Shown: piece by piece, positions 1 to 64,000 of the stretch | Position numbering within the stretch: position 1 is the first letter of the stretch | Layout: each line of letters opens with the position of its first letter | NCBI GenBank assembly: GCA_026395995.1 | Contig: JAPLXQ010000010.1 | Coordinates: forward strand, 2,587-66,586 | From: Candidatus Nomurabacteria bacterium | GTDB taxonomy: Bacteria > Patescibacteriota > Minisyncoccia > Phycocordibacterales > UBA9973 | Direction: 5' to 3' | DNA length: 64,000 nt | Translations under genes and position numbers: made by a program | The notes under the pieces: model-generated | Database searches by the model: none | Told to the model about the DNA's origin: nothing | Seen by the model: the letters and a program-made list of their open reading frames with translations, nothing else

Positions 1-68
1 CGGATCAGGAGACAATTTTGGGGAGGTAAAGTAGTTTTATTTCACCTATTTTATGCTACAATAGCAAT

Positions 69-581
69 ATGAATTTAGCCAAAAGAATCAAAGAAAGAAT
101 TAAAGAAAAAGAGCATAAGCTTGATGTAAATTCTATTTATCAAACAAGTATTCACAATGTATTGGCTCATTCTTACTCATTTTATTTTATTGCATTTTTG
201 TTCGGTATTATTTTGGATTTTGTATATCCAGTTCAATCTTTTGATATTCATTCAATTCAACCACTAGGTCTTATTTTGTTAGCTATCTCTACTTTACTAA
301 TTCACTGGGCACAGAGAACTTCTCGAAACTTAAAGAAAGAGGAAATAAGTTATAAAAATTTTATGGTTGGACCGTATAAATTTTCTCGAATGCCTACACA
401 TTTGGGAATATTTATCCTACTTTTAGGTTTTGGTATTATTACAAATTCTTTTTGGGTAATATTGTTTTCTTTTTTCTCTTTTTTCATTACTAAAATGACC
501 TTTATTAAAACAGAAGAAAAAATTTTAGAAAAAAAATACGGTGAGCCTTATTTAAAATATAAAGATGTCGTTCACCTTTAG
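69..581 (+). CDS. Membrane methyltransferase of the isoprenylcysteine carboxyl methyltransferase (ICMT)/PEMT family
   Basis: Multi-TM ORF with C-terminal motif GPYKFSRMPTHLG...EE..L...YGEPYLKY resembling ICMT family signature; ORF track. Confidence 0.55.
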   Translation: MNLAKRIKERIKEKEHKLDVNSIYQTSIHNVLAHSYSFYFIAFLFGIILDFVYPVQSFDIHSIQPLGLILLAISTLLIHWAQRTSRNLKKEEISYKNFMVGPYKFSRMPTHLGIFILLLGFGIITNSFWVILFSFFSFFITKMTFIKTEEKILEKKYGEPYLKYKDVVHL

Positions 582-584
582 ATT

Positions 585-1232
585 ATGATTTACCTTTTTA
601 CGGGGGATGATACAAAAAAGAAGCGTCTCGCTTATGATAAGTTTGCTATTTCTATTCCTAAAGATGTAGAAAAATTTTTCATCATTAAGAATGATTTTGA
701 TTCCTTGCAACTGGAAAGCTTTTTGTCTTCCCAGGGTTTATTTTTTACCAAATGCGCTGTGTTTTTTGAAAATGCTTTCGAGAGAGAAGAAATGAAAGAT
801 TATATTCTCAGCAAGTTAGAGCAAATGAGTGAAGCAGGGAATGATTTTATATTTATGGCTTCAAAATTGAACAAGCCAGTTCTTGATGCTTTTAAAAAAG
901 CTCGCGCCGAAATCAATGCCTATGAATTGCCAAAGATGGCAAAAGAAAAATATGATAATTTTATTCTAGCTAATGATTTCGGCGTGAAAGATAAATTAAA
1001 CCTTTGGATTCATTATCGCCAAGCGGTAGATTTGGGTGTAAGTCTCGAAGAACTAGTAGGTATTTTGTTTTGGAAAGCGAAAGATGTGCTCGTGAAAAAG
1101 AGCTATGGTAAATTTAGTGAAACAGAATTAAAGAATTTTACTTCACAAATTTCATATATCTTACCCAAAGCCCGCGGAGAGGGAATAGATGCCGAAATAG
1201 CATTAGAAGAGTTTTTGCTAAAGTTTTTTTAA
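585..1232 (+). CDS. holA: DNA polymerase III delta subunit-like (short)
   Basis: N-terminal IYLFTGDD motif typical of HolA; only 215 aa so truncated/compact version. Confidence 0.35.
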   Translation: MIYLFTGDDTKKKRLAYDKFAISIPKDVEKFFIIKNDFDSLQLESFLSSQGLFFTKCAVFFENAFEREEMKDYILSKLEQMSEAGNDFIFMASKLNKPVLDAFKKARAEINAYELPKMAKEKYDNFILANDFGVKDKLNLWIHYRQAVDLGVSLEELVGILFWKAKDVLVKKSYGKFSETELKNFTSQISYILPKARGEGIDAEIALEEFLLKFF

Positions 1233-1236
1233 TCTG

Positions 1237-1309
1237 TGCGCTCGGAAGGAATCGAACCTTCGACCGTCTCCTTAAAAGGGAGCTGCTCTACCGACTGAGC
1301 TACGAGCGC
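1237..1309 (-). tRNA. tRNA-Lys (anticodon TTT)
   Basis: Reverse complement folds as cloverleaf: acceptor GCGCTCG/CGAGCGC, T-arm GGTTCGATTCC, anticodon loop CTTTTAA. Confidence 0.8.
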
Positions 1310-1380
1310 ATATAATTTACTGGAACCGCTACGCCCGAGCTACGAGCGCATTTCTGTACATATGTGATAATATATCAAAT

Positions 1381-1860
1381 ATGACTAAAAATCAAGAGAA
1401 TATTTTAATTTTGCATAATATACGTAGTACTGAGAATGTCGGGGCGATGTTTCGTACTTCTGATGCCGTAGGGATAAACAAGATTTATATTACTGGATAT
1501 ACTCCGGCACCACTCGATAGATTCGGCAAAAAGAGAAATGATATTGCAAAGTCTGCACTTGGAGCTGAGGAATTTATATCTTGGGAGCAGAAAAAATTAG
1601 TCTGCCCTGTAATAGCTAAATTAAAAAGAGACGGCTTTAAAATAATTGCTATTGAGCAAGATAAAAAATCCATTGATTATAAAAAAGTAAAAATAGGAAA
1701 TAAAAATGTTTTTCTAGTAGGGAATGAGGTTACAGGAATAGATAAAAAGACATTAGAGAAATGTGATGTTATAGCCGAGATACCAATGAAAGGTAAAAAG
1801 GAGTCACTGAATGTTTCAGTTTCTTTTGGTGTCGCTATTTTTAGAATGCTAGGAATATAA
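1381..1860 (+). CDS. SpoU/TrmH family RNA 2'-O-methyltransferase
   Basis: ILHNIRSTENVGAMFRTSDAVG...ITGYTPAP SpoU motif block. Confidence 0.7.
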   Translation: MTKNQENILILHNIRSTENVGAMFRTSDAVGINKIYITGYTPAPLDRFGKKRNDIAKSALGAEEFISWEQKKLVCPVIAKLKRDGFKIIAIEQDKKSIDYKKVKIGNKNVFLVGNEVTGIDKKTLEKCDVIAEIPMKGKKESLNVSVSFGVAIFRMLGI

Positions 1861-1889
1861 ATATACCCCACCCCAATGCTATGCATTTT

Positions 1890-1923
1890 CCCCTCCCCAT
1901 TTTTTGCAGAAAATGGGGAGGGG
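1890..1923. terminator. GC-rich perfect hairpin between convergent genes (bidirectional terminator / GC-rich palindromic element)
   Basis: CCCTCCCCATTTTTTGCAGAAAATGGGGAGGG perfect palindrome in AT-rich context, between + gene ending 1860 and - gene ending 2091. Confidence 0.5.
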
Positions 1924-2090
1924 TCAGGGGAGGGGCTAGTTTGTGGGTCCATAAGCTCCTCCAGTGGAGATTGGTGCAGGGGGATTGAGGAATGGCTTGT
2001 TACTATCTTTATTTGGTCCAATTAATAAATACCATACAAACCAAAGTACGATGAAGAATAATATAAGTTCTTTTAGATGATCCATTTTTT

Positions 2091-2993
2091 TTATAAATTA
2101 ATTTGATGATAATTACAGAAGTGCGCACTTCTGCCGTTTACTATTTTTCTTATTATAGCACCACTGCACCCTTTTTTTCTACATTTTTCGCCAGTACGGC
2201 GATAAGCTTCGTGATGAAGCTGGAATGATCCTTTTTGACCATAAATATTCAGGTAGTCCGACATTGAGTCACCACCAAAATTAATTCCTTTTTTTAGTAA
2301 TTCTTGTGTAGCAGAAAAAATTTCTTGAAATTTTTTCTGCGGAATGTTTTTAATGAGTGTTTCAGGATGTAGACCGACTCGCCAAAGGATTTCATCAGAA
2401 TAAATATTGCCAATACCGGCGAGTATGCTCGGATTCATTAAAACTGTTTTAATCTTTCCATTTGGTTTTAAGATTAGACGTTCTTTTAATTTTTGCCAAG
2501 TAAAAGTTTTGTCGAGTGGTTCTGGTCCAATATTTTCTAGATGTTTTGTATTGTTTCGTGTCTCAGTATCGAGTAATGTTATTTTTCCGAATTTTCTGAC
2601 ATCTGAAAAGGCAAGATAGTAACCATTTGATAAAGTAAAAATTACATGAATAAAACGTCCAGTTTTTTGTTTTTGGTAAAATAAGCAGCCGGTCATTTTC
2701 ATGTGAATGAGTATAGTACTTTTTCTCCCCCTGTCTGAGGGGGAGTGGCCAGAGGCCGAGGGGGTGGGAGCAGATAAATTAATCAAAATATTTTTTGCAC
2801 GTCGTTCTACTGACAAGATTTTTTTACCAATAACTTCTTTTTTGAAATAGATAAAATACTTTGGATTTTTTACCGCATCTTTTTGACGCTGATCTTTGCT
2901 ATTTAAATCAGTCCAAACGTCCTTTATTTTGAGCCCTACAATTTCTTTTTGTAGTCCTCTAGTTGTCGTCTCTACTTCTGGTAGCTCAGGCAT
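2091..2993 (-). CDS. mutM: Formamidopyrimidine-DNA glycosylase (Fpg/MutM) with an in-frame GC-rich insertion
   Basis: N-terminal MPELPEVE catalytic Pro/Glu, C-terminal zinc finger CxxC...CxxC; insertion encoding SAPTPSASGHSPSDRGRKS at 2724-2772. Confidence 0.85.
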   Translation of the reverse strand: MPELPEVETTTRGLQKEIVGLKIKDVWTDLNSKDQRQKDAVKNPKYFIYFKKEVIGKKILSVERRAKNILINLSAPTPSASGHSPSDRGRKSTILIHMKMTGCLFYQKQKTGRFIHVIFTLSNGYYLAFSDVRKFGKITLLDTETRNNTKHLENIGPEPLDKTFTWQKLKERLILKPNGKIKTVLMNPSILAGIGNIYSDEILWRVGLHPETLIKNIPQKKFQEIFSATQELLKKGINFGGDSMSDYLNIYGQKGSFQLHHEAYRRTGEKCRKKGCSGAIIRKIVNGRSAHFCNYHQINL

Positions 2994-3018
2994 GCTATGA
3001 TTATACTACATTTAATTT

Positions 3019-3894
3019 ATGACTAAATTTATTAGTACATTTTTAATAGCTTTTATTTGTGCCACACTCGGTGTGGCACCACTTTCTGCTATCGCTAAGA
3101 CTGGTGCAAGTAAGACTCAAGCTGAAGCTATAAAACCTGTACGTATTTTGATAGTTCCAGGGCATGACGATGAAGTCTGGGGTGCTCAATATAAAAATAT
3201 GAAAGAAGCTAGTATGACTTTGGCCTTAGGAACACAGATTTATAATTTATTAAAAAAAGACAAAAGATTTGAAGTTTATATCACACGTAATGGTAATGGA
3301 TACACAAAAGATTTTGCCGATTATTTCACGAATCATATGGATGAAATAAAATCTTTTAAACAGATAGCAAAGACACAAATGGCTGGCCAGCTGGCAGCAG
3401 GATTATTTGTTCAGAAAAAAAATACACCACATGCTTCCGTCAAAGAAATTGTAGCAGATAGACTTTATGGTTTGAATAAGTGGGCGAATGAAAATAATAT
3501 CGATGCGATGATTCATATTCACTTTGATGATTATCCACGTCCTCATGCTTGGACAATAGGTGATTATAAAGGTTTTGCTATTTATATGCCTGAGTCACAA
3601 TTCCCTAATGCAGCAAATAGTGCACTTCTTGCTGGTAATATTTTTGCGCAATTAGAAAAAAAATATATTACTAGTACTTATCCAGAAGAGAAAGGGGGAT
3701 TGATACCAGATCAAAAACTTATTGCCCTAGGAGCCAACGACACACTTTTACCCAGCACTCGTAGTGTCTTGGTAGAATACGGATATATTTATCAAAAAAT
3801 ATTCCGAAATAGCACCACTCGCCATCAGGCTTATAAAACCATGGCTGATCTAACTGTAAAAGGAATTATTAATTATTTCTTCCCGAAGAAGTAA
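3019..3894 (+). CDS. Secreted N-acetylmuramoyl-L-alanine amidase-like (Amidase_3 family) protein
   Basis: Signal peptide; PGHDDE...IHIHFDD...GFAIYMPE blocks resemble Amidase_3 (CwlD-like). Confidence 0.45.
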   Translation: MTKFISTFLIAFICATLGVAPLSAIAKTGASKTQAEAIKPVRILIVPGHDDEVWGAQYKNMKEASMTLALGTQIYNLLKKDKRFEVYITRNGNGYTKDFADYFTNHMDEIKSFKQIAKTQMAGQLAAGLFVQKKNTPHASVKEIVADRLYGLNKWANENNIDAMIHIHFDDYPRPHAWTIGDYKGFAIYMPESQFPNAANSALLAGNIFAQLEKKYITSTYPEEKGGLIPDQKLIALGANDTLLPSTRSVLVEYGYIYQKIFRNSTTRHQAYKTMADLTVKGIINYFFPKK

Positions 3895-3932
3895 GTTTGA
3901 CGTCTTATCTATATAAGTATATTATTGGTGTA

Positions 3933-4112
3933 TGGATGATGACAAAGCAAAAATTAAAGAAGAAATGGAACATATTCAAGGTATTTATGAGCTTTCTTTA
4001 GAAGATTCAAAAAAATATGAAGAAAGAAATAAAAATTTAATAAAAGATTTTAAAAAAGATGATAATAACGAAAAGATAGCAAATATAAGATCAAAATTAT
4101 TAATTTAAATTA
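3933..4112 (+). CDS. Small K/E-rich hypothetical protein (59 aa, below ORF-track cutoff)
   Basis: ATG at 3933 to TAA at 4110; composition similar to downstream 4120-4827 ORF. Confidence 0.2.
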
Positions 4113-4119
4113 AATATAT

Positions 4120-4827
4120 ATGAACGAAAATAAAACAATGGAAGACTCAAAAGAAGAAGCTCTAAAAATTAGAGAAAATACAAAACATACTCAAGAAAAT
4201 TTCCGTGCAATGTCTGCAGAAGATAGAAGTAAAACCGAGAATTTTTATTTCGGTTCTGAAATATATAATTTAAGTGTTGGCGATTTTGAAAAAGTAAAAC
4301 AAGATTCTGTAAATCTGATCCTCGCCAGTGAATCACAGAGTAGAGAAATTCAAGTGAAAAGCTTTAATTCTTTAAAAGAAAAAGGGTATCCTGAAGAAAA
4401 ATTAGGTGATTTAGGGAAAAAACTGGATTCTTCCTATGAAGAATATACAAAGACTATTGCGGGAAGAATCGATGATATTAAAAATATTCAGCTAAAAAGA
4501 GAAGAAAAAATAACTGCCAATTCGGTGGAAAATTCAGAGCATCCTGAAGTTAAAATACACCAAGAAGAAAGAGCTGAATTTAAAGAAAAACTAGCCGATA
4601 TGTTTAATAAAATGGATAATTCTGAAAATACAGATTTATTCTATCAAAGATTAGATGGTGTTTTAGATCAAGCTTCAAAGAATAAAGATTCTGATACATT
4701 GATTTATTTAAGACATCTTTCTAGTGAAAGAATGAATTCTTTAAAAGAAAGCAACAATGAAGAAGAAATAAATAAACTTTATTCATTTAATAAAAAACTT
4801 CAATCTTTTGAGGAACAAATAAAATAA
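4120..4827 (+). CDS. Hypothetical charged/coiled-coil protein
   Basis: ORF track; no recognisable motif. Confidence 0.4.
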   Translation: MNENKTMEDSKEEALKIRENTKHTQENFRAMSAEDRSKTENFYFGSEIYNLSVGDFEKVKQDSVNLILASESQSREIQVKSFNSLKEKGYPEEKLGDLGKKLDSSYEEYTKTIAGRIDDIKNIQLKREEKITANSVENSEHPEVKIHQEERAEFKEKLADMFNKMDNSENTDLFYQRLDGVLDQASKNKDSDTLIYLRHLSSERMNSLKESNNEEEINKLYSFNKKLQSFEEQIK

Positions 4828-4897
4828 AAATTATTTCCCTCCTAAATTCTTAAACGCTTCTTTTATTTTTGCATTAGTGTCGACAGCAGTGACATTT

Positions 4898-5656
4898 GAA
4901 TTACAAGGTCGAACCTTGTAAAAACTTTATTATATTGTTATCATGCATATATGACTAGAAGTATAGAATTTTCTATTGGTGAATTTTATCATCTCTATAA
5001 TAGAGGTACTGAAAAGAGAATCATTTTTAATAATAAAAATGATTATGAAAGATTCACTCTTCTTCTATATTTATGTAATAGCCTGAACAAAGTAGATTTA
5101 GGTGACTACCTAAGACAAGGTCGAACCTTGTTAGAACTTTTTGATTTAGAAAGAAATAACACCTTGGTTGATATCGGTGCATATTGTTTAATGCCAAATC
5201 ATTTCCATATTTTAGTTAAGGAAAAATTAGAGGGAGGAATTAGTTTATTTATGCAAAAACTAACAACAGCATATACTATGTATTTTAATAAAAAATATAA
5301 TCGTACAGGTACCTTATTTCAAGGGAAATTTAAAGGCAAACATGTAATAGGTTACAATTATTTAAAATATTTATTTGCATATATTGGATTAAACCCTATT
5401 AAATTAATAGATAAAAATTGGAAAGAAAATGGAATAAAAAATTTATTGGAAGCAAAAAACTTTTTAAGTAAATATGAATTTTCTAGTTTTGTAGATTTTT
5501 GTGATATATCAAGAAAACAAAAAGTTATTTTAGTGCTGGATAATTTTCCAAAATACTTTCTTTCTAAAAAAGAATTTAATGATTTTATAAATGACTGGTT
5601 GGATTATAGAGAACTAGAATTTTAGTATTTTTTATTTTCCACCAAGAATTTTTAAT
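4898..5656 (+). mobile_element. Insertion carrying a RAYT/IS200-like HUH transposase, bounded by a 42-bp exact (ca. 65-bp degenerate) direct repeat that duplicates the ruvA 3' end
   Basis: Repeat gcttcttttatttttgcattagtgtcgacagcagtgacattt at 4856-4897 and 5657-5698; subterminal hairpin acaaggtcgaaccttgt at 4905-4921. Confidence 0.6.
4951..5625 (+). CDS. HUH (Y1) tyrosine transposase, IS200/IS605 TnpA / REP-associated tyrosine transposase (RAYT)-like
   Basis: YHLYNRG...LMPNHFHILV (HuH) ...YIGLNPIK (cf. RayT DYIYINPVKHG); paralog of 21346-22011. Confidence 0.7.
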   Translation: MTRSIEFSIGEFYHLYNRGTEKRIIFNNKNDYERFTLLLYLCNSLNKVDLGDYLRQGRTLLELFDLERNNTLVDIGAYCLMPNHFHILVKEKLEGGISLFMQKLTTAYTMYFNKKYNRTGTLFQGKFKGKHVIGYNYLKYLFAYIGLNPIKLIDKNWKENGIKNLLEAKNFLSKYEFSSFVDFCDISRKQKVILVLDNFPKYFLSKKEFNDFINDWLDYRELEF

Positions 5657-6204
5657 GCTTCTTTTATTTTTGCATTAGTGTCGACAGCAGTGACATTTTT
5701 CAATGCATCACGAGCTTCATTTTGAGAGTAGCCGAGAGATTTGAGGGCTTCGAGTGCATCCATTTCTTCTTTGAGTGCTCCACCTGTCTTTTCATCTTTA
5801 AATTTGTCTCGAAGTTCGATGACAATTTTTTCGGCGGTTTTTCTACCAATACCAGAAATTTTTGTGAGATAAGAAATATCATTTGTACCGATGGCTTGGC
5901 GGAGAGTCTCAATAGAAGCGACACTCAAAATACCCAAAGCTCCTTTTGGTCCAATACCTGAGACACTGATCAGCATTTCAAAAAATTCCAATTCTTCTCT
6001 GTCGAGGAAACCATAAAGATCGAGGGCGTCTTCGCGGACGATGGTGTGAATCCAAAGAAAGATTTCATCAGACCTCACCCCCTGCCCCCTCTCCTGAAAG
6101 GAGAGGGGTTTATGGATATGTATCTTATAACCGACCCCGTTTGCTTCCACAATAATGAATTTGTCTGTTTTGAGTATTGTTTTGCCTTTTATGCTTCCAA
6201 TCAT
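5632..6204 (-). CDS. ruvA: Holliday junction DNA helicase RuvA, with in-frame GC-rich insertion
   Basis: MIGSIKGK...ANGVGYKI N-terminus, HhH motifs GIGPKGALGIL / GIGRKTAEKI; insertion at 6071-6111 (QERGQGVRS). Confidence 0.85.
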   Translation of the reverse strand: MIGSIKGKTILKTDKFIIVEANGVGYKIHIHKPLSFQERGQGVRSDEIFLWIHTIVREDALDLYGFLDREELEFFEMLISVSGIGPKGALGILSVASIETLRQAIGTNDISYLTKISGIGRKTAEKIVIELRDKFKDEKTGGALKEEMDALEALKSLGYSQNEARDALKNVTAVDTNAKIKEALKILGGK

Positions 6205-6311
6205 GATTTTAGTATAACATATTTATTTTCTCCCACTTTATAAGGGGGGGGTGGCTGAAAGCCGAGGGGGTCATTTGCATTTTTTCTATATTTCTGTTAT
6301 GTTATACGTAT

Positions 6312-6563
6312 ATGCCAATAACAAAATCAGCTGAAAAAGCAATGCGTGGATCCCTTCGAAAGAAGGCTATTAATGACCGCCGAAAACGTGCCGTTAAAGA
6401 AGAAATTAAAAAGATATTAAAAGTTGTAAAGACTGATAAAACATCTATAGTAAAAATGCTTCCAACTGCTTTTCAAGCAATTGATAAAGCTGCTAAGAGT
6501 GGAGTTATCAAGAAAAATACTGCAGCTCGCAGAAAATCTCGTTTAGCAAGATTAACAAAATAA
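6312..6563 (+). CDS. rpsT: 30S ribosomal protein S20
   Basis: MPITKSAEKAMRGSLRKKAINDRRKRAVK typical S20. Confidence 0.85.
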   Translation: MPITKSAEKAMRGSLRKKAINDRRKRAVKEEIKKILKVVKTDKTSIVKMLPTAFQAIDKAAKSGVIKKNTAARRKSRLARLTK

Positions 6564-6565
6564 AT

Positions 6566-6596
6566 AAAAAAAGAAGTCGAAAGACTTCTTTTTTTA
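6566..6596 (+). terminator. Rho-independent terminator after rpsT
   Basis: gaagtcgaaagacttc hairpin followed by T-run. Confidence 0.6.
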
Positions 6597-6611
6597 TTGT
6601 ATAATGGACGT

Positions 6612-6893
6612 ATGAATCATTTATTAGAATTTTATGGAACTGAATGCCCACATTGCGTGAGTATGCACGAGCTTGTGGAAAAATTAGAAAAAGAAGAGGG
6701 TATAAAAGTGGAATCAATCGAGTGTTGGCACAACGAAGAAAATGCTAAAAGATTGGAAGAACTCGATAAAGATATGTGTGGAGGTGTACCATTTTTTTAC
6801 AATACTCAAACTAAGAAATTTATTTGTGGAGATGCCAATTATGGAATATTGAAAGCTTGGGCCAAAGGAGAACCTTTTACTCAAGACGAATAA
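6612..6893 (+). CDS. Thioredoxin-fold protein (glutaredoxin/thioredoxin-like, CPHC active site)
   Basis: FYGTECPHC motif near N-terminus; small size. Confidence 0.5.
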   Translation: MNHLLEFYGTECPHCVSMHELVEKLEKEEGIKVESIECWHNEENAKRLEELDKDMCGGVPFFYNTQTKKFICGDANYGILKAWAKGEPFTQDE

Positions 6894-6936
6894 TTTTTCC
6901 TTTCAATTTATCTAAAAATAAGCTAGTATAGGCCTT

Positions 6937-8412
6937 ATGTCAGCAGAAACAATCGTTCGATTCGATCAAGTGTTTTTTGAACACAGTATAAACAAACCAA
7001 TCCTCGAAGAGGTCTCTTTTTCTATTCGTCGTGGTTCAAAATTTACTTTGATGGGCCAGAATGGTGCCGGTAAAAGTACAATCTTTTCTTTAATCACTGG
7101 CGAGAAAAAACCAGAAGAGGGAATCATTAATGTTATGAATGGTGTGACGATAGCCTTGTCTAGGCAGGTTATTCCACGAGCTGATTTGGAACTCACAGTG
7201 AGAGAATTTTTTGAAAAATGTTTCGCTAAAAAGGTTTATGATATCGATGTAAAAATTGATGATATTTTGGAAGTGGTAAATTTGAAAGGTCATGAGAAAG
7301 TTCACGATCGAATAATCAAAACTTTTTCTGGTGGGCAACAAGCACGTTTACTCTTGGCCAGTGCACTTATTCAAAGTCCAGATTTACTTTTGCTTGATGA
7401 GCCGACAAACAATCTCGATAAGGCTGGTATTGCACACCTGACAGAATTTCTACGAAACTACAAAAAAACAGTCATCGTCATTTCCCACGATGCGGAATTC
7501 CTGAATGCTTTTACTGAAGGAGTTTTTTATTTAGATATTCATACGCGAAAAGTGGAGCAATATGTCGGTAACTATTTCAACGTGGTGAAAGATATCAAAG
7601 CTCGTATTGAAAGAGAAAATATGAAAAATGCTCAACTTGAAAAAACTATTCAAGCCAAGAAAGACCAAGCCAATGTCTTCGCTCACAAAGGGGGACGTCT
7701 ACGTCTCGTAGCTCGTCGTATGCGTGAACTCGCTGAAGATTTGGAAGAAGACATTGTGGATGTCCGCAAAGAAGATAAGGCTATTCGTCCATTTATTATC
7801 CCTGCCCAGCAAGATATGATCGGAGAGATAATAAACATTTCTGCTTACACTACGCTCAATCCAAAAACTCATAAAATAGTAAAACATAAAGCTCATATTT
7901 CTTTAAATAAAAATCAGCACTTGCTTTTGAAAGGTCCAAATGGAATTGGAAAAAGTACATTACTGGAAAGCTTGGCTAGTGGCCATGCCGAAGGTACAAA
8001 TATTAAAGAGGGAATCCGTATCGGATATTATCGCCAAGATTTTTCTACTTTGAATTTTGATCACACTGTCTATGAATCTTTGGCTTCAGCGATGGCTATC
8101 GGTGGAGAACGCCTTGATGAAGAGCGTATGCGCTCGATAGCTGCGAGTTTTCAAATTACTGGAGAATTTATCCGTACAAAAATCGGCAGTCTGTCTGAGG
8201 GGCAAAAAGGTCTCGTCGCCTTTGCTCGTCTCGTAATGGAAAAACCAGGGCTCCTCATTCTCGACGAGCCGACAAACCATATCAACTTCCGTCATTTGCC
8301 TGTAATTGCAAAAGCTCTCGATGAATACAAAGGCGCGATGATCCTCGTATCTCACGTTCAAGAATTCGTAGACCAAATTAGGATAGATGAAATTTTAGAT
8401 TTGGAGAAATAG
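6937..8412 (+). CDS. ABC-F family ATPase (tandem ABC domains, no TMD)
   Basis: Two Walker A (GQNGAGKST, GPNGIGKST), two signature motifs (SGGQQARLLLA, SEGQKGLVAFA), Walker B LLLDEPTN/LILDEPTN. Confidence 0.8.
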   Translation: MSAETIVRFDQVFFEHSINKPILEEVSFSIRRGSKFTLMGQNGAGKSTIFSLITGEKKPEEGIINVMNGVTIALSRQVIPRADLELTVREFFEKCFAKKVYDIDVKIDDILEVVNLKGHEKVHDRIIKTFSGGQQARLLLASALIQSPDLLLLDEPTNNLDKAGIAHLTEFLRNYKKTVIVISHDAEFLNAFTEGVFYLDIHTRKVEQYVGNYFNVVKDIKARIERENMKNAQLEKTIQAKKDQANVFAHKGGRLRLVARRMRELAEDLEEDIVDVRKEDKAIRPFIIPAQQDMIGEIINISAYTTLNPKTHKIVKHKAHISLNKNQHLLLKGPNGIGKSTLLESLASGHAEGTNIKEGIRIGYYRQDFSTLNFDHTVYESLASAMAIGGERLDEERMRSIAASFQITGEFIRTKIGSLSEGQKGLVAFARLVMEKPGLLILDEPTNHINFRHLPVIAKALDEYKGAMILVSHVQEFVDQIRIDEILDLEK

Positions 8413-8413
8413 A

Positions 8414-8500
8414 TACAACCCCCTAAATCCCCCTTATCAAGGGGACTTTGAATGCTAAGCATTTTACCTTCCCTGATAAGGGGAGGTTAGGAGAGGTTGT
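8414..8500. repeat. Nested GC-rich imperfect palindrome (MITE/REP-like element)
   Basis: Arms acaaccccctaaatcccccttatcaagggg / ccttccctgataaggggaggttaggagaggttgt around inner palindrome gaatgctaagcatt. Confidence 0.55.
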
Positions 8501-8684
8501 ATTTAAACCTTATTTTACAAGAAATTATATCTATTGACTTTTAATATTAATTATGATATACTTTCATTATAGGTTATTCTACTTCCTTAATTAGTAGATA
8601 TGGTGAGAATAGACAAACTCACTTAATGGCACTAAGCAATCAAATAATCTCGGCGTCGCACGTTGCGGTAAAATACATTGAAAA

Positions 8685-9125
8685 ATGAATAGTACATTAA
8701 ACAATCTAGCACTACTTTCTTTTAATAGAAAAGCTAGGAAAATCAGTAAAGACATTGGGGTAATAAATTGCATGGACGTGTTTTTTATACCATATTGTGT
8801 AATTCGTGCAGGTGAAACTTTATTTATTTGGAGTGAGGAGAATGGTTTTCATTCAGTCCTTACTGAAAATGATAAAGAACTTGCATATCTGGTAGATTTT
8901 CCAGAAAAATACGGTTACGATGAAGTTTACCATTTTGGGATTTTGAATGCTGACAAGACAACTCTTTCTATTTTTCGTTGTTATGACCAGCTTACTCACA
9001 AGAAAGAAGTGTTGCCTTATGGTTTACAATTCCACACTGATGAGTATAGAAAAGAGCGAGATTTCGAACTTCAACAAGAAAGCGAACTTCCATTTATGCA
9101 ACAAGGTCAAGGTTCCAGATTGTAA
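8685..9125 (+). CDS. Hypothetical protein
   Basis: ORF track; followed by hairpin terminator 9131-9175. Confidence 0.3.
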   Translation: MNSTLNNLALLSFNRKARKISKDIGVINCMDVFFIPYCVIRAGETLFIWSEENGFHSVLTENDKELAYLVDFPEKYGYDEVYHFGILNADKTTLSIFRCYDQLTHKKEVLPYGLQFHTDEYRKERDFELQQESELPFMQQGQGSRL

Positions 9126-9244
9126 TCATCAAACCCACCAGTAGAAAATCTACTTCGGTGGGTTTTCTGTTTTTGCATAAGAATTATATCTAGAAAAGTA
9201 AATTTATTTTGAAAAAAAGTATTTTTAAACTATAATAACTTTCT

Positions 9245-10465
9245 ATGCCAAAGAAGACTTGGTTTTTATTTTTAACTATTTTAATAGATATGATCGGTGT
9301 CGGTGTTTTGATACCTGTCATTCCACAATTGCTCGGTGAGCCTAGTTCTCCGGCATTTTTGCTTGGTCCGGGTCAGCAACATCTTGGTTTCATTTTACTT
9401 GGATTTTTAATGGCTGTGTACCCGATAGCTATGTTTTTTGCTTCACCGATACTCGGTAGTCTTTCTGATAAATATGGTCGCCGACCAGTCTTACTCATTT
9501 CAATTTTAGGTACAGCTATAGGATATTTTCTTTTTGCATATGCAATTATGACAAAAAATATCCCATTACTTTTTATTTCTAGAATGTTTGATGGGCTGAC
9601 AGGAGGGAATGTAGCTACAGTCCAAGCTGCTATCGCTGATCAGGTGAAGCTAGAAAATCGCGCCAGAGCTTTTGGTATGATAGGCGCTGCTTTTGGCCTT
9701 GGCTTTATTCTCGGTCCATTTATTGGAGGAAAACTCGCTGATCCGAGCATTGTACCATGGTTCAGTGCTACGATACCATTTATTTTTGCTGGAATTTTGG
9801 CATTGATAAATTTGGCTTCGATTTATTTTTTCTTTTCAGAAACTAATGAACATATCGATAAAGACAGAAAGATTAATTTCTTTGGCGCAATTGGTAACAT
9901 TATGAAAGCAAAAAAGATGGTTGAAATTCGTCATCTTTTAATCGTGTCATTTTTGTTTAATGCTGGTTTTGCATTTTTTACTTCTTTTTTTAATGTCTAT
10001 TTAACCACTAAGTTTAATTTTAGTGTTGGTCAGGTTGGGAACTTTTTTGGCTATGTCGGTGTATGTGTCGTCTTTACTCAGTTAGTAGTAGTGCGTCTTA
10101 TTTCAAAAAAATACGACAATATTTCAATTTTACGTTTTACAATACCGGCCACCGGTGTCGCTTTACTTTTGTATTTATTACCGACGCAGTCATGGTGGAT
10201 TTTTGTGATTGCTTTAATTTTTGCTATTCCAAACGGTCTTCAACAAGCAAATTTTTCTGCCCTTCTTTCTAAACGTATTGATCCTAAAAAAAGAGGGGAG
10301 GTGTTAGGTATTTCGGCTTCTGTAAACTCTGTTGGACAATCATTACCTCCACTTTTAGCTGGTTTAATCGCTGTAGTTTTTGCTCCTTGGACACCGATAT
10401 TTATCGCTGGACTATTTATAATAGCATCTGGACTAGTGTTTCGTTTTACCGAAAAGAAGACTTAA
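9245..10465 (+). CDS. MFS transporter (drug:H+ antiporter-like)
   Basis: 12 predicted TM segments, motif A-like DKYGRRPVLLISILG. Confidence 0.8.
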   Translation: MPKKTWFLFLTILIDMIGVGVLIPVIPQLLGEPSSPAFLLGPGQQHLGFILLGFLMAVYPIAMFFASPILGSLSDKYGRRPVLLISILGTAIGYFLFAYAIMTKNIPLLFISRMFDGLTGGNVATVQAAIADQVKLENRARAFGMIGAAFGLGFILGPFIGGKLADPSIVPWFSATIPFIFAGILALINLASIYFFFSETNEHIDKDRKINFFGAIGNIMKAKKMVEIRHLLIVSFLFNAGFAFFTSFFNVYLTTKFNFSVGQVGNFFGYVGVCVVFTQLVVVRLISKKYDNISILRFTIPATGVALLLYLLPTQSWWIFVIALIFAIPNGLQQANFSALLSKRIDPKKRGEVLGISASVNSVGQSLPPLLAGLIAVVFAPWTPIFIAGLFIIASGLVFRFTEKKT

Positions 10466-10574
10466 AAAATTATACACAGAACCCCTTTTTGATTGATTGA
10501 CAGGTTTTTAAAAAGGAGTACATTTAAAGTAAACAAAGACCTTTTAAATATTTCTAATAATAAATCTGGAAAAC

Positions 10575-10853
10575 ATGAAAAATCTAACAGTAACTTTAAC
10601 GTTCAAACCGTTAAATCGCGGCTGGTTCAAATGTATCCAGACTGGCGAAAAAACAAAAAACTGTGAGAGGTATCGTAGATCACACAGGAATCTTGCAGTC
10701 TCGGCTGTTAAGAATGCTAATAAGATAAAAATGGGTAGTTTCAATCTTTGGAATTGTCCTAGCTGTCGTTACATAAATGACAAAGGTGTTTTAAAAGAAA
10801 ACAACATTTGCACTGTTTGTGGAAAAGTTGTTTATCTTTACACCAACAGATAA
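10575..10853 (+). CDS. Small hypothetical protein with C-terminal zinc-ribbon (CPSC...CTVC)
   Basis: ORF track; Cys pairs. Confidence 0.25.
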   Translation: MKNLTVTLTFKPLNRGWFKCIQTGEKTKNCERYRRSHRNLAVSAVKNANKIKMGSFNLWNCPSCRYINDKGVLKENNICTVCGKVVYLYTNR

Positions 10854-11001
10854 AGAAACTGGCTTTCATTAGCCAAAATTTATGCACCCGCAGCCGGGCT
10901 CTCGCTACCGCTGTAGGACATAGTACGACATAGGTCATAACAAAAGCTTATGTTAAGAAGATGAAAGGTGAAATTCATCTTGTTTGTTTAGTTGGTTAAA
11001 A

Positions 11002-11036
11002 TTTTAAAAGCGCAATCTTTATCGATTGCGCTTTTT
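11002..11036. terminator. Bidirectional hairpin terminator
   Basis: aaaagcgcaatctttatcgattgcgcttttttt between convergent genes. Confidence 0.55.
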
Positions 11037-11070
11037 TTATTTATTATTTGAGTAAGTGAATCCTTGCTAC

Positions 11071-11703
11071 TTATAATACCGTCCTACTTAACTCTTTATT
11101 GATTATTTCACTTAATTTATCTGGAAAAGAATCTAGAAGATAATGTCCTCCATCTAAAACATAATCAGGATTTTTTATTTTATTAAATGGAAAATATTTA
11201 TCCTTTTTACCATGTATTCTAATCAGTCTTTTAGAATTCACATCTTCAGGAAAATAAGAAAAGAATCCAAACAAAAGATTTAGAAAATTCTGACTGGCTT
11301 TATTTATCCTATTTTGAGAAATTTCTCTTGTTTTGGGAGACATAAACATTAAAACAATTTTGCTAAAGAAAAGAACTGTTTTACCTTTTGGTTTTACTAA
11401 AACTAAAAATTTAAACAACCAACCCAACTCTTTTCTTTCTTTTCCACTAGAAATTAAAAAAAATATTTCTGGTTTTTTATATTTAGCTACATGTAATGCT
11501 AAAATACCACCGAGAGAGAAACCAACAAATATTGGATTTTCATCTGTTATTTGTTCAGCTATTTTCTGTAAATACAATTCTTTATCTTCATTTAATTCAA
11601 AATTCGGATAAGTAATTATGATCTTTTTGCCGTCTAATTTTAGAGTGTCTAAATGTTCTGGGCCATTGGCTAAGCCAGGAAATATGTAAATATTTTTTTC
11701 CAT
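11071..11703 (-). CDS. Alpha/beta hydrolase fold esterase
   Basis: GxSxG nucleophile elbow GFSLGG, overall size/fold pattern. Confidence 0.55.
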   Translation of the reverse strand: MEKNIYIFPGLANGPEHLDTLKLDGKKIIITYPNFELNEDKELYLQKIAEQITDENPIFVGFSLGGILALHVAKYKKPEIFFLISSGKERKELGWLFKFLVLVKPKGKTVLFFSKIVLMFMSPKTREISQNRINKASQNFLNLLFGFFSYFPEDVNSKRLIRIHGKKDKYFPFNKIKNPDYVLDGGHYLLDSFPDKLSEIINKELSRTVL

Positions 11704-11732
11704 AAGGTATATTATATCAGACTTACAATACT

Positions 11733-11744
11733 AGCTAGTTACTT
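11733..11744. promoter_or_regulatory. Palindromic 12-mer AACTAGCTAGTT-containing promoter motif upstream of leaderless minus-strand gene (one of four copies)
   Basis: Copies at 11733-11744, 12355-12366, 13269-13280 (variant), 13508-13519; first three followed on the minus strand by TGTAA..TATAAT and ATG within 7-8 nt. Confidence 0.45.
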
Positions 11745-11811
11745 CGCACTTTCTGCGATAGCAAAACATGCGAAGTGATTTACTGATTGTAGTAAGAACG
11801 ATTCTTGCTAC

Positions 11812-12327
11812 TTAAATTAATTTAATAACTTCTTCTAAAAATATTTTATTTTTTATACACCATTCTGATTTATTAAAATCTTCAGGTGCTAACCAAACAC
11901 GCCCATGAGTATCTTCGTTACCGTTAAAATCTTCTTCATTTATAATTTCACAAAGATAGAATAGCATACAGCTTGTGGGGTAGGGATAATTATAATTTTC
12001 TGGTTTTGGACAGGTTATAGTTAAGTTACTGTAACCTGCAAGTCTTTTAATCTTGACTCGAACACCTGTCTCTTCAAAAGCTTCTCTTGTGCAAGCTTCT
12101 TCTGGGCTTTCACCTTGATCAATATGACCACCTGATATATCAAGTATTCGCGTAGGCCTTTCTCCTTTTTTTAAATCAGTCATTAAAAATTTTCCATCTT
12201 TAAATACAAAAGCATAGACCGAGGTAGGTGTTAGATTTTCTGGAATAGTATCAGAAATATAAGTTTCCATAATATTTTCATATTTTATCCAATCTAAATT
12301 TTTACCCGTATAAATTAATTTTTGCAT
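11812..12327 (-). CDS. NUDIX hydrolase
   Basis: Nudix box GGHIDQGESPEEACTREAFEETGV. Confidence 0.7.
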   Translation of the reverse strand: MQKLIYTGKNLDWIKYENIMETYISDTIPENLTPTSVYAFVFKDGKFLMTDLKKGERPTRILDISGGHIDQGESPEEACTREAFEETGVRVKIKRLAGYSNLTITCPKPENYNYPYPTSCMLFYLCEIINEEDFNGNEDTHGRVWLAPEDFNKSEWCIKNKIFLEEVIKLI

Positions 12328-12507
12328 AGGTTTATTATAGCAGATTTACACCACTAGCTAGTTAAATAAATCAAATATTAACCGCTAGCAAGGACTGCCC
12401 TTGCTAGTTAATACCTTGTTATCAGGTACGCCTTTTTTATTTTCTACTGTACAAATTAATACAAAGATGTTATCTTGGATTTAGATAAACTCTTAAAAAT
12501 TTGAATT

Positions 12508-12843
12508 ATGAAAAATGTACAAAAACAAACTGAGCTGAGCTTGGAGCAATTATTAAATTTTTTGAAACATCCAAACAGTCACACACTTCCGAGCTGTATG
12601 CTGGTGAACGAAGTAGGAGCTGTTTGTATTCTGGGGGAGGACAAAGATAAACAAGGTGAAAATTACCTGTTATCACTTTTGGAAGATGAGGATATTAACC
12701 ATCGCGCAATTGCATTTTGTTGCCTATCAACCAACAAAGAGATATCTGATAGAAATAAAGTTGCCTTACTTAAGTTTCGATCAGAACCAAAAAACAAAGA
12801 ACTGATGCCTTCTATTGATGAAACATTGAGTGAGTACATATAA
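12508..12843 (+). CDS. Hypothetical protein
   Basis: ORF track; terminator hairpin 12858-12900. Confidence 0.3.
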   Translation: MKNVQKQTELSLEQLLNFLKHPNSHTLPSCMLVNEVGAVCILGEDKDKQGENYLLSLLEDEDINHRAIAFCCLSTNKEISDRNKVALLKFRSEPKNKELMPSIDETLSEYI

Positions 12844-13517
12844 ATAATTTTTTGCCTAAAAAGCAAAACAGGATAACTATTAGTTATCCTGTTTTTTTGT
12901 TACTGTAATGACATGCAAGACCTGTCAGATTTAGTGCTTTTGTAGCAAGAACCGTTCTTGCTAGTTTTAAAGCTATTGTATTTTTATAACTACTTATGTT
13001 ATAATACAAGTACTGAAAGGCAGAAAATCGGAGTGCTGCCGGCCCATGTGGCTATGGAGGGAATTTCCGTCCTCCCAGAGAAAAACACCCGCAAGGGTGT
13101 TTTTCATTATCTATTTGAGAAGTTTAGCGAGTTTTGACAGTAGTGGAGAAAGTAAAAATACGGCGAGAAAAGACAAAACTGTGTCGAAAATAGTAAAATC
13201 AAAAAAGCGAAAGTGTCTCAAATATTCCAAGGTAATCATATGTTACAGTATAGCAGACTTGTACCACTAGCTAGAACGGTTCTAGTTAGTTAGTTGTATG
13301 ATAAGTAATATAATTCCAAAAATCACCAAAGCACTGATAAGAAATATAAAAAATCTCTTATTATTTATATCATCTTTTACAAAGTTACTATTTGGAAAAA
13401 TTTTTCGCAATAATGTGAAGAAAAACATATATTTATAATAGCAATATACTCATAAAATATCAAATTATGTCGCTAATAGAGAAGTAATAACTATAGCGGA
13501 TTTCTATGACTAGCTAG

Positions 13518-14360
13518 TTATTGTCTTTTTAAGACAGAATCAATTCTTTCTTTACTTTCTTTGTAAGTTTTTTCAATTTCTTCTTCTAAAATTACTTCTT
13601 CAAGTTTACCGCCCTCTTTATCTTTTTCAGTAATAGTTCTTTTTGAAATCATAGCCATAAACAAAACTAAAAATGGTTTTTTCTTTAAAAGCTCTCTTGT
13701 AATACCGTAAATTTCTTTATTTTCTTTAATAAGTTCCTCAGCAAATTTTCTTGCTGTAACAAACTTTTCTTCTAGCTTTATTGTACTTTCTATAAACCAA
13801 CCTGCTGGTAATAATTTATTAATAAATGAGTATTTATATCCATTATAACTATCCATAACAGTTTCGGTACTTTCATTAAATTTTTCTAATTCAGTAAAAA
13901 AACCAAAAAGCTGATTAACTAAATCAATGTTTGATAATTCTAAAAGAACAGATTTGTCGTATATTAAAGGTTTAATTTTATTCGTACATATTAAGGCTTG
14001 ATTTGTATCTTTTGTTTCTTTTATAGTATCTAAAAATGAATCAATAACGAAAATCTTTTGATGGAGTGAGCCAAGAATCCTATTAGCATCATGTTCTATT
14101 TTTACTAAAGCATTATAATGAAGAACCTGTCTTTGGTATATTTTTTCAAAAATTGTCTCAATTCTAATAAATAAAAAAGCAAAAAAAGCCCCTGCAAAAG
14201 AAGTAGCAATAGTAATTCCGACATCGCCATTATGAATACTAGAGACAAAAGCTTTTATAACAAGGATAAAAACTAAAATTATAAAAACTAGTACTAAGAA
14301 AGTCCCCCAACCATAATAAGTTTTCATGAAATTTTTAGCTTGTTTAATATTTAATTTCAT
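13518..14360 (-). CDS. Hypothetical membrane protein (two N-terminal TM helices)
   Basis: ORF track, hydrophobic N-terminus. Confidence 0.4.
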   Translation of the reverse strand: MKLNIKQAKNFMKTYYGWGTFLVLVFIILVFILVIKAFVSSIHNGDVGITIATSFAGAFFAFLFIRIETIFEKIYQRQVLHYNALVKIEHDANRILGSLHQKIFVIDSFLDTIKETKDTNQALICTNKIKPLIYDKSVLLELSNIDLVNQLFGFFTELEKFNESTETVMDSYNGYKYSFINKLLPAGWFIESTIKLEEKFVTARKFAEELIKENKEIYGITRELLKKKPFLVLFMAMISKRTITEKDKEGGKLEEVILEEEIEKTYKESKERIDSVLKRQ

Positions 14361-14363
14361 ATT

Positions 14364-15014
14364 TTATTCATACCTTGGAGCTTCTTCGACAATACCAGCG
14401 ACGTGGTTTGAGGCGCGGGCGAAGGCGTAGAGGACGGATGAGAGGCGGTTTAGGTATGCGAGGGTTTGGGGGTTGACGGATTTTTCCCCTCCTTGTGGAG
14501 GAGGGGTGTCTCGGTAATCCGAGACGGGGTGGTGATTCTGGTTTTGATTTTCGGGGGTGGCGATTCTATTTTTCTGCTCTTCCGCGACGCCGACTACTCG
14601 GCGTTCGGCACGGCGGGCGATAGTGCGAGCGATGTCGCAAAGAGATGCGAGCTCTGTACCACCAGACACGAAGAAAGTTTTAATCGGTGGAAGCATTTTT
14701 TCAATGCCGTCGATAATTTCTTCGAGCCATTTTACTTTTTCTTCTACAATTGTTTTATCTGCACCGGCGAGTTCGGCCTGAATTATAAAAAGGTCTTGCT
14801 GAATTCTATCGATAGTTTCAGCAAGTTTTATTTCTCCAGTATCCAAAGTAAAAGCCACCTTTAAAGTGGCGGCTTTTACTTTTACCAAACCTAGAAAAGA
14901 ATTTATTTCATCCATCGAGCCGAGAGCTTCGGCTATCGCACTACTTTTTGATATACGTTGATCGCATCCAAAAGTTTTAGTTGTTCCATTGTCTCCTTTT
15001 CTGGTATATAGCAT
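14364..15014 (-). CDS. PduO-type ATP:cob(I)alamin adenosyltransferase with GC-rich in-frame insertion
   Basis: MLYTRKGDNGTT N-terminus typical of PduO/MMAB family; conserved RRAER and YLNRLS blocks flank inserted segment (~14468-14585). Confidence 0.8.
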   Translation of the reverse strand: MLYTRKGDNGTTKTFGCDQRISKSSAIAEALGSMDEINSFLGLVKVKAATLKVAFTLDTGEIKLAETIDRIQQDLFIIQAELAGADKTIVEEKVKWLEEIIDGIEKMLPPIKTFFVSGGTELASLCDIARTIARRAERRVVGVAEEQKNRIATPENQNQNHHPVSDYRDTPPPQGGEKSVNPQTLAYLNRLSSVLYAFARASNHVAGIVEEAPRYE

Positions 15015-15021
15015 TTTATTT

Positions 15022-17304
15022 TTATATTTCGCAAAGTCCTCCTACGCAAGCGAGTTCTTTCTTTACTTCTGTTTCATCTTCTCTTTCATAAGTTACGATC
15101 TTTGAGAAATCAATTTCACCGAGTCTTTCTTTCATTTCTTCATATTTCTCTTTTGTAATTTCTTCATAAGGGGCTAGCTGGTACACATGGTTTGAACGAG
15201 GTAAGAAGGAGAGACCTCCGACTATTTCCCAATTCTCATAAATCCAATGAGCCACTTTGAGCCATTCATCTTCTCCGACAGAGATTGTCACAGAAGGATT
15301 GTGTTCAGTGTAGTGATTCTTTACTACTTTCCAGTGTTCGAGCTGAGCAATAGCATCGACATCATCTTTACAGATAGCACCGTCTGGAGCCTTGATAGGG
15401 AATTCTAAGACATAAGTAGTAGCATCATCGAGTGTTTGTCCGACTTCAGGGAAATGAGGTACTCCTTGGTCACGTAGCATTTTGAAAAGAGAATCAGTTG
15501 CAGCGATACGAACACGGCGTATATAATATGGAGCATGGCGAGTATGCATTCCAGAAGAACAGTCGACAGTTTGAGAAGTGTTTCCAGATGGTTTCACACA
15601 AGTCACACATGTAGATGAATTGATTCCAAATTTCTCTGCATATTTTTTATTTATTTTAATAGCTTCGTTTTTTAATTTCTCTAACATTTTCGGATCACGT
15701 ACTAGTGCACAATCCCATTGTCCTGTGATTGAAACACCGAGTAATCTTTCTTTTTCACAATTCTTTTTCCATTCCTTAGAAAGGTAAGGGAAGTATGTGA
15801 GGGTAGATTGATATGTACCTAGGATTGTAGCGACACGAATTTTTCTTAAAAGACTCTCTTCTGTATCTTCAGCTCGAGCGACGACTTCTGAAAGGTTACA
15901 GAATTGTTTTGATTGAAGAATAATTTCTCCACAAGGATTTGTACCCCAGGCTGGGTAGATACCACCTTTGAATTGATCAAGTCGGCGTTTTGGTAAAGTA
16001 TTTGCTAATCCTCCACGATTGAAAATACCTCGTTCTCCTGATCCAGACTTCATCAAAGCTATCCATTCATCAAGGAATTCTGTTGAGCTTGGTTTTGTAG
16101 TGTATACAGCAGAATTGTTTGCGAGCATTCTTTGTCCTTCGTTTAGATAAAATTGTCCTTTTTTAGAATCACGAATAGCTTCATCGTCTAAATCAGAAAG
16201 GGAAATCATCGCACTACGACGTACACCTCCAGCCACGACACATTCACCGATTTTACAGATAATATCATGAGCGTCCATGTTTGAAAGGTGACGTCCTTGT
16301 CGGCGAAGAATTCTTTCACGTGAAAATGCTAAAAGTTCTTTGATTGGTGCAGGACCAGAACTCTTGCCACCCATAGTCTTTAAACGGGCACCAGCTGGGC
16401 GTAATTGAGAGAAATCAAAGTTTATGTCTCCACCTTCAAACCAAGTCTTTAAACCTAAAGAGAAAGCGTCTGCCCATCCTTCTTTACTGTCAGCAATGAC
16501 ATGGGTGACAGCTTTTTTGTTTGTTTGTTTTTGGATTTGTGGAAGAGCTTGAATATTCTCACTTTCTACAGACCATCCGACACCAGTACCACACATTGAG
16601 ATATACATTATCTCGGCAAAGTCTTGGAAAGTTCTAGGGGCGATGAAAGAACAGTTGTAAGCACAGACATTGGTACGACGAGCAGCTTTACCTGCAAATT
16701 GTAAAAGACGCATTGAAGGCAAGGCTTCTTGCTTGAGCATCGTCTCTCTTACTTCTTTGTATTCAGCATCAGTCAAACTTCCATTGACATTGTCGCGCAT
16801 AAAATCGACATATCGATCGACAGTCTCAATCCAGGTCTCACGACGGTCTTGTTCTGGTATCCATTTTGCATAAGTACGATAATACACGAGTTCTGCTAGG
16901 GAATTACGGAAATATTTCTTACTTTCAGTGAAAAGTTCTTTCACATCCTCTGGCACAGTACCGACTTTTTCACGAACTAAAGAACGCTCTTGTCTGTAAA
17001 GGATATATCCTTTGGCAGTATTCAAAAAATCTGAATTTATGAGTTCGTTTTCAACGATATCTTGTATCGTTTCAACTGTCGGAATGAAATTTTTGATCTT
17101 ATTCTCTTTTTGAACCAAAAGAAGCTTGTCCATCACCCCGTACATGACTTTTTCTGCATGTTTTTCGTCGCCTTCTTTGACAGATTGCATTGCTCGGAAA
17201 ATAGCACGCGTAATATGTTTACTATCAAAAGGCACAATCATACCATCTCTCTTTTGAATCTTTTGAAGGGAAGCATATTTTTTTAAGTTCATATCTTTTT
17301 TCAT
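15022..17304 (-). CDS. nrdJ: Ribonucleotide reductase, class II (adenosylcobalamin-dependent) with N-terminal ATP-cone
   Basis: ATP-cone start, active-site NPCGEI motif, size 760 aa, adjacency to cobalamin adenosyltransferase. Confidence 0.85.
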   Translation of the reverse strand: MKKDMNLKKYASLQKIQKRDGMIVPFDSKHITRAIFRAMQSVKEGDEKHAEKVMYGVMDKLLLVQKENKIKNFIPTVETIQDIVENELINSDFLNTAKGYILYRQERSLVREKVGTVPEDVKELFTESKKYFRNSLAELVYYRTYAKWIPEQDRRETWIETVDRYVDFMRDNVNGSLTDAEYKEVRETMLKQEALPSMRLLQFAGKAARRTNVCAYNCSFIAPRTFQDFAEIMYISMCGTGVGWSVESENIQALPQIQKQTNKKAVTHVIADSKEGWADAFSLGLKTWFEGGDINFDFSQLRPAGARLKTMGGKSSGPAPIKELLAFSRERILRRQGRHLSNMDAHDIICKIGECVVAGGVRRSAMISLSDLDDEAIRDSKKGQFYLNEGQRMLANNSAVYTTKPSSTEFLDEWIALMKSGSGERGIFNRGGLANTLPKRRLDQFKGGIYPAWGTNPCGEIILQSKQFCNLSEVVARAEDTEESLLRKIRVATILGTYQSTLTYFPYLSKEWKKNCEKERLLGVSITGQWDCALVRDPKMLEKLKNEAIKINKKYAEKFGINSSTCVTCVKPSGNTSQTVDCSSGMHTRHAPYYIRRVRIAATDSLFKMLRDQGVPHFPEVGQTLDDATTYVLEFPIKAPDGAICKDDVDAIAQLEHWKVVKNHYTEHNPSVTISVGEDEWLKVAHWIYENWEIVGGLSFLPRSNHVYQLAPYEEITKEKYEEMKERLGEIDFSKIVTYEREDETEVKKELACVGGLCEI

Positions 17305-17464
17305 ATTTTTAATTTTTTTAATAAAATAATAATAATAAGTTACAAAAATTTCATAACCATAAGATTAGTATACTACCAAAAAAAATATTTAGAAAATTGG
17401 GGATAACTAGAACATCTTTTCAAAAAATAGGAATACTTTTTAGCCTATTTTTATTCAAAAAAAA

Positions 17465-18172
17465 TTAATTTTGATTTAAAACTAAATTTAGAAAAGTTTC
17501 GAGTTCTTTGCCTTCGATTTTTCGAACAGTATTATCTTTTACTGCTCCGAGTTTGATATTCATTATTCTGATACGTTTCAAATCAGCTACTTCTTGGAAT
17601 AGAGCACTACACATTCGGCGAATTTGATGTTTTTTTCCTTCAGTCAGGGTTATTTTGAAAGCAGAATCGTCGACAATTTTGACGCTACACTTTTTTGTAA
17701 TATAGTCTTCAATATTCACCCCAGATTCCATTTTCTCTTTGAAGCTAGTGCGCAATTTATTCAATGTTTTAACAACATATTCTTTTTCATGAACATATTT
17801 TGGGTTTAAAAGCTTATCTGTGATTCGGCCGTCGTTTGTCAGGATAATAAGCCCATGACTGGCTTTGTCGAGTCGTCCAATAGGGAAGACGTCATTCGGT
17901 AGATTTTTACCTTTAATATTGTCGAGAATACCTTTTTCTTCTTCCATTGGAGAATGAGTCACTGTACCGATTGGCTTATTGTAAGCATAGTAAACATAAG
18001 ATTTTGAAATCTCATTTTTATTGCCTTTTAATTCAATCTTATCTGTCTCTTCTACTTGGTCTCCGAGTTTAGCTTTTTTCCCATTAATAAAAACTAAACC
18101 TTTTTGAATTAGTTCATCTGCCCCTCTTCTAGTAGAGAAATTATGTAAGGCTAAATATTTATTTATTCGCAT
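17465..18172 (-). CDS. Pseudouridine synthase, RsuA/RluB family (S4 domain + catalytic domain)
   Basis: INKYLALHNFSTRRGADELIQKG S4 domain; catalytic PIGRLDKASHGLIILTNDG; upstream ORF extension overlaps tRNA so start set at MRINKY. Confidence 0.75.
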   Translation of the reverse strand: MRINKYLALHNFSTRRGADELIQKGLVFINGKKAKLGDQVEETDKIELKGNKNEISKSYVYYAYNKPIGTVTHSPMEEEKGILDNIKGKNLPNDVFPIGRLDKASHGLIILTNDGRITDKLLNPKYVHEKEYVVKTLNKLRTSFKEKMESGVNIEDYITKKCSVKIVDDSAFKITLTEGKKHQIRRMCSALFQEVADLKRIRIMNIKLGAVKDNTVRKIEGKELETFLNLVLNQN

Positions 18173-18173
18173 G

Positions 18174-18245
18174 TGCTCTCGGTAGGAATCGAACCTACAT
18201 CGCAACTTCCGCAAAGTTGCGTCCTATCCATTGAACGACGAGAGC
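18174..18245 (-). tRNA. tRNA-Arg (anticodon GCG by manual folding)
   Basis: Cloverleaf: acceptor GCTCTCG/CGAGAGC, D-loop TTCAATGGATAG, anticodon stem CAACT/AGTTG loop TTGCGGA, T-arm GTAGGTTCGATTCCTAC. Confidence 0.55.
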
Positions 18246-18296
18246 AATTCTAATAGATTAGCATTTTTTAGTAAAAAGTCCAGTCAAGGAAAAAAA

Positions 18297-18752
18297 TTAC
18301 AAATCTAATCTTTCGAGCACTTTTTCAGAAAAATGTTCTTTCATTTCTTCTTCGGGGACATTGTTTGCTAGAAATATTTCTTTTACTTCATCTCTAGAGA
18401 CGTCGTGTAAATAGGTGACGATAATTGGCATAAAAATTCTGTTGGTTTTTATGAAAAGGGCAGGGTTGTGATCATCTCGAACAAAGAAAGATTTAATATC
18501 TTTATATAAATATAATTGGTTTTTTATTTTAAAGCCTGTTTCTTCTAAATCATAGGTGATGAGTTCTGGTTTTCTGGTAGCAAAGAATCCTAAAGAGATT
18601 CCTCCGAGTACCAGAAGAATAGCAAAAAAATAATCATTTAAAATGATAGCAGTAATACTACCAGCTACGATAATAATACCAAGAGCCCAAAACCAATCTC
18701 GACTTCTTTCTTTTTCTTCATACTCCCAAGCAGACCAAGATATTTTTTGCAT
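18297..18752 (-). CDS. Hypothetical membrane protein
   Basis: ORF track. Confidence 0.35.
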   Translation of the reverse strand: MQKISWSAWEYEEKERSRDWFWALGIIIVAGSITAIILNDYFFAILLVLGGISLGFFATRKPELITYDLEETGFKIKNQLYLYKDIKSFFVRDDHNPALFIKTNRIFMPIIVTYLHDVSRDEVKEIFLANNVPEEEMKEHFSEKVLERLDL

Positions 18753-18804
18753 ATAGTAATTGTATCAAATGCAAATTTTTTAAACAATAAAAATACTTTA
18801 TTTA

Positions 18805-19374
18805 TTAGTGAATATGATCGCAAGTTTCTTTTTTACCATCTTTTCTGAGTTCTTCTATTAAATGGTGAATCAAATCACCAATCAATAGAAAGATAAAAAG
18901 ACCAATTATTTTATCTAAATTTTCTGCACTTGTAATAAGGCCAGTCACACTAGCTCCTAATAATAAACCGACAATCCAGACACCAGAGACTGACAAGATA
19001 CAAGCCAAAATTTTCCAATTCTTTTTTATCTCAGTAAAAGGTACGAGTAATTCCCATAACAATAAGAATAAGACTGGTTGACGGACTATCTCATGGAGTA
19101 AAACAGGAATAATGTTACCACTCCAATTTAACCCATCGATAGCACTGTGAGCTAAGTTGAATAATATAAAAATACCCAAAGTTAAAATGAAGCCTTTATT
19201 TTTTGAGTGAAAGTGACAAGTCAGCTCTCCAAAAAGATATCCAATGAAAATTAGAATAAAAATGAATATAAAATTACCACCGACTTCATTTCTTTGAACA
19301 GAAGTAATCAGTGTGATGACAATTGCTGTGATAATAGCAATGATATTAAAATATTTACGATTTATGATATTCAT
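18805..19374 (-). CDS. Hypothetical polytopic membrane protein
   Basis: ORF track, multiple hydrophobic segments. Confidence 0.4.
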   Translation of the reverse strand: MNIINRKYFNIIAIITAIVITLITSVQRNEVGGNFIFIFILIFIGYLFGELTCHFHSKNKGFILTLGIFILFNLAHSAIDGLNWSGNIIPVLLHEIVRQPVLFLLLWELLVPFTEIKKNWKILACILSVSGVWIVGLLLGASVTGLITSAENLDKIIGLFIFLLIGDLIHHLIEELRKDGKKETCDHIH

Positions 19375-19420
19375 AATTTAAAAGTACGAAAATTATAAAA
19401 TTTAGAAATTATTTCCAATG

Positions 19421-19507
19421 CGGAGGCGGTGGGATTCGAACTCACGGACCCCGTAAAGAGTCTCTTGTTTTCAAGACAAGTGCCTTCAACCACTCAGCCA
19501 CGCCTCC
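19421..19507 (-). tRNA. tRNA-Ser (anticodon TGA), type II with long variable arm
   Basis: Acceptor GGAGGCG/CGCCTCC, anticodon stem-loop CTTGT CTTGAAA ACAAG, long variable arm, T-loop TTCGAAT. Confidence 0.8.
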
Positions 19508-19521
19508 GCGCTAGAAACAAT

Positions 19522-19755
19522 TTATTTCATTCTTAAAACTCGCTTTACTGAATTTAATACATCAGTATTTGTTTTCTTTAAAACCCAGAAAACATAAATC
19601 ATGTCCAAAATACCGGCTGTATTGAGGACTACTAATGCTACGAACCATCTTTTGTCGTTATTCTTTGATGCTAACCATGAAGAATAACACTTCCAGGCTA
19701 GTGTCCAAAGGATAACTGCGACAAAAAACACACCTTCTTTACCATTTAAATTCAT
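19522..19755 (-). CDS. Small membrane protein
   Basis: ORF track, two hydrophobic helices. Confidence 0.3.
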   Translation of the reverse strand: MNLNGKEGVFFVAVILWTLAWKCYSSWLASKNNDKRWFVALVVLNTAGILDMIYVFWVLKKTNTDVLNSVKRVLRMK

Positions 19756-19802
19756 TTCAAAATCATATCAGAAAAAGGCTTTTTATGCTAGTATCTCTAT
19801 AT

Positions 19803-20255
19803 ATGAGATTTTTAGGAGTAGATTTTGGGATGAAAAGAATAGGTTTGGCCATTTCTGATGAAAATGGTACTTTGGCCTTCCCAAAAGAGATAGTCTTGAA
19901 CGATCAAAATAAATTCACTCGAATTAGTGAAATTATTAAACAAGAAAATGTCGAAGAAATTGTGATTGGAGAGTCTGTCGATTTTTCTGGAAGGTTGAAT
20001 ATGCTGATGTCACATATTGAGCTCTTTATTACAGAACTAGAAGAAACTTATCATTTACCTGTGTATCGACAAAAAGAATTTTTGACCACTGTCGAAGCTC
20101 GACGATCCAAAAATGGTAAACAAGAAATGAGCCCTTCTCAAGCCCACAGTAAACTCAAAGATACAAAGAGAGGGAGAGTAGATGCTTCTGCTGCTGCTCT
20201 CATTTTGCAAAGATATTTAGACAAGAGAAATAAATTATTAGAAAAAAATAAATAA
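19803..20255 (+). CDS. ruvX: Putative pre-16S rRNA nuclease / Holliday junction resolvase-like YqgF (RuvX)
   Basis: LGVDFGMKRIGLAISD RNase H-like motif at N-terminus. Confidence 0.75.
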   Translation: MRFLGVDFGMKRIGLAISDENGTLAFPKEIVLNDQNKFTRISEIIKQENVEEIVIGESVDFSGRLNMLMSHIELFITELEETYHLPVYRQKEFLTTVEARRSKNGKQEMSPSQAHSKLKDTKRGRVDASAAALILQRYLDKRNKLLEKNK

Positions 20256-20259
20256 ATAT

Positions 20260-20634
20260 ATGGAAAAAATTAATTTTGAAGATTTTAAAAAAGTTGATAT
20301 TGCAGTGGGGCAGATTTTATCTGCAGAAAAAGTTCCAGAGACAGATAAGCTTTTAAAATTGTCTGTAGACCTAGGTTCTTTCTTTGTTGAAAATGCAGAA
20401 GGAGAGAAGGAGGAGAAAAAAGATATTCGCCAAATCGTTTCTGGTATCTCACTTTATTTTCCTGATCATTCTGTACTCGTCGGCAAGAAATGTATGTTTG
20501 TCACAAACCTCGAACCTCGTATGATCAAAGGTCTTGAAAGTCAGGGGATGATACTCGCAGTTTCTACTGAAGACGGAAAATTTTCTTTACTTGAACCAAA
20601 CGCTGATATTCCTGCGGGAACTAGAGCAAAATAA
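20260..20634 (+). CDS. tRNA-binding domain protein (CsaA/Trbp111-like)
   Basis: FKKVDIAVGQILSAEKVPETDKLLKLSVDLG typical tRNA_bind (EMAP) domain. Confidence 0.7.
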   Translation: MEKINFEDFKKVDIAVGQILSAEKVPETDKLLKLSVDLGSFFVENAEGEKEEKKDIRQIVSGISLYFPDHSVLVGKKCMFVTNLEPRMIKGLESQGMILAVSTEDGKFSLLEPNADIPAGTRAK

Positions 20635-20731
20635 CCCCACTCATATATTAAAATAATTTTCCTTTACAAAATAACTTTATTTTGTTATAGTTTTTTTGAA
20701 ATTACATTGTAAAATTTAATACTATAAAACT

Positions 20732-21235
20732 ATGAAGTTAGATGAAATTTTTAATAAGTATCAGTTAGAGGCCATAACTGTTGATTTTAATTTTACTGAT
20801 AAAAACAATCGTGTTAGTAAATCAATAGAAGAACTTTCCTTAAAAGGAATAAAAGTTAATTCATCGAAACCAGGTTCAATTTCTTTAGAAGAAATAGAAA
20901 GGAGTGACTTTATAAAACTTGATAAGAGTATTATTCTTGCTGTAACAACCTTGCTATTAAATGATAGCTATATTTCATTTGCTGTTGGTTTGGAAAAGTA
21001 TGAAAAAGAAATAATTGAAGAATTAGAAGCCTTTCCGGGGTTCAAAGAGTGGGGTGATTCAAAAATGGAACAAAATAAGCTTATAAAACATCAAAAGTAT
21101 GAAGCAGCTGCAAGAAGAAGAAACATCACAGATTCAATTGCTAAAGAATTTAAAATTGAAGAAAAAAAAGAAGAAATTATTGAAAAATACAAAAAGAAAA
21201 TTCAGGAACAGTATTCGAACCTTTTCATGGAATAG
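20732..21235 (+). CDS. Hypothetical protein; terminator hairpin at 21241-21273
   Basis: ORF track; aaaccttattg...caataaggttttt hairpin. Confidence 0.3.
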   Translation: MKLDEIFNKYQLEAITVDFNFTDKNNRVSKSIEELSLKGIKVNSSKPGSISLEEIERSDFIKLDKSIILAVTTLLLNDSYISFAVGLEKYEKEIIEELEAFPGFKEWGDSKMEQNKLIKHQKYEAAARRRNITDSIAKEFKIEEKKEEIIEKYKKKIQEQYSNLFME

Positions 21236-21283
21236 ATAAAACCTTATTGGGCAAAATACTCAATAAGGTTTTTATTTTGTGCA

Positions 21284-22038
21284 AAACCGCATGAGGGTAG
21301 TCCTCATGCGGTTTTCATTAATATTGAATGTGATATACTTTTAACATGGAACGAAAAGTAAAATTTTCAATAAATGAATATTACCATTTGTACAGTCGAG
21401 GTGTTGAAAAAAGAAAAGTTTTTCTTGACCCAAAAGACCACAAAAGATTTATGGCACTTCTATATATAATGAACAATTCTGAACCTTTTACTTTTGGTAA
21501 TTTTTTAAAACATAATAAGATTGAAGATATTTTCTCTAAAGAAAAAGAAAAAACACTAGTTTCTATTGTAAGTTATACTCTTATGCCAAACCATTTTCAT
21601 TTATTGGTCTATGAAAATGAAGAAGGAGGAATAAGTAAATTTATGAGTCGATTGCTGACTGCGTATTCGATGTATTTTAATACTAAATATAAAAGAAGTG
21701 GTCCTTTATTTGTGCACCCATTTCGTTCTGAACATATTTCAAATGAGTCACAGTATTTATGGATTTTTTCATACATCCATTTAAATCCTATTGGAATTAT
21801 AAAAAAAGACTTTAAAACCAAAGGATTCGGTAATAAAAAAATAGCTCAAAATTTTTTAAAATTATATCAATACTCTAGTTATTATGAATACGAAGGTGGT
21901 AATCGTATTGAATCAAAAATCCTTGACCTTTCTTTGGTACCAGAATATTTACCAAAAATCTCTTTTGATGTTGGAAAATATGAAAAATGGTTTAAAACAG
22001 AAGAAGAGTAACCGCATGAGGGTAGTCCTCATGCGGTT
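21284..22038 (+). mobile_element. RAYT/IS200-like HUH transposase gene bracketed by identical 28-bp hairpin repeats
   Basis: aaccgcatgagggtagtcctcatgcggtt at 21285-21313 and 22010-22038 (palindromic ccgcatgagg/cctcatgcgg). Confidence 0.65.
21346..22011 (+). CDS. HUH (Y1) tyrosine transposase, IS200/IS605 TnpA / RAYT-like (paralog)
   Basis: YHLYSRG...LMPNHFHLLV...SYIHLNPIG; ~45% identical to 4951-5625 product. Confidence 0.7.
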   Translation: MERKVKFSINEYYHLYSRGVEKRKVFLDPKDHKRFMALLYIMNNSEPFTFGNFLKHNKIEDIFSKEKEKTLVSIVSYTLMPNHFHLLVYENEEGGISKFMSRLLTAYSMYFNTKYKRSGPLFVHPFRSEHISNESQYLWIFSYIHLNPIGIIKKDFKTKGFGNKKIAQNFLKLYQYSSYYEYEGGNRIESKILDLSLVPEYLPKISFDVGKYEKWFKTEEE

Positions 22039-22061
22039 AAGAAATATGTTAATATGAATAT

Positions 22062-22652
22062 ATGCATTTATTTGAAGTTACAACTTTAATAAAAACCTTA
22101 GGTTTGTTTGGAATCTTTACTGTTGTTTTTGCTGAGTCAGGATTATTTTTTGGTTTTTTTATGCCAGGGGACTCTTTGCTTTTTACTGCTGGTTTTTTAT
22201 CGGCTGCTGGATATTTTAATGTAGCTTTTCTTTTTGTAGGTGCTTTTATTTGCGCCTTTTTGGGAGATACTGTCGGCTATTGGTCTGGTAAAAAGTTTGG
22301 ACCCAAACTTTTTACCAGACCAAATTCTTTTTTCTTTAATAAAAAAAATCTAGACAAAACAGCGCACTTCTATGAAAAATATGGAAAGAAGACTGTGACT
22401 ATTGCACGTTTTGTGCCAATAGTAAGAACTTTTGCACCGATTATGGCCGGTACAGCCAATATGAATTATAAAGATTTTTTATTTTATAATATTTTAGGTG
22501 GATTTTTTTGGACAGGGACGATGATATTGGCTGGATATTTTTTGGGTCACTCAATAAAAAATATTGATGCTTATATTTTACCAATTACTGGATTAATTAT
22601 TTTAATTTCTGTAATTCCAATCATTGTAGGCTTCTTCCATAAGAAAAATTAG
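22062..22652 (+). CDS. DedA family membrane protein
   Basis: GDTVGYWSGKKFGPKLF DedA/SNARE-associated signature. Confidence 0.75.
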   Translation: MHLFEVTTLIKTLGLFGIFTVVFAESGLFFGFFMPGDSLLFTAGFLSAAGYFNVAFLFVGAFICAFLGDTVGYWSGKKFGPKLFTRPNSFFFNKKNLDKTAHFYEKYGKKTVTIARFVPIVRTFAPIMAGTANMNYKDFLFYNILGGFFWTGTMILAGYFLGHSIKNIDAYILPITGLIILISVIPIIVGFFHKKN

Positions 22653-22667
22653 GGTATAATATAGTTA

Positions 22668-23750
22668 ATGTTAAATCGGTCATATAATAAATTTTTTCCA
22701 TTACCAGATTTTCTTTCAAAACCATCTTTTGGTTTAGATATTTCTGATGAATCAATAAAATTTATTGAAATCTTGCAGACACATAAAGGGTTACATATTG
22801 GTAAATATGGCGAAAAGAAATTTCCAGCTGGAATTATCGGGTCTGGTAAAATAATTGATTCAAAAAGATTAAAGGATATTTTACTCGAATTAAAAAAAGT
22901 AGAAGGTATGAATTCTGCTAGAGTTTCTTTGCCAGAAGAGCAAGTCTATCTTTTTAAATTAAAAATTCCCAGAGAAAAATCTATTAATATTCGTGAAGCC
23001 ATTGAGCTGTCTTTAGAAGAATATGTTCCAATACCACCTGCAGATATAATTTTTGATTATGAGTTATTTTCTGAAGATGATCAGAATTTTGAAGTACAGG
23101 TCTCTGCTGTACCAAAACAAATTATCGAAGGTTATATTTCCGTTTTTAAAGATTGTAATTTAGATGCCCCTTCTTTTGAGCTTGAAGCTCAGGCTGGAGC
23201 TCGGTCCATTGTTAAAGATGGGGATAATGATACTTATATGATTGTAGATTTCGGAAATGACCGTACAGGCCTTTCTGTTGTCAGCAATGGAATGGTCGTC
23301 TTTACTTCGACTCTCGATATTGGTGGTATTTTACTGACAAGGTTGATTGAGAAAAATTTTAAAGTTAGCTTTGCCGAAGCTGAAGCAATGAAACTCAAAT
23401 ACGGCCTGAGTCGTAATACTGGTAGCCAAGATATTTTCTCAGCACTTTTAAATGGAGTTTCTATTTTGCGTGATGAGATTAGTAAAAATTTTATTTACTG
23501 GCATACACATAAAGATGAAAATGGTAAAGATAGGCCAGCAATAAAAAAGATAATTCTTTGCGGGGGAGATGCAAACTTGATTGGTTTGGTAGAATATCTT
23601 TCTATTACAATGCATCAAAATATTGAGCTGGCTAATGTCTGGACGAATGTCGTCTCATCAGATAAATATATACCAATCATGGTTTTCGAAGAATCACTTT
23701 CTTATGCTACAGCTGTCGGTCTAGCCTTAGCAGACTTTGTCGACGAATAA
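22668..23750 (+). CDS. pilM: Type IV pilus assembly protein PilM (actin-like ATPase fold)
   Basis: FGLDISDESIKF start, size ~360 aa, followed by PilN/PilO-like genes. Confidence 0.7.
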   Translation: MLNRSYNKFFPLPDFLSKPSFGLDISDESIKFIEILQTHKGLHIGKYGEKKFPAGIIGSGKIIDSKRLKDILLELKKVEGMNSARVSLPEEQVYLFKLKIPREKSINIREAIELSLEEYVPIPPADIIFDYELFSEDDQNFEVQVSAVPKQIIEGYISVFKDCNLDAPSFELEAQAGARSIVKDGDNDTYMIVDFGNDRTGLSVVSNGMVVFTSTLDIGGILLTRLIEKNFKVSFAEAEAMKLKYGLSRNTGSQDIFSALLNGVSILRDEISKNFIYWHTHKDENGKDRPAIKKIILCGGDANLIGLVEYLSITMHQNIELANVWTNVVSSDKYIPIMVFEESLSYATAVGLALADFVDE

Positions 23751-24297
23751 AAATATGATTAATTTATTACCCTTAGAAGAAAAGAAAAGAATTGTAAAGG
23801 AATATTATTTCCGTCTTTTTATATTTTCTTTATATACTGTAGGTATTTGTTTTATCGTAGCTGGTGTCTCATTGTTACCATCCTTCTTTCTTGTTTCCTT
23901 GAAAGAAAATATCTTAACTAAAAAATGGGAAACACTTCAAGCTATGCCAGTATCACAGCCAGATAAAGAAACAATGGATGCTATTTCAGATGTTAATAAA
24001 AAAATAGACTTGATTACAAAAACAGAAAAAGAAAAGTTTTTAGTTCTTGAAAATGCTTTTAATCAAGTAATTTTTCAAAAAATGCCAGATATAAAATTGA
24101 CAGAGATTGCTTATGATAAAAAAATTGAAGGTACTAGAAGTATAAATATAAAAGGTTTTGCTTTGAACCGTGAGCGTCTACTATTGTTTAGGCAATCCTT
24201 AGAAAATAATCCTGCTTTTTCAAAGGTAGATTTACCAATTTCCAATTTCGTTAAAGAGAAAAATATTAGTTTTAATTTAAATCTTACTTCTATTTAA
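23737..24297 (+). CDS. pilN: PilN-like bitopic membrane protein
   Basis: Single N-terminal TM, position downstream of pilM with 14-bp overlap. Confidence 0.45.
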   Translation: MSTNKNMINLLPLEEKKRIVKEYYFRLFIFSLYTVGICFIVAGVSLLPSFFLVSLKENILTKKWETLQAMPVSQPDKETMDAISDVNKKIDLITKTEKEKFLVLENAFNQVIFQKMPDIKLTEIAYDKKIEGTRSINIKGFALNRERLLLFRQSLENNPAFSKVDLPISNFVKEKNISFNLNLTSI

Positions 24298-24298
24298 T

Positions 24299-24844
24299 AT
24301 GAAAAATGAAAATAACATTTTAATAAAAGTATTTCTAGCAATTTTATTTAATGCTGTTTTTGTCTTTGGTTTTATTTATTTGTACAATCAAATAAATAAT
24401 AAAAACATAAGCGCTGCAAGCCTGACCGAACAAATTAATACTGAAACAGATCGTCGTGATAAAATCACAGCCTTAAATTCTGAAATAAAAGCTATTGCTA
24501 AAGAGCGTGGAATGCTAGCGACACACTTTGCTAAAAGCTCAGACGTCGTACCGTTTTTAGATAATTTACAAGCTTTAGCAAAATCAGTAGGAGCGACAGC
24601 CGAAGTCTCGTCCTTAGATTTGACTGCCGAGGGAGGGGGATTGGAAGTAAAAATGAAAGCTACTGGTTCTTTTGTTTCTGTTTACAAACTTTTGTCCCTT
24701 TTAGAAAATTCTCAATATGAACTCGATTTTTCTTCTGTAATTTTTAATACTGTTTCAGCTTTGGACAATACTGGTAGCTTGAAAACCGGAAATCAAAAAT
24801 GGGATGCATCTTTTAATTTAACCTTGCTTTCTTTTGAAAGCTAA
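24299..24844 (+). CDS. pilO: PilO-like membrane protein
   Basis: Single TM + coiled-coil, synteny. Confidence 0.4.
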   Translation: MKNENNILIKVFLAILFNAVFVFGFIYLYNQINNKNISAASLTEQINTETDRRDKITALNSEIKAIAKERGMLATHFAKSSDVVPFLDNLQALAKSVGATAEVSSLDLTAEGGGLEVKMKATGSFVSVYKLLSLLENSQYELDFSSVIFNTVSALDNTGSLKTGNQKWDASFNLTLLSFES

Positions 24845-25169
24845 TAATATTATGGACTTAAAATTTTTAAAACCTAAAAAGAAAATAAATTTTACAAATA
24901 AAGAATTTGTTTATAACCCAGTTTTTCATTGGAATATAATTCTCTATACTTCAATAATTTTAATCTTAGCTTCATTGGCTTTTGGTGCATTTCTTTTTTA
25001 TAAAGAAAATAATGCTATTAATTCTTTGGATGATCAGGAATTACTTTCAAAAGAAGCTATCCTTAGTAAGGAAAAAATACAAAGAACCTTAGACGTCTTT
25101 ACTGTTCGAGAAAAAAAATCAATTGATATTTTGAATAGTGTACCCGTAGTGACTGATCCGTCGTTGTAG
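24834..25169 (+). CDS. Hypothetical membrane protein (pilus-assembly cluster member)
   Basis: ORF track; overlaps pilO end by 11 bp. Confidence 0.3.
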   Translation: MKANNIMDLKFLKPKKKINFTNKEFVYNPVFHWNIILYTSIILILASLAFGAFLFYKENNAINSLDDQELLSKEAILSKEKIQRTLDVFTVREKKSIDILNSVPVVTDPSL

Positions 25170-25174
25170 GGTTA

Positions 25175-25224
25175 ATACACCCAAATATAAAAAAGTACCC
25201 TAGGGTACTTTTTTATATTTGGGT
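25175..25224. terminator. Long perfect hairpin (bidirectional terminator)
   Basis: cacccaaatataaaaaagtaccctagggtacttttttatatttgggtg. Confidence 0.55.
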
Positions 25225-25295
25225 GCCTTCGGTTGGAATCGAACCAACATCGAAGCCTTAGAAGAGCTCTGTTCTATCCATTGAACTACGAAGGC
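25224..25295 (-). tRNA. tRNA-Arg (anticodon TCT)
   Basis: Acceptor GCCTTCG/CGAAGGC, anticodon loop CTTCTAA, T-arm GTTGGTTCGATTCCAAC. Confidence 0.8.
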
Positions 25296-25494
25296 AATGT
25301 TTGGCGCGAAATACAGGACTCGTTGCGCTGTGAGGGGTGTATTCTTGACCCGAACTCCCCGTACTATTCACGATACCATTTTATTTTCACTTTCTCAAAT
25401 ATAAGCTCAAAAATAAGGAGAGTTGGGTGAAATACCCTTGTTTTATCAGCTTGATACTTTTTTAGATTCAAAAAATGTGCAATAATTCATTGTA

Positions 25495-25755
25495 ATGAAA
25501 AAGAAACTAGAAAAAGAATATACTGGTGCAAAATCTAAAAAAGAGTTTTTGAAAATAATGGAGCGTTATGACTCTGGTAAGGGAGTAGAAATAATTATAG
25601 ATGGGAAAGATGGTAAACTTCAATCTTATCAAAAGATTCTATCTAGGACTGAAAAATCGCCTCAAATTGGGCGTAAACGGCTTAACATCAGCTTTTCATC
25701 TGTAGATCAAGATAATGAGCAGTTGTTACATTTTCTTCTTAATAAAACGAAGTAA
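25495..25755 (+). CDS. Hypothetical protein (island cargo)
   Basis: ORF track. Confidence 0.3.
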   Translation: MKKKLEKEYTGAKSKKEFLKIMERYDSGKGVEIIIDGKDGKLQSYQKILSRTEKSPQIGRKRLNISFSSVDQDNEQLLHFLLNKTK

Positions 25756-25779
25756 CACGCACTTCCGTATTAAACTTTT

Positions 25780-27342
25780 ATGAGTAATAAAGCAGATGAA
25801 ATACAAAAAGTAAGAGAGATTTGTTTAGTGAATGCCGAAGCTTCTTTGTCTGTTGCTGAAAGAGAATTAGATAAAGGTGTAGATAATATTTGTTTTCATT
25901 TAGCATTACTTGCTTTAGAAGAAATAGGTAAGTCAATTTTAGTAGCAGTTGGGTATACTATTTCAGTTACAGGTAAGGAAAAGGAAGATATTAAAAATGC
26001 TATGGATGATCACGTAAAGAAGATATTTTGGGCGCTCTGGAGTGGTTTTATTTTTGGACATGCTAGTCCCGAAGATGTTGAAAAAACAAAAGGATTAGCA
26101 ACTAGTTTACACGAAAATAGACTTACATATTTATATACTGACCCAAACGACTTAATTGACCCTAAAGATAAAATCCGTGTTGGTGAAGCAAAGACACTAA
26201 TAGATTTAACACGATTACGACTTGAAAGAGAAAAAACTACTACTGAAGTACATGAATTTAATGCAGACGAAACCGAACAATTGAAATGGTTTTTTTCTGC
26301 ACAAGAAGACCCTGAACAAAGAAAACAAATTTTTAGTAATGTTTCAATTGAGAAGTTAAAAGAATTTCAAAATGGTAGAGATTGGATAAAATGGTTATAT
26401 GATGCATTCAAAGAAAATAGAGATGCGATGTTAAAACTTGCACAACAAGAACTTTCAAGAGGGAGACCAGCAACTGAAGTTGAAAGACTTGAACCAAAGT
26501 ATAAATTGCGCTTTCGTATACAAAGTCAGTCTCACACAATTAGAGATAATGCTTTTGTTGATTGGAATAAAGAAGTTACAGGTACAAAGATATACAAAAC
26601 AACACCAAAAAATTTACCAATTTACGCAAAATCTGAACTAGTTATTGAACTTATACTTTATAAAAGTACTTCACCGGCTTCTCTATGGGATACTGGTTTT
26701 ACTTTAGCAAAAACATTTGTGAATGCTATAAACATAGGAACAATGGGGCTATTCTGGTGGAATATGCCGAAAGATGTTGAGAAGTACTATGATGAAATAA
26801 CGGACCTTGAAGCCGATAAAAGTGAAAATATAAAATTGAAAATAGTACCACAAAAAAGACTAATGATAGATTGGGGAGAAGATGCAAAAATGACTTTGAA
26901 AAAAGAAAATATAGGTGAAATTTCTTTAGTCGTTGCATTTCTTATGTATCAACAAGAAAAAGTAAAGAGTTTTATGGAGGCGTATGCTTTAGGGTTAACC
27001 TTTTTAAGTAAAACAGATATTCATTTAAGATTAGAAGTAAATGCATTTAGTGAGTTTTTCAAAGCTTTCAAAGAAGCATTGACTGGTTTGGGTGATTGGG
27101 ATGGTAAAACTGACTTATTAGAAACCTCTAAAAAGATTTTTGAAAAGGACTTTCCAGCATTTAAGCAACTGGAGGCGACTATACAAATTGGGCTTAACTT
27201 GAAACTAGAACAGGGTGATTTGTTATATAATATAACTTTGACTGAAGTTGTTGCTATGAAGATATATTGTGATTTTTATATAAAACTTAAAGCTAGGGAT
27301 TATTTCAAAACTGAATTAACTCAAGAAGTTAAAGAAAAATAA
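25780..27342 (+). CDS. Hypothetical 520-aa protein; N-terminal region faintly reminiscent of AbiV/HEPN-type abortive-infection proteins (unverified)
   Basis: ORF track; segment CFHLALLALEEIGKSILV; no NTPase motifs. Confidence 0.3.
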   Translation: MSNKADEIQKVREICLVNAEASLSVAERELDKGVDNICFHLALLALEEIGKSILVAVGYTISVTGKEKEDIKNAMDDHVKKIFWALWSGFIFGHASPEDVEKTKGLATSLHENRLTYLYTDPNDLIDPKDKIRVGEAKTLIDLTRLRLEREKTTTEVHEFNADETEQLKWFFSAQEDPEQRKQIFSNVSIEKLKEFQNGRDWIKWLYDAFKENRDAMLKLAQQELSRGRPATEVERLEPKYKLRFRIQSQSHTIRDNAFVDWNKEVTGTKIYKTTPKNLPIYAKSELVIELILYKSTSPASLWDTGFTLAKTFVNAINIGTMGLFWWNMPKDVEKYYDEITDLEADKSENIKLKIVPQKRLMIDWGEDAKMTLKKENIGEISLVVAFLMYQQEKVKSFMEAYALGLTFLSKTDIHLRLEVNAFSEFFKAFKEALTGLGDWDGKTDLLETSKKIFEKDFPAFKQLEATIQIGLNLKLEQGDLLYNITLTEVVAMKIYCDFYIKLKARDYFKTELTQEVKEK

Positions 27343-27354
27343 AATAATTGGGAT

Positions 27355-29205
27355 TTAATTTACAATTTGTTTAATTATCTCTCTTATTTCCTTACTTTCA
27401 GCATTTGTATCTTCAGTAAGATATGTTGTCAGTTTTTTATTACAGAACTCAATTGTTTCTGGAAGGCCTTTTTTGATACCAAGATAATGTTCAAGGTCTC
27501 CATTTTTTAAGATATATATTTTTTTCGTGTATTCTGTATTTATTTTTGTTTCCCAGTTTGTATTTCTTAATTTGAACGCTGTAATCTCAGTAGAGCTTCT
27601 TAAACCAATTCCTTTTTCAGCTGGGTAAAATCTTTCAATAGCAAAGTCTAAATCACCTATACAGTAAACTAAAAGACCAAAACTTTCAAATAATTTACTC
27701 CATTCGTTATAGCCACCTTTTCCACCCATATATAAAATAGCGATTTGCTGGTCTAGTTCTGGATATTTTTCTTGTATTATAGACTTAAAGAAATATCGGT
27801 CAGTATCACCCTCAACTAAAAGAACTTTTTTTGCGAAGAAAGCATAAGTGGATCTAGTGTTATCAAGTATTTTAATTAAAATTCTTTGATCAGTAGACAA
27901 AGTGGGTGCTTTTATCTCTGTGTTTCCAGAGCTATTTAAGGAAAAACGTTTTACTTGGTTTATTGTTGAAGAGTTTATTAAGGCCTCCGAGTGAGTTACT
28001 AGAATATACTGGCAACCTTGTTCTTTATTCAAATCTCTAACAACTTGCAAATACTCATTTTGAAATTGGTAGTGTAAATGTATTTCTGGTTCATCAATAA
28101 TAACTAACCCCCCTTTTAGGTTACCACGACCGTAAGCTTCAAAAACAAGATGGATGATTGCTTTTTGTCCCGCACTTAAACTGTTAATATTAGCTAAAAC
28201 TTTCTTTCTTCTTATGTCAAAAAACTCAAATGAGTACTGCCATGTCCGGAGATCAATTAGTTTTATTTTACATTCAAGATTAACGACTTGTAGTTTTTTA
28301 TTTATTGAGAGGATAAAATCAAGGTTATTAGCTTTTGTTTCACATTCAGCTTCAGTTAGTTTTTGTGAAATTAGATTAAAATGTTTTTCTGCAATTTGCA
28401 GTCTTACTAAAGAAAAAATACTTGGTTCTGTTTGGTCATTTTCGTTAAGACTTTTTGAAAAATCTTTAGTTTTTATTGTTTGTATTTGCTGAATTGGATG
28501 CTGATCTTTTAGCGATATTGAATTAGTAAATGCGTGGTAATTTCTGTAGCTACTTATAAGAGTGAAGCTATCATATATTGAAGTTAGTAAGTCTTCCGGG
28601 TGTTCTAAATTATGAAGAGATATGAGTTCTTTGTAAAAATTGTAGTCAGAAAGATATTCAAAACCAAAATCTTGCGAACCATCTACAAGCGTAACAGTAA
28701 ATTTTCCTGTATCTTTATTCAAACTTATATCAAATACATACTCACTTTGTACAGTAGTATTATTGGTAATTGTTTTTGTAGTATAAGAACTTGCTATAGC
28801 ATTAAGTTTAGTAATATTATCTTGAATATGTTTTATGTTTTGTAAATCAATCTCATCAAGAGCTATTACTAATCTAATTTTTTGAGGATCATCTGGTGTG
28901 TCCCAGTTTGGGTCTAGTCGGAAGTGTGAATAAGATTGAGTATTTATTGCCGATAGTATTTTTTGTTTTTCTTCATGTTTAAGATTTTCTCTACCAGAGT
29001 ATGAATCTTGATTTGTGTTGTATTGTTTACATAAAATTCTCTTAAAAATAAAGTTAATTATTTCAAGAGCCGTTGATTTTCCTGCTCCATTTTCTCCTAT
29101 AATAATATTTAATCCATCTTCAAAAATCACTACTTCAGCATCGGTAAGGCTGTTATAATATTTGAAACTTAATATATTTGAAATCTGAAGTGATCTTATT
29201 TTCAT
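27355..29205 (-). CDS. OLD-family ATP-dependent endonuclease (N-terminal ABC-type ATPase + C-terminal Toprim), class 1-like
   Basis: Walker A GENGAGKST, Walker B VIIDEPEIHLH, H-loop VTHS, Toprim motifs LLVEGDTD and GDLD. Confidence 0.7.
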   Translation of the reverse strand: MKIRSLQISNILSFKYYNSLTDAEVVIFEDGLNIIIGENGAGKSTALEIINFIFKRILCKQYNTNQDSYSGRENLKHEEKQKILSAINTQSYSHFRLDPNWDTPDDPQKIRLVIALDEIDLQNIKHIQDNITKLNAIASSYTTKTITNNTTVQSEYVFDISLNKDTGKFTVTLVDGSQDFGFEYLSDYNFYKELISLHNLEHPEDLLTSIYDSFTLISSYRNYHAFTNSISLKDQHPIQQIQTIKTKDFSKSLNENDQTEPSIFSLVRLQIAEKHFNLISQKLTEAECETKANNLDFILSINKKLQVVNLECKIKLIDLRTWQYSFEFFDIRRKKVLANINSLSAGQKAIIHLVFEAYGRGNLKGGLVIIDEPEIHLHYQFQNEYLQVVRDLNKEQGCQYILVTHSEALINSSTINQVKRFSLNSSGNTEIKAPTLSTDQRILIKILDNTRSTYAFFAKKVLLVEGDTDRYFFKSIIQEKYPELDQQIAILYMGGKGGYNEWSKLFESFGLLVYCIGDLDFAIERFYPAEKGIGLRSSTEITAFKLRNTNWETKINTEYTKKIYILKNGDLEHYLGIKKGLPETIEFCNKKLTTYLTEDTNAESKEIREIIKQIVN

Positions 29206-29261
29206 TGTGTAATTTTAGCACTTTTTAATTAAAAACCTATTTTTATGGGATAGATTATCTG

Positions 29262-29475
29262 CAAACTAAAATCTACCATTATCAACCATATTTATTAAAC
29301 TAAAAATTATATATTATTAGAGATTTCTAATGTAGTATTATCATATAATTTCCAATAAAATCTGTTGTTTCCTATTATTTGCCTTGTGCTTAAAATCCAC
29401 CATTATCCACTATGTTTTTGTGGGTTAAAATTAGATAATCCCTTTACTTAAAAATCCACGATTATCAATGCTATT
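29262..29475. repeat. Three to four direct repeats (iterons) of a ~23-bp unit AAAATCYACSATTATCMA
   Basis: aaaatctaccattatcaaccat (29266), aaaatccaccattatccactat (29392), aaaatccacgattatcaatgct (29451); weaker copy ~29355. Confidence 0.55.
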
Positions 29476-29479
29476 ATTA

Positions 29480-29860
29480 TTAAAGCCCATGACTATGCAA
29501 ACAAAAGGTATACTCTTTTTCGGTAGCTTTTCTTGTTCTCTTTTCAGTATCTATTATTTTAGGTTGTGACTTTTCCCATTCCGCTGGTGTTTGAAAGTCT
29601 GAAAGGGTTAGTGGTGTTTTAGGAGAACTATAATTAAATGTTGGAGTAGTTGAGTTAGCATAGATTTCTTGTTCATAGTTTATCCAAGAACAATTATGTT
29701 TTATTATTGCTGGTCTTACTTGAAACCAGCCAAACAAAATAATAATTACTATTACTATTGCCATTACTTTTCTTTTCTTTGCTAATTCACTTTTAATTTC
29801 TCTCATTCTATCTACAAAAAGTTCTTGTATTTTTTTCATATTTTGGTCCTCATTATTCAT
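29480..29860 (-). CDS. Small membrane protein (single TM)
   Basis: ORF track. Confidence 0.3.
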   Translation of the reverse strand: MNNEDQNMKKIQELFVDRMREIKSELAKKRKVMAIVIVIIILFGWFQVRPAIIKHNCSWINYEQEIYANSTTPTFNYSSPKTPLTLSDFQTPAEWEKSQPKIIDTEKRTRKATEKEYTFCLHSHGL

Positions 29861-30249
29861 ATTTTAATTAAAAAGATAATTATAAAAATCACTAGAACTG
29901 ATAAAAATAAGGACCAATTAAATAATCTTGTAAGAGCAGTTTCTGTATTTTTATCTATTGAGTTAACTGATTGAGTAGTTAGTTGGTTTGTATTCTCTGT
30001 TTTAGGTACGACTGTTATTTTTTCTGCTTGTTTAGCTTCTTGAGTTGGAATAACTTGTTCATTTTTTATTTCTGGTTGTTGTGCTTTAGTTGGAGCTGGT
30101 TTTATTGTAACTTGTTTAGCTTTGGTTTTATTTACCAAATCTTGTAGCTGATATAATGCATCATTACCAACTGTTGATGTTAGTGAATTTGCATGGGAAA
30201 TTCCCGGAATAATCATGGCTAGTATTAAAATTAAGATATATTTCTTCAT
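29857..30249 (-). CDS. Small secreted/membrane-anchored protein (signal peptide + C-terminal TM)
   Basis: Start set at MKKYILILILAMIIPGISHA; 4-bp overlap with downstream gene. Confidence 0.3.
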   Translation of the reverse strand: MKKYILILILAMIIPGISHANSLTSTVGNDALYQLQDLVNKTKAKQVTIKPAPTKAQQPEIKNEQVIPTQEAKQAEKITVVPKTENTNQLTTQSVNSIDKNTETALTRLFNWSLFLSVLVIFIIIFLIKI

Positions 30250-30524
30250 AAGATTTTTGTTATTTTTAATCCTATGAGTAGAAATCAAAAATCCCACCAC
30301 ATAGGTGAGAGCTTTCGCTCTCTGCATCCGTTTCCAGATACAGCTCGTCAAAGCATCCCTATATGATGGGGTTTCTAGCTTTGACGAGACTTTCGGCCAT
30401 GTCTTTATTTCTAAAGGGTTAGGCCACTTATATATTAAATTGTATGTTTATGATAACATATTTATATCTCTTATTGAATTAACTATTTACTTTAAGTCGG
30501 GGATACACCGCTTATTGAATATCA

Positions 30525-32305
30525 ATGACTGAATTATCAAAAACAGAAGAAAGAACCTTAAAAGTAGCTCTTTATTTAAGAGTGTCTACAGACGAACAAG
30601 TTGAAAAATTTGGGCTCTCTTTGCAAAGAGATGCTTTGATGTCTCTTATAAAATCAAAGGGCAATTTAATTACTGGTCAGCCAGTCTGGGCTTTTGCAGG
30701 GGAGGAGCATGTTTATATTGACGGTGGGGTTAGTGGCACAATTTCGCTTGATGATCGGCCCAGTTTTGCGAAGCTAAAAGAAGCTATCATTTTTTCATCT
30801 CCGGATAATAAACCTTTTGATATTGTGGCTGTTTATAAAATTGATCGTTTTGCCAGAAAATTGAAAATACTCCTTGATGTTATAGATTTTTTTGATAAAA
30901 ATGATGTTCAATTTATTTCAGCAAGTGAAAGTATAGACACTTCTACTCCTTTTGGAAAAGCGATGCTAGGAATTATTGGAATCATAGCCGAGCTTGACCG
31001 AGATACGATACTTGATAAAACAAGGCGTGGGCGCTATCAGTCTGCTTTATCGGGTGTTGTGATGGGTAATTCTGCATCTTATGGATACAGAAAAGATGAA
31101 AATAAGCATCTTGTAATTCTCAACGAAGAAGCTGATTGTATAAGAAACATATTTAATTTATTTGTGAATGGTTGGAATTCTGAAAAAATTGCTAGACATT
31201 TAACTAATTCTGGAATTTTATCACCAGAAGCGTCTGGTATAAAAAAACGAAAAAGAAAAGGCGGAACCAAACATAAGAACCCTCTCACTTATTGGAGGTC
31301 AGAAACAATACGAAGAATTTTATTGAATGAAATTTATATAGGCAAAATATATTTTGGTAAGTCTAAAGATGGTAAAGAGTTGGAAAAAAGTGAGTGGAAA
31401 ATTGCAGATCAGGAAGCCCCTATAATCGTTGATTTGCTGATCTTTGAAAAAGCGCAGAGACTTTTAGAAAATGTTAAACATCAGAGAAGAAATAGCCCTA
31501 AAAATAATCATACTTATCTACTCACTAGTCTTTTAAGGTGTGATTGTTGTTATAAAATAGAAAGAGATTCTAATAGATCTGTTTGGGGAGGTGAGCCCAA
31601 AAAGCTTGATAGTGGAGGAAAAACTTATTATTACAATTGTAGAAGAAAAAGAAAAGCTAAATCGTATTTTCCTTGCTCTTCGTTATCTTTACCAGCTGAT
31701 GAAATAGAAAATTATATAGTAGATTTTTGTTTACAGATTGTAAGTTCACCTATTGCTGTGTTTAGGTATCAACAAAATCTTGCTTCAAGTAAAAATCACA
31801 TTAAACTTCTTCGTAAAAAAAGTGAAGATGCCGTAAGGTTGATTCAAGCAAGTGAAAATAGGCAAAAAAATTCAAAGGAGCAACATCGTGTTGGTATTAT
31901 AAAAATGCCACAATTACAGAAATATTTGCTAGATGAGGAAAACACAATAAAAAGATTGAAATCCCAACAAAAGGAAATTGAAGTTGAACTTTCAAAAGAA
32001 AGCACATCAGAACGTTATGCTCAAACCTTTGAATTACTTTCAACTAAATATGTAGGGGCTTTAGAGGAAATAAAAAAGAACCGCGAAAATTTGTACGACT
32101 TAATTCATTTACTGATTGAAGAGATTGTTGTGATAACAAGGCCAGTTACTCCAGAAGATAAGGTTGCTGGAATAAAAAAAGAAGGGCAAGAAATACCCGA
32201 TGCACTTCATATAAAATTGAAATTACCGCAGGATATTATAAAGAAATTAGCTGAATCCACTCTAAAGAATTCTGTTGCCGGTTCGGGGCAAGAACTCATC
32301 TCTGG
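30525..32305 (+). CDS. Large serine recombinase (integrase); ORF reads on through tRNA-Val to 32372
   Basis: N-terminal resolvase catalytic domain ALYLRVSTDEQ, recombinase domain, Cys-rich zinc ribbon, C-terminal coiled coil; ~590-615 aa. Confidence 0.8.
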
Positions 32306-32378
32306 TGCGAGGTACAGGACTCGAACCTGTGACCTTCCCGGTGTAAACGGGTTGCTCTACCAACTGAGCTAACCTCGC
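32306..32378 (-). tRNA. tRNA-Val (anticodon TAC)
   Basis: Acceptor GCGAGGT/ACCTCGC, anticodon loop TTTACAC, T-arm ACAGGTTCGAGTCCTGT, CCA encoded. Confidence 0.8.
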
Positions 32379-32542
32379 AATGTGTATTAAGTTTTAATAT
32401 AACGTTGATTTTGCTAATTTGGTCTCATACCTACCAAAACAGCATAACCTCGCAAAATTCAAAAAAACAATTTTTTCTGAAGGTTTCTAAAGTATACGCT
32501 AAAATGTATATTTTTCAAGTTTTGTGATAATATTTAGATATT

Positions 32543-33457
32543 ATGGAAAATAAAAATTTAATGAAATATGCTGGTGAGGGTATTTTGAATAGTGTTGAAA
32601 AACAAATAGCACTTGCTCGTAAGCTAGAAGATGTCTATAAAAACAGGCCTGATCCAAGGAATTTTATAGGAGCAATGTCTGGCACTAAGCGTGAGAATGA
32701 ATATTCTGCTGAAGAGATAGAAAAAGATATTTCTTATGTTGAAAACACAAAAGCAAGCATAGAAAAAAGTAATAAAGAGAAAGGAATTGATACCTTAGCT
32801 ATTCTTGAAAGTGGTTTTTCTTTGAGTGAAATGATGCAAGCAATGATCATTGATCGTATTAATAAAGGAATGTTTCCAGGTTTTAAAGCGGTGATGACAT
32901 CTGAAAGAGATGATTTAAAAGTGGGGATTGATGCTGTTCTTAAAAAGAAAGAGCTTGGATATTTGGGTGCATCTTTTGATTTTACAATTACAGCAAGTAA
33001 GACAAATATACAAGACAAATTAGAAAAAAATTGGAACTTTAACATAGAAAGACATATTATTCCTACTGTAAAATATTTTGAAGATCCAGATACTCATGAA
33101 AAAAGGTCACTCTTAGTACCTAAGTTTATCATTGGTGGAAGTAAAAAAGATATAGAGTTTTTTACAGATAAATATTTAAACGATAAGGCTGATGAATTGA
33201 ACGATCATCCTTTTAAACATATGATGATTAAGCAGATTGATATGCAGCTAGATTCAGCTATCAAATTTTTTGAAACCAAAAAAGATGATAGAAGTTTTGA
33301 TTTCATAAAAAAAGAATACATGGAAATAAAATCTTTTATTGAAAAACTAAAAGAAGATGTGCATTATCAAGAATATGTAAAATCTAAGGATTTTATGGAA
33401 GCTAAAAAAGATGGTGTTGCCTTTAAGGCCATAAAAGAGTTTTGTGATGAAAAATAG
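32543..33457 (+). CDS. Hypothetical K/E-rich protein
   Basis: ORF track. Confidence 0.3.
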   Translation: MENKNLMKYAGEGILNSVEKQIALARKLEDVYKNRPDPRNFIGAMSGTKRENEYSAEEIEKDISYVENTKASIEKSNKEKGIDTLAILESGFSLSEMMQAMIIDRINKGMFPGFKAVMTSERDDLKVGIDAVLKKKELGYLGASFDFTITASKTNIQDKLEKNWNFNIERHIIPTVKYFEDPDTHEKRSLLVPKFIIGGSKKDIEFFTDKYLNDKADELNDHPFKHMMIKQIDMQLDSAIKFFETKKDDRSFDFIKKEYMEIKSFIEKLKEDVHYQEYVKSKDFMEAKKDGVAFKAIKEFCDEK

Positions 33458-34294
33458 ATGAAAAAAAAGATATCAGTCTTATATTCAAACAAAGACATTT
33501 TGGTCATAAATAAACCAGCGGGGATTTCGGTCCACGGTGACGGTAGGAGCGATGTGGAAACTTTAGCAGATTTGATATTGGCGGAATATCCAGAGATGAA
33601 AGACGTAGGTGAACCGATGGAAATAGATATCGGTGGTGGTGAGAAGAAAATTATATATCGTCCTGGAATAGTACACAGACTCGACAAAGATACGAGTGGA
33701 GTTCTTATCTTGGCTCGCAATCAAAAAGCTTATGAATATTTAAAAGAGCAATTTCAAAATAGGGAAGTGAAGAAAACTTATAATACTCTCGTCTATGGAA
33801 ATATGAAAAATGATTTTGGTATTGTGGATGCTGGTATCGGACGTAGTCCGAGTGATCCTAGAAAGAGAATTGCTTCACGTGGTAAGACTGGCAAGATTCG
33901 TGACGCAGTAACTGAATATAAAGTTTTGAAAAGAATTTCAGTCGGGAAAAGGTCGGACCTTAAGAATTCAAAAAGGTCCGACCTTGAGGGGACTGGAATT
34001 CAAGCACCTCACCCCAGCCCTCTCCTTAGCGAAGGAGAGGGAGAAGAAAAATTCACTTGGCTCGAAGTTAAACCAAAAACAGGACGCACACACCAGATCC
34101 GCGTGCATATGAAATTCCTAAATCATCCTGTCGTAGCGGACCAATTATATACTCCAAAGGACGCCACAACACCTTTTGGCATCTCCCGCCTAGCACTTCA
34201 TGCTTCATCTATTGAATTTAAAAACCTCAAAGGGGAAACCATCAAAATAGAAGCCCCACTACCGGAAGATTTGGAAAAAATACTTGAAAAATAA
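33458..34294 (+). CDS. RluA-family 23S rRNA/tRNA pseudouridine synthase with in-frame palindromic-repeat insertions
   Basis: HRLDKDTSGVLILARN catalytic motif; insertion at 33947-34044 encoding VGKRSDLKNSKRSDLEGTGIQAPHPSPLLSEGEGEE. Confidence 0.8.
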   Translation: MKKKISVLYSNKDILVINKPAGISVHGDGRSDVETLADLILAEYPEMKDVGEPMEIDIGGGEKKIIYRPGIVHRLDKDTSGVLILARNQKAYEYLKEQFQNREVKKTYNTLVYGNMKNDFGIVDAGIGRSPSDPRKRIASRGKTGKIRDAVTEYKVLKRISVGKRSDLKNSKRSDLEGTGIQAPHPSPLLSEGEGEEKFTWLEVKPKTGRTHQIRVHMKFLNHPVVADQLYTPKDATTPFGISRLALHASSIEFKNLKGETIKIEAPLPEDLEKILEK

Positions 34295-34454
34295 CACCTA
34301 AAACAGGTCTTATTTTACCGGCAATATCTACTTGACTTTTGTGTCTATTTTATGCTATAATATACTCAGCTTTATAAAATAAGTTACATATAGGGATATA
34401 TGGAATGGGGAGCAGCATTCTGCCAAAATAGTTCATTTATAATTTTATATACAT

Positions 34455-36344
34455 ATGTTGTTTTTATTTCTTGCTTTAGTAACAGCACTTATTGGTGCTT
34501 CGCCTTTTCTTGTTTCAAAAGATTTTGGTTCATTTATTGTCGCTGCAATTATTTATTTAATAGTTGGGTGGCTCGCTTATTATTTCTTCCCTCCTTGTCT
34601 GGAGTACGGACTTTTTGATGGTGTGTTTGGAGTAACTTTTGTTTTTTCAATTATCTCTACTGTTATTACAATGAGTATGGATAGTGACAATAGTTTTTCT
34701 TTAACAATTCCAATAGTTGGTCTTATTGTTTTAATTTTTGCTTGTTTATCTAGCTGTGGTTCTTGTAATACTACAAGATATGCCGCACTTGTAGGTAATA
34801 TTAGTAAAGAAGGTAAAACTTTAAAACATTGGACTCAGCAAAATCAGGAGATCTCACCTTCACACATTCGTATTGTTCCTAAAGAACATGCTTTGTCTAT
34901 TGCTAAAACTTCACTTAATCAAAATTCTGATGGTAGTGGAAATTTAGTCGGAAGTCAGTTTACCTTATCTGAAAAACTTATTACGTTACAGAAAGTTGAT
35001 AGTGAAATGTATTATGTTATTCCTCTTGATTTTAAAAATTGGGGAGTTTGGAATAATGTTACTACTGGAGTCCCAGGTTTTGTAATAGTAGATGCTGAAG
35101 ATCAACATGCAACGCCTAGGTATATTGATGGGCATTCTATGAAATTTACTCCAGGAGCTTGTTTTAGTCAAAATCTTGAGCGATATCTTTATTCGGAAAA
35201 AGGTTACTCAAATAAAATTTTGACTGACTACTCTTTTGAGTTAAATGATTCTTTAAAACCGTATTGGGTTATAAGTGTTTGCCATCATACAATCGGCACT
35301 GATGGAGGTATTGTTGTTGATGGTGTGGTAATTGTGGATCCAGAAAATGGAGAAACAAATTATTATGATAAAAACAAAGCACCTAGTTGGGTTGATCGAA
35401 TAATTCCAGAACAGATTATTAATAATAATCTAAAATACTGGGGAACTTACTCTAGTGGTTTCTGGAATAATACTTCTTGGGGTACTCAAGCTAATTTAAG
35501 AGAGCCTGAGTCAACTCTTTTGAATTATGGTAGTGATGGAACTTGTTGGTATGTAACTCCAATGACTTCGACTTCTGGTGAAGACCATACTATGACTGAT
35601 TTAATTTATACTAATTCTCGTACAGGTGAATCTCATCGTTACTGTGTGTCTGGTTCTACTGAAGAAAAAATAACAGCTACTGTTGATGCTACTGTTAAGT
35701 TTCAGAATTTACATGCTGCAGCAATTGTATTTGAAAATGTTTCAGATAAATTAACAGCATTGGTTCCAATATTAGCTGAAGATCATTCTATTAGAGGATT
35801 GGCTTTAGTTGATGTTGCTACAAAAAGTTTAGCGTGGGATCCTGATCCTGCAAATGCTTTGATGAAATATCAAAACAGTTTAGGATCAATCGCTTCTGCT
35901 ATTGGTACTGATATAGCAACTAATCAAGAGGATTATGTTGGAGTTATAGGTCGTATAAATGAAGGATTTACAACTTCTGGAAGTTTATATTATCTTTACT
36001 TTAATAAAAGTAGCCATATTTATGTGGTTCCACAATCTTATCGTGAAGTTCTTATTAGTCAGCCTGGAGATTCAGTAAGGATTAAGTTTCTTGATTCTCC
36101 TTCAGATCTTATTTCTGTAAATTATTTTGATAACCTGAGCTTAAATATAAAAGCTTCAAAAAATCAAAGCGATGTAATTAATAGAACAAATAAGAAAAGA
36201 GCAGATGAACGTTTGGATGCTTCAAGAAAGTCAGTAAAGGGAACCATTAATAATGGAGATATTTCTAATGAAGTTCTTGATTCAATTGCTCGAGATTTAG
36301 GTAAACAGAAAAATTCTGAAAAACCTAAAAAGAGTAAAAAATAA
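34455..36344 (+). CDS. Hypothetical membrane-anchored extracellular protein (N-terminal TM helices, Lys-rich C-terminus)
   Basis: ORF track. Confidence 0.35.
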   Translation: MLFLFLALVTALIGASPFLVSKDFGSFIVAAIIYLIVGWLAYYFFPPCLEYGLFDGVFGVTFVFSIISTVITMSMDSDNSFSLTIPIVGLIVLIFACLSSCGSCNTTRYAALVGNISKEGKTLKHWTQQNQEISPSHIRIVPKEHALSIAKTSLNQNSDGSGNLVGSQFTLSEKLITLQKVDSEMYYVIPLDFKNWGVWNNVTTGVPGFVIVDAEDQHATPRYIDGHSMKFTPGACFSQNLERYLYSEKGYSNKILTDYSFELNDSLKPYWVISVCHHTIGTDGGIVVDGVVIVDPENGETNYYDKNKAPSWVDRIIPEQIINNNLKYWGTYSSGFWNNTSWGTQANLREPESTLLNYGSDGTCWYVTPMTSTSGEDHTMTDLIYTNSRTGESHRYCVSGSTEEKITATVDATVKFQNLHAAAIVFENVSDKLTALVPILAEDHSIRGLALVDVATKSLAWDPDPANALMKYQNSLGSIASAIGTDIATNQEDYVGVIGRINEGFTTSGSLYYLYFNKSSHIYVVPQSYREVLISQPGDSVRIKFLDSPSDLISVNYFDNLSLNIKASKNQSDVINRTNKKRADERLDASRKSVKGTINNGDISNEVLDSIARDLGKQKNSEKPKKSKK

Positions 36345-36370
36345 ACTGCGACCAGTCAGATACTGGAAAT

Positions 36371-36405
36371 CCCCACTTTTTAATTAAAGTGGGGATTTTT
36401 GTTTT
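36371..36405 (+). terminator. Rho-independent terminator
   Basis: aaatccccactttttaattaaagtggggatttttgtttt. Confidence 0.55.
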
Positions 36406-36448
36406 AATAATTGCAAAATCTAATGCTTTGTGTTAGATTATATGAACT

Positions 36449-36874
36449 ATGACAGTAACAAATATAAAACTTAGTCCAGTAGATATGGATGCCCGAAAAA
36501 AGCTTGATTTTAAAGCCGGGGATACTATTCGCGTGTGGTCAAAGATTCCAGACGAAAAAGCTACAAAAAAGGGAGATGCACAAAAATTCCGCTCTCAGGC
36601 TTTTGAAGGAATCGTATTAGCTCGTAAACACGGCACAGAAATCGGAGGTACTTTTACAGTTCGTAAAGTAGCTAGTAGTGTCGGAGTAGAAAGAATTTTC
36701 CCAATTTTTTCTCCAATGATCGACAAAGTAGAAATCATCAAGAAAGCAAATGCCGGACGCAGTAAGCTCTACTATGTACGTACAAAAGCGGTCAAAGATG
36801 TTCGCCGAAAACTCCGTTCAGTAGCAATGTCCGCAGAACACGAAATGGAACCAGAAGTAAAAGAAGAAAAATAA
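36449..36874 (+). CDS. rplS: 50S ribosomal protein L19
   Basis: FEGIVLARKHGTEIGGTFTVRKVASSVGVERIFPIFSPMIDKVEI matches L19 core. Confidence 0.85.
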   Translation: MTVTNIKLSPVDMDARKKLDFKAGDTIRVWSKIPDEKATKKGDAQKFRSQAFEGIVLARKHGTEIGGTFTVRKVASSVGVERIFPIFSPMIDKVEIIKKANAGRSKLYYVRTKAVKDVRRKLRSVAMSAEHEMEPEVKEEK

Positions 36875-36964
36875 TTTTAAATATAAAAAGAAAACCCACT
36901 CAATAAAAATTTGGTGGGTTTTCTTTTTAGTTAAATATGCTAGTATCAAATATATAAGATATTT

Positions 36965-37046
36965 GCACGAGTGGCGGAACTGGTATACGCGTACGATTGA
37001 GGTTCGTATGGAGCAATCCTTGGAGGTTCAAGTCCTCTCTCGTGCA
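36965..37046 (+). tRNA. tRNA-Leu (anticodon GAG), type II
   Basis: Acceptor GCACGAG/CTCGTGC, anticodon stem-loop TACGA TTGAGGT TCGTA, variable arm, T-loop TTCAAGT. Confidence 0.75.
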
Positions 37047-37056
37047 CAACAAATAT

Positions 37057-37602
37057 ATGATTTTTCTTTATATTGTAATTTTGATTCTGTTTCTTTTTAT
37101 TTTATTTCTTTTTACTTCTTTTTTGACCCCGCTTTTTTCCAAGGTACCTTTTGTACCAGTGAGGGGGAGAATCGTAGATGAAATAATTGCAGCATTAGAA
37201 TTGAAAGACGATAGTGTTCTTTATGATCTTGGTTGTGGGGATGGTAGAGTGCTTTTTGCTGGAGTAAAAGATTTTCCAAATAGGAGCGCGCTCGGTATCG
37301 AGCGCGCTCCATTCCCATACCTTTGTGCAAAAATTAGAAAAGTCTTTTCTAAGACAAAAAATGTTTCTATTGTTTACGGTGATTTTTTTAAATTAGATTT
37401 TTCTCCGGCGACCCATATTTTTATTTATCTTTTTCCTAGTATTCTCGATGAGCTTTTACCAAGATTCGAAAAAGAATTAAAACAGGGGACTAGATTAGTG
37501 TCTTGCGATTTTCAATTTTCAAAAAGAAAACCAGATGAAGTAATAAAAACAAAATCAAAAGACTGGCAAACAAATCACACTATCTACGTTTATTACTTTT
37601 AA
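37057..37602 (+). CDS. Class I SAM-dependent methyltransferase with N-terminal TM anchor
   Basis: Motif I LYDLGCGDGRVL; start chosen downstream of tRNA-Leu. Confidence 0.6.
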   Translation: MIFLYIVILILFLFILFLFTSFLTPLFSKVPFVPVRGRIVDEIIAALELKDDSVLYDLGCGDGRVLFAGVKDFPNRSALGIERAPFPYLCAKIRKVFSKTKNVSIVYGDFFKLDFSPATHIFIYLFPSILDELLPRFEKELKQGTRLVSCDFQFSKRKPDEVIKTKSKDWQTNHTIYVYYF

Positions 37603-37680
37603 TTTTTTTTTAAAAAACTTTAACTTTTTCTAAAAATCTGTTATAACTATATAGCTAACCCAAATAGGGAATAGTTACAT

Positions 37681-37753
37681 GGAGGCATTGGTGTAGCGGT
37701 AACACTACAGCTTGTGGAGCTGTCATCGAGGGTTCGACCCCCTCATGCCTCCC
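37681..37753 (+). tRNA. tRNA-His (anticodon GTG) with encoded G-1
   Basis: 8-bp acceptor GGAGGCAT/ATGCCTCC, anticodon stem-loop ACAGC TTGTGGA GCTGT, T-arm GAGGGTTCGACCCCCTC, discriminator C. Confidence 0.8.
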
Positions 37754-37798
37754 ATTAATTTCAAAAATCCCCTTATTTTGCTATAATGGGAGTATATT

Positions 37799-40700
37799 AT
37801 GTTTGGAAAATTTTCAAAATTTCGTTTTTTAACCCAAAGCCTAATTGTAGTTTTAATCATAGCTACAGGGTTTTCTTTTTTTTTAAATAATGCACATTCT
37901 TATACTGGATTAATTTACGTATCTAATATTAATTCTAGCTCATTCTCATCACCTGTAGGTATTGCAAAAGATTCATCTGGAAATATTTACGTAATTGATA
38001 AAGTTGATAATACTGTTAAAAAATTCGATTCAAATGAAAATTTATTAACATCATGGGGTGGTACAGGTACAACAGAAAATAAACTTAATTTTCCTGTAAG
38101 TATTACTGTTGACCCATCAGGTCATGTATATGTTTTAGAACTTACAAATTCTCGCATCCAAGAATTTGAATCAGATGGAACTTTTATAAAAATGTTTGGC
38201 TGGGGTGTCCAAGATGGTACAAACACTTTTCAAGTTTGTACTTCAGGCTGCCAGGCTGGAGTTATGAGTATAGGTAATTTTTATTTTAGTTCATATAGTG
38301 GTATTGCGGCAGATTCCTCGGGTAATATTTATATTACTGAGTATGGTTATAATCGTGTTTCAGAATTCGACTCAAACGGAATTTTCGTAAAAACATTCGG
38401 CTGGGGTGTTTTGACAGGAGGTGCTTCTTTTGAAACATGTTTTTCTAGTTGTTTGAGTGGTGTCTCTGGTCATGGTGTTGGTCAATTTAACAATCCTACT
38501 GGTATGGCTATTGATTCTTTGAATCATATTTATATTTCAGATGGTGCGAATTCTAATGGACGCATCCAAGAATTTGAATCAGATGGAACTTTTATAAAAA
38601 TGTTTGGCTGGGGTGTCCAAGATGGTACAAACACTTTTCAAGTTTGTACTTCAGGCTGCCAGGCTGGGATATTGGGTTATGGAAATGGCCAATTTTATTG
38701 GCCACAAGCTATTGGTATTGATAGTAGTAATAATGTGTATGTCACAGATATAAATGTGAGAGATATTCAAGAATTCGATTCAAATGGAAACTTTATTATA
38801 AAAGTCGGACAGGGTGGTGGAACTCCAGGGACAATACCAAACCCAATGGGTTTAATCATAAATACAGCTGGTTATATTTATGAAGCAGATTATTATTTCC
38901 CAGCTGTTCAAAAATTTAAAATAGATGCCATCCCAGTAATTTCTAGTCTTAGTCTAAATACAATACCAGCAGGAAGTCCTGATACAACTATCGATATTTT
39001 AGGAGAAGATTTTAATGTAGCATCTATAGTTCGTTTTAATGGAATTGATCATACTCCTACATTTATAGGTAGTGATCATTTGCAAGTAGATTTTTTATCA
39101 GCATCTGATTTTAATATAGCTGGTAATTATCCAGTTACTGTTTTTAATTCATCACCAGATATCTCTTCAGCTTCTTCTGTTTTTAATGTTAGTGATAATC
39201 CTACTGTTACTATTGTACCTTCGGCTGTTTTTTCTAATAGAAATATTACTGATAACATTGTTCATGTTGTAGGTACCATAACACCAATATTACCGAGCCA
39301 GGTTTCAATTCATGGTGATACTACTGCTGGTGCTACAAATTTGCGCTGCACTCAAATAGATACTTTTTCGGTTGATTGTCTTGTGGACGTTACTTCAAGT
39401 GGACTTCTTTATGTAAGTGCAACAAATGGAATAAATACGACAAAAAGTTCGGCAGCTTCTTTTTCTATTGACCCACTGTTCCAAATTGAGATAAGCCCAT
39501 TATCAATGTCTTCAGCAAATATGATACCTGTAACCATTCATGTGACAGATGATAACACTATCGATGTTGGAAATGTATACGATGGTGGTATTACCGCAGG
39601 CTATTCTGATTTTTTGTGTACCCAATTTGACCCTAATACTGTTAATTGTGATTTAAACATTACTTCAAGTGGTGATTTAATTATTTCTGCTGATGATAAT
39701 GTTGGTAATAGTGTGACCAGTCAAACAATTACTTATATTATTGGTCCTCCAATAATTAATGTGACATTGCATACACTAGCTTCTCATAGCACAATTTCTG
39801 ATACGACTATTCATATTACAGATGATAATGCTATTGATTTTGGTAATATTACGGTGAGTGGTTTGTCGACTGCAAATACTTCAAATTTAAATTGTGTTCA
39901 AACTGATTCTAAAACAGTTGATTGTTCTATTAAAATTACTTCGAGTGGAACTTTAATAATTCATGCAATTGATAATGCTGGGAATATTGCTAATAGTGAT
40001 GCAGTTACTTATTCTATAACACCACCACCTCATGGTGGTTGTATTAACAACTGTAATCCTACACCAAACCCCTGCCTAGCAAACCCAGCCCTACCACAAT
40101 GTCCAAATCATTGTCTCTTTAACCCCACATTATCAGATTGTCATGTAGTAGATCCTTGTACTTTAAACCCATCACTCTGTATTGTTCCACCACCAATCAA
40201 AACATGTGCAAACACTCCATCAATGTGTCCTCCACCTCCACCACCACATAATCCACCACCAAACGGAAGTCCTTCAAATACAACAACAGTCACACCACCA
40301 ACAAAACCAACAGTAACTCCACCAATACCAATACAAACACCAAAGCCTACTCCAATATCTCCAATCAAAACATTTCTAAAAACAGTCGCAGCTAAAATCA
40401 TATTAGTCACAGTCGCTTCTACAGCCTTAGCTACCACCATGGCTTCTACTCCAATGTCCATGTGGCGTTCAATGCTCTCATTCCTCGCTGTACGTAAACG
40501 AAAACCATGGGGAGTAGTATATGACTCAATTACAAAACAACCACTCGATCCAGCATATGTAGTCCTTCAAGATATTAATGGTACTGAAATCAACACAGCC
40601 ATCACAGACCTAGACGGTAGATATGGCTTCTTCTTAAATCCTGGAATGTACAAACTGATTGCCAACAAAACAAACTACATCTTCCCATCAGCTAAACTAC

Positions 40701-41281
40701 AAGGTAAGTTCTCCGATGAACTATATGACAACCTATACTTCGGAGATACAATCAACATATTAAAAGCAGGAGATGTCTTAGCAAAGAACATACCAATGGA
40801 TCCAATGAATTTTGACTGGAATGAGTATGCCAAGAAACAGCAAAACCTTTTACACTTCTACCAAAAGAGAGATATCCTCTTAAACAAAGTATCTTCCGCT
40901 CTTTTCTACTTTGGTTTCATTCTTTCTTCGTATGCCATCTTAAACATTGTAGACAAATTAAATATTGTAATCTTCGCTTTGTACATTTTAATCTTCTTCT
41001 TCCGAACAACATTACTAAAACCAAAACAAGAAGGTACTGTCACAGACAGAGATGGTTCACCACTGGCATTTGCCATTGTTCGTATTTTCTCTGCTAGTAC
41101 TCACACTGAAATGCTACACAAGACTACAAATGCTCTTGGTAAATATTATTGTCTTATTTCTAATGGTCATTATTATGTGAAGATTGAGAAACACAATCCA
41201 GATGATACATATACACCTGTATATACATCAGGGGAGTTTGAGGTGAGGGAGGGGGTGGTGAATGGGGAGTTTAGTATATAA
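37799..41281 (+). CDS. Very large surface protein: N-terminal NHL-repeat beta-propeller, Ig-like repeats, Pro/Thr-rich linker, TM segments, C-terminal CarboxypepD_reg/Cna-B-like domain
   Basis: NHL-type repeats (SGNIYVIDKVDNTVKKFD), exact ~108-bp internal duplication, PPPPPHNPPP linker. Confidence 0.6.
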   Translation: MFGKFSKFRFLTQSLIVVLIIATGFSFFLNNAHSYTGLIYVSNINSSSFSSPVGIAKDSSGNIYVIDKVDNTVKKFDSNENLLTSWGGTGTTENKLNFPVSITVDPSGHVYVLELTNSRIQEFESDGTFIKMFGWGVQDGTNTFQVCTSGCQAGVMSIGNFYFSSYSGIAADSSGNIYITEYGYNRVSEFDSNGIFVKTFGWGVLTGGASFETCFSSCLSGVSGHGVGQFNNPTGMAIDSLNHIYISDGANSNGRIQEFESDGTFIKMFGWGVQDGTNTFQVCTSGCQAGILGYGNGQFYWPQAIGIDSSNNVYVTDINVRDIQEFDSNGNFIIKVGQGGGTPGTIPNPMGLIINTAGYIYEADYYFPAVQKFKIDAIPVISSLSLNTIPAGSPDTTIDILGEDFNVASIVRFNGIDHTPTFIGSDHLQVDFLSASDFNIAGNYPVTVFNSSPDISSASSVFNVSDNPTVTIVPSAVFSNRNITDNIVHVVGTITPILPSQVSIHGDTTAGATNLRCTQIDTFSVDCLVDVTSSGLLYVSATNGINTTKSSAASFSIDPLFQIEISPLSMSSANMIPVTIHVTDDNTIDVGNVYDGGITAGYSDFLCTQFDPNTVNCDLNITSSGDLIISADDNVGNSVTSQTITYIIGPPIINVTLHTLASHSTISDTTIHITDDNAIDFGNITVSGLSTANTSNLNCVQTDSKTVDCSIKITSSGTLIIHAIDNAGNIANSDAVTYSITPPPHGGCINNCNPTPNPCLANPALPQCPNHCLFNPTLSDCHVVDPCTLNPSLCIVPPPIKTCANTPSMCPPPPPPHNPPPNGSPSNTTTVTPPTKPTVTPPIPIQTPKPTPISPIKTFLKTVAAKIILVTVASTALATTMASTPMSMWRSMLSFLAVRKRKPWGVVYDSITKQPLDPAYVVLQDINGTEINTAITDLDGRYGFFLNPGMYKLIANKTNYIFPSAKLQGKFSDELYDNLYFGDTINILKAGDVLAKNIPMDPMNFDWNEYAKKQQNLLHFYQKRDILLNKVSSALFYFGFILSSYAILNIVDKLNIVIFALYILIFFFRTTLLKPKQEGTVTDRDGSPLAFAIVRIFSASTHTEMLHKTTNALGKYYCLISNGHYYVKIEKHNPDDTYTPVYTSGEFEVREGVVNGEFSI

Positions 41282-42560
41282 TACTTGTATGGTTAATTTT
41301 AAAGATAAATTTTTAAATTTCTGGAAAACTCTTGGTCCTGGTCTCACGACTGGTGCAGCTGATGATGATCCATCTGGTATTGCGACATATTCTCAGACAG
41401 GAGCTAAATACGGTTTTATGTTTGCTTGGCTGGCTCCTTTTACTATTCCTCTTATGTCTGTGGTTCAGGAAATGTGTGCCCGTATCGGTATTGTGACAAA
41501 GCAAGGACTCGCTGCAAATATAAAGAAACATTATTCAAAAAAGGTTTTGTTTTTCTGTACAGCACTTTTGCTTTTTGCTAACACCTTTAATATTGGAGCA
41601 GACCTAGGTGCAATGTCTCAAGGAATGCAATTGATTTTTCCTAATTGGAATTTCGCTGTACTTGTAATTGTCTTCGCAGTCCTATCTTTAGTGTTTCAAG
41701 TTTTCATTCCATATAAAACTTATTCAAAATATTTAAAATATTTATCTTTTGTTTTACTCGCATACATACTCTCTGCTCTTATGGTAGATATGGATTGGAA
41801 AGAAGTTTTTCGTCATACATTTATTCCATCTATGTCTTTCACAAAAGATAGTTTTATTATTCTTTCTGCTATTTTAGGAACGACGATTTCTCCATATTTA
41901 TTTTTCTGGCAAACTTCTCAAGAAGTAGAAGAGGAGATAATGACAGGGAAGATAGATAAAGTAGAACAAGAAGAAGAAATCAGAGAAGATATAAAAGAGA
42001 TGCGTACAGATGTTTGGAGTGGAATGTTTTTTTCAAACATTGTGATGTTTTTCATAATTATTGCTTGCGCCTCGACTTTATATAAAAGTGGAATTACAAA
42101 TATCGGCACAGCTGCTGATGCTGCGAAAGCCCTAGAGCCTTTTGCTGGTCATTTTTCTTCTCTTCTTTTTGCTATTGGAATTATTGGTATTGGATTTTTG
42201 GCTATCCCTGTCCTCGCTGGTGCGAATTCATATGCAGTGTCTGAATGTTTTGATTGGAAAGAAGGGCTTTACCGAAAATGGAATGAAGCTTATGCTTTTT
42301 ATGGAGTGATCGTGCTCGGTGTCGTCGTCGGTATTGTGTTGAACTTTATTGGCCTTGATCCTATTAAAGCACTTATTTATTCTGCTGTTTTAAATAGTCT
42401 CGTGGCACCCGTGATTTTATTTTTCATTGTTCGGCTTAGTTCAAACGAAGAGGTAATGGGTAATTTCAAAAGTCGCCCTGTCGCAAAAATAATTGGCTGG
42501 ATTGCTACAATCGTCATGGCTCTTGCTGGTATTGCGACAATTATTTCTCTTTGGATGTAA
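41262..42560 (+). CDS. mntH: NRAMP-family divalent metal (Mn2+/Fe2+) transporter
   Basis: GPGLTTGAADDDPSGIATYSQTGAKYGF NRAMP signature; 20-bp overlap with upstream gene. Confidence 0.85.
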   Translation: MGSLVYNTCMVNFKDKFLNFWKTLGPGLTTGAADDDPSGIATYSQTGAKYGFMFAWLAPFTIPLMSVVQEMCARIGIVTKQGLAANIKKHYSKKVLFFCTALLLFANTFNIGADLGAMSQGMQLIFPNWNFAVLVIVFAVLSLVFQVFIPYKTYSKYLKYLSFVLLAYILSALMVDMDWKEVFRHTFIPSMSFTKDSFIILSAILGTTISPYLFFWQTSQEVEEEIMTGKIDKVEQEEEIREDIKEMRTDVWSGMFFSNIVMFFIIIACASTLYKSGITNIGTAADAAKALEPFAGHFSSLLFAIGIIGIGFLAIPVLAGANSYAVSECFDWKEGLYRKWNEAYAFYGVIVLGVVVGIVLNFIGLDPIKALIYSAVLNSLVAPVILFFIVRLSSNEEVMGNFKSRPVAKIIGWIATIVMALAGIATIISLWM

Positions 42561-42605
42561 AACATTAAACTTGTCTACGTTTTATAAATATTGTAGAATA
42601 TATTT

Positions 42606-45600
42606 ATGAAATATTTAAAACTAGGTTTGTTTACCAGTGTGGCTGTGCTAGTCGTAATTATTGCAAAAATTGGTTTTAATATTCCACCATCAGATAACTC
42701 TGCTGCTGTTATAGGAAGTATTACTAAAAATACTATTACTACAAAAAACATTTTAACTTCAAAAACAGAAGCTTCTTTTGATTTAGAAATTCCAGATTTT
42801 AGTACTACAAAAGAAGGAAAAGAATATATAAAAGTTCACGGGGAATCGTATCCTAAAGATGCTTGGGGACGTCCAGTGCAATACAATGCGTATCAAAAAT
42901 TTAACAAAAAAACACCAGTAAGAAAAACTTCTTTTTTAAATAATATAAAAGATTTTTTTAGCTTAAAACAAGCTATTGCTTCTGATCAGGGAACACTTCC
43001 AGGAGAAATAAATTGTCGAACTAGTACATCAGTTCAAGGATATTTCAAAGTGTACTTTGAGGAAGTAGCAGTACACAACGGTCATGGCTATGACGATTCT
43101 TCTTTTGGTCTTGCTCGTCGTAATGAAGTTTGTAATGTATTACAAGCTATTGCGCATCAAATTAAACTCGATACAACGAACATAACTCCTGATATTTTAT
43201 TTGCTGTTGATCCTGGCAATTTACCATCAAATGCTCTTGCAGCAGCATCTGCTTATTCTGGTTATGAGATGAATGGCCCAGACAATGGTTCACTGCATAT
43301 GCATATAATTACAAGACAAGATCCTACTCCAAACATTGGAAGTTTTGATGCTTTTGTTTATACAAACTTTAATAGTGGAATAAATTGGGATGTTGATAGT
43401 AATTTAAATTCTGGAACATATAGTTTGTATACAGTTATGTCTCATGAAATAATGCATGCCCTAGGTTTCCGTTCACTTTTACCTGCTGTAATCTATTCTA
43501 CAAATATACCAATACAACATAGTACATTTGATGAAAATTTTTATCAAAATAGTACCACTACAAATACAAACAGATTTATTGTTCAAGGAACAAATAGTAT
43601 TTTTAATAATATTCTCAATGTACCAGCTGGTGCTCCATCACCTTGGTTTGTTAATAATACCGATATCTATCGAGGTAAAAAGAATATTGTTAATGCTAGT
43701 TTTGACGGTATTAGACCAGTTTTTAGTCCTCTACCTTGGCAACAAGGTTCATCACTTTCTCATTTTGATGGTACTCAGTACCTTATGAATCCTTCTCTTT
43801 CTACTAATACACAAATACTTTTACCTCAGAATGATGAAAAAGAAGTATTATGTCATTTAGGTTATCAGGTTTTGGGAATGAGTGGATGTGTTGTACCTAC
43901 TCCTTTTGCCAATAATGATTTTAAATCAACTACAGTGAGTGGTGGTGGATTACCAGGAACAACCTGTATTAATATATTGGCGAATGATGTCGCATTTAGT
44001 GGTGGAGTAATTAGTCTTAATTCTTTACAAGTTGTAGATAGTCAATCTGGAGATATTTTAAATTATTTTTCTGCAATTAATTGCACCGGATCTTCCTCTA
44101 CAACTTCAAATACAAATACTAAATCTATTCAGTTAATTCCTACATCTAGTACAAATTCTAGAATTATACAATATAAAATTACAGATTCTATTTCAAATAG
44201 AATTTCATTTCCTGCCACAATAACTTTTTTCTCTTCCGTATGTTCTAGTAATCCTAGTGAGTATGTTTGTAATGGTGATTTTGAACAACCATTTAATCCT
44301 ACTTTTGCTACTAATTTATATACTTATCCAGGCTGGTCTCTTTTTTGGTGTCCATTCTTGCCTCAAACAATTTTTTCTACCAATAATTTAATTAATGTTT
44401 GCCCTGTTCCTTTTTGGACAGGGGATCAGATAGGGACTCCAGATGTATTTAGTTCTTCTTTTGCTAACTCACCATACAATTCTGGTTTTCAACTTTGGTC
44501 TTTACCAGCATTAGGACTGAATAGTCCTAATGGAGGAAATTCAATTTCTAGAAGTATTAAAGAAGCTGGTGGTGGATATTTACCTGGAGGACAATTTGGA
44601 CCATATGATGAACCAATAATTACAAAATTAAAAAATCCATTAACCCCTGGGCAAGCCTACACTGTGTCTTTTGATGTAATCGCTAAATATAATCCAGGGT
44701 ATCAAGACGTGATTGATGCAAACATTGTTTCACCACAAGGTTGTATTGATTTAGATACTACATGGAGTGGTTCTACTTATTCACCTACAACATCAGCCCC
44801 TTATTATAATTCTTGTCAGAATTTGCCATATCCTTCAAATGATCAATGGACTCATGTGAGTTATACATTTACTCCTACTGTTGCTTATCAGTTTTTAAGA
44901 GGCTTCGGATATTTTCAAGAAGCCAATCAAAATATTGAGTCTAGTTTAGCTGTGTTGTTTGATAATTTTTCAATAAAGCCTGTTTTACCAGCTACAAATT
45001 CAATCAAAGGTATTGTGTACGAAGATCAAAACAATAACCACATCCAAGATAATGGAGAGCAAGGATTGGTTGGTATTCACGTAGACCTATTTTCTTCATC
45101 TTCATCGACGGTACCAATACAAACAGCCTCGACAGATGCTAGTGGTAAATATATATTTAATAATATAAATAATACAAACACGTATTTTCCATTTGATTAT
45201 GTTACTTTGGTACCTGAAAATATTTATCAGTCTGTAACACAACCAGTTTCACCCAATAGTGTTAGTTATGGAGTTTATGCTCATGCTTATCGTTTTCAAT
45301 TTTCGACAAGTGGACAGAATTTGGTAAATAAAAATTTTGGAGTCATATTGAACCAAGGTTGTGTTTCTACAAGTTCTCCATCTTTACATCTCTCTTATCC
45401 AAATGGTGGTGAAGTGTTCACTGTTGGTCAGCTAGCCACTGTGACTTGGGTTGGCTGTAATACGCCAGCTACTGATAAAGTAAAGATTTCTCTTTCTTTA
45501 AATGGTCAAGCTATAAGTCAACAATTGCTATCTCCAACACTGGGTGCAAATCCACTACCAAATACAGGTTCTGCTGTTATTAAAATACGTGACCCGTTAA

Positions 45601-45734
45601 CTATTTCATCTTGGGGCGCCAATGCTGTATATGGTTTACATTATAAAATCTTGGTTCAAGATGTGACATTAGCATCTGCTGGAAATTATAGTGTCTGGGA
45701 CAAGTCAGATAATCTGATTACAGTTAATCCATAA
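42606..45734 (+). CDS. Large secreted protein with zincin-like HExxH metalloprotease motif and C-terminal Cna-B/CarboxypepD_reg-like domain
   Basis: Signal/TM anchor, MSHEIMHALGF, Thr/Ser-rich regions. Confidence 0.5.
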   Translation: MKYLKLGLFTSVAVLVVIIAKIGFNIPPSDNSAAVIGSITKNTITTKNILTSKTEASFDLEIPDFSTTKEGKEYIKVHGESYPKDAWGRPVQYNAYQKFNKKTPVRKTSFLNNIKDFFSLKQAIASDQGTLPGEINCRTSTSVQGYFKVYFEEVAVHNGHGYDDSSFGLARRNEVCNVLQAIAHQIKLDTTNITPDILFAVDPGNLPSNALAAASAYSGYEMNGPDNGSLHMHIITRQDPTPNIGSFDAFVYTNFNSGINWDVDSNLNSGTYSLYTVMSHEIMHALGFRSLLPAVIYSTNIPIQHSTFDENFYQNSTTTNTNRFIVQGTNSIFNNILNVPAGAPSPWFVNNTDIYRGKKNIVNASFDGIRPVFSPLPWQQGSSLSHFDGTQYLMNPSLSTNTQILLPQNDEKEVLCHLGYQVLGMSGCVVPTPFANNDFKSTTVSGGGLPGTTCINILANDVAFSGGVISLNSLQVVDSQSGDILNYFSAINCTGSSSTTSNTNTKSIQLIPTSSTNSRIIQYKITDSISNRISFPATITFFSSVCSSNPSEYVCNGDFEQPFNPTFATNLYTYPGWSLFWCPFLPQTIFSTNNLINVCPVPFWTGDQIGTPDVFSSSFANSPYNSGFQLWSLPALGLNSPNGGNSISRSIKEAGGGYLPGGQFGPYDEPIITKLKNPLTPGQAYTVSFDVIAKYNPGYQDVIDANIVSPQGCIDLDTTWSGSTYSPTTSAPYYNSCQNLPYPSNDQWTHVSYTFTPTVAYQFLRGFGYFQEANQNIESSLAVLFDNFSIKPVLPATNSIKGIVYEDQNNNHIQDNGEQGLVGIHVDLFSSSSSTVPIQTASTDASGKYIFNNINNTNTYFPFDYVTLVPENIYQSVTQPVSPNSVSYGVYAHAYRFQFSTSGQNLVNKNFGVILNQGCVSTSSPSLHLSYPNGGEVFTVGQLATVTWVGCNTPATDKVKISLSLNGQAISQQLLSPTLGANPLPNTGSAVIKIRDPLTISSWGANAVYGLHYKILVQDVTLASAGNYSVWDKSDNLITVNP

Positions 45735-45858
45735 TTTCTTAGCAATTCTTCTGTTCTAGAATTTAGGATTATTGTGATATAATCTAAATATTAAAACTTT
45801 ACACCAAAAGTTGGTCAGCTTTTTGTGTAGAAATTATTAAATAATATAATCATAAAAT

Positions 45859-46338
45859 ATGAATAAAAATATGAGTTTAGGTGTGTCAGCATTAGTCATT
45901 GTGATAGTCGTAGTCGGTGCTATTTATTTTACAAGTAATTATAAAAACAAAATGCCAGAAGAAAACAATATTCAAAATACGCAAAATAATACAGTTCAAA
46001 ATGAACCTGTTTCAACAACAGATACAGCTAATCAAGAGGGAAGACTTACAAAAGCAGGTGATACAGTCGCTATGAACTATACTGGATCTTTAGAAAATGG
46101 AACAGTTTTTGATTCAAATGTTGATCCAAAATTTAAACACGTAGAACCATTTGTCTTTAATCTCGGAGCAGGGCAAGTCATAAAAGGTTGGGATCAAGGG
46201 TTGGTAGGAATGAAAGTAGGTGAGAAGCGCCACCTAGTGATCAAACCAGAAGATGGTTATGGTGCTACAGGAGCAGGAAATATTATTCCTCCAAATGCGA
46301 CACTTATCTTTGACGTAGAGCTTTTAGCAATTAAATAG
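45859..46338 (+). CDS. FKBP-type peptidyl-prolyl cis-trans isomerase (membrane-anchored)
   Basis: [20 protein letters not shown]...[26 protein letters not shown] core. Confidence 0.8.
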
Positions 46339-46363
46339 TAATCCCGTTTACGGGGAATTAAAT

Positions 46364-47143
46364 ATGGAAACACTTTGGACAAACAAAAGGTTTATTACAG
46401 CATCAACAATTTTTGTAGCAATACTTTGTCTTTTATCTATCGTTAATATTTTTCGAGAACCAAGTGATTTGAATAGTATCGATAATCAAAACCTTATTGT
46501 TCTCACTGGTCATGGTGAAGTAAAAGCTGTACCAGATATTGCTAATATATATTTTACAATTCGTAAAGAAGCTAAGACTGTAAAAGAAGCTCAAGCTGGA
46601 GTGGCTAGTATTGAAAAATCTTCATTGGATTTTTTGAAAACAAAAAATATTGATAATAAAGACATTAAAACAGAAAATACTTCTTTTAATCCTAAGTATG
46701 AAAATAAAGTTCTAGTTCCATGTTCAATGTATAATTGCCCACCTAGTAATAATGTTATTGTCGGATATGAATCAAGTGAAAGTATTACTGTAAAAGTCAG
46801 AAATACAGACGATGTCGGATCTATCATCCAAGGTCTTGGTACTCTCGGTGTTGAAAATTTGAATGGTCCTAATTTTGCCATTGATAATGAAGATGCTTTA
46901 AAAGCACAAGCACGCAAATTGGCTATTGATGAAGCAAAAGTAAAGGCTCAAAAATTGGCAAAAGATCTAGGCATACGTTTAGGTAAAATTGTTTCCTTTT
47001 CAGAAGGTAATAATTATCCAGCTCCTATGATGTATGCTAAGGCTGATATGGCAGTGTCATCTTCTGTTGGTGCACCAGCTGAAATTCCAAAAGGAGAGAA
47101 TACAATTGCTTCAGATGTGACAATCACTTATGAAATAAAGTAG
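46364..47143 (+). CDS. SIMPL/DUF541-domain secreted protein
   Basis: LTGHGEVKAVPDIANIYFTI pattern and size; terminator 47170-47200. Confidence 0.5.
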   Translation: METLWTNKRFITASTIFVAILCLLSIVNIFREPSDLNSIDNQNLIVLTGHGEVKAVPDIANIYFTIRKEAKTVKEAQAGVASIEKSSLDFLKTKNIDNKDIKTENTSFNPKYENKVLVPCSMYNCPPSNNVIVGYESSESITVKVRNTDDVGSIIQGLGTLGVENLNGPNFAIDNEDALKAQARKLAIDEAKVKAQKLAKDLGIRLGKIVSFSEGNNYPAPMMYAKADMAVSSSVGAPAEIPKGENTIASDVTITYEIK

Positions 47144-47235
47144 ATTTGACTATTCGACAGAAAAAGAGTATATTTAAAAGAGCCCTTTGCGGGGCTTTTT
47201 TATAAGGAGAATTTATAAAATAACCATATAATACA

Positions 47236-47421
47236 ATGTCAAAAATCAAAGATTATTTCACAGAAACAAAGTTAGAATTAAAGCATGTAAATTGGCCTAC
47301 TAGAGTCCAGACTATTTATTACACAATAATAGTGGCGGTTCTTTCTGTCGGCTTGGCTTATATATTAGGTTTTTTTGATTTTCTATTTTCTAAAGGTCTA
47401 GAAAAAGTAATTTCACTATAA
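47236..47421 (+). CDS. secE: Preprotein translocase subunit SecE
   Basis: Small single-TM protein immediately upstream of nusG. Confidence 0.7.
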   Translation: MSKIKDYFTETKLELKHVNWPTRVQTIYYTIIVAVLSVGLAYILGFFDFLFSKGLEKVISL

Positions 47422-47440
47422 TAATTAATTTAAATAATTT

Positions 47441-47986
47441 ATGGCTAAACAAGAAACACAAGGAGAAAGAAATTGGTACGCTATCCACACTTATGCTGGA
47501 TACGAAAACGCTGTTTTGAGAAATTTAAAACAACGTATCGAATCTCTAGGTATGCAAGAAAAGATTTTTAATGTCATTGTACCGATTGAGAAAAAAGTAA
47601 AAATTAAAGGAAATAAACGTGTCGAAGTAGAAGAGAAAATTTATCCAGGATACGTACTAGTAGATATGATTGTGACTGACGACTCTTGGTATGTAGTCCG
47701 TAATACTCCTCGTGTCACAGGATTCGTCGGAGCAGGAGTAAATCCAGTTCCATTAAAAAAAGAAGAAGTTGATTATTTGTTTAAGAAAATGGACGCTGGT
47801 ACTACAAAACACAATATTGATTTAGCGATAGATGAGACAGTAATGATAGTAGATGGTCCGTTTAAAGAATTGGAAGGTAAGGTAAATGCAATTGATCAAG
47901 AAAGAGGAAAAGTAAAAGTCTTAGTTTCAATGTTTGGTCGTGAAACTCCAGTCGAATTAGACTTCTTGCAAGTAAAAAAGATTTAA
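47441..47986 (+). CDS. nusG: Transcription termination/antitermination factor NusG
   Basis: NWYAIHTYAGYEN NGN domain, C-terminal KOW. Confidence 0.85.
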   Translation: MAKQETQGERNWYAIHTYAGYENAVLRNLKQRIESLGMQEKIFNVIVPIEKKVKIKGNKRVEVEEKIYPGYVLVDMIVTDDSWYVVRNTPRVTGFVGAGVNPVPLKKEEVDYLFKKMDAGTTKHNIDLAIDETVMIVDGPFKELEGKVNAIDQERGKVKVLVSMFGRETPVELDFLQVKKI

Positions 47987-48002
47987 TATAGTATAAAAAT
48001 AT

Positions 48003-48428
48003 ATGGCAAAGAAAATAACAAAGAAAATTAAATTACAAATTATGGGTGGCCGAGCAACTCCTGCTCCTCCTCTTGGTCCCGCCCTTGGACAGGCTGGTAT
48101 AAACATTGGTGATTTCGTTACCAAATTTAATGCCGCTACATCAAAGATGATGGGCGAAAAGGTAGGATGTATTGTGTCTGTTTACGAAGATCGTACTTAT
48201 GATTTCGTTATTAAGACTCCTCCTGCTACAGACCTTATCCTTAAGGCTGCCGGTGTAGAAAAAGGTTCAGGAAAGCCTAATACAGCTAAAGTCGGAAAGA
48301 TTACTCGTGCTCAGGCACTAGAAATCGGAAAGAAAAAAGCTGTTGACCTTAATGCTAAAGATGATGAAGGATTAATCGCTATTATCGCAGGATCAGCTAG
48401 ATCTGCTGGTATCGAAGTAAAAGGTTAA
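48003..48428 (+). CDS. rplK: 50S ribosomal protein L11
   Basis: IKLQIMGGRATPAPPLGPALGQAGINI. Confidence 0.9.
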   Translation: MAKKITKKIKLQIMGGRATPAPPLGPALGQAGINIGDFVTKFNAATSKMMGEKVGCIVSVYEDRTYDFVIKTPPATDLILKAAGVEKGSGKPNTAKVGKITRAQALEIGKKKAVDLNAKDDEGLIAIIAGSARSAGIEVKG

Positions 48429-48437
48429 TACTAAAAT

Positions 48438-48472
48438 TTAAAAGAGCCCCGCCTTACGGCGGGGCTCTTTAC
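48438..48472 (+). terminator. Rho-independent terminator after rplK
   Basis: agagccccgccttacggcggggctcttt. Confidence 0.6.
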
Positions 48473-48534
48473 TTTTTGTGTTTGAAATGGTAATTTAAAA
48501 ATGAATTCATTGTTAAACTAAATAAATTTTTAAA

Positions 48535-49146
48535 ATGGAACTTATAAAAAGTATTGCATTTGATGCAGACGATACTATTATCTATACGTTAGAAATGTTG
48601 AATAATTTTTACAATGCTAAATATAATAAAAAATTTAGCATTGAGGACTATACTTCATACGATTTGTATAAAATATGGGGAGTTAGTTATGAACAAACAG
48701 TAGAAGATATTCGTATGTTTTATGACAGTGAATTTTATAGGAAGATTAAAACAACTACAGGTGCTCATGAAGCAGTAAGTTACTTGTCTAAAAAATATGA
48801 TCTTCATATTGTTACTTCACGAAGTAAAGATGCAGAAGAATATCTTAACTTTACTTTATCAAAATTATTTTTGCCAGATCATTTTTTGGATATACATTCG
48901 ATAGGTTATGGGCCGGATTCATCTATGTGTAAATGGGAGAAGTGTAAAGAAATAAATACACCAATACTTATAGATGACCATCATGGACATTTGATTTCTG
49001 CAGCAGAACAAGGAATACACGGAATATTAATTCCAGCACCTTGGAATAAAAACATTACAGGTCTACCAAAGGAAATTTTTCGTGTGAGAAATTTAAGTGA
49101 AGCAGTAGAGGTAATTGAAAAGAACCAAAAAATAATTTGGAAATAA
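48535..49146 (+). CDS. HAD-superfamily phosphatase, 5'(3')-deoxyribonucleotidase (NT5C)-like
   Basis: DxDxT motif FDADDTI at N-terminus; context in dNTP cluster; terminator hairpin 49150-49180. Confidence 0.45.
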   Translation: MELIKSIAFDADDTIIYTLEMLNNFYNAKYNKKFSIEDYTSYDLYKIWGVSYEQTVEDIRMFYDSEFYRKIKTTTGAHEAVSYLSKKYDLHIVTSRSKDAEEYLNFTLSKLFLPDHFLDIHSIGYGPDSSMCKWEKCKEINTPILIDDHHGHLISAAEQGIHGILIPAPWNKNITGLPKEIFRVRNLSEAVEVIEKNQKIIWK

Positions 49147-49206
49147 TAAAAAGAGCCCTAGCATTAGGGCTCTTTTCTTTTACTTTTATTGTTGTATACT
49201 TTGCAT

Positions 49207-49695
49207 ATGTCAGAAAACTATAAAAGACCATCTTGGGACGAATACTTTTTAGAAATAATGGACACAGTAGCCAAGAGAGCTAGCTGTGATAGGGGACGCT
49301 CAGGCTGCGTTATTGTCAAAGATAATAGAATCCTTGCTACTGGGTATGTCGGTGCTCCGGCAGGAGTAAAAAGCTGTGATGATGCAGGACATGAAATGCA
49401 TACAGTAATCCATGCTGACGGTACTCAAACACAGCATTGTATTCGTACTGCTCATAATGAACAAAATGCTATTGTGCATGCTGCTCGTACCGGCGTCGCA
49501 CTTTTAGGTGGAACAATGTATTGTTATATGACTCCTTGTTATGCTTGTGCAAAGATGATTATTAATTCTGGGATTGTCAGAGTAGTAGCCAAGAAAGATT
49601 ATCATGCTGGAGAAAGATCAAAAGAAATATTTAAAGAAGCTGGAGTTAAATATGAACTTATAAATAATGAAGTCGAAAAATATACTAATCAATAA
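49207..49695 (+). CDS. dCMP deaminase (CDA-fold, ComEB-like)
   Basis: HNEQNAI and PCYACAKMI zinc-binding motifs; alternative start at 49189. Confidence 0.8.
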   Translation: MSENYKRPSWDEYFLEIMDTVAKRASCDRGRSGCVIVKDNRILATGYVGAPAGVKSCDDAGHEMHTVIHADGTQTQHCIRTAHNEQNAIVHAARTGVALLGGTMYCYMTPCYACAKMIINSGIVRVVAKKDYHAGERSKEIFKEAGVKYELINNEVEKYTNQ

Positions 49696-49705
49696 TTAAA
49701 ACTTT

Positions 49706-50038
49706 ATGTCTGTTGATCTAAAAGAATTACAAAAAGAGGTGATGAGGAATAAGATTGAAAAAGGTTTCAATACTACTGATGTAGCATTAGAATTTTGTCG
49801 AGCTCATGAAGAACTCTCAGAAGCTTTTTCAAAGTTTAATAAAAATCAAGACGGAGTAGCAGAAGAATTTGCTGATGTGGCTGTGTTCTTGCTCGGTATG
49901 TGTGAAATACTTGGTTATGATTTGGAAAAAGAATTGGTTCGAAAAATTGAAATAAATAAAAATCGTAAATATAAAAAAGCTAAATCTCCAGACGGTAAAG
50001 ATATTTTCATAAGAGAGAAAACAGACATAGATCCATAA
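49706..50038 (+). CDS. MazG-like nucleotide pyrophosphohydrolase
   Basis: EELSEAFSK...EEFADVAVFLLGMCE all-alpha NTP-PPase motifs; terminator 50046-50070. Confidence 0.65.
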   Translation: MSVDLKELQKEVMRNKIEKGFNTTDVALEFCRAHEELSEAFSKFNKNQDGVAEEFADVAVFLLGMCEILGYDLEKELVRKIEINKNRKYKKAKSPDGKDIFIREKTDIDP

Positions 50039-50071
50039 ATAATAAAAGGCCCCTTGTGGGGCCTTTTTAGA

Positions 50072-50569
50072 TTAAAATTTTATGTATTCTACAAATGAAT
50101 ACGACTTCTCATTCCTTTCGTCAGCATCGTATCTTTCACGATTTGTTTCTCCAAAAACTATTGGAATAATTTCCGGGAAAAATGCATCAGCGTCTTTGTC
50201 TGTCGCTTCTACATGAGTGATATATAGCTTGTCAGCAATTTTTATTGCTTCTCTGTATATTTGTTCACCGCCAGTAATAAAAGATTCTGTTACTGTTTCA
50301 TCTTGTCTAACTAGAGTGAGAGCATCTTCAAGTGAATGAACCACTTCGATGTCTGGAGCTGTATAGTCTACGTTACGAGTAATGACAATATTTCGTCTTT
50401 TTGGTAATGCTTTACCTAAAGATTCAAAGGTCTTGCGACCCATGATTATTGGATGTCCTGAAGTTATTTCTTGGAAATGTTTCAGGTCGGTCTTTAAACG
50501 CCATAGCAATTTATTATTTTTGCCGAGTTCGTTATTTTCACCTATAACTGCAATAATAGATATTTTCAT
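50072..50569 (-). CDS. folA: Dihydrofolate reductase
   Basis: ISIIAVIGENNELGKNNKLLWRLKTDLKHFQEIT...IIMGRKTFESLG. Confidence 0.85.
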   Translation of the reverse strand: MKISIIAVIGENNELGKNNKLLWRLKTDLKHFQEITSGHPIIMGRKTFESLGKALPKRRNIVITRNVDYTAPDIEVVHSLEDALTLVRQDETVTESFITGGEQIYREAIKIADKLYITHVEATDKDADAFFPEIIPIVFGETNRERYDADERNEKSYSFVEYIKF

Positions 50570-50572
50570 AAT

Positions 50573-51529
50573 TTATACAGCTATTGGTGCTTTAATCATC
50601 GGATGAGGGTCATATCCAATAAGCTCAAAATCTTCAAAGACAAAATCTTCTATATTTTTTACTTCAGGATTTATTTTCATTGTCGGCATGCTACGAATTT
50701 CATTTTTACGTGAAATCTGAAGGTTTGCTTGTTCAAGATGGTTTGAATATAAGTGTGTATCTCCACCAGTCCAAATAAATTCTCCGAGTTCAAGTCCAGT
50801 GACTTGTGCCATCATCATAGTAAGTAATGCATATGAAGCAATGTTGTAAGGTACACCTAAAAAGGTATCACAACTTCTTTGATATAACAGACAAGATAAT
50901 TTATTGTCAGCTACATAAAACTGGAATATACAATGACATGGTGGAAGACCACTTACAGCCATTGCATCTAAGTCAGCAACATTCCATGCAGATACTATCA
51001 TTCTTCGAGAATCAGGTTGTTTTTTTAATTGTTCAATGACAATTTTGATTTGATCGATATGTCCACCATTTGGTGTTGGCCAGTTCCTCCATTGGTAACC
51101 ATAGATTGGTCCAAGGTCTCCATTTTCTTTTGCAAAAACTGGATCAGTTTTTATTTTTTCTACATATTCTTTCAATCCAGTTTTCCATTCATCACTTTCT
51201 GTCTTTGGTACAGGGATACCATTTTTCTTCAAATATGCTTTGTATGGCCATTCGTCCCAAATACCTACACCGTTATCAGCTAGATATTTTAAGTTTGTAT
51301 CACCACGTAAGAACCAAATCAATTCATGAATGATTCCTTTCATGTGTACTTTTTTTGTTGTTAGGAGAGGGAAGCCATTTGCTAGATCGAATCGCATTTG
51401 ATATCCGAAGACACTTTTTGTACCTGTTCCTGTACGATCAGTTTTTGTCGCACCACTTTGTAAGATATGTTCCAATAATTTTAAATACTGGTTATCTACA
51501 TGATTGTTGTTATCCATATTTTCCATTGT
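50573..51529 (-). CDS. thyA: Thymidylate synthase ThyA
   Basis: [20 protein letters not shown] catalytic Cys motif; upstream ORF extension likely non-coding. Confidence 0.9.
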
Positions 51530-51724
51530 ACTATATTTATTATAGTTAAGGTAATTATTTACTTTGAGTTTAGCATAATATAAATCTTTGTATATTTGAC
51601 AAAATAAGTACAAAATGCTATTCTTTTACTATCACTCTCATCTATTAAATAACGAGACTGAAACCTGTGGAAATCAATTATGACTTTTGTGTCGTGCGAT
51701 TGGTTACCATGACACAAAAATTAT

Positions 51725-53104
51725 ATGATAAAAACACGCAGTTTCGCGCGTCCGGCTTCGGCTCGACCGCATGCTCCTTCTGCTCGCCCAGCGAGAAGTG
51801 GAGCAGGTTACTCACATAGTGCACCACGTCACGCTAGTAGCGGGGCAGTTTCTCATCGTCCAGCAGCTAAACCAGCTTTTGGATCTAGACCTCATTCTGC
51901 TCCATCTGGAGGCAGAGCTTTTGGTAGTAACAGACCTAGTTTTAAAGGACGAGGTAATTTTGGACCAAAGAGAGGTGCAGGAGGAAAAAGATTTGGAGGA
52001 GAGAGAATAGATTATTCTCGCTTTATTAAAAAAGCAGTAAAAGTAGAAGAGAAGCCGTATGTTTCAAAACATACTTTTTCTGATTTTCCTTTTGATGCAG
52101 TTATTCAGAGAAATATCGCAAAGAAGGGTTACATTCATCCTCGCCCTATTCAAGACCAATCAATTCCTTCAGTTATTGCAGGTAAAGACGTTTTCGGTAT
52201 GGCAAATACAGGACAAGGAAAAACTGCAGCGTTCCTACTTCCACTTATAAATAAAGTAATGAAAAACAAAGAAGAGAAAGTCCTTGTACTTGCTCCTACT
52301 CGTGAACTTGCAATGCAAATTGAAGAAGACCTTCGCTCTATGGCATCTGGTTCAAAACTTTTCGGAGTTTGTGTCGTCGGTGGTATGCCAATCGATAAAC
52401 AAATTCGTGAAATAAAACACGGAGTATCTTTCGTTATCGGAACTCCAGGACGTGTAACTGATCTTATAAAAAGAAAAGTTCTCGACCTTGCTCCATACAA
52501 ATCTATCGTTCTCGATGAAGCTGACCGTATGCTAGATATGGGATTCCGCGATGATATGGTTTTCATTTTAGGAAAATGTGCAGAGCAAAGACAAACTCTT
52601 TTCTTCTCTGCTACTCTTTCTCCAGAAATTAAAAAACTTACAGAAAAATTCTTGAAAGATCCTATCTTTATATCTGTTATGACAGGGGAGACTTCAAAAA
52701 ATATTGATCAAGATGTTGTGAAATTTACTTCAAAAGAAGATCGTTTCGACAAACTTGTAGAAGTTTTGAAAAAAGATGGTTCTGATAAAGTTCTAATCTT
52801 CCGCGAAATGAAACATGCTTGTGATACTATTACAAAAGAACTTTCTGATGCTGGTTTCAAAGTTGGTTGTATTCATGGCGACAAACGTAGTCGTGATCGT
52901 ATCCGTACTTTGGATTTATTCAAGACTGATAAAATAAATATCCTTGTTGCGACAGACGTCGCAGCTCGTGGACTCGATATTCCCGATGTGACCCACGTCA
53001 TCAACTACGATATCCCGCAGACCTACGACACCTACGTCCACCGCATCGGCCGAACCGGTCGTGCTGACAAAAAAGGCAACGCGCTGACTTTCGTTCCGCA
53101 ATAA
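51725..53104 (+). CDS. DEAD-box ATP-dependent RNA helicase with GC-rich Arg/Ser/Gly-rich N-terminal extension
   Basis: Q-motif, Walker A ANTGQGKT, DEAD, SAT, HRIGRTGR. Confidence 0.85.
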   Translation: MIKTRSFARPASARPHAPSARPARSGAGYSHSAPRHASSGAVSHRPAAKPAFGSRPHSAPSGGRAFGSNRPSFKGRGNFGPKRGAGGKRFGGERIDYSRFIKKAVKVEEKPYVSKHTFSDFPFDAVIQRNIAKKGYIHPRPIQDQSIPSVIAGKDVFGMANTGQGKTAAFLLPLINKVMKNKEEKVLVLAPTRELAMQIEEDLRSMASGSKLFGVCVVGGMPIDKQIREIKHGVSFVIGTPGRVTDLIKRKVLDLAPYKSIVLDEADRMLDMGFRDDMVFILGKCAEQRQTLFFSATLSPEIKKLTEKFLKDPIFISVMTGETSKNIDQDVVKFTSKEDRFDKLVEVLKKDGSDKVLIFREMKHACDTITKELSDAGFKVGCIHGDKRSRDRIRTLDLFKTDKINILVATDVAARGLDIPDVTHVINYDIPQTYDTYVHRIGRTGRADKKGNALTFVPQ

Positions 53105-53168
53105 ATTTGACACTATTGTTATAGGTAGTATTATTAGCTTATTACTCAATTAAATAATATAAAAACAT

Positions 53169-53414
53169 ATGGACAACGTACCACACAATAAGCTATTTAG
53201 TGAAATGGACAAAGAAGAACTAAATAAAGCTGAAGAAATAATAAGAAAAAAATTAAAGCCTATGTCTACTGAATTTTATCAACTAGGTTTAATAAGTGAA
53301 CTTAACATGGAGTTTAAAGAAGCATTAGAGTACTACAAACAAGCATTGGCTTGTGATCCAAATAATAGTGTAGCAATTTTAAAAGTAAAAAACCTCGAGG
53401 AAAAATCAAAATAA
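53169..53414 (+). CDS. Small TPR-like protein
   Basis: ORF track; terminators 53425-53475. Confidence 0.3.
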   Translation: MDNVPHNKLFSEMDKEELNKAEEIIRKKLKPMSTEFYQLGLISELNMEFKEALEYYKQALACDPNNSVAILKVKNLEEKSK

Positions 53415-53552
53415 GAAAAAAGAGTGGCATTGAGTCACTCTTTTTAGTCTAAAAATCCTGCTTTGCAAGCGGGATTTTTTTCATATATAATCAATCTGTG
53501 ATTTAATGAGCTCCAAAACTTTATTACTATTTAACTTTTAACTATTTTTACT

Positions 53553-54725
53553 ATGAAAGATACACAAATAAAAAAATTAATAACAGCAGAAGGTAAAAGA
53601 CAGAAAAGTGTTATTAATTTAATCGCCTCAGAAAATTATGTTTCCAAAGATGTTTTAGCGGCTCTCGGTTCAGTCCTTACAAATAAATATGCAGAAGGGT
53701 ATCCAGGACGAAGATATTATGGAGGAAATGAAATTATTGATAAAGTAGAAACTCTAGCTATCGATCGTGCGTTAAAACTTTTTAAATTAAAACCAGACGC
53801 ATGGCATGTGAATGTTCAGCTCCTTTCTGGAAGTCCTGCGAATTTTGCATTGTATTCTGCTCTCGTACCTATCGGTGGAAAAATAATGGGAATGAAATTA
53901 ACTTCTGGTGGACATCTCACACACGGACATCCACTTTCTATGACAGGTAAACTTTGGAAACCGATTCAATTCGAACTCGACCCAAAAACAGAAGTCATCG
54001 ATTATGATGCAATTGAAAAATTAGCAATACAAGAAAAGCCAGATATTATCGTCGCTGGTTTTACCGCATATCCACGCGTTGTTGATTTTAAAAAGTTTAG
54101 ATCTATCGCTGACAAATGCGGAGCATTATTACATATCGATATGTCTCACTTTGCAGGACTTGTCGCAGGGGGAGTGTATCCATCTCCATTTCCATATGCA
54201 GACAGTGTGATGACTACTACTCACAAATCTCTCCGTGGTCCGAGACAAGCAATTCTTTTTGTAAAAAAAGATGAACGTGGTTTTGATAAAAAATTAGATA
54301 AGATGGTAATACCTGGACTCTTTGGTGGTCCACATGAAAACAATATTGCCGGAGTTGCGATAGCACTCAAAGAAGCTGACACTCCAGCCTTTAAAAAATA
54401 CGCAAAACAAGTTATTAAAAATGCGCAAACATTAGCAAAAGAATTACAACGTTTAGGCTGGAAAATAGTTTCTGGTGGCACTGATTCACACTTGATATTG
54501 ATGGATACTTTTTCTTCAAATGGTGTTACAGGTAGTGATGCTAGTAAAAAGCTTGAAAAAGCAGGGATAATAGTAAATATGAATACTGTTCCAGGGGACA
54601 CACGTTCTGTTATGGATCCATCTGGTATTCGCCTAGGTACTTGTGCAGAAACAACAATAGGTAAAAAAGAAAAAGATATGATTAAAATAGCACAGAAGAT
54701 GGATAAAGTATTAAGAGGTAAATAA
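53553..54725 (+). CDS. glyA: Serine hydroxymethyltransferase
   Basis: NLIASENYVSKDVLAALGSVLTNKYAEGYPGRRYYGGNE. Confidence 0.9.
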   Translation: MKDTQIKKLITAEGKRQKSVINLIASENYVSKDVLAALGSVLTNKYAEGYPGRRYYGGNEIIDKVETLAIDRALKLFKLKPDAWHVNVQLLSGSPANFALYSALVPIGGKIMGMKLTSGGHLTHGHPLSMTGKLWKPIQFELDPKTEVIDYDAIEKLAIQEKPDIIVAGFTAYPRVVDFKKFRSIADKCGALLHIDMSHFAGLVAGGVYPSPFPYADSVMTTTHKSLRGPRQAILFVKKDERGFDKKLDKMVIPGLFGGPHENNIAGVAIALKEADTPAFKKYAKQVIKNAQTLAKELQRLGWKIVSGGTDSHLILMDTFSSNGVTGSDASKKLEKAGIIVNMNTVPGDTRSVMDPSGIRLGTCAETTIGKKEKDMIKIAQKMDKVLRGK

Positions 54726-54728
54726 TTT

Positions 54729-55139
54729 ATGAAGATATTTATCTGCACAAGTAAACATTTATATAATCAGATTCCTCCTATAAAAGAATCTCTTGAAAAA
54801 AGTGGTCACATTATAACTTTACCAAATAGTCTTGATAATCCTTTGAAAGAGCAAGAAATGAAAACAGTAGGAACAGCAGAACATTCAAAATGGAAAGGAG
54901 AGATGCTTCGACTTCAAAAAGAAAAAGTTAACATGAATGATGCAATTTTAGTTTTAAATTTTGAAAAGAACGGACAGGCGAATTATATTGGAGGAGCTAC
55001 ATTTTTAGAAATTTACATGGCTTTTGAATTAGGTAAAAAGATATTTTTGTATAATCCAATTCCAGAAAGCTTTTTAAAAGATGAATTGCTGGGGATGAAC
55101 CCTTTTATTATTAATGGTGATTTAAGTTTAATAAAATAA
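54729..55139 (+). CDS. Possible nucleoside 2-deoxyribosyltransferase-like (flavodoxin-fold) protein
   Basis: MKIFICTS start, size and context; weak. Confidence 0.3.
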   Translation: MKIFICTSKHLYNQIPPIKESLEKSGHIITLPNSLDNPLKEQEMKTVGTAEHSKWKGEMLRLQKEKVNMNDAILVLNFEKNGQANYIGGATFLEIYMAFELGKKIFLYNPIPESFLKDELLGMNPFIINGDLSLIK

Positions 55140-55143
55140 TTTT

Positions 55144-55833
55144 ATGAAAAAAGGAAAATTAATTGTAATAGACGGTACGGACGGAAGTGGAAAGGCGACA
55201 CAGGTAGAATTACTTCGTTTACGTTTAGTAAAAGAAGGCTATAAAGTAAAGACTGTAGATTTCCCGGAATACTATAAAAATTTCTTCGGCAACTTTATTG
55301 GTCACTGTTTGAGTGAGCAATATTTTAATTTTGTGAAAGTTCATCCTAAAATAGCTTCTGTCTTATATGCAGCCGATCGTTGGGAATCATCTGATCAAAT
55401 TGATGGGTGGTTGAAATCTGGGTGCATAGTTATTGCCAATAGATATGTTTCAGCTAATCAAATTCACCAGGGTGGAAAAATAACAAATGCTAAAAAAAGA
55501 AAAGACTTTTTACGTTGGCTGGATGATATGGAATATAGGGTTTTCGGTATACCGAGACCAGATGTAGTAATTTATTTGGAGGTTCCAATCAAGGTTACCC
55601 AAAAATTAATGATTGAACGTGATGCAAAAAACGCTAGACAGTATTTAAAGAAAAAGGGAGATGTTCACGAAAATGACCCAGTCTTTTTGGAAAATTCACG
55701 TAAGAGTGCATTGAAACTTATCAAAGAATTAAATAACTTTATAAAAATTTCTTGCGTAAAAGGTTTTAATATGAGAGCTAGAGAAGATATTCATGAAGAT
55801 GTATATTTAGAAATTAAAAAAGTTTTAAAATAA
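55144..55833 (+). CDS. Thymidylate kinase-like (d)NMP kinase
   Basis: P-loop LIVIDGTDGSGKATQ, DRY-like ANRYVSANQIHQG. Confidence 0.6.
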   Translation: MKKGKLIVIDGTDGSGKATQVELLRLRLVKEGYKVKTVDFPEYYKNFFGNFIGHCLSEQYFNFVKVHPKIASVLYAADRWESSDQIDGWLKSGCIVIANRYVSANQIHQGGKITNAKKRKDFLRWLDDMEYRVFGIPRPDVVIYLEVPIKVTQKLMIERDAKNARQYLKKKGDVHENDPVFLENSRKSALKLIKELNNFIKISCVKGFNMRAREDIHEDVYLEIKKVLK

Positions 55834-55834
55834 T

Positions 55835-56245
55835 ATGAAAATATATTTTGCAGGATCAATACGAGGAGGAAGAGATGACAAAGATATTTATGCTGATATT
55901 ATTTCTTTACTGAAAAAATATGGCCCAGTACTGAGTGAACATATAGGCGACAAAAATCTTTCAAGTCAAGGTCAAACGTCAATGACGAATGAACAAATTT
56001 ATCAGAAAGATGTTAATTGGATTAATGAATCTGATATTATCATTGCTGAAGTTACAAACCCATCACTTGGTGTTGGTTATGAATTAGGCCTTGCTGAATC
56101 TCTTAAAAAGAAAATTATTGCCTTATACAGAGTAGTAGACGGTAAAAGGCTTTCCGCAATGGTAGCAGGAAATAGTAATATTACTTGTATAGAATATACC
56201 GAAGTTTCTGAATTAGATAAAATATTTGAAGAAATTTTTAAATAA
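55835..56245 (+). CDS. 2'-deoxynucleoside 5'-phosphate N-hydrolase (DNPH1/Rcl) / nucleoside 2-deoxyribosyltransferase family
   Basis: MKIYFAGSIRGGR N-terminus characteristic of DNPH1; ...EVTNPSLGVGYELGLAE. Confidence 0.65.
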   Translation: MKIYFAGSIRGGRDDKDIYADIISLLKKYGPVLSEHIGDKNLSSQGQTSMTNEQIYQKDVNWINESDIIIAEVTNPSLGVGYELGLAESLKKKIIALYRVVDGKRLSAMVAGNSNITCIEYTEVSELDKIFEEIFK

Positions 56246-56254
56246 TATTTATCG

Positions 56255-56285
56255 CTTAAAAAGCCCGAGTTATCTCGGGTTTTTA
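56255..56285 (+). terminator. Rho-independent terminator
   Basis: aaaagcccgagttatctcgggttttt. Confidence 0.6.
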
Positions 56286-56299
56286 TTTTTCTTATAATT

Positions 56300-56737
56300 A
56301 TGTACAATGAAAACATGCAGTTTAAGATCAAAAAATTGAAAGAAGGTGCGAAATTACCTAGTTATGCAAACCCGGGGGATGTGGGTATGGATTTGTATTC
56401 TATGGAAAATGTTACTTTGGCTCCTATGGAACATACTATTTTAAATCATGGTTTTGCTTTAGAATTCCCTGAAGGATACGGAGGTTTTGTTATGGACAAG
56501 GGAAGTATTTCAAAAGCAGGGCTCAAAGTTATGGGTGGGGTATATGATGCAGGGTATAGAGGCGAATACAATACACATCTGGTTAATTTGTCTGATAAAT
56601 CATATACTATCGAAGTAGGAGATAAAGTTTCTCAACTAGTCATCACTCCTGTCGTAATAGGCGAGATAGAGGAGGTGAATGAACTTTCAGAATCTGTTCG
56701 CGGAGAGGGTAGATATGGTTCAACTGGTAGAAAATAA
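56300..56737 (+). CDS. dut: dUTP diphosphatase
   Basis: dUTPase motifs PGDVGMDL, GGFVMDKGSISK, RGEGRYGSTG. Confidence 0.85.
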   Translation: MYNENMQFKIKKLKEGAKLPSYANPGDVGMDLYSMENVTLAPMEHTILNHGFALEFPEGYGGFVMDKGSISKAGLKVMGGVYDAGYRGEYNTHLVNLSDKSYTIEVGDKVSQLVITPVVIGEIEEVNELSESVRGEGRYGSTGRK

Positions 56738-56800
56738 GATCTCACCCCCAACCCCTCTCCTTATAAAGGAGAGGGGCGCCGGGATGGAATACACAATATA

Positions 56801-58552
56801 ATGAAACAAAAAATAATAAATTTAATAAAAGATGCTTTGAATAAACTCGAAATAGGTGAGGTGAATTTTGTCGTGGAACATCCAGAAGATTTCAAGAATG
56901 GAGACTATTCTACGAACGTAGCGATGGTTTGTGCGAAGCAATTGAAAATGAATCCACGTGAACTTGCAGAAAAAATTTCTGCAGAAATTATGAAGCACCC
57001 CCTCCGGCTTTCAGTCACCTCCCCCTTAGCTAAGGGGGAGGGCTGGGGTGGGGGTGTTGAAAAAATAGAAGTCGCCGGCGCAGGGTTTATAAATTTCTAT
57101 ATTTCAAAAGAATATTTTCAAAAAGAATTAGCAAATATAATAACTTTAGCTGATAAATACGGATCCTCAGATTTAAATAAAGGAAAGAAAATTTTAGTTG
57201 AACATTCTAGTCCGAATTTATTTAAGCCATTTCACGTCGGGCATATGATGAATAATGCTATCGGTGAATCTATTACTCGACTCGCACATTTTTCTGGTGC
57301 GGAAGTAAAAGCTATTTCTTTCCCGTCTGATATTTCTCTCGGAGTAGCTAAAGCAATTTTTATAATTTTAGAAAAACAAATTGATGGTGAGGTTTTTAAA
57401 CCAGTAGATATCGTTGCATTAGGTGATGCTTATGTAGAAGGCACGAAGAGATATGATGAAGATGAATCTATCCATGCTCGTGTAAAAGAAATTGCTGATA
57501 ATCTATACTCTGAAAAAGACTCTCCAGAATTCAGCGCTTTTGTCGCTTGTAAAGAATTCAATATGGAATATTTTAAAAATATTACAAAACGTCTCGGTTC
57601 AGAATTTGATGGATATATTTACGAGAGTGAGGCTGGTATCATAGGTAAAAAAATGGTTTTAGAAAATACTCCTGCTATTTTTACCGAGAGTGAAGGCGCC
57701 GTCGTTTATATTCCAGAAGAAACAAAAAAATACATCAATACTGCCGTGTTTATAAACAGTCAAGGCAATCCTACTTATGAAGCGAAAGACCTCGGCCTTC
57801 TCGATTTAAAATTTGAAAAATATAATCCAGACCTTTCTATTTTTATTACAGACCATCAACAGATTTCTCATTTCGCTGTCGTTCTCGATGCTGTAGAAAA
57901 AATAAATAAAAGCTGGGTAGAGAGAAGTGTTCACCGAACACATGGACGTATGACATTCAAAGGACAAAAAATGTCTTCACGTCTCGGGGGAGTTCCACTC
58001 GTTGCTGATATTTTAGAGACAGTCCTTGCTGAAGTTTCTGAACGTACAAAAGACAGAGATACAGTAGACACACGTGAGAATCCAGAAGCTATCGCTGTCG
58101 GCGCACTAAAGTTCGCTATTCTCCGTGCTCAAGCAGGGAAAAATATCGACTTTGATCCAGATACTTCACTTTCATTCGAAGGGGATTCAGGTCCGTATTT
58201 ACAATACACTGGTGTCCGTGCAAATTCTGTACTAGCGAAGGCACCCCTCCTCAATCCTCCCCTTGGCAAATGGGAGGAAGGACTCAATAATTTAGAAATC
58301 ACCGATGTAGAAAAAATACTTGCTCGTTTTCCGGAAGTCGTCGAAAATTCTATCACTAATTGGGCTCCACATTATGTCACGACATATTTATGTGAATTAG
58401 CGCAATCATTCAACAGCTGGTATGCACATACTCAAATTATCGATGAAGCTAATCCAAATATGAATTACAATTTAGCTATCACTAAATCAGTTGCTCAAGT
58501 AATGCAAAACGGCCTTTGGCTTCTCGGCATTGAACTTCCAGAGAGAATGTAA
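56801..58552 (+). CDS. argS: Arginine--tRNA ligase with in-frame GC-rich insertion(s)
   Basis: HSSPNLFKPFHVGHMMN (HIGH), DALR anticodon-binding C-terminus; insertion 56997-57056. Confidence 0.9.
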   Translation: MKQKIINLIKDALNKLEIGEVNFVVEHPEDFKNGDYSTNVAMVCAKQLKMNPRELAEKISAEIMKHPLRLSVTSPLAKGEGWGGGVEKIEVAGAGFINFYISKEYFQKELANIITLADKYGSSDLNKGKKILVEHSSPNLFKPFHVGHMMNNAIGESITRLAHFSGAEVKAISFPSDISLGVAKAIFIILEKQIDGEVFKPVDIVALGDAYVEGTKRYDEDESIHARVKEIADNLYSEKDSPEFSAFVACKEFNMEYFKNITKRLGSEFDGYIYESEAGIIGKKMVLENTPAIFTESEGAVVYIPEETKKYINTAVFINSQGNPTYEAKDLGLLDLKFEKYNPDLSIFITDHQQISHFAVVLDAVEKINKSWVERSVHRTHGRMTFKGQKMSSRLGGVPLVADILETVLAEVSERTKDRDTVDTRENPEAIAVGALKFAILRAQAGKNIDFDPDTSLSFEGDSGPYLQYTGVRANSVLAKAPLLNPPLGKWEEGLNNLEITDVEKILARFPEVVENSITNWAPHYVTTYLCELAQSFNSWYAHTQIIDEANPNMNYNLAITKSVAQVMQNGLWLLGIELPERM

Positions 58553-58637
58553 AAATCGTTAGGCAAGACCTAGCGATTTTCAGTTTTCCACCATTACATC
58601 TTGAAAAAGTAAAATCTCAGGATTATAATTTATATTA

Positions 58638-61600
58638 ATGTACTCAATAAAACGGGCGCGTTTGTTGTTTATTTTTATCACTAGCTTTATTAGTGTTTTT
58701 TATTTTTCAGCTCATTGTGCCTTGGCTGGCACGAATGTGACTGATGATATTACTTCCAATACTACGTGGACTGTCGCAGAGAGTCCATATATTGTGAGTA
58801 CGAATTTGTATATTGCCCCCAGTACCATACTCACTATCGAGCCAGGTGTCGTAGTAAAGTTTGAAAATAATTCTAGTATAAATTCCGCCGGTGATATCAT
58901 AGCGAATGGAAATATAAATAATAAAATAACCTTCACTTCTATTTTAGATGATTCAATAGCCGGAGATACAAATGAAGATTCTGATAATACCATTCCAAAT
59001 AAAAATGATTGGGATGGTATTTATTTTAATAGCTCTCATAATTCGTCTTTTACTTATGTGAACTTTAAATATGCTACCGATCTTTTAACTACAGATACTT
59101 CAGACATTAATTTACAAAATATTGATATTTATGAAAGTAATACTGGAATTTATTCTTATGATAATAGTAATATTACAATTACTAATGCTACCGCACAAAA
59201 TATCACCAGTGATGTTTTGTTTGCTTATAATCATACTAATATATTAGTGGACAATATTACTATTCAAGATATAGATGAAGCTGCTGTTGAAATTCTTGAG
59301 GGTAGTAGGCTAACTATTAACAACTCTTCTGTTAAAAATGTTTCACAATATGGAGCTTTTTTTATTTATGGTAATAGTTTTTTGATAGGCGATCATTTAG
59401 ACGTTGAAGATGTTTTTGGTAGTTCTCAGGACACAATAGACGTAGTAAATCATAGTAATTTATTGATTGATCATTCTACTTTTAAAAATTGCCCAGGGGA
59501 TTCGTGTATAGCTTTTTATGATAGTAATAGCTATTTGAATAATCCTTCGAGTGTGAGTGCTTATAATACATTATTCGATACTGGGGCAGGGTCAGCATTT
59601 ATTACTTTTGGAAATAGCCTAGTCACCGCTAATATTCAAAACTGCACGATTAAAAATTTTGATTATTTGGGAATTAGAAATTATGGTCCAGCAGTGCTAA
59701 ATGCTATCAATAATTATTGGGGTGATGCTACTGGGCCATACCATCCAGATTTGAATCCATCTGGGCTCGGTAATGGTGTTTCGAATAATGTCGACTTTAT
59801 TCCTTTTAAGATTACTGATCCACTCATCTCTCATAATCCAGTGATATTGATACCCGGAATTATGGGCTCATATTTAAATAAAAATTTTGGTGACATGGGT
59901 GAATTGTGGCCGAATATTAATACTTTGATAACATCGATTTCTGATGATTTTTTAAATGATCTTGCTTTGCGACCAGATGGCACTGAAGATCCAGCTAAGC
60001 CAATACAAGTAGGAGATATTATTCGTAGTATCAATGTCACTCTGCCTGGAATAAATAGTGTCTCACATAGCTTTGATGGATTGATAAATGAATTGACCAA
60101 TGGTGGCTATGTAGAAAATACTGACTTGTTTGTCTTTCCATATGATTGGCGAAAAGATGATGCGGAGGCAGCGATTTTGCTCGACAGCAAAATCGCTGCC
60201 GTCCTCTCCCAGACCGGCGCCTCCAAAGTAGATATTGTGGCTCACAGTATGGGCGGGCTCGTCACGAAAAAATATATTTCTGATCACGGCGCCGGCCTGA
60301 TAGACAAACTCGTCTTCATTGGCACTCCGCACCTCGGTGCACCGAAAGCTTATAAAGTACTAACTTATGGAGATGATATGGGAATAAATTATTGGAAACT
60401 TAGTTTATTAAGTCCAAGTAGGGCAAAATATATTTCTCAAAATATGCCAGGGGTTTTTGATCTTTTGCCGAGTGAAAAATATATTAATGATAATGGGTCT
60501 TATGTGATAAATGCCAAAAATAATCCTGTGCAGAATTTGAATTATTCTGAGACGAAAGATTTTATGAATACTCAAGGACGGAATATTTCAATGTTTACAC
60601 CAGCTGAAAGTTTGCATAATGATACAGACAATTTAAATTTACTAAATACAGATGTGTACAATTTTGTTGGTTGTGGTAAGACGAAAACGATTGGCAAAAT
60701 ACGAGTGGGGAAGAAGAGAGATTGGACACACCTTGGACTGACATGGAAAGACGATGTAATTATTTCATATACGAATGGTGATGAGACAGTGCCACTGTCT
60801 TCGGCTACTAGTGTCGACGCTCTCAATGAATACTTTGTGAAAAATATTTCACATATGGATTTGCCTTCAGCGGATGGATTGAGGCAAGATGTATTGGCTA
60901 TTCTCACGGGTGCTGATTTACCGAGCTCACCAGTGGTTTTGTCTGATGTGGGTGATTGTACGACTTCTGGGCACACTGTATCTGTCCACAGCCCAGCGAC
61001 ACTCGATATTTATGATAGCTTCGGCAATCATACAGGATTGAATACTGATGGTGACATTGAGTACGGCGTTCCGGGAGTATCTTATGATATTTTTGATGAT
61101 GTGAAATATGCATTTTTACCAGATGGGCAAAATTATCGAATTGTGAACCATGCTACAGATACAGGAGGGTATAGTTTGAATATTGATAATGTGGCAAACA
61201 ATGATGACATTACAAATTCTTTTTCTTGGAATCTTGTACCATTACAGACTTTGAATACAAATACTGAAATAAATATTGGCCCAGATTATCCTGAAAATGA
61301 TTATGTATTAAAGGCCGATGAAGATGGTAATGGAAGCTTTGAGAAAACTTTTCCTTTGAATTTTGATGGCACTAGCCTGGCTGAAAAAACAGAAGAAAAA
61401 CTTCATCATTCTAGTGGTGGTAGTGTTTTATCAATATTAAATAAAAAGGATGATGATAAAAAAGAAAACCTAGAAGAAAAAAATATTTCTGAATTGAATT
61501 CCGAATCCCAAAGGTCGGTCCTTAAGAATTTGGCTGTTAAAGGACCAACCTTAACGAATTCTGTATTTAAAAGGTCGTTCCTTAAAGGAGTTCAAGGTGC

Positions 61601-61739
61601 GACCTTAATACATTTAAACCCTGAGTCTGCATCCCAAACGGCCTCTGCAATAAATTCTGGTTTTAAAATTAAAGATATTTTAATAGTTCTTTCTGTTTGT
61701 ATTTTAGCTTTTATTATTGGCAAAAAATTGGTAAAATAG
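58638..61739 (+). CDS. Large secreted protein: N-terminal right-handed beta-helix region, central alpha/beta-hydrolase (lipase/LCAT-like, AHSMGG), C-terminal repeat-containing segment and TM anchor
   Basis: Signal peptide, GxSxG AHSMGG with PVILIPGIMGS oxyanion region, C-terminal hydrophobic helix. Confidence 0.55.
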   Translation: MYSIKRARLLFIFITSFISVFYFSAHCALAGTNVTDDITSNTTWTVAESPYIVSTNLYIAPSTILTIEPGVVVKFENNSSINSAGDIIANGNINNKITFTSILDDSIAGDTNEDSDNTIPNKNDWDGIYFNSSHNSSFTYVNFKYATDLLTTDTSDINLQNIDIYESNTGIYSYDNSNITITNATAQNITSDVLFAYNHTNILVDNITIQDIDEAAVEILEGSRLTINNSSVKNVSQYGAFFIYGNSFLIGDHLDVEDVFGSSQDTIDVVNHSNLLIDHSTFKNCPGDSCIAFYDSNSYLNNPSSVSAYNTLFDTGAGSAFITFGNSLVTANIQNCTIKNFDYLGIRNYGPAVLNAINNYWGDATGPYHPDLNPSGLGNGVSNNVDFIPFKITDPLISHNPVILIPGIMGSYLNKNFGDMGELWPNINTLITSISDDFLNDLALRPDGTEDPAKPIQVGDIIRSINVTLPGINSVSHSFDGLINELTNGGYVENTDLFVFPYDWRKDDAEAAILLDSKIAAVLSQTGASKVDIVAHSMGGLVTKKYISDHGAGLIDKLVFIGTPHLGAPKAYKVLTYGDDMGINYWKLSLLSPSRAKYISQNMPGVFDLLPSEKYINDNGSYVINAKNNPVQNLNYSETKDFMNTQGRNISMFTPAESLHNDTDNLNLLNTDVYNFVGCGKTKTIGKIRVGKKRDWTHLGLTWKDDVIISYTNGDETVPLSSATSVDALNEYFVKNISHMDLPSADGLRQDVLAILTGADLPSSPVVLSDVGDCTTSGHTVSVHSPATLDIYDSFGNHTGLNTDGDIEYGVPGVSYDIFDDVKYAFLPDGQNYRIVNHATDTGGYSLNIDNVANNDDITNSFSWNLVPLQTLNTNTEINIGPDYPENDYVLKADEDGNGSFEKTFPLNFDGTSLAEKTEEKLHHSSGGSVLSILNKKDDDKKENLEEKNISELNSESQRSVLKNLAVKGPTLTNSVFKRSFLKGVQGATLIHLNPESASQTASAINSGFKIKDILIVLSVCILAFIIGKKLVK

Positions 61740-61813
61740 ATATAACTTGTCCCGTTAGAAAATCATCGGGCATAAGTAAAAAATAAACTTTATTAATTAA
61801 ATTTTCTAATGGG

Positions 61814-62161
61814 ATGGTACTTTGGATCCAAAAAACTTTTCATACAGATAAATGGTGGGGTAAAGCTATTTTCATGCTTTTAACTTATGTTGTTTATTGG
61901 TGTGTGTTTTATGGAATTTTTTCAATATTACCAAATCAACATCCAAATAATAATACTGATGTAGGAAGTAGTTTATTTTTAATTTATTTAGTAATTATTG
62001 TTCCGATTTTAAGTTTCTTTATACCTCATTACTTTAAAAAAGTTTTTTCCATAAATAAAGTTTTGTTGTATTCTTTACATCTCTTTTTTATATTAGTTTC
62101 TTTATACTTGTTCTTTATAATCGCAGCAACATCTGCAGTACAAAATATTCAAATCGGATAA
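61814..62161 (+). CDS. Hypothetical membrane protein
   Basis: ORF track. Confidence 0.3.
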   Translation: MVLWIQKTFHTDKWWGKAIFMLLTYVVYWCVFYGIFSILPNQHPNNNTDVGSSLFLIYLVIIVPILSFFIPHYFKKVFSINKVLLYSLHLFFILVSLYLFFIIAATSAVQNIQIG

Positions 62162-62165
62162 ATTT

Positions 62166-62561
62166 ATGAAAACATATGAATCATATCAAGCATTAATAAA
62201 GCCGTCTTGGGCACCACCGTCATATCTCTTTGGTCCGGTTTGGAGCTTCCTTTATATTTTGATTTTCATTTCTTTTGGGAAAGTTTTTATGATGGCTTTT
62301 GAGAAGACTATTCCATTTATCGTAGCTTTGCCATTTATTTTAAATTTAATTTTTAATATTATTTACACACCACTGATGTTTGGTTTGAAAAACAATACTC
62401 TCGCATCTATCGATATTTTGCTCGTCCTCGGTACTATCATTTGGATGATGATTGCAATTTTTCCACATATGCGATGGATTACATATATTCAAATTCCGTA
62501 CCTCCTTTGGGTTTCTTTTGCGACAGTGTTGCAGTTAAGCATTTACTTTTTGAATAAGTAA
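62166..62561 (+). CDS. TspO/MBR family tryptophan-rich membrane protein
   Basis: KPSWAPPSYLFGPVWSFLY typical TspO N-terminus. Confidence 0.75.
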   Translation: MKTYESYQALIKPSWAPPSYLFGPVWSFLYILIFISFGKVFMMAFEKTIPFIVALPFILNLIFNIIYTPLMFGLKNNTLASIDILLVLGTIIWMMIAIFPHMRWITYIQIPYLLWVSFATVLQLSIYFLNK

Positions 62562-63076
62562 TGCCTTTCAAAAAGAAAAAAGTAACAGTGAATGATGAAA
62601 TGCAGCAAAAGTATGTATACTTTTTGACTGAGCCTGTGGGTAAAAAATTTGATCCCGATTTCAAGCCAGACCTGACGCCCAAGCAAATGCTTTCCTTGGG
62701 CGTCTTTGGCGGCCGTTACCTCACAGATTGCAAAAAGGAATTCCCAAAAGAATGGTTCACTCGTGCAAAACTTTCTCCACATCATCATGATAAAAAATTA
62801 AATTATTTCGGTGTCGATGCGAGCCAGTCTTTATCAACCTGGAAGAAAAATGGATGGATTCACCCTATGGACCCGCGGGGTTGGTTTCAATGGTATTGCC
62901 GATATTATATGGGACGCAGAATTCCTGATGAAGATGCGAGACAAATAAAACGTTGGCGAATGATTCAAAGGCATACTGCGCAAATAGAAAAAAACTGCCG
63001 AGCAGGGGACATTTTCTGCCGCCCCCGCCAACGCCAAGCCCTCCTCCACTGGGCATATGATAGTAGGAAAATTTGA
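62561..63076 (+). CDS. Conserved hypothetical Trp/Arg-rich protein
   Basis: ORF track; GWIHPMDPRGWFQWYCRYYMGRR block. Confidence 0.3.
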   Translation: MPFKKKKVTVNDEMQQKYVYFLTEPVGKKFDPDFKPDLTPKQMLSLGVFGGRYLTDCKKEFPKEWFTRAKLSPHHHDKKLNYFGVDASQSLSTWKKNGWIHPMDPRGWFQWYCRYYMGRRIPDEDARQIKRWRMIQRHTAQIEKNCRAGDIFCRPRQRQALLHWAYDSRKI

Positions 63077-63108
63077 TGTTTTTGGTAATCTTTTAGTATA
63101 ATTTACGT

Positions 63109-63591
63109 ATGAATAAAATCAATATCTATATAGATGGGAATAATTTATACAGATCTGCCAAAGAGCTTGGTTTTGAAATTGATTATAAAAAATTCAGAGG
63201 CTGGCTTCGTCAAAAATACAATCCACAATTTGTGTATTTATTTATTGGACTTGTTCCAGAACGTGCAAAGTTTTACGAACACTTACAAAAATGTGGCTAT
63301 ATTCTAGTTTTTAAACAAACAATATCTGTCGGTGAAAAAATAAAAGGAAATTGTGATGCTGAGCTAGTTTTGAAAGCTGTTTCAGATTTTTATACTAAAT
63401 CTTTAGATTCTTGTATTTTAGTTACTGGCGATGGTGACTTTGGTTGCCTTGTCGAATTTTTAAAAGAAAATAAATCAATGAGTTGTATTGTGTCACCTGA
63501 TGAAAGTAAGTGTTCTATTCTTTTAAGAAATAAAAATACTGAGATATTGTTTTTAAATGAGCATTATCATAAATTCTCAAATAGAGGTTAA
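63109..63591 (+). CDS. NYN-domain (LabA/DUF88-like, PIN-like) protein
   Basis: INIYIDGNNLY...VTGDGDFGCLVEFLK; palindromic terminator 63597-63640. Confidence 0.7.
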   Translation: MNKINIYIDGNNLYRSAKELGFEIDYKKFRGWLRQKYNPQFVYLFIGLVPERAKFYEHLQKCGYILVFKQTISVGEKIKGNCDAELVLKAVSDFYTKSLDSCILVTGDGDFGCLVEFLKENKSMSCIVSPDESKCSILLRNKNTEILFLNEHYHKFSNRG

Positions 63592-63740
63592 AAAGAAAAA
63601 GCCCCCGATGCAGACGTATCTGCATAAGGGTCTCTTTCATAGTGATATAGCTATTATATACGAACGTTCGGATAGCGTCAAGCATATAGTTGGAGTTACT
63701 TTTTCTTGTATTTAAAGGTTTAAAATGCTCTAATTTTGAT

Positions 63741-64000
63741 ATGCCAAAGAATTTTAATATACGAGCAAAAGTGTGGCGATGGCCGGGGGGATGGGGGCTG
63801 GCATTTTGTGAATTTAGATAAAAAAGTCTCTAAACAAATTCGAGATGTGTATACTCGTGGTTTTGTAAAAGTATATGCCACTATCGGGCGCACGTCTTGG
63901 GATGCGTCACTCTTGCCGAGTAAAAGGGACGCCAGCTATCTGCTCTGTGTCAAAAAACTCGTCCGCCAAAAAGAAGGAATCTTTGATGGTGATATTGTTT
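63741..64000 (+). pseudogene. DUF1905-like gene, 5' part of which is split by a +1 frameshift in a G6 homopolymer; runs off window end
   Basis: Frame 0 gives MPKNFNIRAKVWRWPGGWGLAFCEFR*; frame +1 continues HFVNLDKKVSKQIRDVYTRGFVKVYATIGRTSWDASLLPSKRDASYLLCVKKLVRQKEGIFDGDIV; removing one G at 63785-63790 yields PGDGGWHFV. Confidence 0.45.

Follow-up and report, generated by a model that had tools for sequence, protein, structure and literature searches.

The enzymes of the IS200/IS605 elements recognize subterminal hairpins in single-stranded DNA, and MITEs are elements of 70–300 bp with terminal inverted repeats of 15–30 bp and direct target-site duplications. For the RPEs of Rickettsia, we know of no mobilizing enzyme or associated transposase. 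REPs inside genes are already on record, over half of them being dimers or grouped repeats, with 20–30 residues encoded (Di Nocera et al. 2013, PMC3733652). RPEs are presented, in PMC10969869 and PMC3733652, as palindromic repeats which, in a reduced genome, are inserted in-frame into housekeeping genes that are unrelated to one another, and which are read through as extra peptide at places compatible with the protein fold. Intragenic REP dimers/REPINs and Rickettsia RPEs are the closest known kinds to the repeat analyzed in this work (further called family 2), which was found in a 64-kb stretch of a Candidatus Nomurabacteria MAG (the whole stretch is referred to as the window). The window contains one intact doublet of family 2 in the gene of an RluA-family pseudouridine synthase and two decayed doublets in the part encoding the tail of a lipase-like protein (Table 1). 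A sequence-only reading had previously reported copies at both loci, and they are present at the positions it gave; its translations agree with the recomputed ones for both genes, and the GC-rich hairpin of another family (family 1) that it placed next to the RluA copies is also there.

Table 1. Features of the window related to the family-2 hairpin (positions counted from the first nucleotide of the window)
Feature	Position	Strand	Details
RAYT-like Y1 (HUH) transposase gene 1	4951..5625	+	224 aa; Pfam Y1_Tnp 34 bits, cut-off 23
Cognate hairpin TTACAAGG-tcgaa-CCTTGTAA	4901..4921	+	30 nt upstream of transposase 1 ATG; z -5.7
Internal hairpin ACAAGG-tcgaa-CCTTGT in transposase gene 1	5115..5131	+	+164 nt; encodes RQGRTLL
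Solitary intergenic hairpin CTAGCAAGG-actgc-CCTTGCTAG	12385..12407	+	AGG-N5-CCT type
RAYT-like Y1 transposase gene 2	21346..22011	+	221 aa; 43–45% identical to gene 1
Identical hairpins CCGCATGAGG-gtagt-CCTCATGCGG bracketing transposase gene 2	21283-21315 and 22009-22039		AGG-N5-CCT top
RluA-family pseudouridine synthase (host gene 1)	33458..34294	+	278 aa, intact ORF; Pfam PF00849, E = 1.7e-31
Full palindromic extent, RluA element	33933..34001	+	read from the sequence and the ortholog alignment
RluA left outer arm GAATTTCAGTC	33933-33943
RluA copy 1 AAAGGTCGGACCTT	33948-33961
Intact family-2 doublet in RluA	33949..33985	+	encodes KRSDLKNSKRSDL; 66.4 bits for 33941-33993
RluA doublet, left arm AAGG-TCGGA-CCTT	33949-33961
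RluA doublet, spacer AAGAATTCAAA	33962-33972
RluA copy 2 AAAGGTCCGACCTT	33972-33985
RluA doublet, right arm AAGG-TCCGA-CCTT	33973-33985
RluA right outer arm GACTGGAATTC	33991-34001
Family-1 hairpin, GC-rich	33994-34041		adjoins the RluA copies
LCAT/lipase-like protein (host gene 2)	58638..61739	+	1033 aa; PF02450, E = 4.6e-22; PF13229
Decayed doublet 1, lipase-like gene	61511..61552	+	z -2.3; 35.2 bits for 61503-61560
Doublet 1 arms AAGGTCGGTCCTT and AAGGACCAACCTT	61511-61523 and 61540-61552
Decayed doublet 2, lipase-like gene	61571..61606	+	z -4.4; 21.4 bits for 61563-61611
Doublet 2 arms AAGGTCGTTCCTT and AAGGTGCGACCTT	61571-61583 and 61594-61606

With up to two mismatches allowed, the motif AAAGGTCSGACCTT gave 14 strand-matches in the window versus 0.54 expected, and none of 100 shuffles reached 14; a covariance model derived from 61 copies matched only the three doublets (66, 35, and 21 bits). 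The earlier description of the repeat, in terms of tandem 20-mers whose core is palindromic, did not hold. The two RluA copies are mutually reverse-complementary, and the real unit is therefore an inverted doublet, in which two 13-nt AAGG-N5-CCTT arms flank an A-rich spacer of ~11 nt (consensus AAGAATTCAAA), the whole hairpin taking up ~37–60 nt. The arms vary from copy to copy yet remain complementary (e.g., GGCAAGACC and GGTCTTGCC, neither of them self-palindromic), and the self-palindromy of GGTCGGACC is an accident of the window's copy. The doublet folds into a hairpin with a stem of at least 13 bp, which usually continues for 5–12 further base pairs, and as a single strand it can adopt two folds, i.e., two mini-hairpins or one long hairpin. 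For the RluA doublet, a DNA fold gave a 13-bp stem with an 11-nt loop (-14.3 kcal/mol, z = -5.3).

The pairing of the arms was confirmed by covariation within 61 distinct copies, anchored on the spacer only. Inter-arm pairing reached 83.3% of cells versus 65.5% in shuffles (0/500 shuffles reached the former value), the covariation score was 0.471 versus 0.157 after shuffling and no more than 0.171 in slid controls, and double changes were found at 15 of the 19 pairs. The complementarity profile of 62 copies extended ~21 nt out on either side of the 19-nt core; at positions 15–17 complementarity was 73–76% within copies and 26% between them, and the outer stems are mostly copy-specific, though self-complementary. 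Small subfamilies have, moreover, 8–12 nt of the outer arm in common, and one of them, with the fixed mismatch TCCGA/TCGTA, comprises seven copies in one MAG, six of them on the main spacer. Across genomes the spacer is better conserved than the arms, a comparison skewed by the use of the spacer as the anchor of the scan.

The outer arms of the RluA element pair at 10/11 positions across a bubble (GGGAA/GAGGG). The left one encodes the host residues I-S-V, and nothing corresponds to the right one in the empty-site ortholog. Both in the window and in the RluA gene of L013, sequence that is host or pre-existing on the left recurs in inverted form as the right outer arm (10/11 and 11/11, respectively), an arm that is missing at the empty site. 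In these two cases the outer stems seem to copy the host flank, which simple cut-and-paste does not explain. No direct target duplication was noticed at family-2 copies, the ends of which are not sharp.

Within the RluA protein, the two hairpin families together correspond to residues ~164–196. The AlphaFold model (mean pLDDT 82.5) has residues 166–193 below 50, between the strands 151–163 and 196–206, so the insert is predicted to form the disordered tip of a beta-hairpin on a confidently modeled core. As the sequence-only reading had proposed, RluA orthologs were compared, and the closest ones (~80% identical; 90% when compared in a multiple alignment leaving the insert aside) have no insert and a loop of 8 residues versus 40 in the window. 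Family 2 was found in none of the 23 closer orthologs (P0002–P0024), 20 of which have a plain loop of 7–8 residues and two another hairpin family, while one could not be delimited. To judge by this absence, the insert appears to have been gained in the window's RluA lineage. The same earlier reading took presence in distant homologs as a sign of a conserved protein repeat, and family 2 does lie at the same loop in the distant orthologs P0025, P0028, P0030, P0039, and P0108, the first four formally being such a case; the reading as a DNA repeat still stands, because the closer orthologs are without family 2 and the RluA element is identical to that of L003 at 37/37 nucleotides, the two RluA proteins being 59% identical. 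Altogether, family 2 occupies 6 of 108 RluA loops, whereas some hairpin insert is present at this one loop in 42% of the orthologs.

The 1033-aa host protein is hydrophobic at both ends, with an N-terminal segment and a C-terminal anchor, and further contains a beta-helix and an LCAT/lipase domain; both doublets are localized in the low-complexity linker preceding the anchor. Four degenerate tandem copies had been reported there. The degenerate copies exist (starting at 61510, 61539, 61570, and 61593), but instead of a tandem array they form two inverted doublets. The arms of the first are complementary at 12/13 positions, the changes A7>T (arm 1) and T3>A (arm 2) being compensatory, and its spacer, AAGAATTTGGCTGTTA, retains the AAGAATT start. 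The spacer of the second, AAAGGAGTTC, is similar to the TTRAAGAAGTYCCAAA loop subtype of MAG H43-bin105_1. The arms are translated in two frames (KRSxL and KGPTL). No usable orthologs of the protein's tail were found; the two doublets are probably old copies decaying in a linker, with the RluA copy still intact.

The family extends well beyond the two window loci, as a wider search for the motif revealed. The exact 19-nt spacer is present at 60 loci among 185,579 species genomes, and 55 of them, from 24 MAGs that are all Patescibacteria, have arms; the five loci in other phyla have none. Family 2 is specific to Patescibacteria (Paceibacteria and relatives). Of 62 placed copies, 32 are genic, i.e., inside long ORFs (30 sense and two antisense), and 30 are intergenic or at contig/ORF ends. 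Genic sense copies use two frames (KRSDLKNSKR and KGQTLRIQKG), and their hosts are unrelated proteins, including RluA, cysteine desulfurase, and many others. In cysteine desulfurase, family 2 was found at at least three different sites in scattered lineages, likewise at structurally tolerant loops.

Two RAYT-like Y1 transposase genes are also localized within the window. The first, whose product is the candidate for mobilizing family 2, encodes NHFHIL as its HUH motif and YFNKKYNRTGTLFQGKF as its Tyr region; related hairpins (ACAAGGTCGAACCTTGT), which, like the probable link to the transposase genes, had been missed by the sequence-only reading, lie at the start of this gene, one upstream and one internal, and none was found downstream. 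The core of the upstream hairpin, AAGGTCGAACCTT, equals the RluA arm at 12/13 positions, and the internal one adds at most one residue relative to the paralog. NCBIfam REP_Tyr_transpos (NF047646), the sole and best NCBIfam match of both proteins, scores 34.7 and 39.8 bits, below the cut-off of 80, and solved TnpA proteins are matched only marginally in sequence (ISDra2, E = 0.2). Among homologs from metagenomes related to the Y1 gene of the window, an AGG-N5-CCT hairpin (stem of at least 6 bp; background 0.097 per kb) was found upstream in 50/75 and downstream in 52/73 cases, versus ~1.5% expected, with N equal to exactly 5 in 115/117 hairpins. The bracketing hairpins were inverted in 19 and direct in 13 cases. 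Furthermore, an internal cognate hairpin occurs at +144..+170 in 11/80 related loci besides the window, simple hairpins of the transposase type are dispersed 0.25–2.4 kb away in nine loci, and inverted doublets flank several transposase genes (e.g., in L101, L106, L118, and L144). This hairpin type is associated with the transposase genes, and each family-2 arm bears its AGG-N5-CCT signature. The N5 sets of family-2 arms and transposase hairpins overlap (CAAGA, TCGAA, TTAAA, and TCCGA); in the window itself they differ (TCGAA in the transposase hairpin versus TCGGA/TCCGA in the RluA arms), and the cognate match of doublet arms to transposase hairpins is weak. The ~400 kb of element-bearing loci showed only two transposase homologs, and the one from MAG H43-bin105_1, which is rich in copies, has an unrelated hairpin. 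GTAG and CTAC were each found near 9/147 transposase-locus hairpins (~4% expected), and one or the other near 2/62 family-2 copies (~16% expected in a wider span).

The arms vary while remaining complementary, the copies are read in two frames, and their occurrence among orthologs is patchy; family 2 is therefore best regarded as a mobile hairpin at the DNA level. No presence/absence polymorphism was found between near-identical strains, and movement as such is inferred. We are inclined, with some reserve, to consider family 2 a small Patescibacteria-specific hairpin of the REP-dimer/REPIN kind, which would be mobilized by a RAYT-like Y1 transposase. By analogy with the REP/REPIN-RAYT and IS200/IS605 systems, such an enzyme would recognize the hairpin folded from a single strand, cleave it, and join it to another site. 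Many landings would fall in coding sequences, because these genomes are gene-dense, and genic copies would pass a selective filter only if the added length was a multiple of three, if the frame was free of stops (two of the three sense and one of the three antisense frames are open), and if the site was tolerant, such as a surface loop or a linker. The fixed-mismatch subfamily and the common outer arms suggest that the whole unit may be copied from masters.

It is possible, though we find it doubtful, that the hairpin spreads selfishly without the Y1 transposase, as RPEs may do, and that its resemblance to the transposase hairpins reflects common descent or a shared sequence bias. By a copy-choice route, a nascent strand would switch to a hairpin copy elsewhere, copy it, fold back to copy part of its own flank, and return to the original template. 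The copy-specific complementarity reaching ~21 nt and the inverted outer arms in the window and L013 are consistent with such a route. So is the finding that, in other lineages, this RluA loop harbors three or more mutually unrelated families of hairpins, which would be expected if a quasi-palindromic site promoted template switching, and in L001, the empty-site ortholog, a perfect palindrome of 14 nt lies at the insertion site. On contigs L054, L070, and L088, moreover, a transposase-flanking hairpin and a dispersed doublet have different N5, a failure of the cognate match. However, that AAGG and CCTT are invariant and exactly 5 nt apart is hard to explain without sequence-specific recognition, and it is precisely this feature that transposase-flanking hairpins conserve. 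The outer arms common to subfamilies are what whole-unit copying predicts.

A host-selected functional hairpin (an intrinsic terminator, an mRNA stability or processing element, a protein-binding site, or a DNA-uptake signal) kept by selection seems improbable. Twelve of the 62 copies, all intergenic, resemble bidirectional terminators, with an A-tract before the stem and a T-tract after it, the spacer is conserved over 24 MAGs, and the genic sense bias of 30 to 2 exceeds the 2:1 expected from open frames (binomial P ~3e-4). The bias can, however, be accounted for on the antisense side, where the single open frame encodes a hydrophobic peptide, LFEFL. A retained function also fits poorly with the sporadic occurrence in RluA loops, with the decay of the lipase copies, and with a copy number ranging from 3 in the 64-kb window to ~45 in 100 kb of retrieved contigs of H43-bin105_1, and a DNA-uptake signal would be expected at high density in all genomes using it. 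G:T and A:C mismatches outside the bubble are without strand asymmetry (19 versus 16), and no Rfam 15 family reached the gathering score at 33940–34000 or 61500–61615.

That KRSDLKNS is a protein-level repeat or short linear motif of RluA and the lipase-like protein is very hard to believe, despite the same peptide at the same loop in the five distant orthologs, as the closest orthologs are without it, two frames are read even inside the lipase gene, about half of the copies are intergenic and the hosts unrelated, the insert is predicted to be disordered, and the DNA stays identical where the host protein does not. The in-frame insertion of a palindromic DNA repeat, put forward by the sequence-only reading, is supported.

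A more far-reaching version of the transposase-mobilized hairpin, which we deem unlikely, is a Patescibacteria-wide system differing in kind from REP/RAYT, with a divergent Y1 transposase clade whose genes carry their own hairpin upstream, downstream, and internally (at ~codons 50–57), doublets that would preferentially enter coding sequences, or persist there, in sense orientation, and hairpins that would grow by copying the host flank. If true, it would steadily supply the essential proteins of minimal genomes with new surface loops. The conserved spacer and the sense bias of 30 to 2 could also indicate that the elements act in mRNA.

Compared with known systems, family 2 shares with MITEs a small non-coding repeat with inverted ends, and some MITEs form in-frame fusions, but the whole family-2 element is one hairpin and its flanks are complementary, with no direct repeat noticed. 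The Y1 HUH transposase (Pfam PF01797) is shared with IS200/IS605 elements, of which PATEs are non-autonomous derivatives; however, the transposase-flanking hairpins are identical on both sides and often inverted, whereas IS ends are distinct on the left and right, and dispersed copies occur as doublets or as hairpins on their own, unlike PATEs, which are gene-deleted copies with two different ends. As with RPEs, family 2 lies in-frame in functional genes at tolerant sites and is read through as a peptide. RPEs are ~100–150 bp long or CGTC-tagged short units of Rickettsia, whereas family 2 has ~45–60 nt, probably another sequence, Patescibacteria as hosts, and a candidate transposase.

From REP/REPIN-RAYT systems (REPtrons), family 2 differs in being without the GTAG/CGTC tag (the REP end tag and RAYT cleavage site), AAGG-N5-CCTT in the stem being conserved instead, in having about half of its copies intragenic versus a small minority of REPs, and in a spacer that is, in the spacer-anchored scan, strongly conserved across genomes and more so than the arms, the opposite being usual in REPINs. 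Its hosts are not among the phyla named in the relevant part of PMC3733652, the transposases belong to a divergent clade (35–40 bits versus the NCBIfam cut-off of 80), and many of these transposase genes hold an internal copy of their own hairpin. The systems are alike in their short palindromic units, often arranged as inverted dimers folding into a larger hairpin, in copy numbers differing widely among genomes, and in Y1 HUH genes bracketed by the same hairpin type, more commonly inverted than direct.

The window has a G+C content of about 34%, i.e., it is AT-rich, and a search for the motif of the second palindromic repeat family (at most two mismatches allowed) gave 14 strand-matches, against 0.54 expected from shuffled sequences. 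No shuffle reached 14, which ruled out a chance origin of the matches. The copies described in the sequence-only reading were found where it had placed them, i.e., AAAGGTCGGACCTT (33948) and AAAGGTCCGACCTT (33972) within the RluA gene, and four degenerate copies (61510, 61539, 61570, and 61593) close to the 3' end of the 1033-aa ORF, which carries beta-helix and LCAT/lipase domains. The same search revealed additional copies of ACAAGGTCGAACCTTGT at 4904 and 5116, absent from that reading. Peptides spanning the insert are, e.g., GKRSDLK/NSKRSDLEGTGIQ.... The arms in the lipase-like gene are read in two frames (KRSxL and KGPTL) and are situated in a low-complexity linker preceding a C-terminal hydrophobic segment.

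As GGTCGGACC is the reverse complement of GGTCCGACC, the two RluA copies pair together, forming a stem of 13 bp closed by an 11-nt loop containing GAATTC, and the region 33943-33992 folds as single-stranded DNA at -14.3 kcal/mol (z = -5.3). The copies in the lipase-like gene constitute two doublet hairpins (z = -2.3 and -4.4). In the first of them, the arms have lost their self-palindromy and kept their complementarity (12/13), A>T in one arm being compensated by T>A in the other; the copies in the lipase-like gene are decaying. Applied to the window, a covariance model built from 61 copies recognized only the RluA doublet and the two of the lipase-like gene (66, 35, and 21 bits), the remaining matches being generic hairpins. 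The earlier interpretation was thus correct in substance and needs amending as regards the unit, which is an inverted doublet (two 13-nt AAGG-N5-CCTT arms around an A-rich spacer), not a tandem 20-mer. A known RNA family was also considered and rejected, as no Rfam family was placed at the repeat sites of the window.

An annotated protein of a Candidatus Nomurabacteria MAG matches the window RluA with 100% identity. For the analysis of the distribution of the family, one genome per species (185,579 species) was scanned with the spacer extended by two bases at either end (CCTTAAGAATTCAAAAAGG), with the arms purposely left free. This resulted in 60 exact-spacer loci, 55 of which originated from 24 Patescibacteria MAGs (labelled Nomurabacteria, Paceibacterota, Minisyncoccia and, in two cases, Saccharibacteria), and all 55 had arms. 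The five others (from Bacteroidales, Desulfatiglans, an archaeon, Pedobacter, and Proteus) were all devoid of arms, in agreement with the roughly estimated number of chance matches (about 4). The MAG H43-bin105_1, which originates from the Hainich groundwater series (wells H41-H52), alone carries 23 exact-spacer copies on 19 contigs and, under a relaxed definition, about 45 copies in 100 kb; its loop subtypes include TTGGGAATTCAAAAA, TTAAGGGATCCCAAA, and TTGAAGAAGTTCCAAA, the last being similar to the second doublet of the lipase-like gene. The spacer had no match among the IMG/VR viral contigs, and phage-borne spread was rejected on this ground.

With the spacer held fixed, the central five bases of the arms vary among copies yet stay complementary (e.g., TCGGA/TCCGA, TCAGA/TCTGA, CAAGA/TCTTG, ACAGA/TCTGT, TGAAA/TTTCA, and ACCGT/ACGGT), and AAGG and CCTT are nearly invariant. 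Among 61 distinct copies, 83.3% of cells were paired, compared with 65.5% after column shuffling (a value of 83.3% was reached in none of 500 shuffles), while the covariation score was 0.471 versus 0.157 for shuffled columns and at most 0.171 with partners slid; double-sided changes were found in 15 of 19 pairs. Within H43-bin105_1, similarity between copies mostly ends 0-3 nt beyond AGG...CCT, and small subfamilies have 8-12 nt of flank in common. One of its subfamilies, with a fixed arm mismatch TCCGA/TCGTA, comprises seven copies (six on the main spacer), and the recurrence of this mismatch points to copying of doublets from master copies. Comparison of G:T and A:C mismatches outside the bubble described below (19 vs 16) gave no signal of a strand of function. 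Four copies (in L048, L049, L060, and L063) look as though their spacer had been turned around between the inverted arms, the usual GGGAAAAGG / CCTTGAGG-type flanks being in reverse complement with respect to it; the copy in L048 consequently encodes KRPDLFEFLRSGLEE in place of ...KNSKR....

The 62 exact-spacer copies included 30 located in long ORFs in the sense orientation (23 read as KRSDLKNSKRSDL and seven as KGQTLRIQKGLTL), two in long ORFs in antisense, and 30 that were intergenic or at an ORF or contig edge. By reading the consensus, we found that stop codons are missing from two of its three sense frames and from one of the three antisense frames; therefore, random insertion followed by the loss of interrupted genes should give a 2:1 ratio, from which the 30:2 found here departs with a binomial P of about 3e-4. 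Since the sole open antisense frame encodes the hydrophobic LFEFL, protein-level selection can account for the sense excess. Twelve intergenic copies have an A-tract 5' of the stem and a T-tract 3' of it, resembling bidirectional terminators. A protein-level repeat was ruled out, as the family is read in two frames, has intergenic copies and is missing from close orthologs.

The last point comes from RluA, in which YKVLKR and TGRTHQ served as the borders of the loop, and 108 of 120 orthologs could be delimited in this way. The baseline loop of at most nine residues was present in 63 of them, and some insert in 45, i.e., family 2 (6), a different, longer hairpin family of the SKNFSSCALPRVRGGTLGDKNFHK type (22), GC-rich family-1-like inserts (10), and others (7). 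The longer family occupies the same beta-hairpin tip in L146 (protein P0002) and 21 other orthologs. The closest relatives of the window protein (about 80% identity in BLAST, and 90% in a multiple alignment that sets the insert aside) carry an 8-residue loop, P0002 having the longer family instead, so the comparison of orthologs bore out the proposal that the segment had been inserted. The other RluA proteins with family 2 are only 54-59% identical to that of the window (BLAST), and their elements lie a few codons apart within the loop. The window gene and its counterpart in L003 share 37 consecutive identical bases (GGGAAAAGGTCGGACCTTAAGAATTCAAAAAGGTCCG), the rest of both genes being saturated with changes. 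In the AlphaFold model of the window RluA, the core is confident (mean pLDDT 82.5, pTM 0.80) and residues 166-193, between strands 151-163 and 196-206, have pLDDT <50; the insert is thus predicted to lie at the tip of a beta-hairpin. The "empty" loop of native length in the closest ortholog (P0003; L001, 2685-3416) contains a perfect 14-nt palindrome ACTGATGCATCAGT, which could be a chance occurrence, a scar or a sign of a palindrome-prone site.

Cysteine desulfurase is another host protein with this pattern, in which family 2 was found near residues 97 (P0170 and P0173), 165 (P0177 and P0178), and 204 (P0198), the baseline orthologs having 375-385 aa. One cysteine desulfurase gene of H43-bin105_1 (L010, 425-1834) contains a solo arm besides three doublets, and its product exceeds the baseline orthologs in length by about 85 residues; its nearest relative is 60% identical, and the insertion boundaries are approximate. 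For the tail of the lipase-like protein, the search for orthologs gave two weak matches, neither spanning the repeat region, and hence no empty-site comparison.

The window also encodes two paralogous Y1 transposases, which, together with RluA and other repeats and structures, are listed in the table.

Coordinates of the transposase and RluA genes and of additional repeats and structures identified within the window
Feature	Position	Remarks
Transposase 1	4951..5625	224 aa; hairpins at 4904 and 5116 at gene start
Transposase 2	21346..22011	paralog of transposase 1, 43-45% identity
RluA ORF	33458..34294	278 aa; Pfam PF00849 pseudouridine synthase, E = 1.7e-31
Promoter-like site	4916-4944	TTGTAA, 17 nt, TG-TATCAT; -35 hexamer within 3' arm of the hairpin before transposase 1
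Solitary intergenic AGG-N5-CCT hairpin	12385-12407	CTAGCAAGG-actgc-CCTTGCTAG; no adjoining transposase gene
Perfect inverted repeat	22280-22323	21 nt, 2-nt spacer; within ORF 22062..22652
Perfect palindrome	25178-25225	48 nt, 24-nt arms, no spacer; end 2 nt inside tRNA gene 25224-25295 (minus)
LOOT RNA (Rfam RF03000)	30307-30425 (minus)	88 bits vs gathering score 46.4
GC-rich island	1906-1951	
GC-rich island	2722-2778	
GC-rich island	6064-6109	in RuvA (5632..6204, minus); family 1
GC-rich island	6232-6274	
GC-rich island	14483-14542	
GC-rich island	33994-34041	in RluA; family 1
GC-rich island	41229-41271	
GC-rich island	56737-56796	family 1
GC-rich island	56991-57063	family 1
GC-rich island	58227-58268	in arginyl-tRNA synthetase

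The islands assigned to family 1 of the sequence-only reading are clear GC-rich hairpins, and several islands are translated in-frame as PLSxxGEG-like peptides in housekeeping genes. The promoter-like site is a consensus match only, such sites being no commoner in the region than in shuffled sequences.

Transposase 1 matched Pfam Y1_Tnp (34 bits vs a cut-off of 23), its sole NCBIfam match, REP-associated tyrosine transposase, being below the cut-off (34.7 vs 80); its sequence contains the HUH motif (NHFHIL) as well as the tyrosine region. A structure model based on the alignment of the two window paralogs was poor (pLDDT 53), and a PDB sequence search retrieved only ISDra2 TnpA (E = 0.2). Transposase 2 is bracketed by identical 10-bp-stem hairpins CCGCATGAGG-gtagt-CCTCATGCGG (21283-21315 and 22009-22039) in direct orientation, with no further copy elsewhere in the window. 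A metagenome scan yielded 80 loci homologous to the window Y1 gene. An AGG-N5-CCT hairpin (perfect stem of at least 6 bp) preceded the Y1 gene by no more than 120 nt in 50 of 75 loci and followed it by no more than 150 nt in 52 of 73, compared with about 1.5% expected from the background in the same loci (0.097 per kb), and its loop had exactly five bases in 115 of 117 cases. The two flanking hairpins were inverted relative to one another in 19 loci and had the direct orientation in 13 (10 loci were unclear), and in nine loci the hairpin was repeated 0.25-2.4 kb away. Enrichment of GTAG/CGTC tags was not found. Inverted doublets flank several of the Y1 genes, e.g., those of L101, L106, L118, and L144, and that of L101 (TTACAAGGTTCGACCTTG-tatc-CAAGGTCGAACCTTGTAA) is of the window's own hairpin type.

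An internal copy of the flanking hairpin was observed within the RAYT-like gene in the window (5115-5131) and in 11 of the 80 loci (L065, L072, L074, L083, L091, L099, L101, L122, L138, L140, and L143). Its position is conserved (+144 to +170 nt, codons ~50-57) and it covaries with the flanking hairpins between loci; autoregulation or an internal element end is a possible role.

The family-2 arm (AAGG, exactly five bases, CCTT) carries the signature of the cognate hairpin of this Y1 clade, and the N5 repertoires overlap; on this basis we infer a link between family 2 and a Y1 transposase. This link is weakest where hairpins are compared genome by genome. Agreement in the window reaches 12/13 (TCGAA in the transposase hairpin vs TCGGA in the doublet), the doublets of contigs L054, L070, and L088 are unlike the transposase hairpin on the same contig, and the hairpin of the one transposase seen in H43-bin105_1 is unrelated to the doublets. 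Such mismatches are compatible with the link, because a genome can hold several transposase paralogs.

Most likely, the family-2 element of Patescibacteria is a mobile hairpin resembling REP dimers, and RluA and the lipase-like protein tolerate it in-frame. As for its mobility, we lean, with modest confidence and by analogy, towards a non-autonomous doublet mobilised by a Y1 transposase, which would move or copy it in the form of folded single-stranded DNA, the mode proposed for REPs/REPINs; selection would then retain only in-frame, stop-free landings in tolerant loops. The main rival, possible though rather doubtful, is spread without the Y1 enzyme, e.g., by template switching at hairpins, and it draws on the outer stems, which are copy-specific. 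Complementarity within copies continues beyond the 19-nt core for about 21 nt in either direction, spanning a purine-rich bubble (positions 10-14); for positions 15-17, the values are 73-76% within copies and 26% between copies. Moreover, in two RluA cases the right outer arm repeats in inverted form the host or pre-existing sequence on the left, as if the flank had been copied in inverted orientation: in the window, 33933-33943 and 33991-34001 (GAATTTCAGTC vs GACTGGAATTC) match in 10/11 positions, the right partner missing from the empty site of ortholog P0008, and around position 5420 of L013 the match is 11/11 (GAGAAAAAGTC vs GACTTTTTCTC). A host-selected function (terminator, RNA element or uptake signal) is quite unlikely, given the sporadic occurrence, the roughly tenfold range of copy number among genomes and the decay of the copies in the lipase-like gene.

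If the favoured reading holds, ultra-small Patescibacteria genomes, with almost no intergenic space, would tolerate active hairpin repeats by housing them in genes, and many unexplained short protein inserts in these bacteria would have a simple DNA-level origin, making them recognisable and maskable in alignments, phylogenies and structure predictions. The REP/REPIN-RAYT idea would reach Patescibacteria with another recognition signature (AAGG-N5-CCTT), offering a compact candidate pair of enzyme and substrate, as well as a natural experiment in which selfish DNA makes new peptide loops in essential enzymes.

In the literature on palindromic repeats, RAYT, REPIN, and MITE elements of Patescibacteria/Parcubacteria/CPR, of which our coverage was incomplete, no description of family-2 elements was found. 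The part of Di Nocera et al. 2013 (PMC3733652) used here describes REPs tagged GTAG or CGTC, many of which form head-to-head dimers, which flank transposase genes and which may be intragenic, notably in Opitutus terrae and Rickettsia conorii; RPEs (PMC10969869) are the classic in-frame palindromic inserts. Family 2 resembles these elements in its dimer form, intragenic in-frame occurrence and hairpin-flanked transposase genes. In contrast to REPs, it lacks the GTAG and CGTC tags and has its own conserved AAGG-N5-CCTT signature and conserved spacer, about half of its copies are intragenic, it accompanies a divergent transposase clade, and its hosts, Patescibacteria, are absent from the REP host phyla named in that part of PMC3733652. 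Intragenic REP dimers and the RPEs of Rickettsia have already established the principle; the new details that family 2 contributes are its phylum and signature, the extent to which it occupies coding sequence, and the transposase architecture.

Follow-up and report, generated by a model that had tools for sequence, protein, structure and literature searches.

In metazoan DNPH1 (Rcl; PDB 2khz, 4fyh, 8os9 and 9da1), the residues that matter in the human enzyme are the Y24/D80/E104 triad, R30, the E55-H56 pair of the LTEHV motif, S98 and S128' (PMC10603095). An NDT-fold dNMP N-glycosidase is also known from the DmtZ/DutZ/MazZ modules of Z-genome phages, where its partners, to one of which it is sometimes fused, are an enzyme of the dUTPase fold and a pyrophosphatase of the MazG type; besides hydrolysing a dNMP, it passes deoxyribose 5-phosphate on to a different base (PMC12884076). 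For thymidylate synthesis itself, the models are the classical bacterial thyA-folA pair, adjacent and co-oriented, and the T4-type pathway, which leads from dCTP to dCMP (pyrophosphatase), dUMP (deaminase) and dTMP (thymidylate synthase, TS).

The block described here (positions 48535-56737) lies in a window of 64,000 nucleotides, that is, the whole stretch of DNA that was analysed, from the tiny genome of a member of Candidatus Nomurabacteria (Paceibacteria, CPR). It shares its thyA-folA arrangement and the predicted order of steps with the classical and T4-type systems, but it packs every step, glyA, tmk and dut among them, into 8 kb, has as its putative pyrophosphatase a 110-residue MazG-like protein and not one of the Dcd or gp56 type, and additionally encodes a DNPH1 orthologue, an NT5C-like nucleotidase and a protein of NDT fold. 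Whereas the phage modules are phage-encoded and serve genome-wide base replacement, the block is carried on the chromosome and maintained within a lineage of bacteria; its ThyA is canonical, and an enzyme for base replacement is absent. Thymidylate metabolism in the block is ordinary; the novelty, a modest one, lies in the accessory enzymes. The explanation we favor, with a probability of roughly 0.7, is that of a thymidylate branch in a lineage-conserved neighbourhood, in which a DNPH1-Tmk pair gates the nucleotide pool and no hypermodification takes place.

Layout and conservation of the block

48441-48470, terminator-like hairpin, upstream boundary of the NT5C-like unit
48535-49146, +, NT5C-like HAD 5'(3')-deoxyribonucleotidase, 203 aa (PF06941, 32.5 bits; GA 24.8)
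49149-49176, terminator-like hairpin, downstream boundary of the NT5C-like unit
49189-49695, +, ComEB-type dCMP deaminase (PF00383, 79 bits; TIGR02571, ComEB-like, 107 bits)
49706-50038, +, MazG-like all-alpha NTP pyrophosphohydrolase, 110 aa (PF12643, 25.8 bits, just below GA 27)
50044-50067, terminator-like hairpin, bidirectional, separating the MazG-like gene from folA (convergent)
50072-50569, -, dihydrofolate reductase FolA (PF00186, 184 bits)
50573-51526, -, thymidylate synthase ThyA, 317 aa (TIGR03284, 452 bits)
51725-53104, +, DEAD-box RNA helicase (PF00270, 162 bits; PF00271, 120 bits)
53169-53414, +, 81-aa TPR ORF (PF00515, 30.3 bits)
53419-53482, two terminator-like hairpins after the TPR ORF, read from the sequence
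53463-53491, promoter-like site ahead of glyA
53553-54725, +, serine hydroxymethyltransferase GlyA (SHMT; PF00464, 503 bits)
54729-55139, +, 136-aa NDT-fold protein (model and Foldseek)
55144-55833, +, Tmk-family kinase, 229 aa, M. tuberculosis-TMPK-like (PF02223, 68.5 bits)
55835-56245, +, DNPH1 (Rcl) orthologue, 2'-deoxynucleoside 5'-phosphate N-hydrolase, 136 aa (PF05014, 68.6 bits)
56259-56284, +, terminator-like hairpin, end of the glyA...DNPH1 unit
56300-56737, +, trimeric-type dUTPase Dut (TIGR00576, 112 bits; PF00692, 84 bits)
56801-58552, argS, downstream of dut

All genes named in a first-pass annotation of this DNA were found as intact ORFs where it had placed them, and family searches back them; the 81-aa TPR ORF was absent from its list. 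A layout of the block as a single operon was ruled out by internal terminator-like hairpins. Because such hairpins occur at 49149-49176, 50044-50067, 53419-53482 and 56259-56284, the block is divided into several transcription units, at least six as predicted. The NT5C-like gene, hairpin-bounded on both sides, forms a unit of its own; the MazG-like gene starts 10 nt past the deaminase gene, thyA lies 3 nt upstream of folA, and glyA is the first gene of a unit continuing with the genes for the NDT-fold protein, Tmk and DNPH1.

The block is flanked by secE-nusG-rplK on one side and argS on the other, and between these flanks most of its gene order is kept in related Paceibacteria. The conserved order, dCMP deaminase-MazG-like/folA-thyA/DEAD/glyA/tmk/DNPH1/dut/argS, was seen in loci L006, L087 and L089, also in L008, L009, L017, L032 and others. 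As relatives whose proteins are 50-80% identical show this order again, the clustering is not due to chance. The deaminase gene keeps its position, and the MazG-like protein is 94-99% identical in several relatives; the NT5C-like gene, present in one of 80 related loci, that of the closest relative only, is a variable accessory member. The DEAD-box helicase, whose N-terminal tail is rich in R/S/G/P, is kept at the same place in L006, L009, L068 and L089; it is syntenic with the block but unrelated to the pathway in function. Because the helicase, argS and rplK, all unrelated, are conserved alongside, mere synteny accounts for some of the conservation. Thus, the possibility raised in the first-pass annotation that this is a generic conserved thyA-folA neighbourhood holds in part: the neighbourhood is conserved in relatives, unrelated genes included, but DNPH1, too, is among its conserved genes.

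Synteny might even be the whole explanation, the genes for DNPH1, the 136-aa protein, the NT5C-like and the MazG-like protein being present only via the conserved Paceibacteria order, with no functional tie to thymidylate synthesis. Conservation of the unrelated helicase, TPR, argS, rplK and nusG genes in the same block, its division by terminators, and the coming and going of the NT5C-like and 136-aa genes among relatives would fit such a scenario; it is nevertheless considered quite improbable in view of the coupling of tmk to DNPH1 described below.

Thymidylate synthesis and DNA modification

The dCMP deaminase, Dut, ThyA, DHFR, SHMT and Tmk, each assigned by homology, make up the thymidylate branch, which agrees with the route proposed at first pass. 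The deaminase contains the zinc motifs HNE (HxE) and PCYAC (PCxxC), and its translation probably starts from the ATG at 49207. The NT5C assignment held upon HMM search (PF06941 above its cut-off), with phrog_420 (96 bits) and phrog_2643 (5'-3' deoxyribonucleotidase) as further matches and the motifs DADDT (DxDxT) and LIDDH read from the sequence. The MazG-like assignment, with PF12643 slightly under its cut-off, is backed by phrog_3301 ('pyrophosphatase', E=3e-13), PDB 1vmg (E=1.6e-4) and 4qgp (E=7e-4), and the motif EExxE(13)EExxD. Together with the DNPH1 orthologue, these two proteins are the predicted nucleotide-pool enzymes that the first-pass annotation had claimed for the block.

On the evidence of homology, dUMP comes from the ComEB-type deaminase and from Dut; ThyA methylates it, FolA and GlyA restore methylene-tetrahydrofolate, and the Tmk-family kinase converts dTMP to dTDP. 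The MazG-like protein, presumably co-transcribed with the deaminase, may cleave dCTP (or dUTP) to dNMP and PPi, so that dCTP derived from a class II ribonucleotide reductase would yield dCMP for deamination. The NT5C-like phosphatase may drain surplus or wrong dNMPs. For the DNPH1, MazG-like, NT5C-like and 136-aa proteins, the substrates given here are those that we infer.

ThyA aligned to E. coli TS (1an5; E=4e-116, ~65% identity) with every active-site motif. The aligned regions keep Cys146/His147, Arg166/Ser167/Asp169, Asn177 (Asn228 in the protein of the window) and His207/Tyr209, and an insert of ~37 residues (95-131) lies at the site of the Lactobacillus casei/Enterococcus-type insert. 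Judged by its sequence, ThyA is a canonical dUMP methylase, which leaves the DNA-modification pathway considered in the first-pass annotation unsupported. In such a pathway for non-canonical pyrimidines, ThyA or a partner would make a modified dNMP, and the MazG, DNPH1 and NDT-like proteins would clear its canonical competitor. A set of MazG, an NDT-like enzyme and a TS is characteristic of modification modules in phages, for example, DmtZ/DutZ/MazZ (PMC12884076), and jumbo-phage-like contigs encode homologues of the 136-aa protein close to a TS homologue that has a dCMP-type Asp. However, the window's ThyA keeps the specificity Asn as well as every TS catalytic residue, the surrounding genes are chromosomal housekeeping genes, no hydroxymethylase, glycosyl- or amino-transferase, other hypermodification gene or dedicated polymerase was found in or beside the block, and conservation of the block extends to many free-standing Paceibacteria genomes. 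A modification module is thereby largely refuted and, in our estimate, extremely improbable; the block is not a DNA hypermodification pathway.

The DNPH1 orthologue and its coupling to Tmk

The product of the gene at 55835-56245 matched rat Rcl (2khz, E=4.8e-34) and human DNPH1 (9da1, E=1.3e-31), the whole catalytic domain being ~50% identical and the core of the same length (~136 aa). Residues Y4, I9, R10, E35-H36 (LSEHI), D59, S77, E83 and S107 correspond, in this order, to human Y24, I29, R30, E55-H56, D80, S98, E104 and S128; thus, the Tyr/Asp/Glu triad, the two phosphate-binding serines, the Arg and the Glu-His pair, that is, all catalytic, phosphate-binding and 5-hydroxymethyl-dUMP-recognition residues, are kept. 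The key human residues were invariant or nearly so among 25 prokaryotic orthologues. As far as sequence comparison goes, the protein is a true DNPH1 orthologue, a stricter assignment than the DNPH1/Rcl-like one made initially; its GenBank name, 'nucleoside 2-deoxyribosyltransferase', follows the Pfam family. It differs from the mammalian enzyme in lacking the disordered N- and C-terminal tails, from the human one in having Glu in place of Asp73, and from metazoan DNPH1 in general in being prokaryotic, encoded directly after tmk in a thymidylate operon, and Tmk-fused in some genomes.

The kinase encoded just upstream, named 'deoxynucleoside kinase' in GenBank, was best matched in the PDB by M. 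tuberculosis TMPK (1g3u, E=8e-13). It scored 103 bits with NF005923 and 76.6 bits with TIGR00041, both under the dTMP-kinase cut-offs, and its alignment contains the Tmk hallmarks (P-loop Asp, DR, RYVxSN and an M. tuberculosis-type LID); PF01712 (dNK) matched weakly (25.5 bits).

DNPH1 starts 1 nt past the tmk stop codon, with no terminator between. The 229-aa Tmk was the commonest DNPH1 neighbour within 2 kb (19 of 80 species-level loci), followed by Dut (14 of 80), and the two genes remain adjacent in relatives despite shuffled order (offsets -700 and +430 to +1400). Moreover, in-frame Tmk-DNPH1 fusions occur in other genomes (P0393; P0439/P0450/P0487), the fused kinases being of two types only 27% identical; a Dut-Tmk fusion exists as well (P0494). 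Recurrent fusion involving two kinase types is hard to explain without functional coupling and, like the 1-nt gap and the persistent adjacency, argues against conserved gene order as the sole reason for the presence of DNPH1. In most phyla carrying DNPH1 (Bacteroidota, Dehalococcoidia, Marinimicrobia, archaea), the gene lies away from tmk and dut; the linkage is specific to one clade.

The co-transcribed and elsewhere fused DNPH1-Tmk pair may therefore be pictured as a gate on the thymidylate pool: DNPH1 would cleave look-alike dNMPs, which would otherwise be Tmk substrates, into base and deoxyribose 5-phosphate. Canonical dNMPs are turned over slowly by human DNPH1, which counts against this picture. 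The look-alikes would comprise 5-hydroxymethyl-dUMP, by analogy with human cells, and perhaps also dUMP; the analogues could arise through oxidation, or through the dCMP deaminase acting on modified dCMP from scavenged DNA.

Alternatively, the genes could serve deoxynucleotide catabolism or salvage. The kinase would then be a deoxynucleoside or broad dNMP-handling kinase, and DNPH1, the NT5C-like and the 136-aa protein would degrade dNMPs scavenged from host or environmental DNA, yielding free bases for re-use and deoxyribose 5-phosphate as carbon and energy source. An inability of CPR bacteria to synthesise nucleotides de novo is generally reported (PMC10221324), which is consistent with this idea, as are the GenBank label and weak dNK match of the kinase, the two putative dNMP-destroying activities (NT5C-like and DNPH1) in one block, the NUDIX, CYTH and P-loop kinase-like genes among the DNPH1 neighbours in CPR, and ComEC near DNPH1 on another contig. 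Yet the kinase has Tmk hallmarks, and the top-scoring entries for it in the PDB and NCBIfam are without exception dTMP kinases; the block contains neither deoC nor a gene for a nucleoside phosphorylase or a phosphoribosyltransferase. Characterised DNPH1 is slow in its turnover of canonical dNMPs (PMC10483697). Furthermore, the window encodes the following (basis: PF03477, PF17975, PF21995, PF02867, PF01923):

15022-17304, -, class II (B12-dependent) ribonucleotide reductase with ATP-cone
14364-15014, -, PduO-type cobalamin adenosyltransferase

Because of this reductase, deoxynucleotides can be made from ribonucleotides and need not be salvaged. Catabolism or salvage is thus regarded as rather unlikely, and gating of the thymidylate pool by DNPH1 and Tmk as the better explanation.

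A 136-residue protein of NDT fold

The 136-aa protein encoded between glyA and tmk had no Pfam, NCBIfam, PHROG or PDB sequence match. Its AF2 model (pLDDT 97.8) adopts an NDT fold, and Foldseek retrieved NDT, YtoQ, BcmB, DNPH1 and MilB (E=1e-4 to 5e-3, TM 0.55-0.66) and viral NDTs (E=9e-7). Its modelled Rossmann-like fold resembles that of the NDT superfamily PF05014 (Chroococcidiopsis NDT 8pqp/9emx, B. subtilis YtoQ 8of6, BcmB 4jen, MilB 4ohb), but it lacks a significant sequence-family match and the triad Tyr and Asp. The initial NDT-like call is therefore sustained at the level of the fold, but not by a Pfam match of the protein's own. PF05014 was matched by 33 of 57 diverse relatives, and hhalign of the family against that of DNPH1 (E=0.003) placed the invariant Glu94 on the nucleophile Glu. 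While this nucleophile is kept, the triad Tyr is replaced by Phe4 and the triad Asp by Gln63; across the family, the former position is never Tyr and the latter varies (H/S/Y/N/Q/D). The family has a conserved set of its own (S8, P32, D71, N77, K80, Y86, G88, E94, K103, E119), and the loop preceding the Glu is seven residues longer than in the NDT superfamily.

The 1932 homologues found, none of them named (979 representatives at 50% identity), are common to CPR bacteria and DPANN archaea. The 136-aa protein belongs to a previously undescribed family of the NDT fold; its substrate is most likely a nucleoside 5'-monophosphate, which it would hydrolyse or use for exchange of the base. MilB has Phe in the place of this Tyr, and this is linked to ribose, not deoxyribose, substrates (PMC10603095); by analogy, Phe4 may hint at the same preference, which we take as a lead, not a result. 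Presence in the thymidylate cluster is confined to close relatives (~5 of 59 informative metagenome loci); one relative is fused to MazG (P0151), and some adjoin NDK or NUDIX genes.

Genes and predicted transcription units of the thymidylate block

The window has a GC content of ~34% and carries bacterial housekeeping genes and seven tRNAs. The thymidylate genes lie between secE-nusG-rplK (47236-48428) and argS (56801-58552), and every gene that the first-pass annotation had named there (48535-56737) was found as an intact ORF in its place; an ORF for an 81-residue TPR protein was absent from that list.

Genes and terminator-like hairpins of the thymidylate block, with family scores
48441-48470, terminator-like hairpin, 3′ of rplK
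48535-49146, plus strand, NT5C-like HAD 5′(3′)-deoxyribonucleotidase; PF06941 32.5 bits vs GA 24.8
49149-49176, terminator-like hairpin, 3′ of the NT5C-like gene
49189-49695, plus strand, dCMP deaminase; PF00383 79 bits, ComEB model 107 bits
49706-50038, plus strand, MazG-like all-alpha NTP pyrophosphohydrolase; PF12643 25.8 bits, just below GA 27
50044-50067, terminator-like hairpin, between the convergent MazG-like gene and folA
50072-50569, minus strand, DHFR (folA); 184 bits
50573-51526, minus strand, ThyA; TIGR03284 452 bits vs cut-off 108
51725-53104, plus strand, DEAD-box helicase; family profile match
53169-53414, TPR ORF, 81 aa
53419-53482, two terminator-like hairpins, 3′ of the TPR ORF
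53553-54725, plus strand, SHMT (glyA); 503 bits
54729-55139, gene for a 136-aa protein
55144-55833, plus strand, Tmk-family kinase, 229 aa; PF02223 68.5 bits vs GA 27
55835-56245, plus strand, PF05014 family, putative DNPH1 orthologue; 68.6 bits vs GA 28.8
56259-56284, terminator-like hairpin, 3′ of the DNPH1 gene
56300-56737, plus strand, Dut; 112 bits

The NT5C-like protein had no match among PDB sequences; it contains the motifs of its family, HAD motif I as DADDT (residues 10-14) and motif IV as LIDDH near residue 147. The MazG-like protein matched the phage “pyrophosphatase” family phrog_3301 (E=3e-13) and PDB entry 1vmg (E=1.6e-4), and its metal-binding ExxE...ExxD motif reads EELSE...EEFAD (EExxE...EExxD). 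The helicase begins with a low-complexity tail of ~95 residues (51725-52010) rich in Arg, Ser, Gly, Ala and Pro, which is unusual for a genome of 34% GC.

A single operon spanning the whole block was rejected because the terminator-like hairpins split it. We infer a separate unit for the NT5C-like gene, one for dCMP deaminase and the MazG-like gene, one on the minus strand for thyA-folA, and one each for the helicase and the TPR ORF; glyA, the 136-aa gene, tmk and DNPH1 (spaced by 3, 4 and 1 nt) would form a further unit, and dut another, perhaps together with argS. A search for riboswitches and leaders between 48300 and 57000 gave nothing credible; a match resembling a PyrR site (53372-53484; 31.7 bits vs gathering score 54) overlies the two hairpins 3′ of the TPR ORF.

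The pathway is textbook and its enzymes belong to known families. Its core is standard: by homology, dUMP is provided by dCMP deaminase and Dut and converted by ThyA to dTMP, with FolA and GlyA recycling the folate, and the probable Tmk phosphorylates dTMP to dTDP. The MazG-like enzyme may supply dCMP from dCTP, the NT5C-like enzyme may drain dNMPs, and DNPH1, encoded beside Tmk, may destroy thymidylate look-alikes such as 5-hydroxymethyl-dUMP (hmdUMP). As the window also encodes a class II (B12-dependent) ribonucleotide reductase, which carries an N-terminal ATP-cone, and a PduO-type cob(I)alamin adenosyltransferase (14364-17304, minus strand), the thymidylate branch can be fed from ribonucleotides. 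CPR bacteria, to which the host belongs, are generally described as being without de novo nucleotide synthesis (PMC10221324), so that a scavenging lifestyle, one of the two explanations initially proposed for the block, stays plausible; scavenging would in turn give reason to police the dNMP pool.

Thymidylate synthase and the proposed DNA modification

The other explanation proposed was a DNA-modification pathway. A dCMP or dUMP hydroxymethylase is expected to be a divergent thymidylate synthase (TS) homologue, with Asp at the position of Asn177 (E. coli numbering) if it is specific for dCMP. The ThyA of the window matched the E. coli enzyme at E=4e-116 with ~65% identity in the aligned regions, passed the equivalog HMM, and keeps Cys146, Arg166, Asp169, Asn177, His207 and Tyr209. 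Its motifs PCH, YQRSCD, PYN and GGDTHLY span the catalytic Cys, the phosphate-binding arginines, the dUMP-specifying Asn177, and His207/Tyr209, and an insert of ~37 residues (95-131) lies at the site of the insert in PDB synthases of 315-321 aa, for example, that of Lactobacillus casei. By its active-site residues, this ThyA is an ordinary thymidylate synthase. Being canonical, it rules out the hydroxymethylase, and the DNA-modification reading thereby loses its main support.

Unlike the window ThyA, the TS homologues of two jumbo-phage-like contigs from IMG/VR (L090, 504 kb, and L091, 416 kb) carry Asp in place of Asn177 (GYPYDVF), which we take to be a signature of dCMP-directed enzymes. On both contigs, the homologue (328 aa) lies in a ~6-kb stretch (L090 1-6420; L091 600-6504) together with dCMP deaminase, a PolIII-alpha/PHP protein with a C-terminal part that resembles an intein on visual inspection, and a protein homologous to the 136-aa one (44-49% identity).

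DNPH1 and its probable coupling to thymidylate kinase

The cellular job of DNPH1, recognised recently and in human cancer cells, is to destroy hmdUMP before it enters DNA; the enzyme is a homodimer, and its dNMP N-glycosidase activity favours hmdUMP. The protein encoded at 55835-56245 matched rat Rcl (2khz; E=4.8e-34, residues 2-119) and human DNPH1 (9da1 and 8os9; E=1.3e-31), and is ~50% identical to the rat and human proteins over residues 2-120. In the structure of human DNPH1 with hmdUMP, the catalytic triad consists of Y24, D80 and E104, the base is held by I29 and I76 and read by R30 and H56, the phosphate is bound by S98 and S128′, and E55 of the LTEHV motif is required for the hydrolytic step (PMC10603095). 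In the window protein, the triad corresponds to Y4, D59 and E83, which are invariant in 25 prokaryotic orthologues; base recognition and hydrolysis would be served by I9, R10 and, within LSEHI, E35-H36, and the equivalents of the phosphate-binding serines are S77 (PSLGVGYE) and S107 (KRLSAM). Across the same 25 orthologues, the window equivalents of the human active-site residues are invariant or nearly so. Nucleoside transferases have Asp where DNPH1 binds the 5′-phosphate by Ser98/Ser128′.

The gene is, as far as its sequence tells, an orthologue of DNPH1 with a predicted dNMP N-glycosidase activity; the initial DNPH1/Rcl-like call is borne out by the PF05014 score, the match to rat Rcl and the retained active-site residues. 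Its name in GenBank, “nucleoside 2-deoxyribosyltransferase” (the records of three block proteins are MCX6755307-09), is that of the Pfam family and not the likely activity of the gene product. A literature search for prokaryotic DNPH1 or CPR thymidylate clusters found nothing relevant, which is no proof of absence from the literature.

The adjacent kinase, named “deoxynucleoside kinase” in GenBank, passed PF02223 and scored 103 against a cut-off of 193 for the NCBIfam equivalog NF005923 and 76.6 against 83.25 for TIGR00041. Its best structural relatives were all thymidylate kinases, with that of M. tuberculosis (TMPK) at the top (E=8e-13). The segments aligned to TMPK (1g3u/4unp), IDGTDGSGKAT, AADRWES, ANRYVSAN and ERDAKNAR, belong to an alignment that spans the P-loop with its Asp, the FPxY segment, the DR motif, the RYVxSN motif and the LID; the P-loop DGxDGxGK, the DR motif, (D/N)RYxxS and the LID arginines are what we take to be the hallmarks of Tmk. 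On these grounds we regard the 229-aa kinase as a probable Tmk. For both genes, the evidence points to a correction of the database names, to DNPH1 orthologue and thymidylate kinase, respectively.

A catabolic route, in which scavenged dNMPs are broken down to bases and deoxyribose 5-phosphate, is the main rival to the removal of thymidylate analogues by DNPH1. It is made less likely by the Tmk-type motifs of the kinase and by a block that contains neither deoC nor phosphoribosyltransferases; furthermore, characterised DNPH1 turns over canonical dNMPs slowly (PMC10483697).

For a role of DNPH1 alongside Tmk, the arrangement of the two genes is informative. In the sister genome (GCA_026395955.1), in which most block genes are 95-99% identical to those of the window, a different Tmk-family gene of ~197 aa stands in place of tmk and is fused in frame to DNPH1 to give a 334-aa protein (L005 10458-11462; P0393). 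A search with this fusion recovered three further fusion clusters (P0439, P0450 and P0487; 357-367 aa), whose kinase half corresponds to the 229-aa type of the window; in P0439, the kinase shares 55% identity and DNPH1 63% with their window counterparts. The two fused Tmk types are mutually only 27% identical. Fusion to two distinct Tmk lineages, and an adjacency that survives changes in gene order, support a functional coupling of Tmk and DNPH1. A Dut-Tmk fusion (P0494) was also found. The sister genome further has an aldo-keto reductase gene and an unrelated 136-aa ORF inserted 3′ of glyA, and its argS is divided between two ORFs.

When one genome per prokaryotic species was scanned, at least 581 loci with a DNPH1 orthologue were recovered, spread over CPR bacteria, Bacteroidota, Dehalococcoidia, Marinimicrobia, Ignavibacteria and several archaea. 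The window proteins were compared with the best 80 of these by tblastn. Beside DNPH1, Dut was found in 19/80 loci, Tmk in 18, SHMT in 15, ThyA in 14, DHFR in 13, dCMP deaminase in 10, the MazG-like gene in 6, the 136-aa gene in 2, and the NT5C-like gene in 1. Query-free clustering of neighbours within 2 kb gave the 229-aa Tmk as the commonest (19 loci) and Dut as the second (14), followed by NUDIX, CYTH and P-loop kinase-like proteins. Within the best 80, the linked loci were all Paceibacteria-like, and the other phyla had no recurrent DNPH1 neighbour. Annotated contigs share the order of the window (secE-nusG-rplK, dCMP deaminase, MazG-like, folA-thyA, helicase, glyA, tmk, DNPH1, dut, argS), with variants, which marks the block as a conserved feature of the lineage. 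As unrelated genes (helicase, argS) are conserved along with it, synteny alone is no proof of function.

The other block genes are ordinary. What is new, modestly, is that bacteria have a strict DNPH1 orthologue whose place beside Tmk is conserved and which is repeatedly fused to it. A near-complete DNPH1 active site in bacteria, encoded by a gene adjoining and repeatedly fused to tmk, suggests that the link between DNPH1 and thymidylate is old and general, and the bacterial proteins, including the natural Tmk-DNPH1 fusions, would be simple test material for DNPH1.

The 136-residue protein family and other features of the window

The gene between glyA and tmk had been called NDT-like. Searches of its 136-aa product against Pfam (even at E≤10), NCBIfam, PHROGs and PDB sequences (phmmer) gave no match, and a PDB profile search reached NDTs at E=0.12-0.2 only. 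Homologues numbered 1932 at E≤0.001, nearly all of 136 aa and none with a Pfam domain or an informative name; clustering at 50% gave 979 representatives. PF05014 was matched at E≤0.1 by 33 of 57 diverse representatives (best 5e-7), and one relative (P0233) passed its cut-off (30.1 bits vs GA 28.8). Judged from these profile matches, the link of the window protein to PF05014 is transitive only, its own sequence lying below the family definition.

An alignment of the 136-aa family with the DNPH1 family (hhalign) was colinear, with E=0.003 and a probability of only 10%. It aligns Glu94 with the nucleophile Glu (DNPH1 E83), and Phe4 and Gln63 with the Tyr and Asp of the triad, the Asp column being less certain given this probability. 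Among the 57 representatives, the nucleophile position is Glu in 55, the Tyr position is F/A/T/V/L/M and never Tyr, and the Asp position is H/S/Y/N/Q/D; S8, P32, D71, N77, K80, Y86, G88, E94, K103 and E119 are conserved in the family. An AlphaFold2 model built from the 57-sequence alignment (pLDDT 97.8, pTM 0.90) found as its best PDB matches in Foldseek the NDT of Chroococcidiopsis, B. subtilis YtoQ, T. brucei NDT, BcmB, DNPH1 and MilB (E=1e-4 to 5e-3, TM 0.55-0.66); its best matches among viral structures were annotated N-deoxyribosyltransferases (E=9e-7). The NDT-type Rossmann-like fold predicted for the protein is settled by this model only. The NDT-like call stood with respect to fold and superfamily; the sequence falls outside the family definition, and two residues of the triad are missing. 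For MilB, a Phe in place of the Tyr is associated with ribose and not deoxyribose (PMC10603095), which is at best a weak lead, by analogy, to the substrate of the 136-aa protein.

In some genomes, the neighbours of the family include Tmk, DNPH1, NDK and NUDIX. It lies near thymidylate genes in close relatives, but in only ~5 of 59 informative metagenome loci, where the small subunit of archaeal RFC is its commonest neighbour (13 loci; Rep_fac_C 67.9 bits). Gene context, therefore, does not fix its function, and assignment on that basis was rejected. The archaeal RFC neighbour indicates that the family is common to CPR bacteria and DPANN-type archaea, with 60-70% identity (metagenome loci L093-L172; P0035, P0082), which suggests transfer between these two groups of ultra-small symbionts. 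One relative is fused to CobU (cobinamide kinase/guanylyltransferase; P0146), a second joins a tandem pair of such domains to a MazG domain (P0151), and a third is fused to an RNase T-type exonuclease (P0179), which are possible clues to an action on nucleoside monophosphates or in base exchange.

Bacteria and archaea with the smallest genomes live on scavenged nucleotides, and it is mostly there that this large, highly conserved and unnamed family is found. That an unnamed NDT-fold family is typical of ultra-small prokaryotes is, with the two corrected gene names, also modestly new, and the substrate of the 136-aa protein would fill a gap in how these organisms balance their nucleotide pools. 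We put forward a linked pair of proposals, to which, taken together, we assign a probability of about one in five: that Tmk and DNPH1 together gate thymidylate analogues, in an ancient two-enzyme arrangement that has been kept from CPR bacteria through to humans, and that the 136-aa family could act on nucleoside 5′-monophosphates, by base exchange or as an N-glycosidase, and be the cellular equivalent of DmtZ, the NDT-fold enzyme of Z-genome phages. If the gate exists, ultra-small symbionts would need it because their dCMP deaminase and Tmk would be fed with nucleotides scavenged from foreign, modified DNA, and the repeated fusion of Tmk to DNPH1 would, for the first time, give genomic evidence of such a role in organisms other than animals. 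If the 136-aa family is such an enzyme, Phe at the Tyr position would make ribonucleotides possible substrates, and nucleotides could be interconverted without de novo synthesis.

Elsewhere in the window, a probable integrated or defence island (25220-32378) has tRNA-Arg(tct) (25220-25296) at one end and tRNA-Val(tac) (32303-32378) at the other. Within it lie genes for a HEPN protein of the AbiV type (25780-27342), for an ATPase+TOPRIM nuclease of the OLD family (27355-29205, minus strand) and for a large serine recombinase (30525-32372), the last of which overlaps the tRNA-Val gene at its 3′ end. A LOOT RNA (Rfam RF03000; 30307-30425, minus strand; 88 bits vs gathering score 46.4) is flanked by a small ORF (29857-30351, minus strand) and by the recombinase gene. 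Two paralogous ORFs of ~220 aa each with similar N-termini lie at 4951-5625 and 21346-22011 (plus strand), the former matching an IS200-like Y1 transposase (PF01797, 34 bits). Finally, 58638-61739 (plus strand) encodes a secreted or membrane-anchored protein of 1033 aa with a right-handed beta-helix region and an LCAT/PGAP1-like lipase domain; the sister genome has a conserved counterpart of this protein at the corresponding position.
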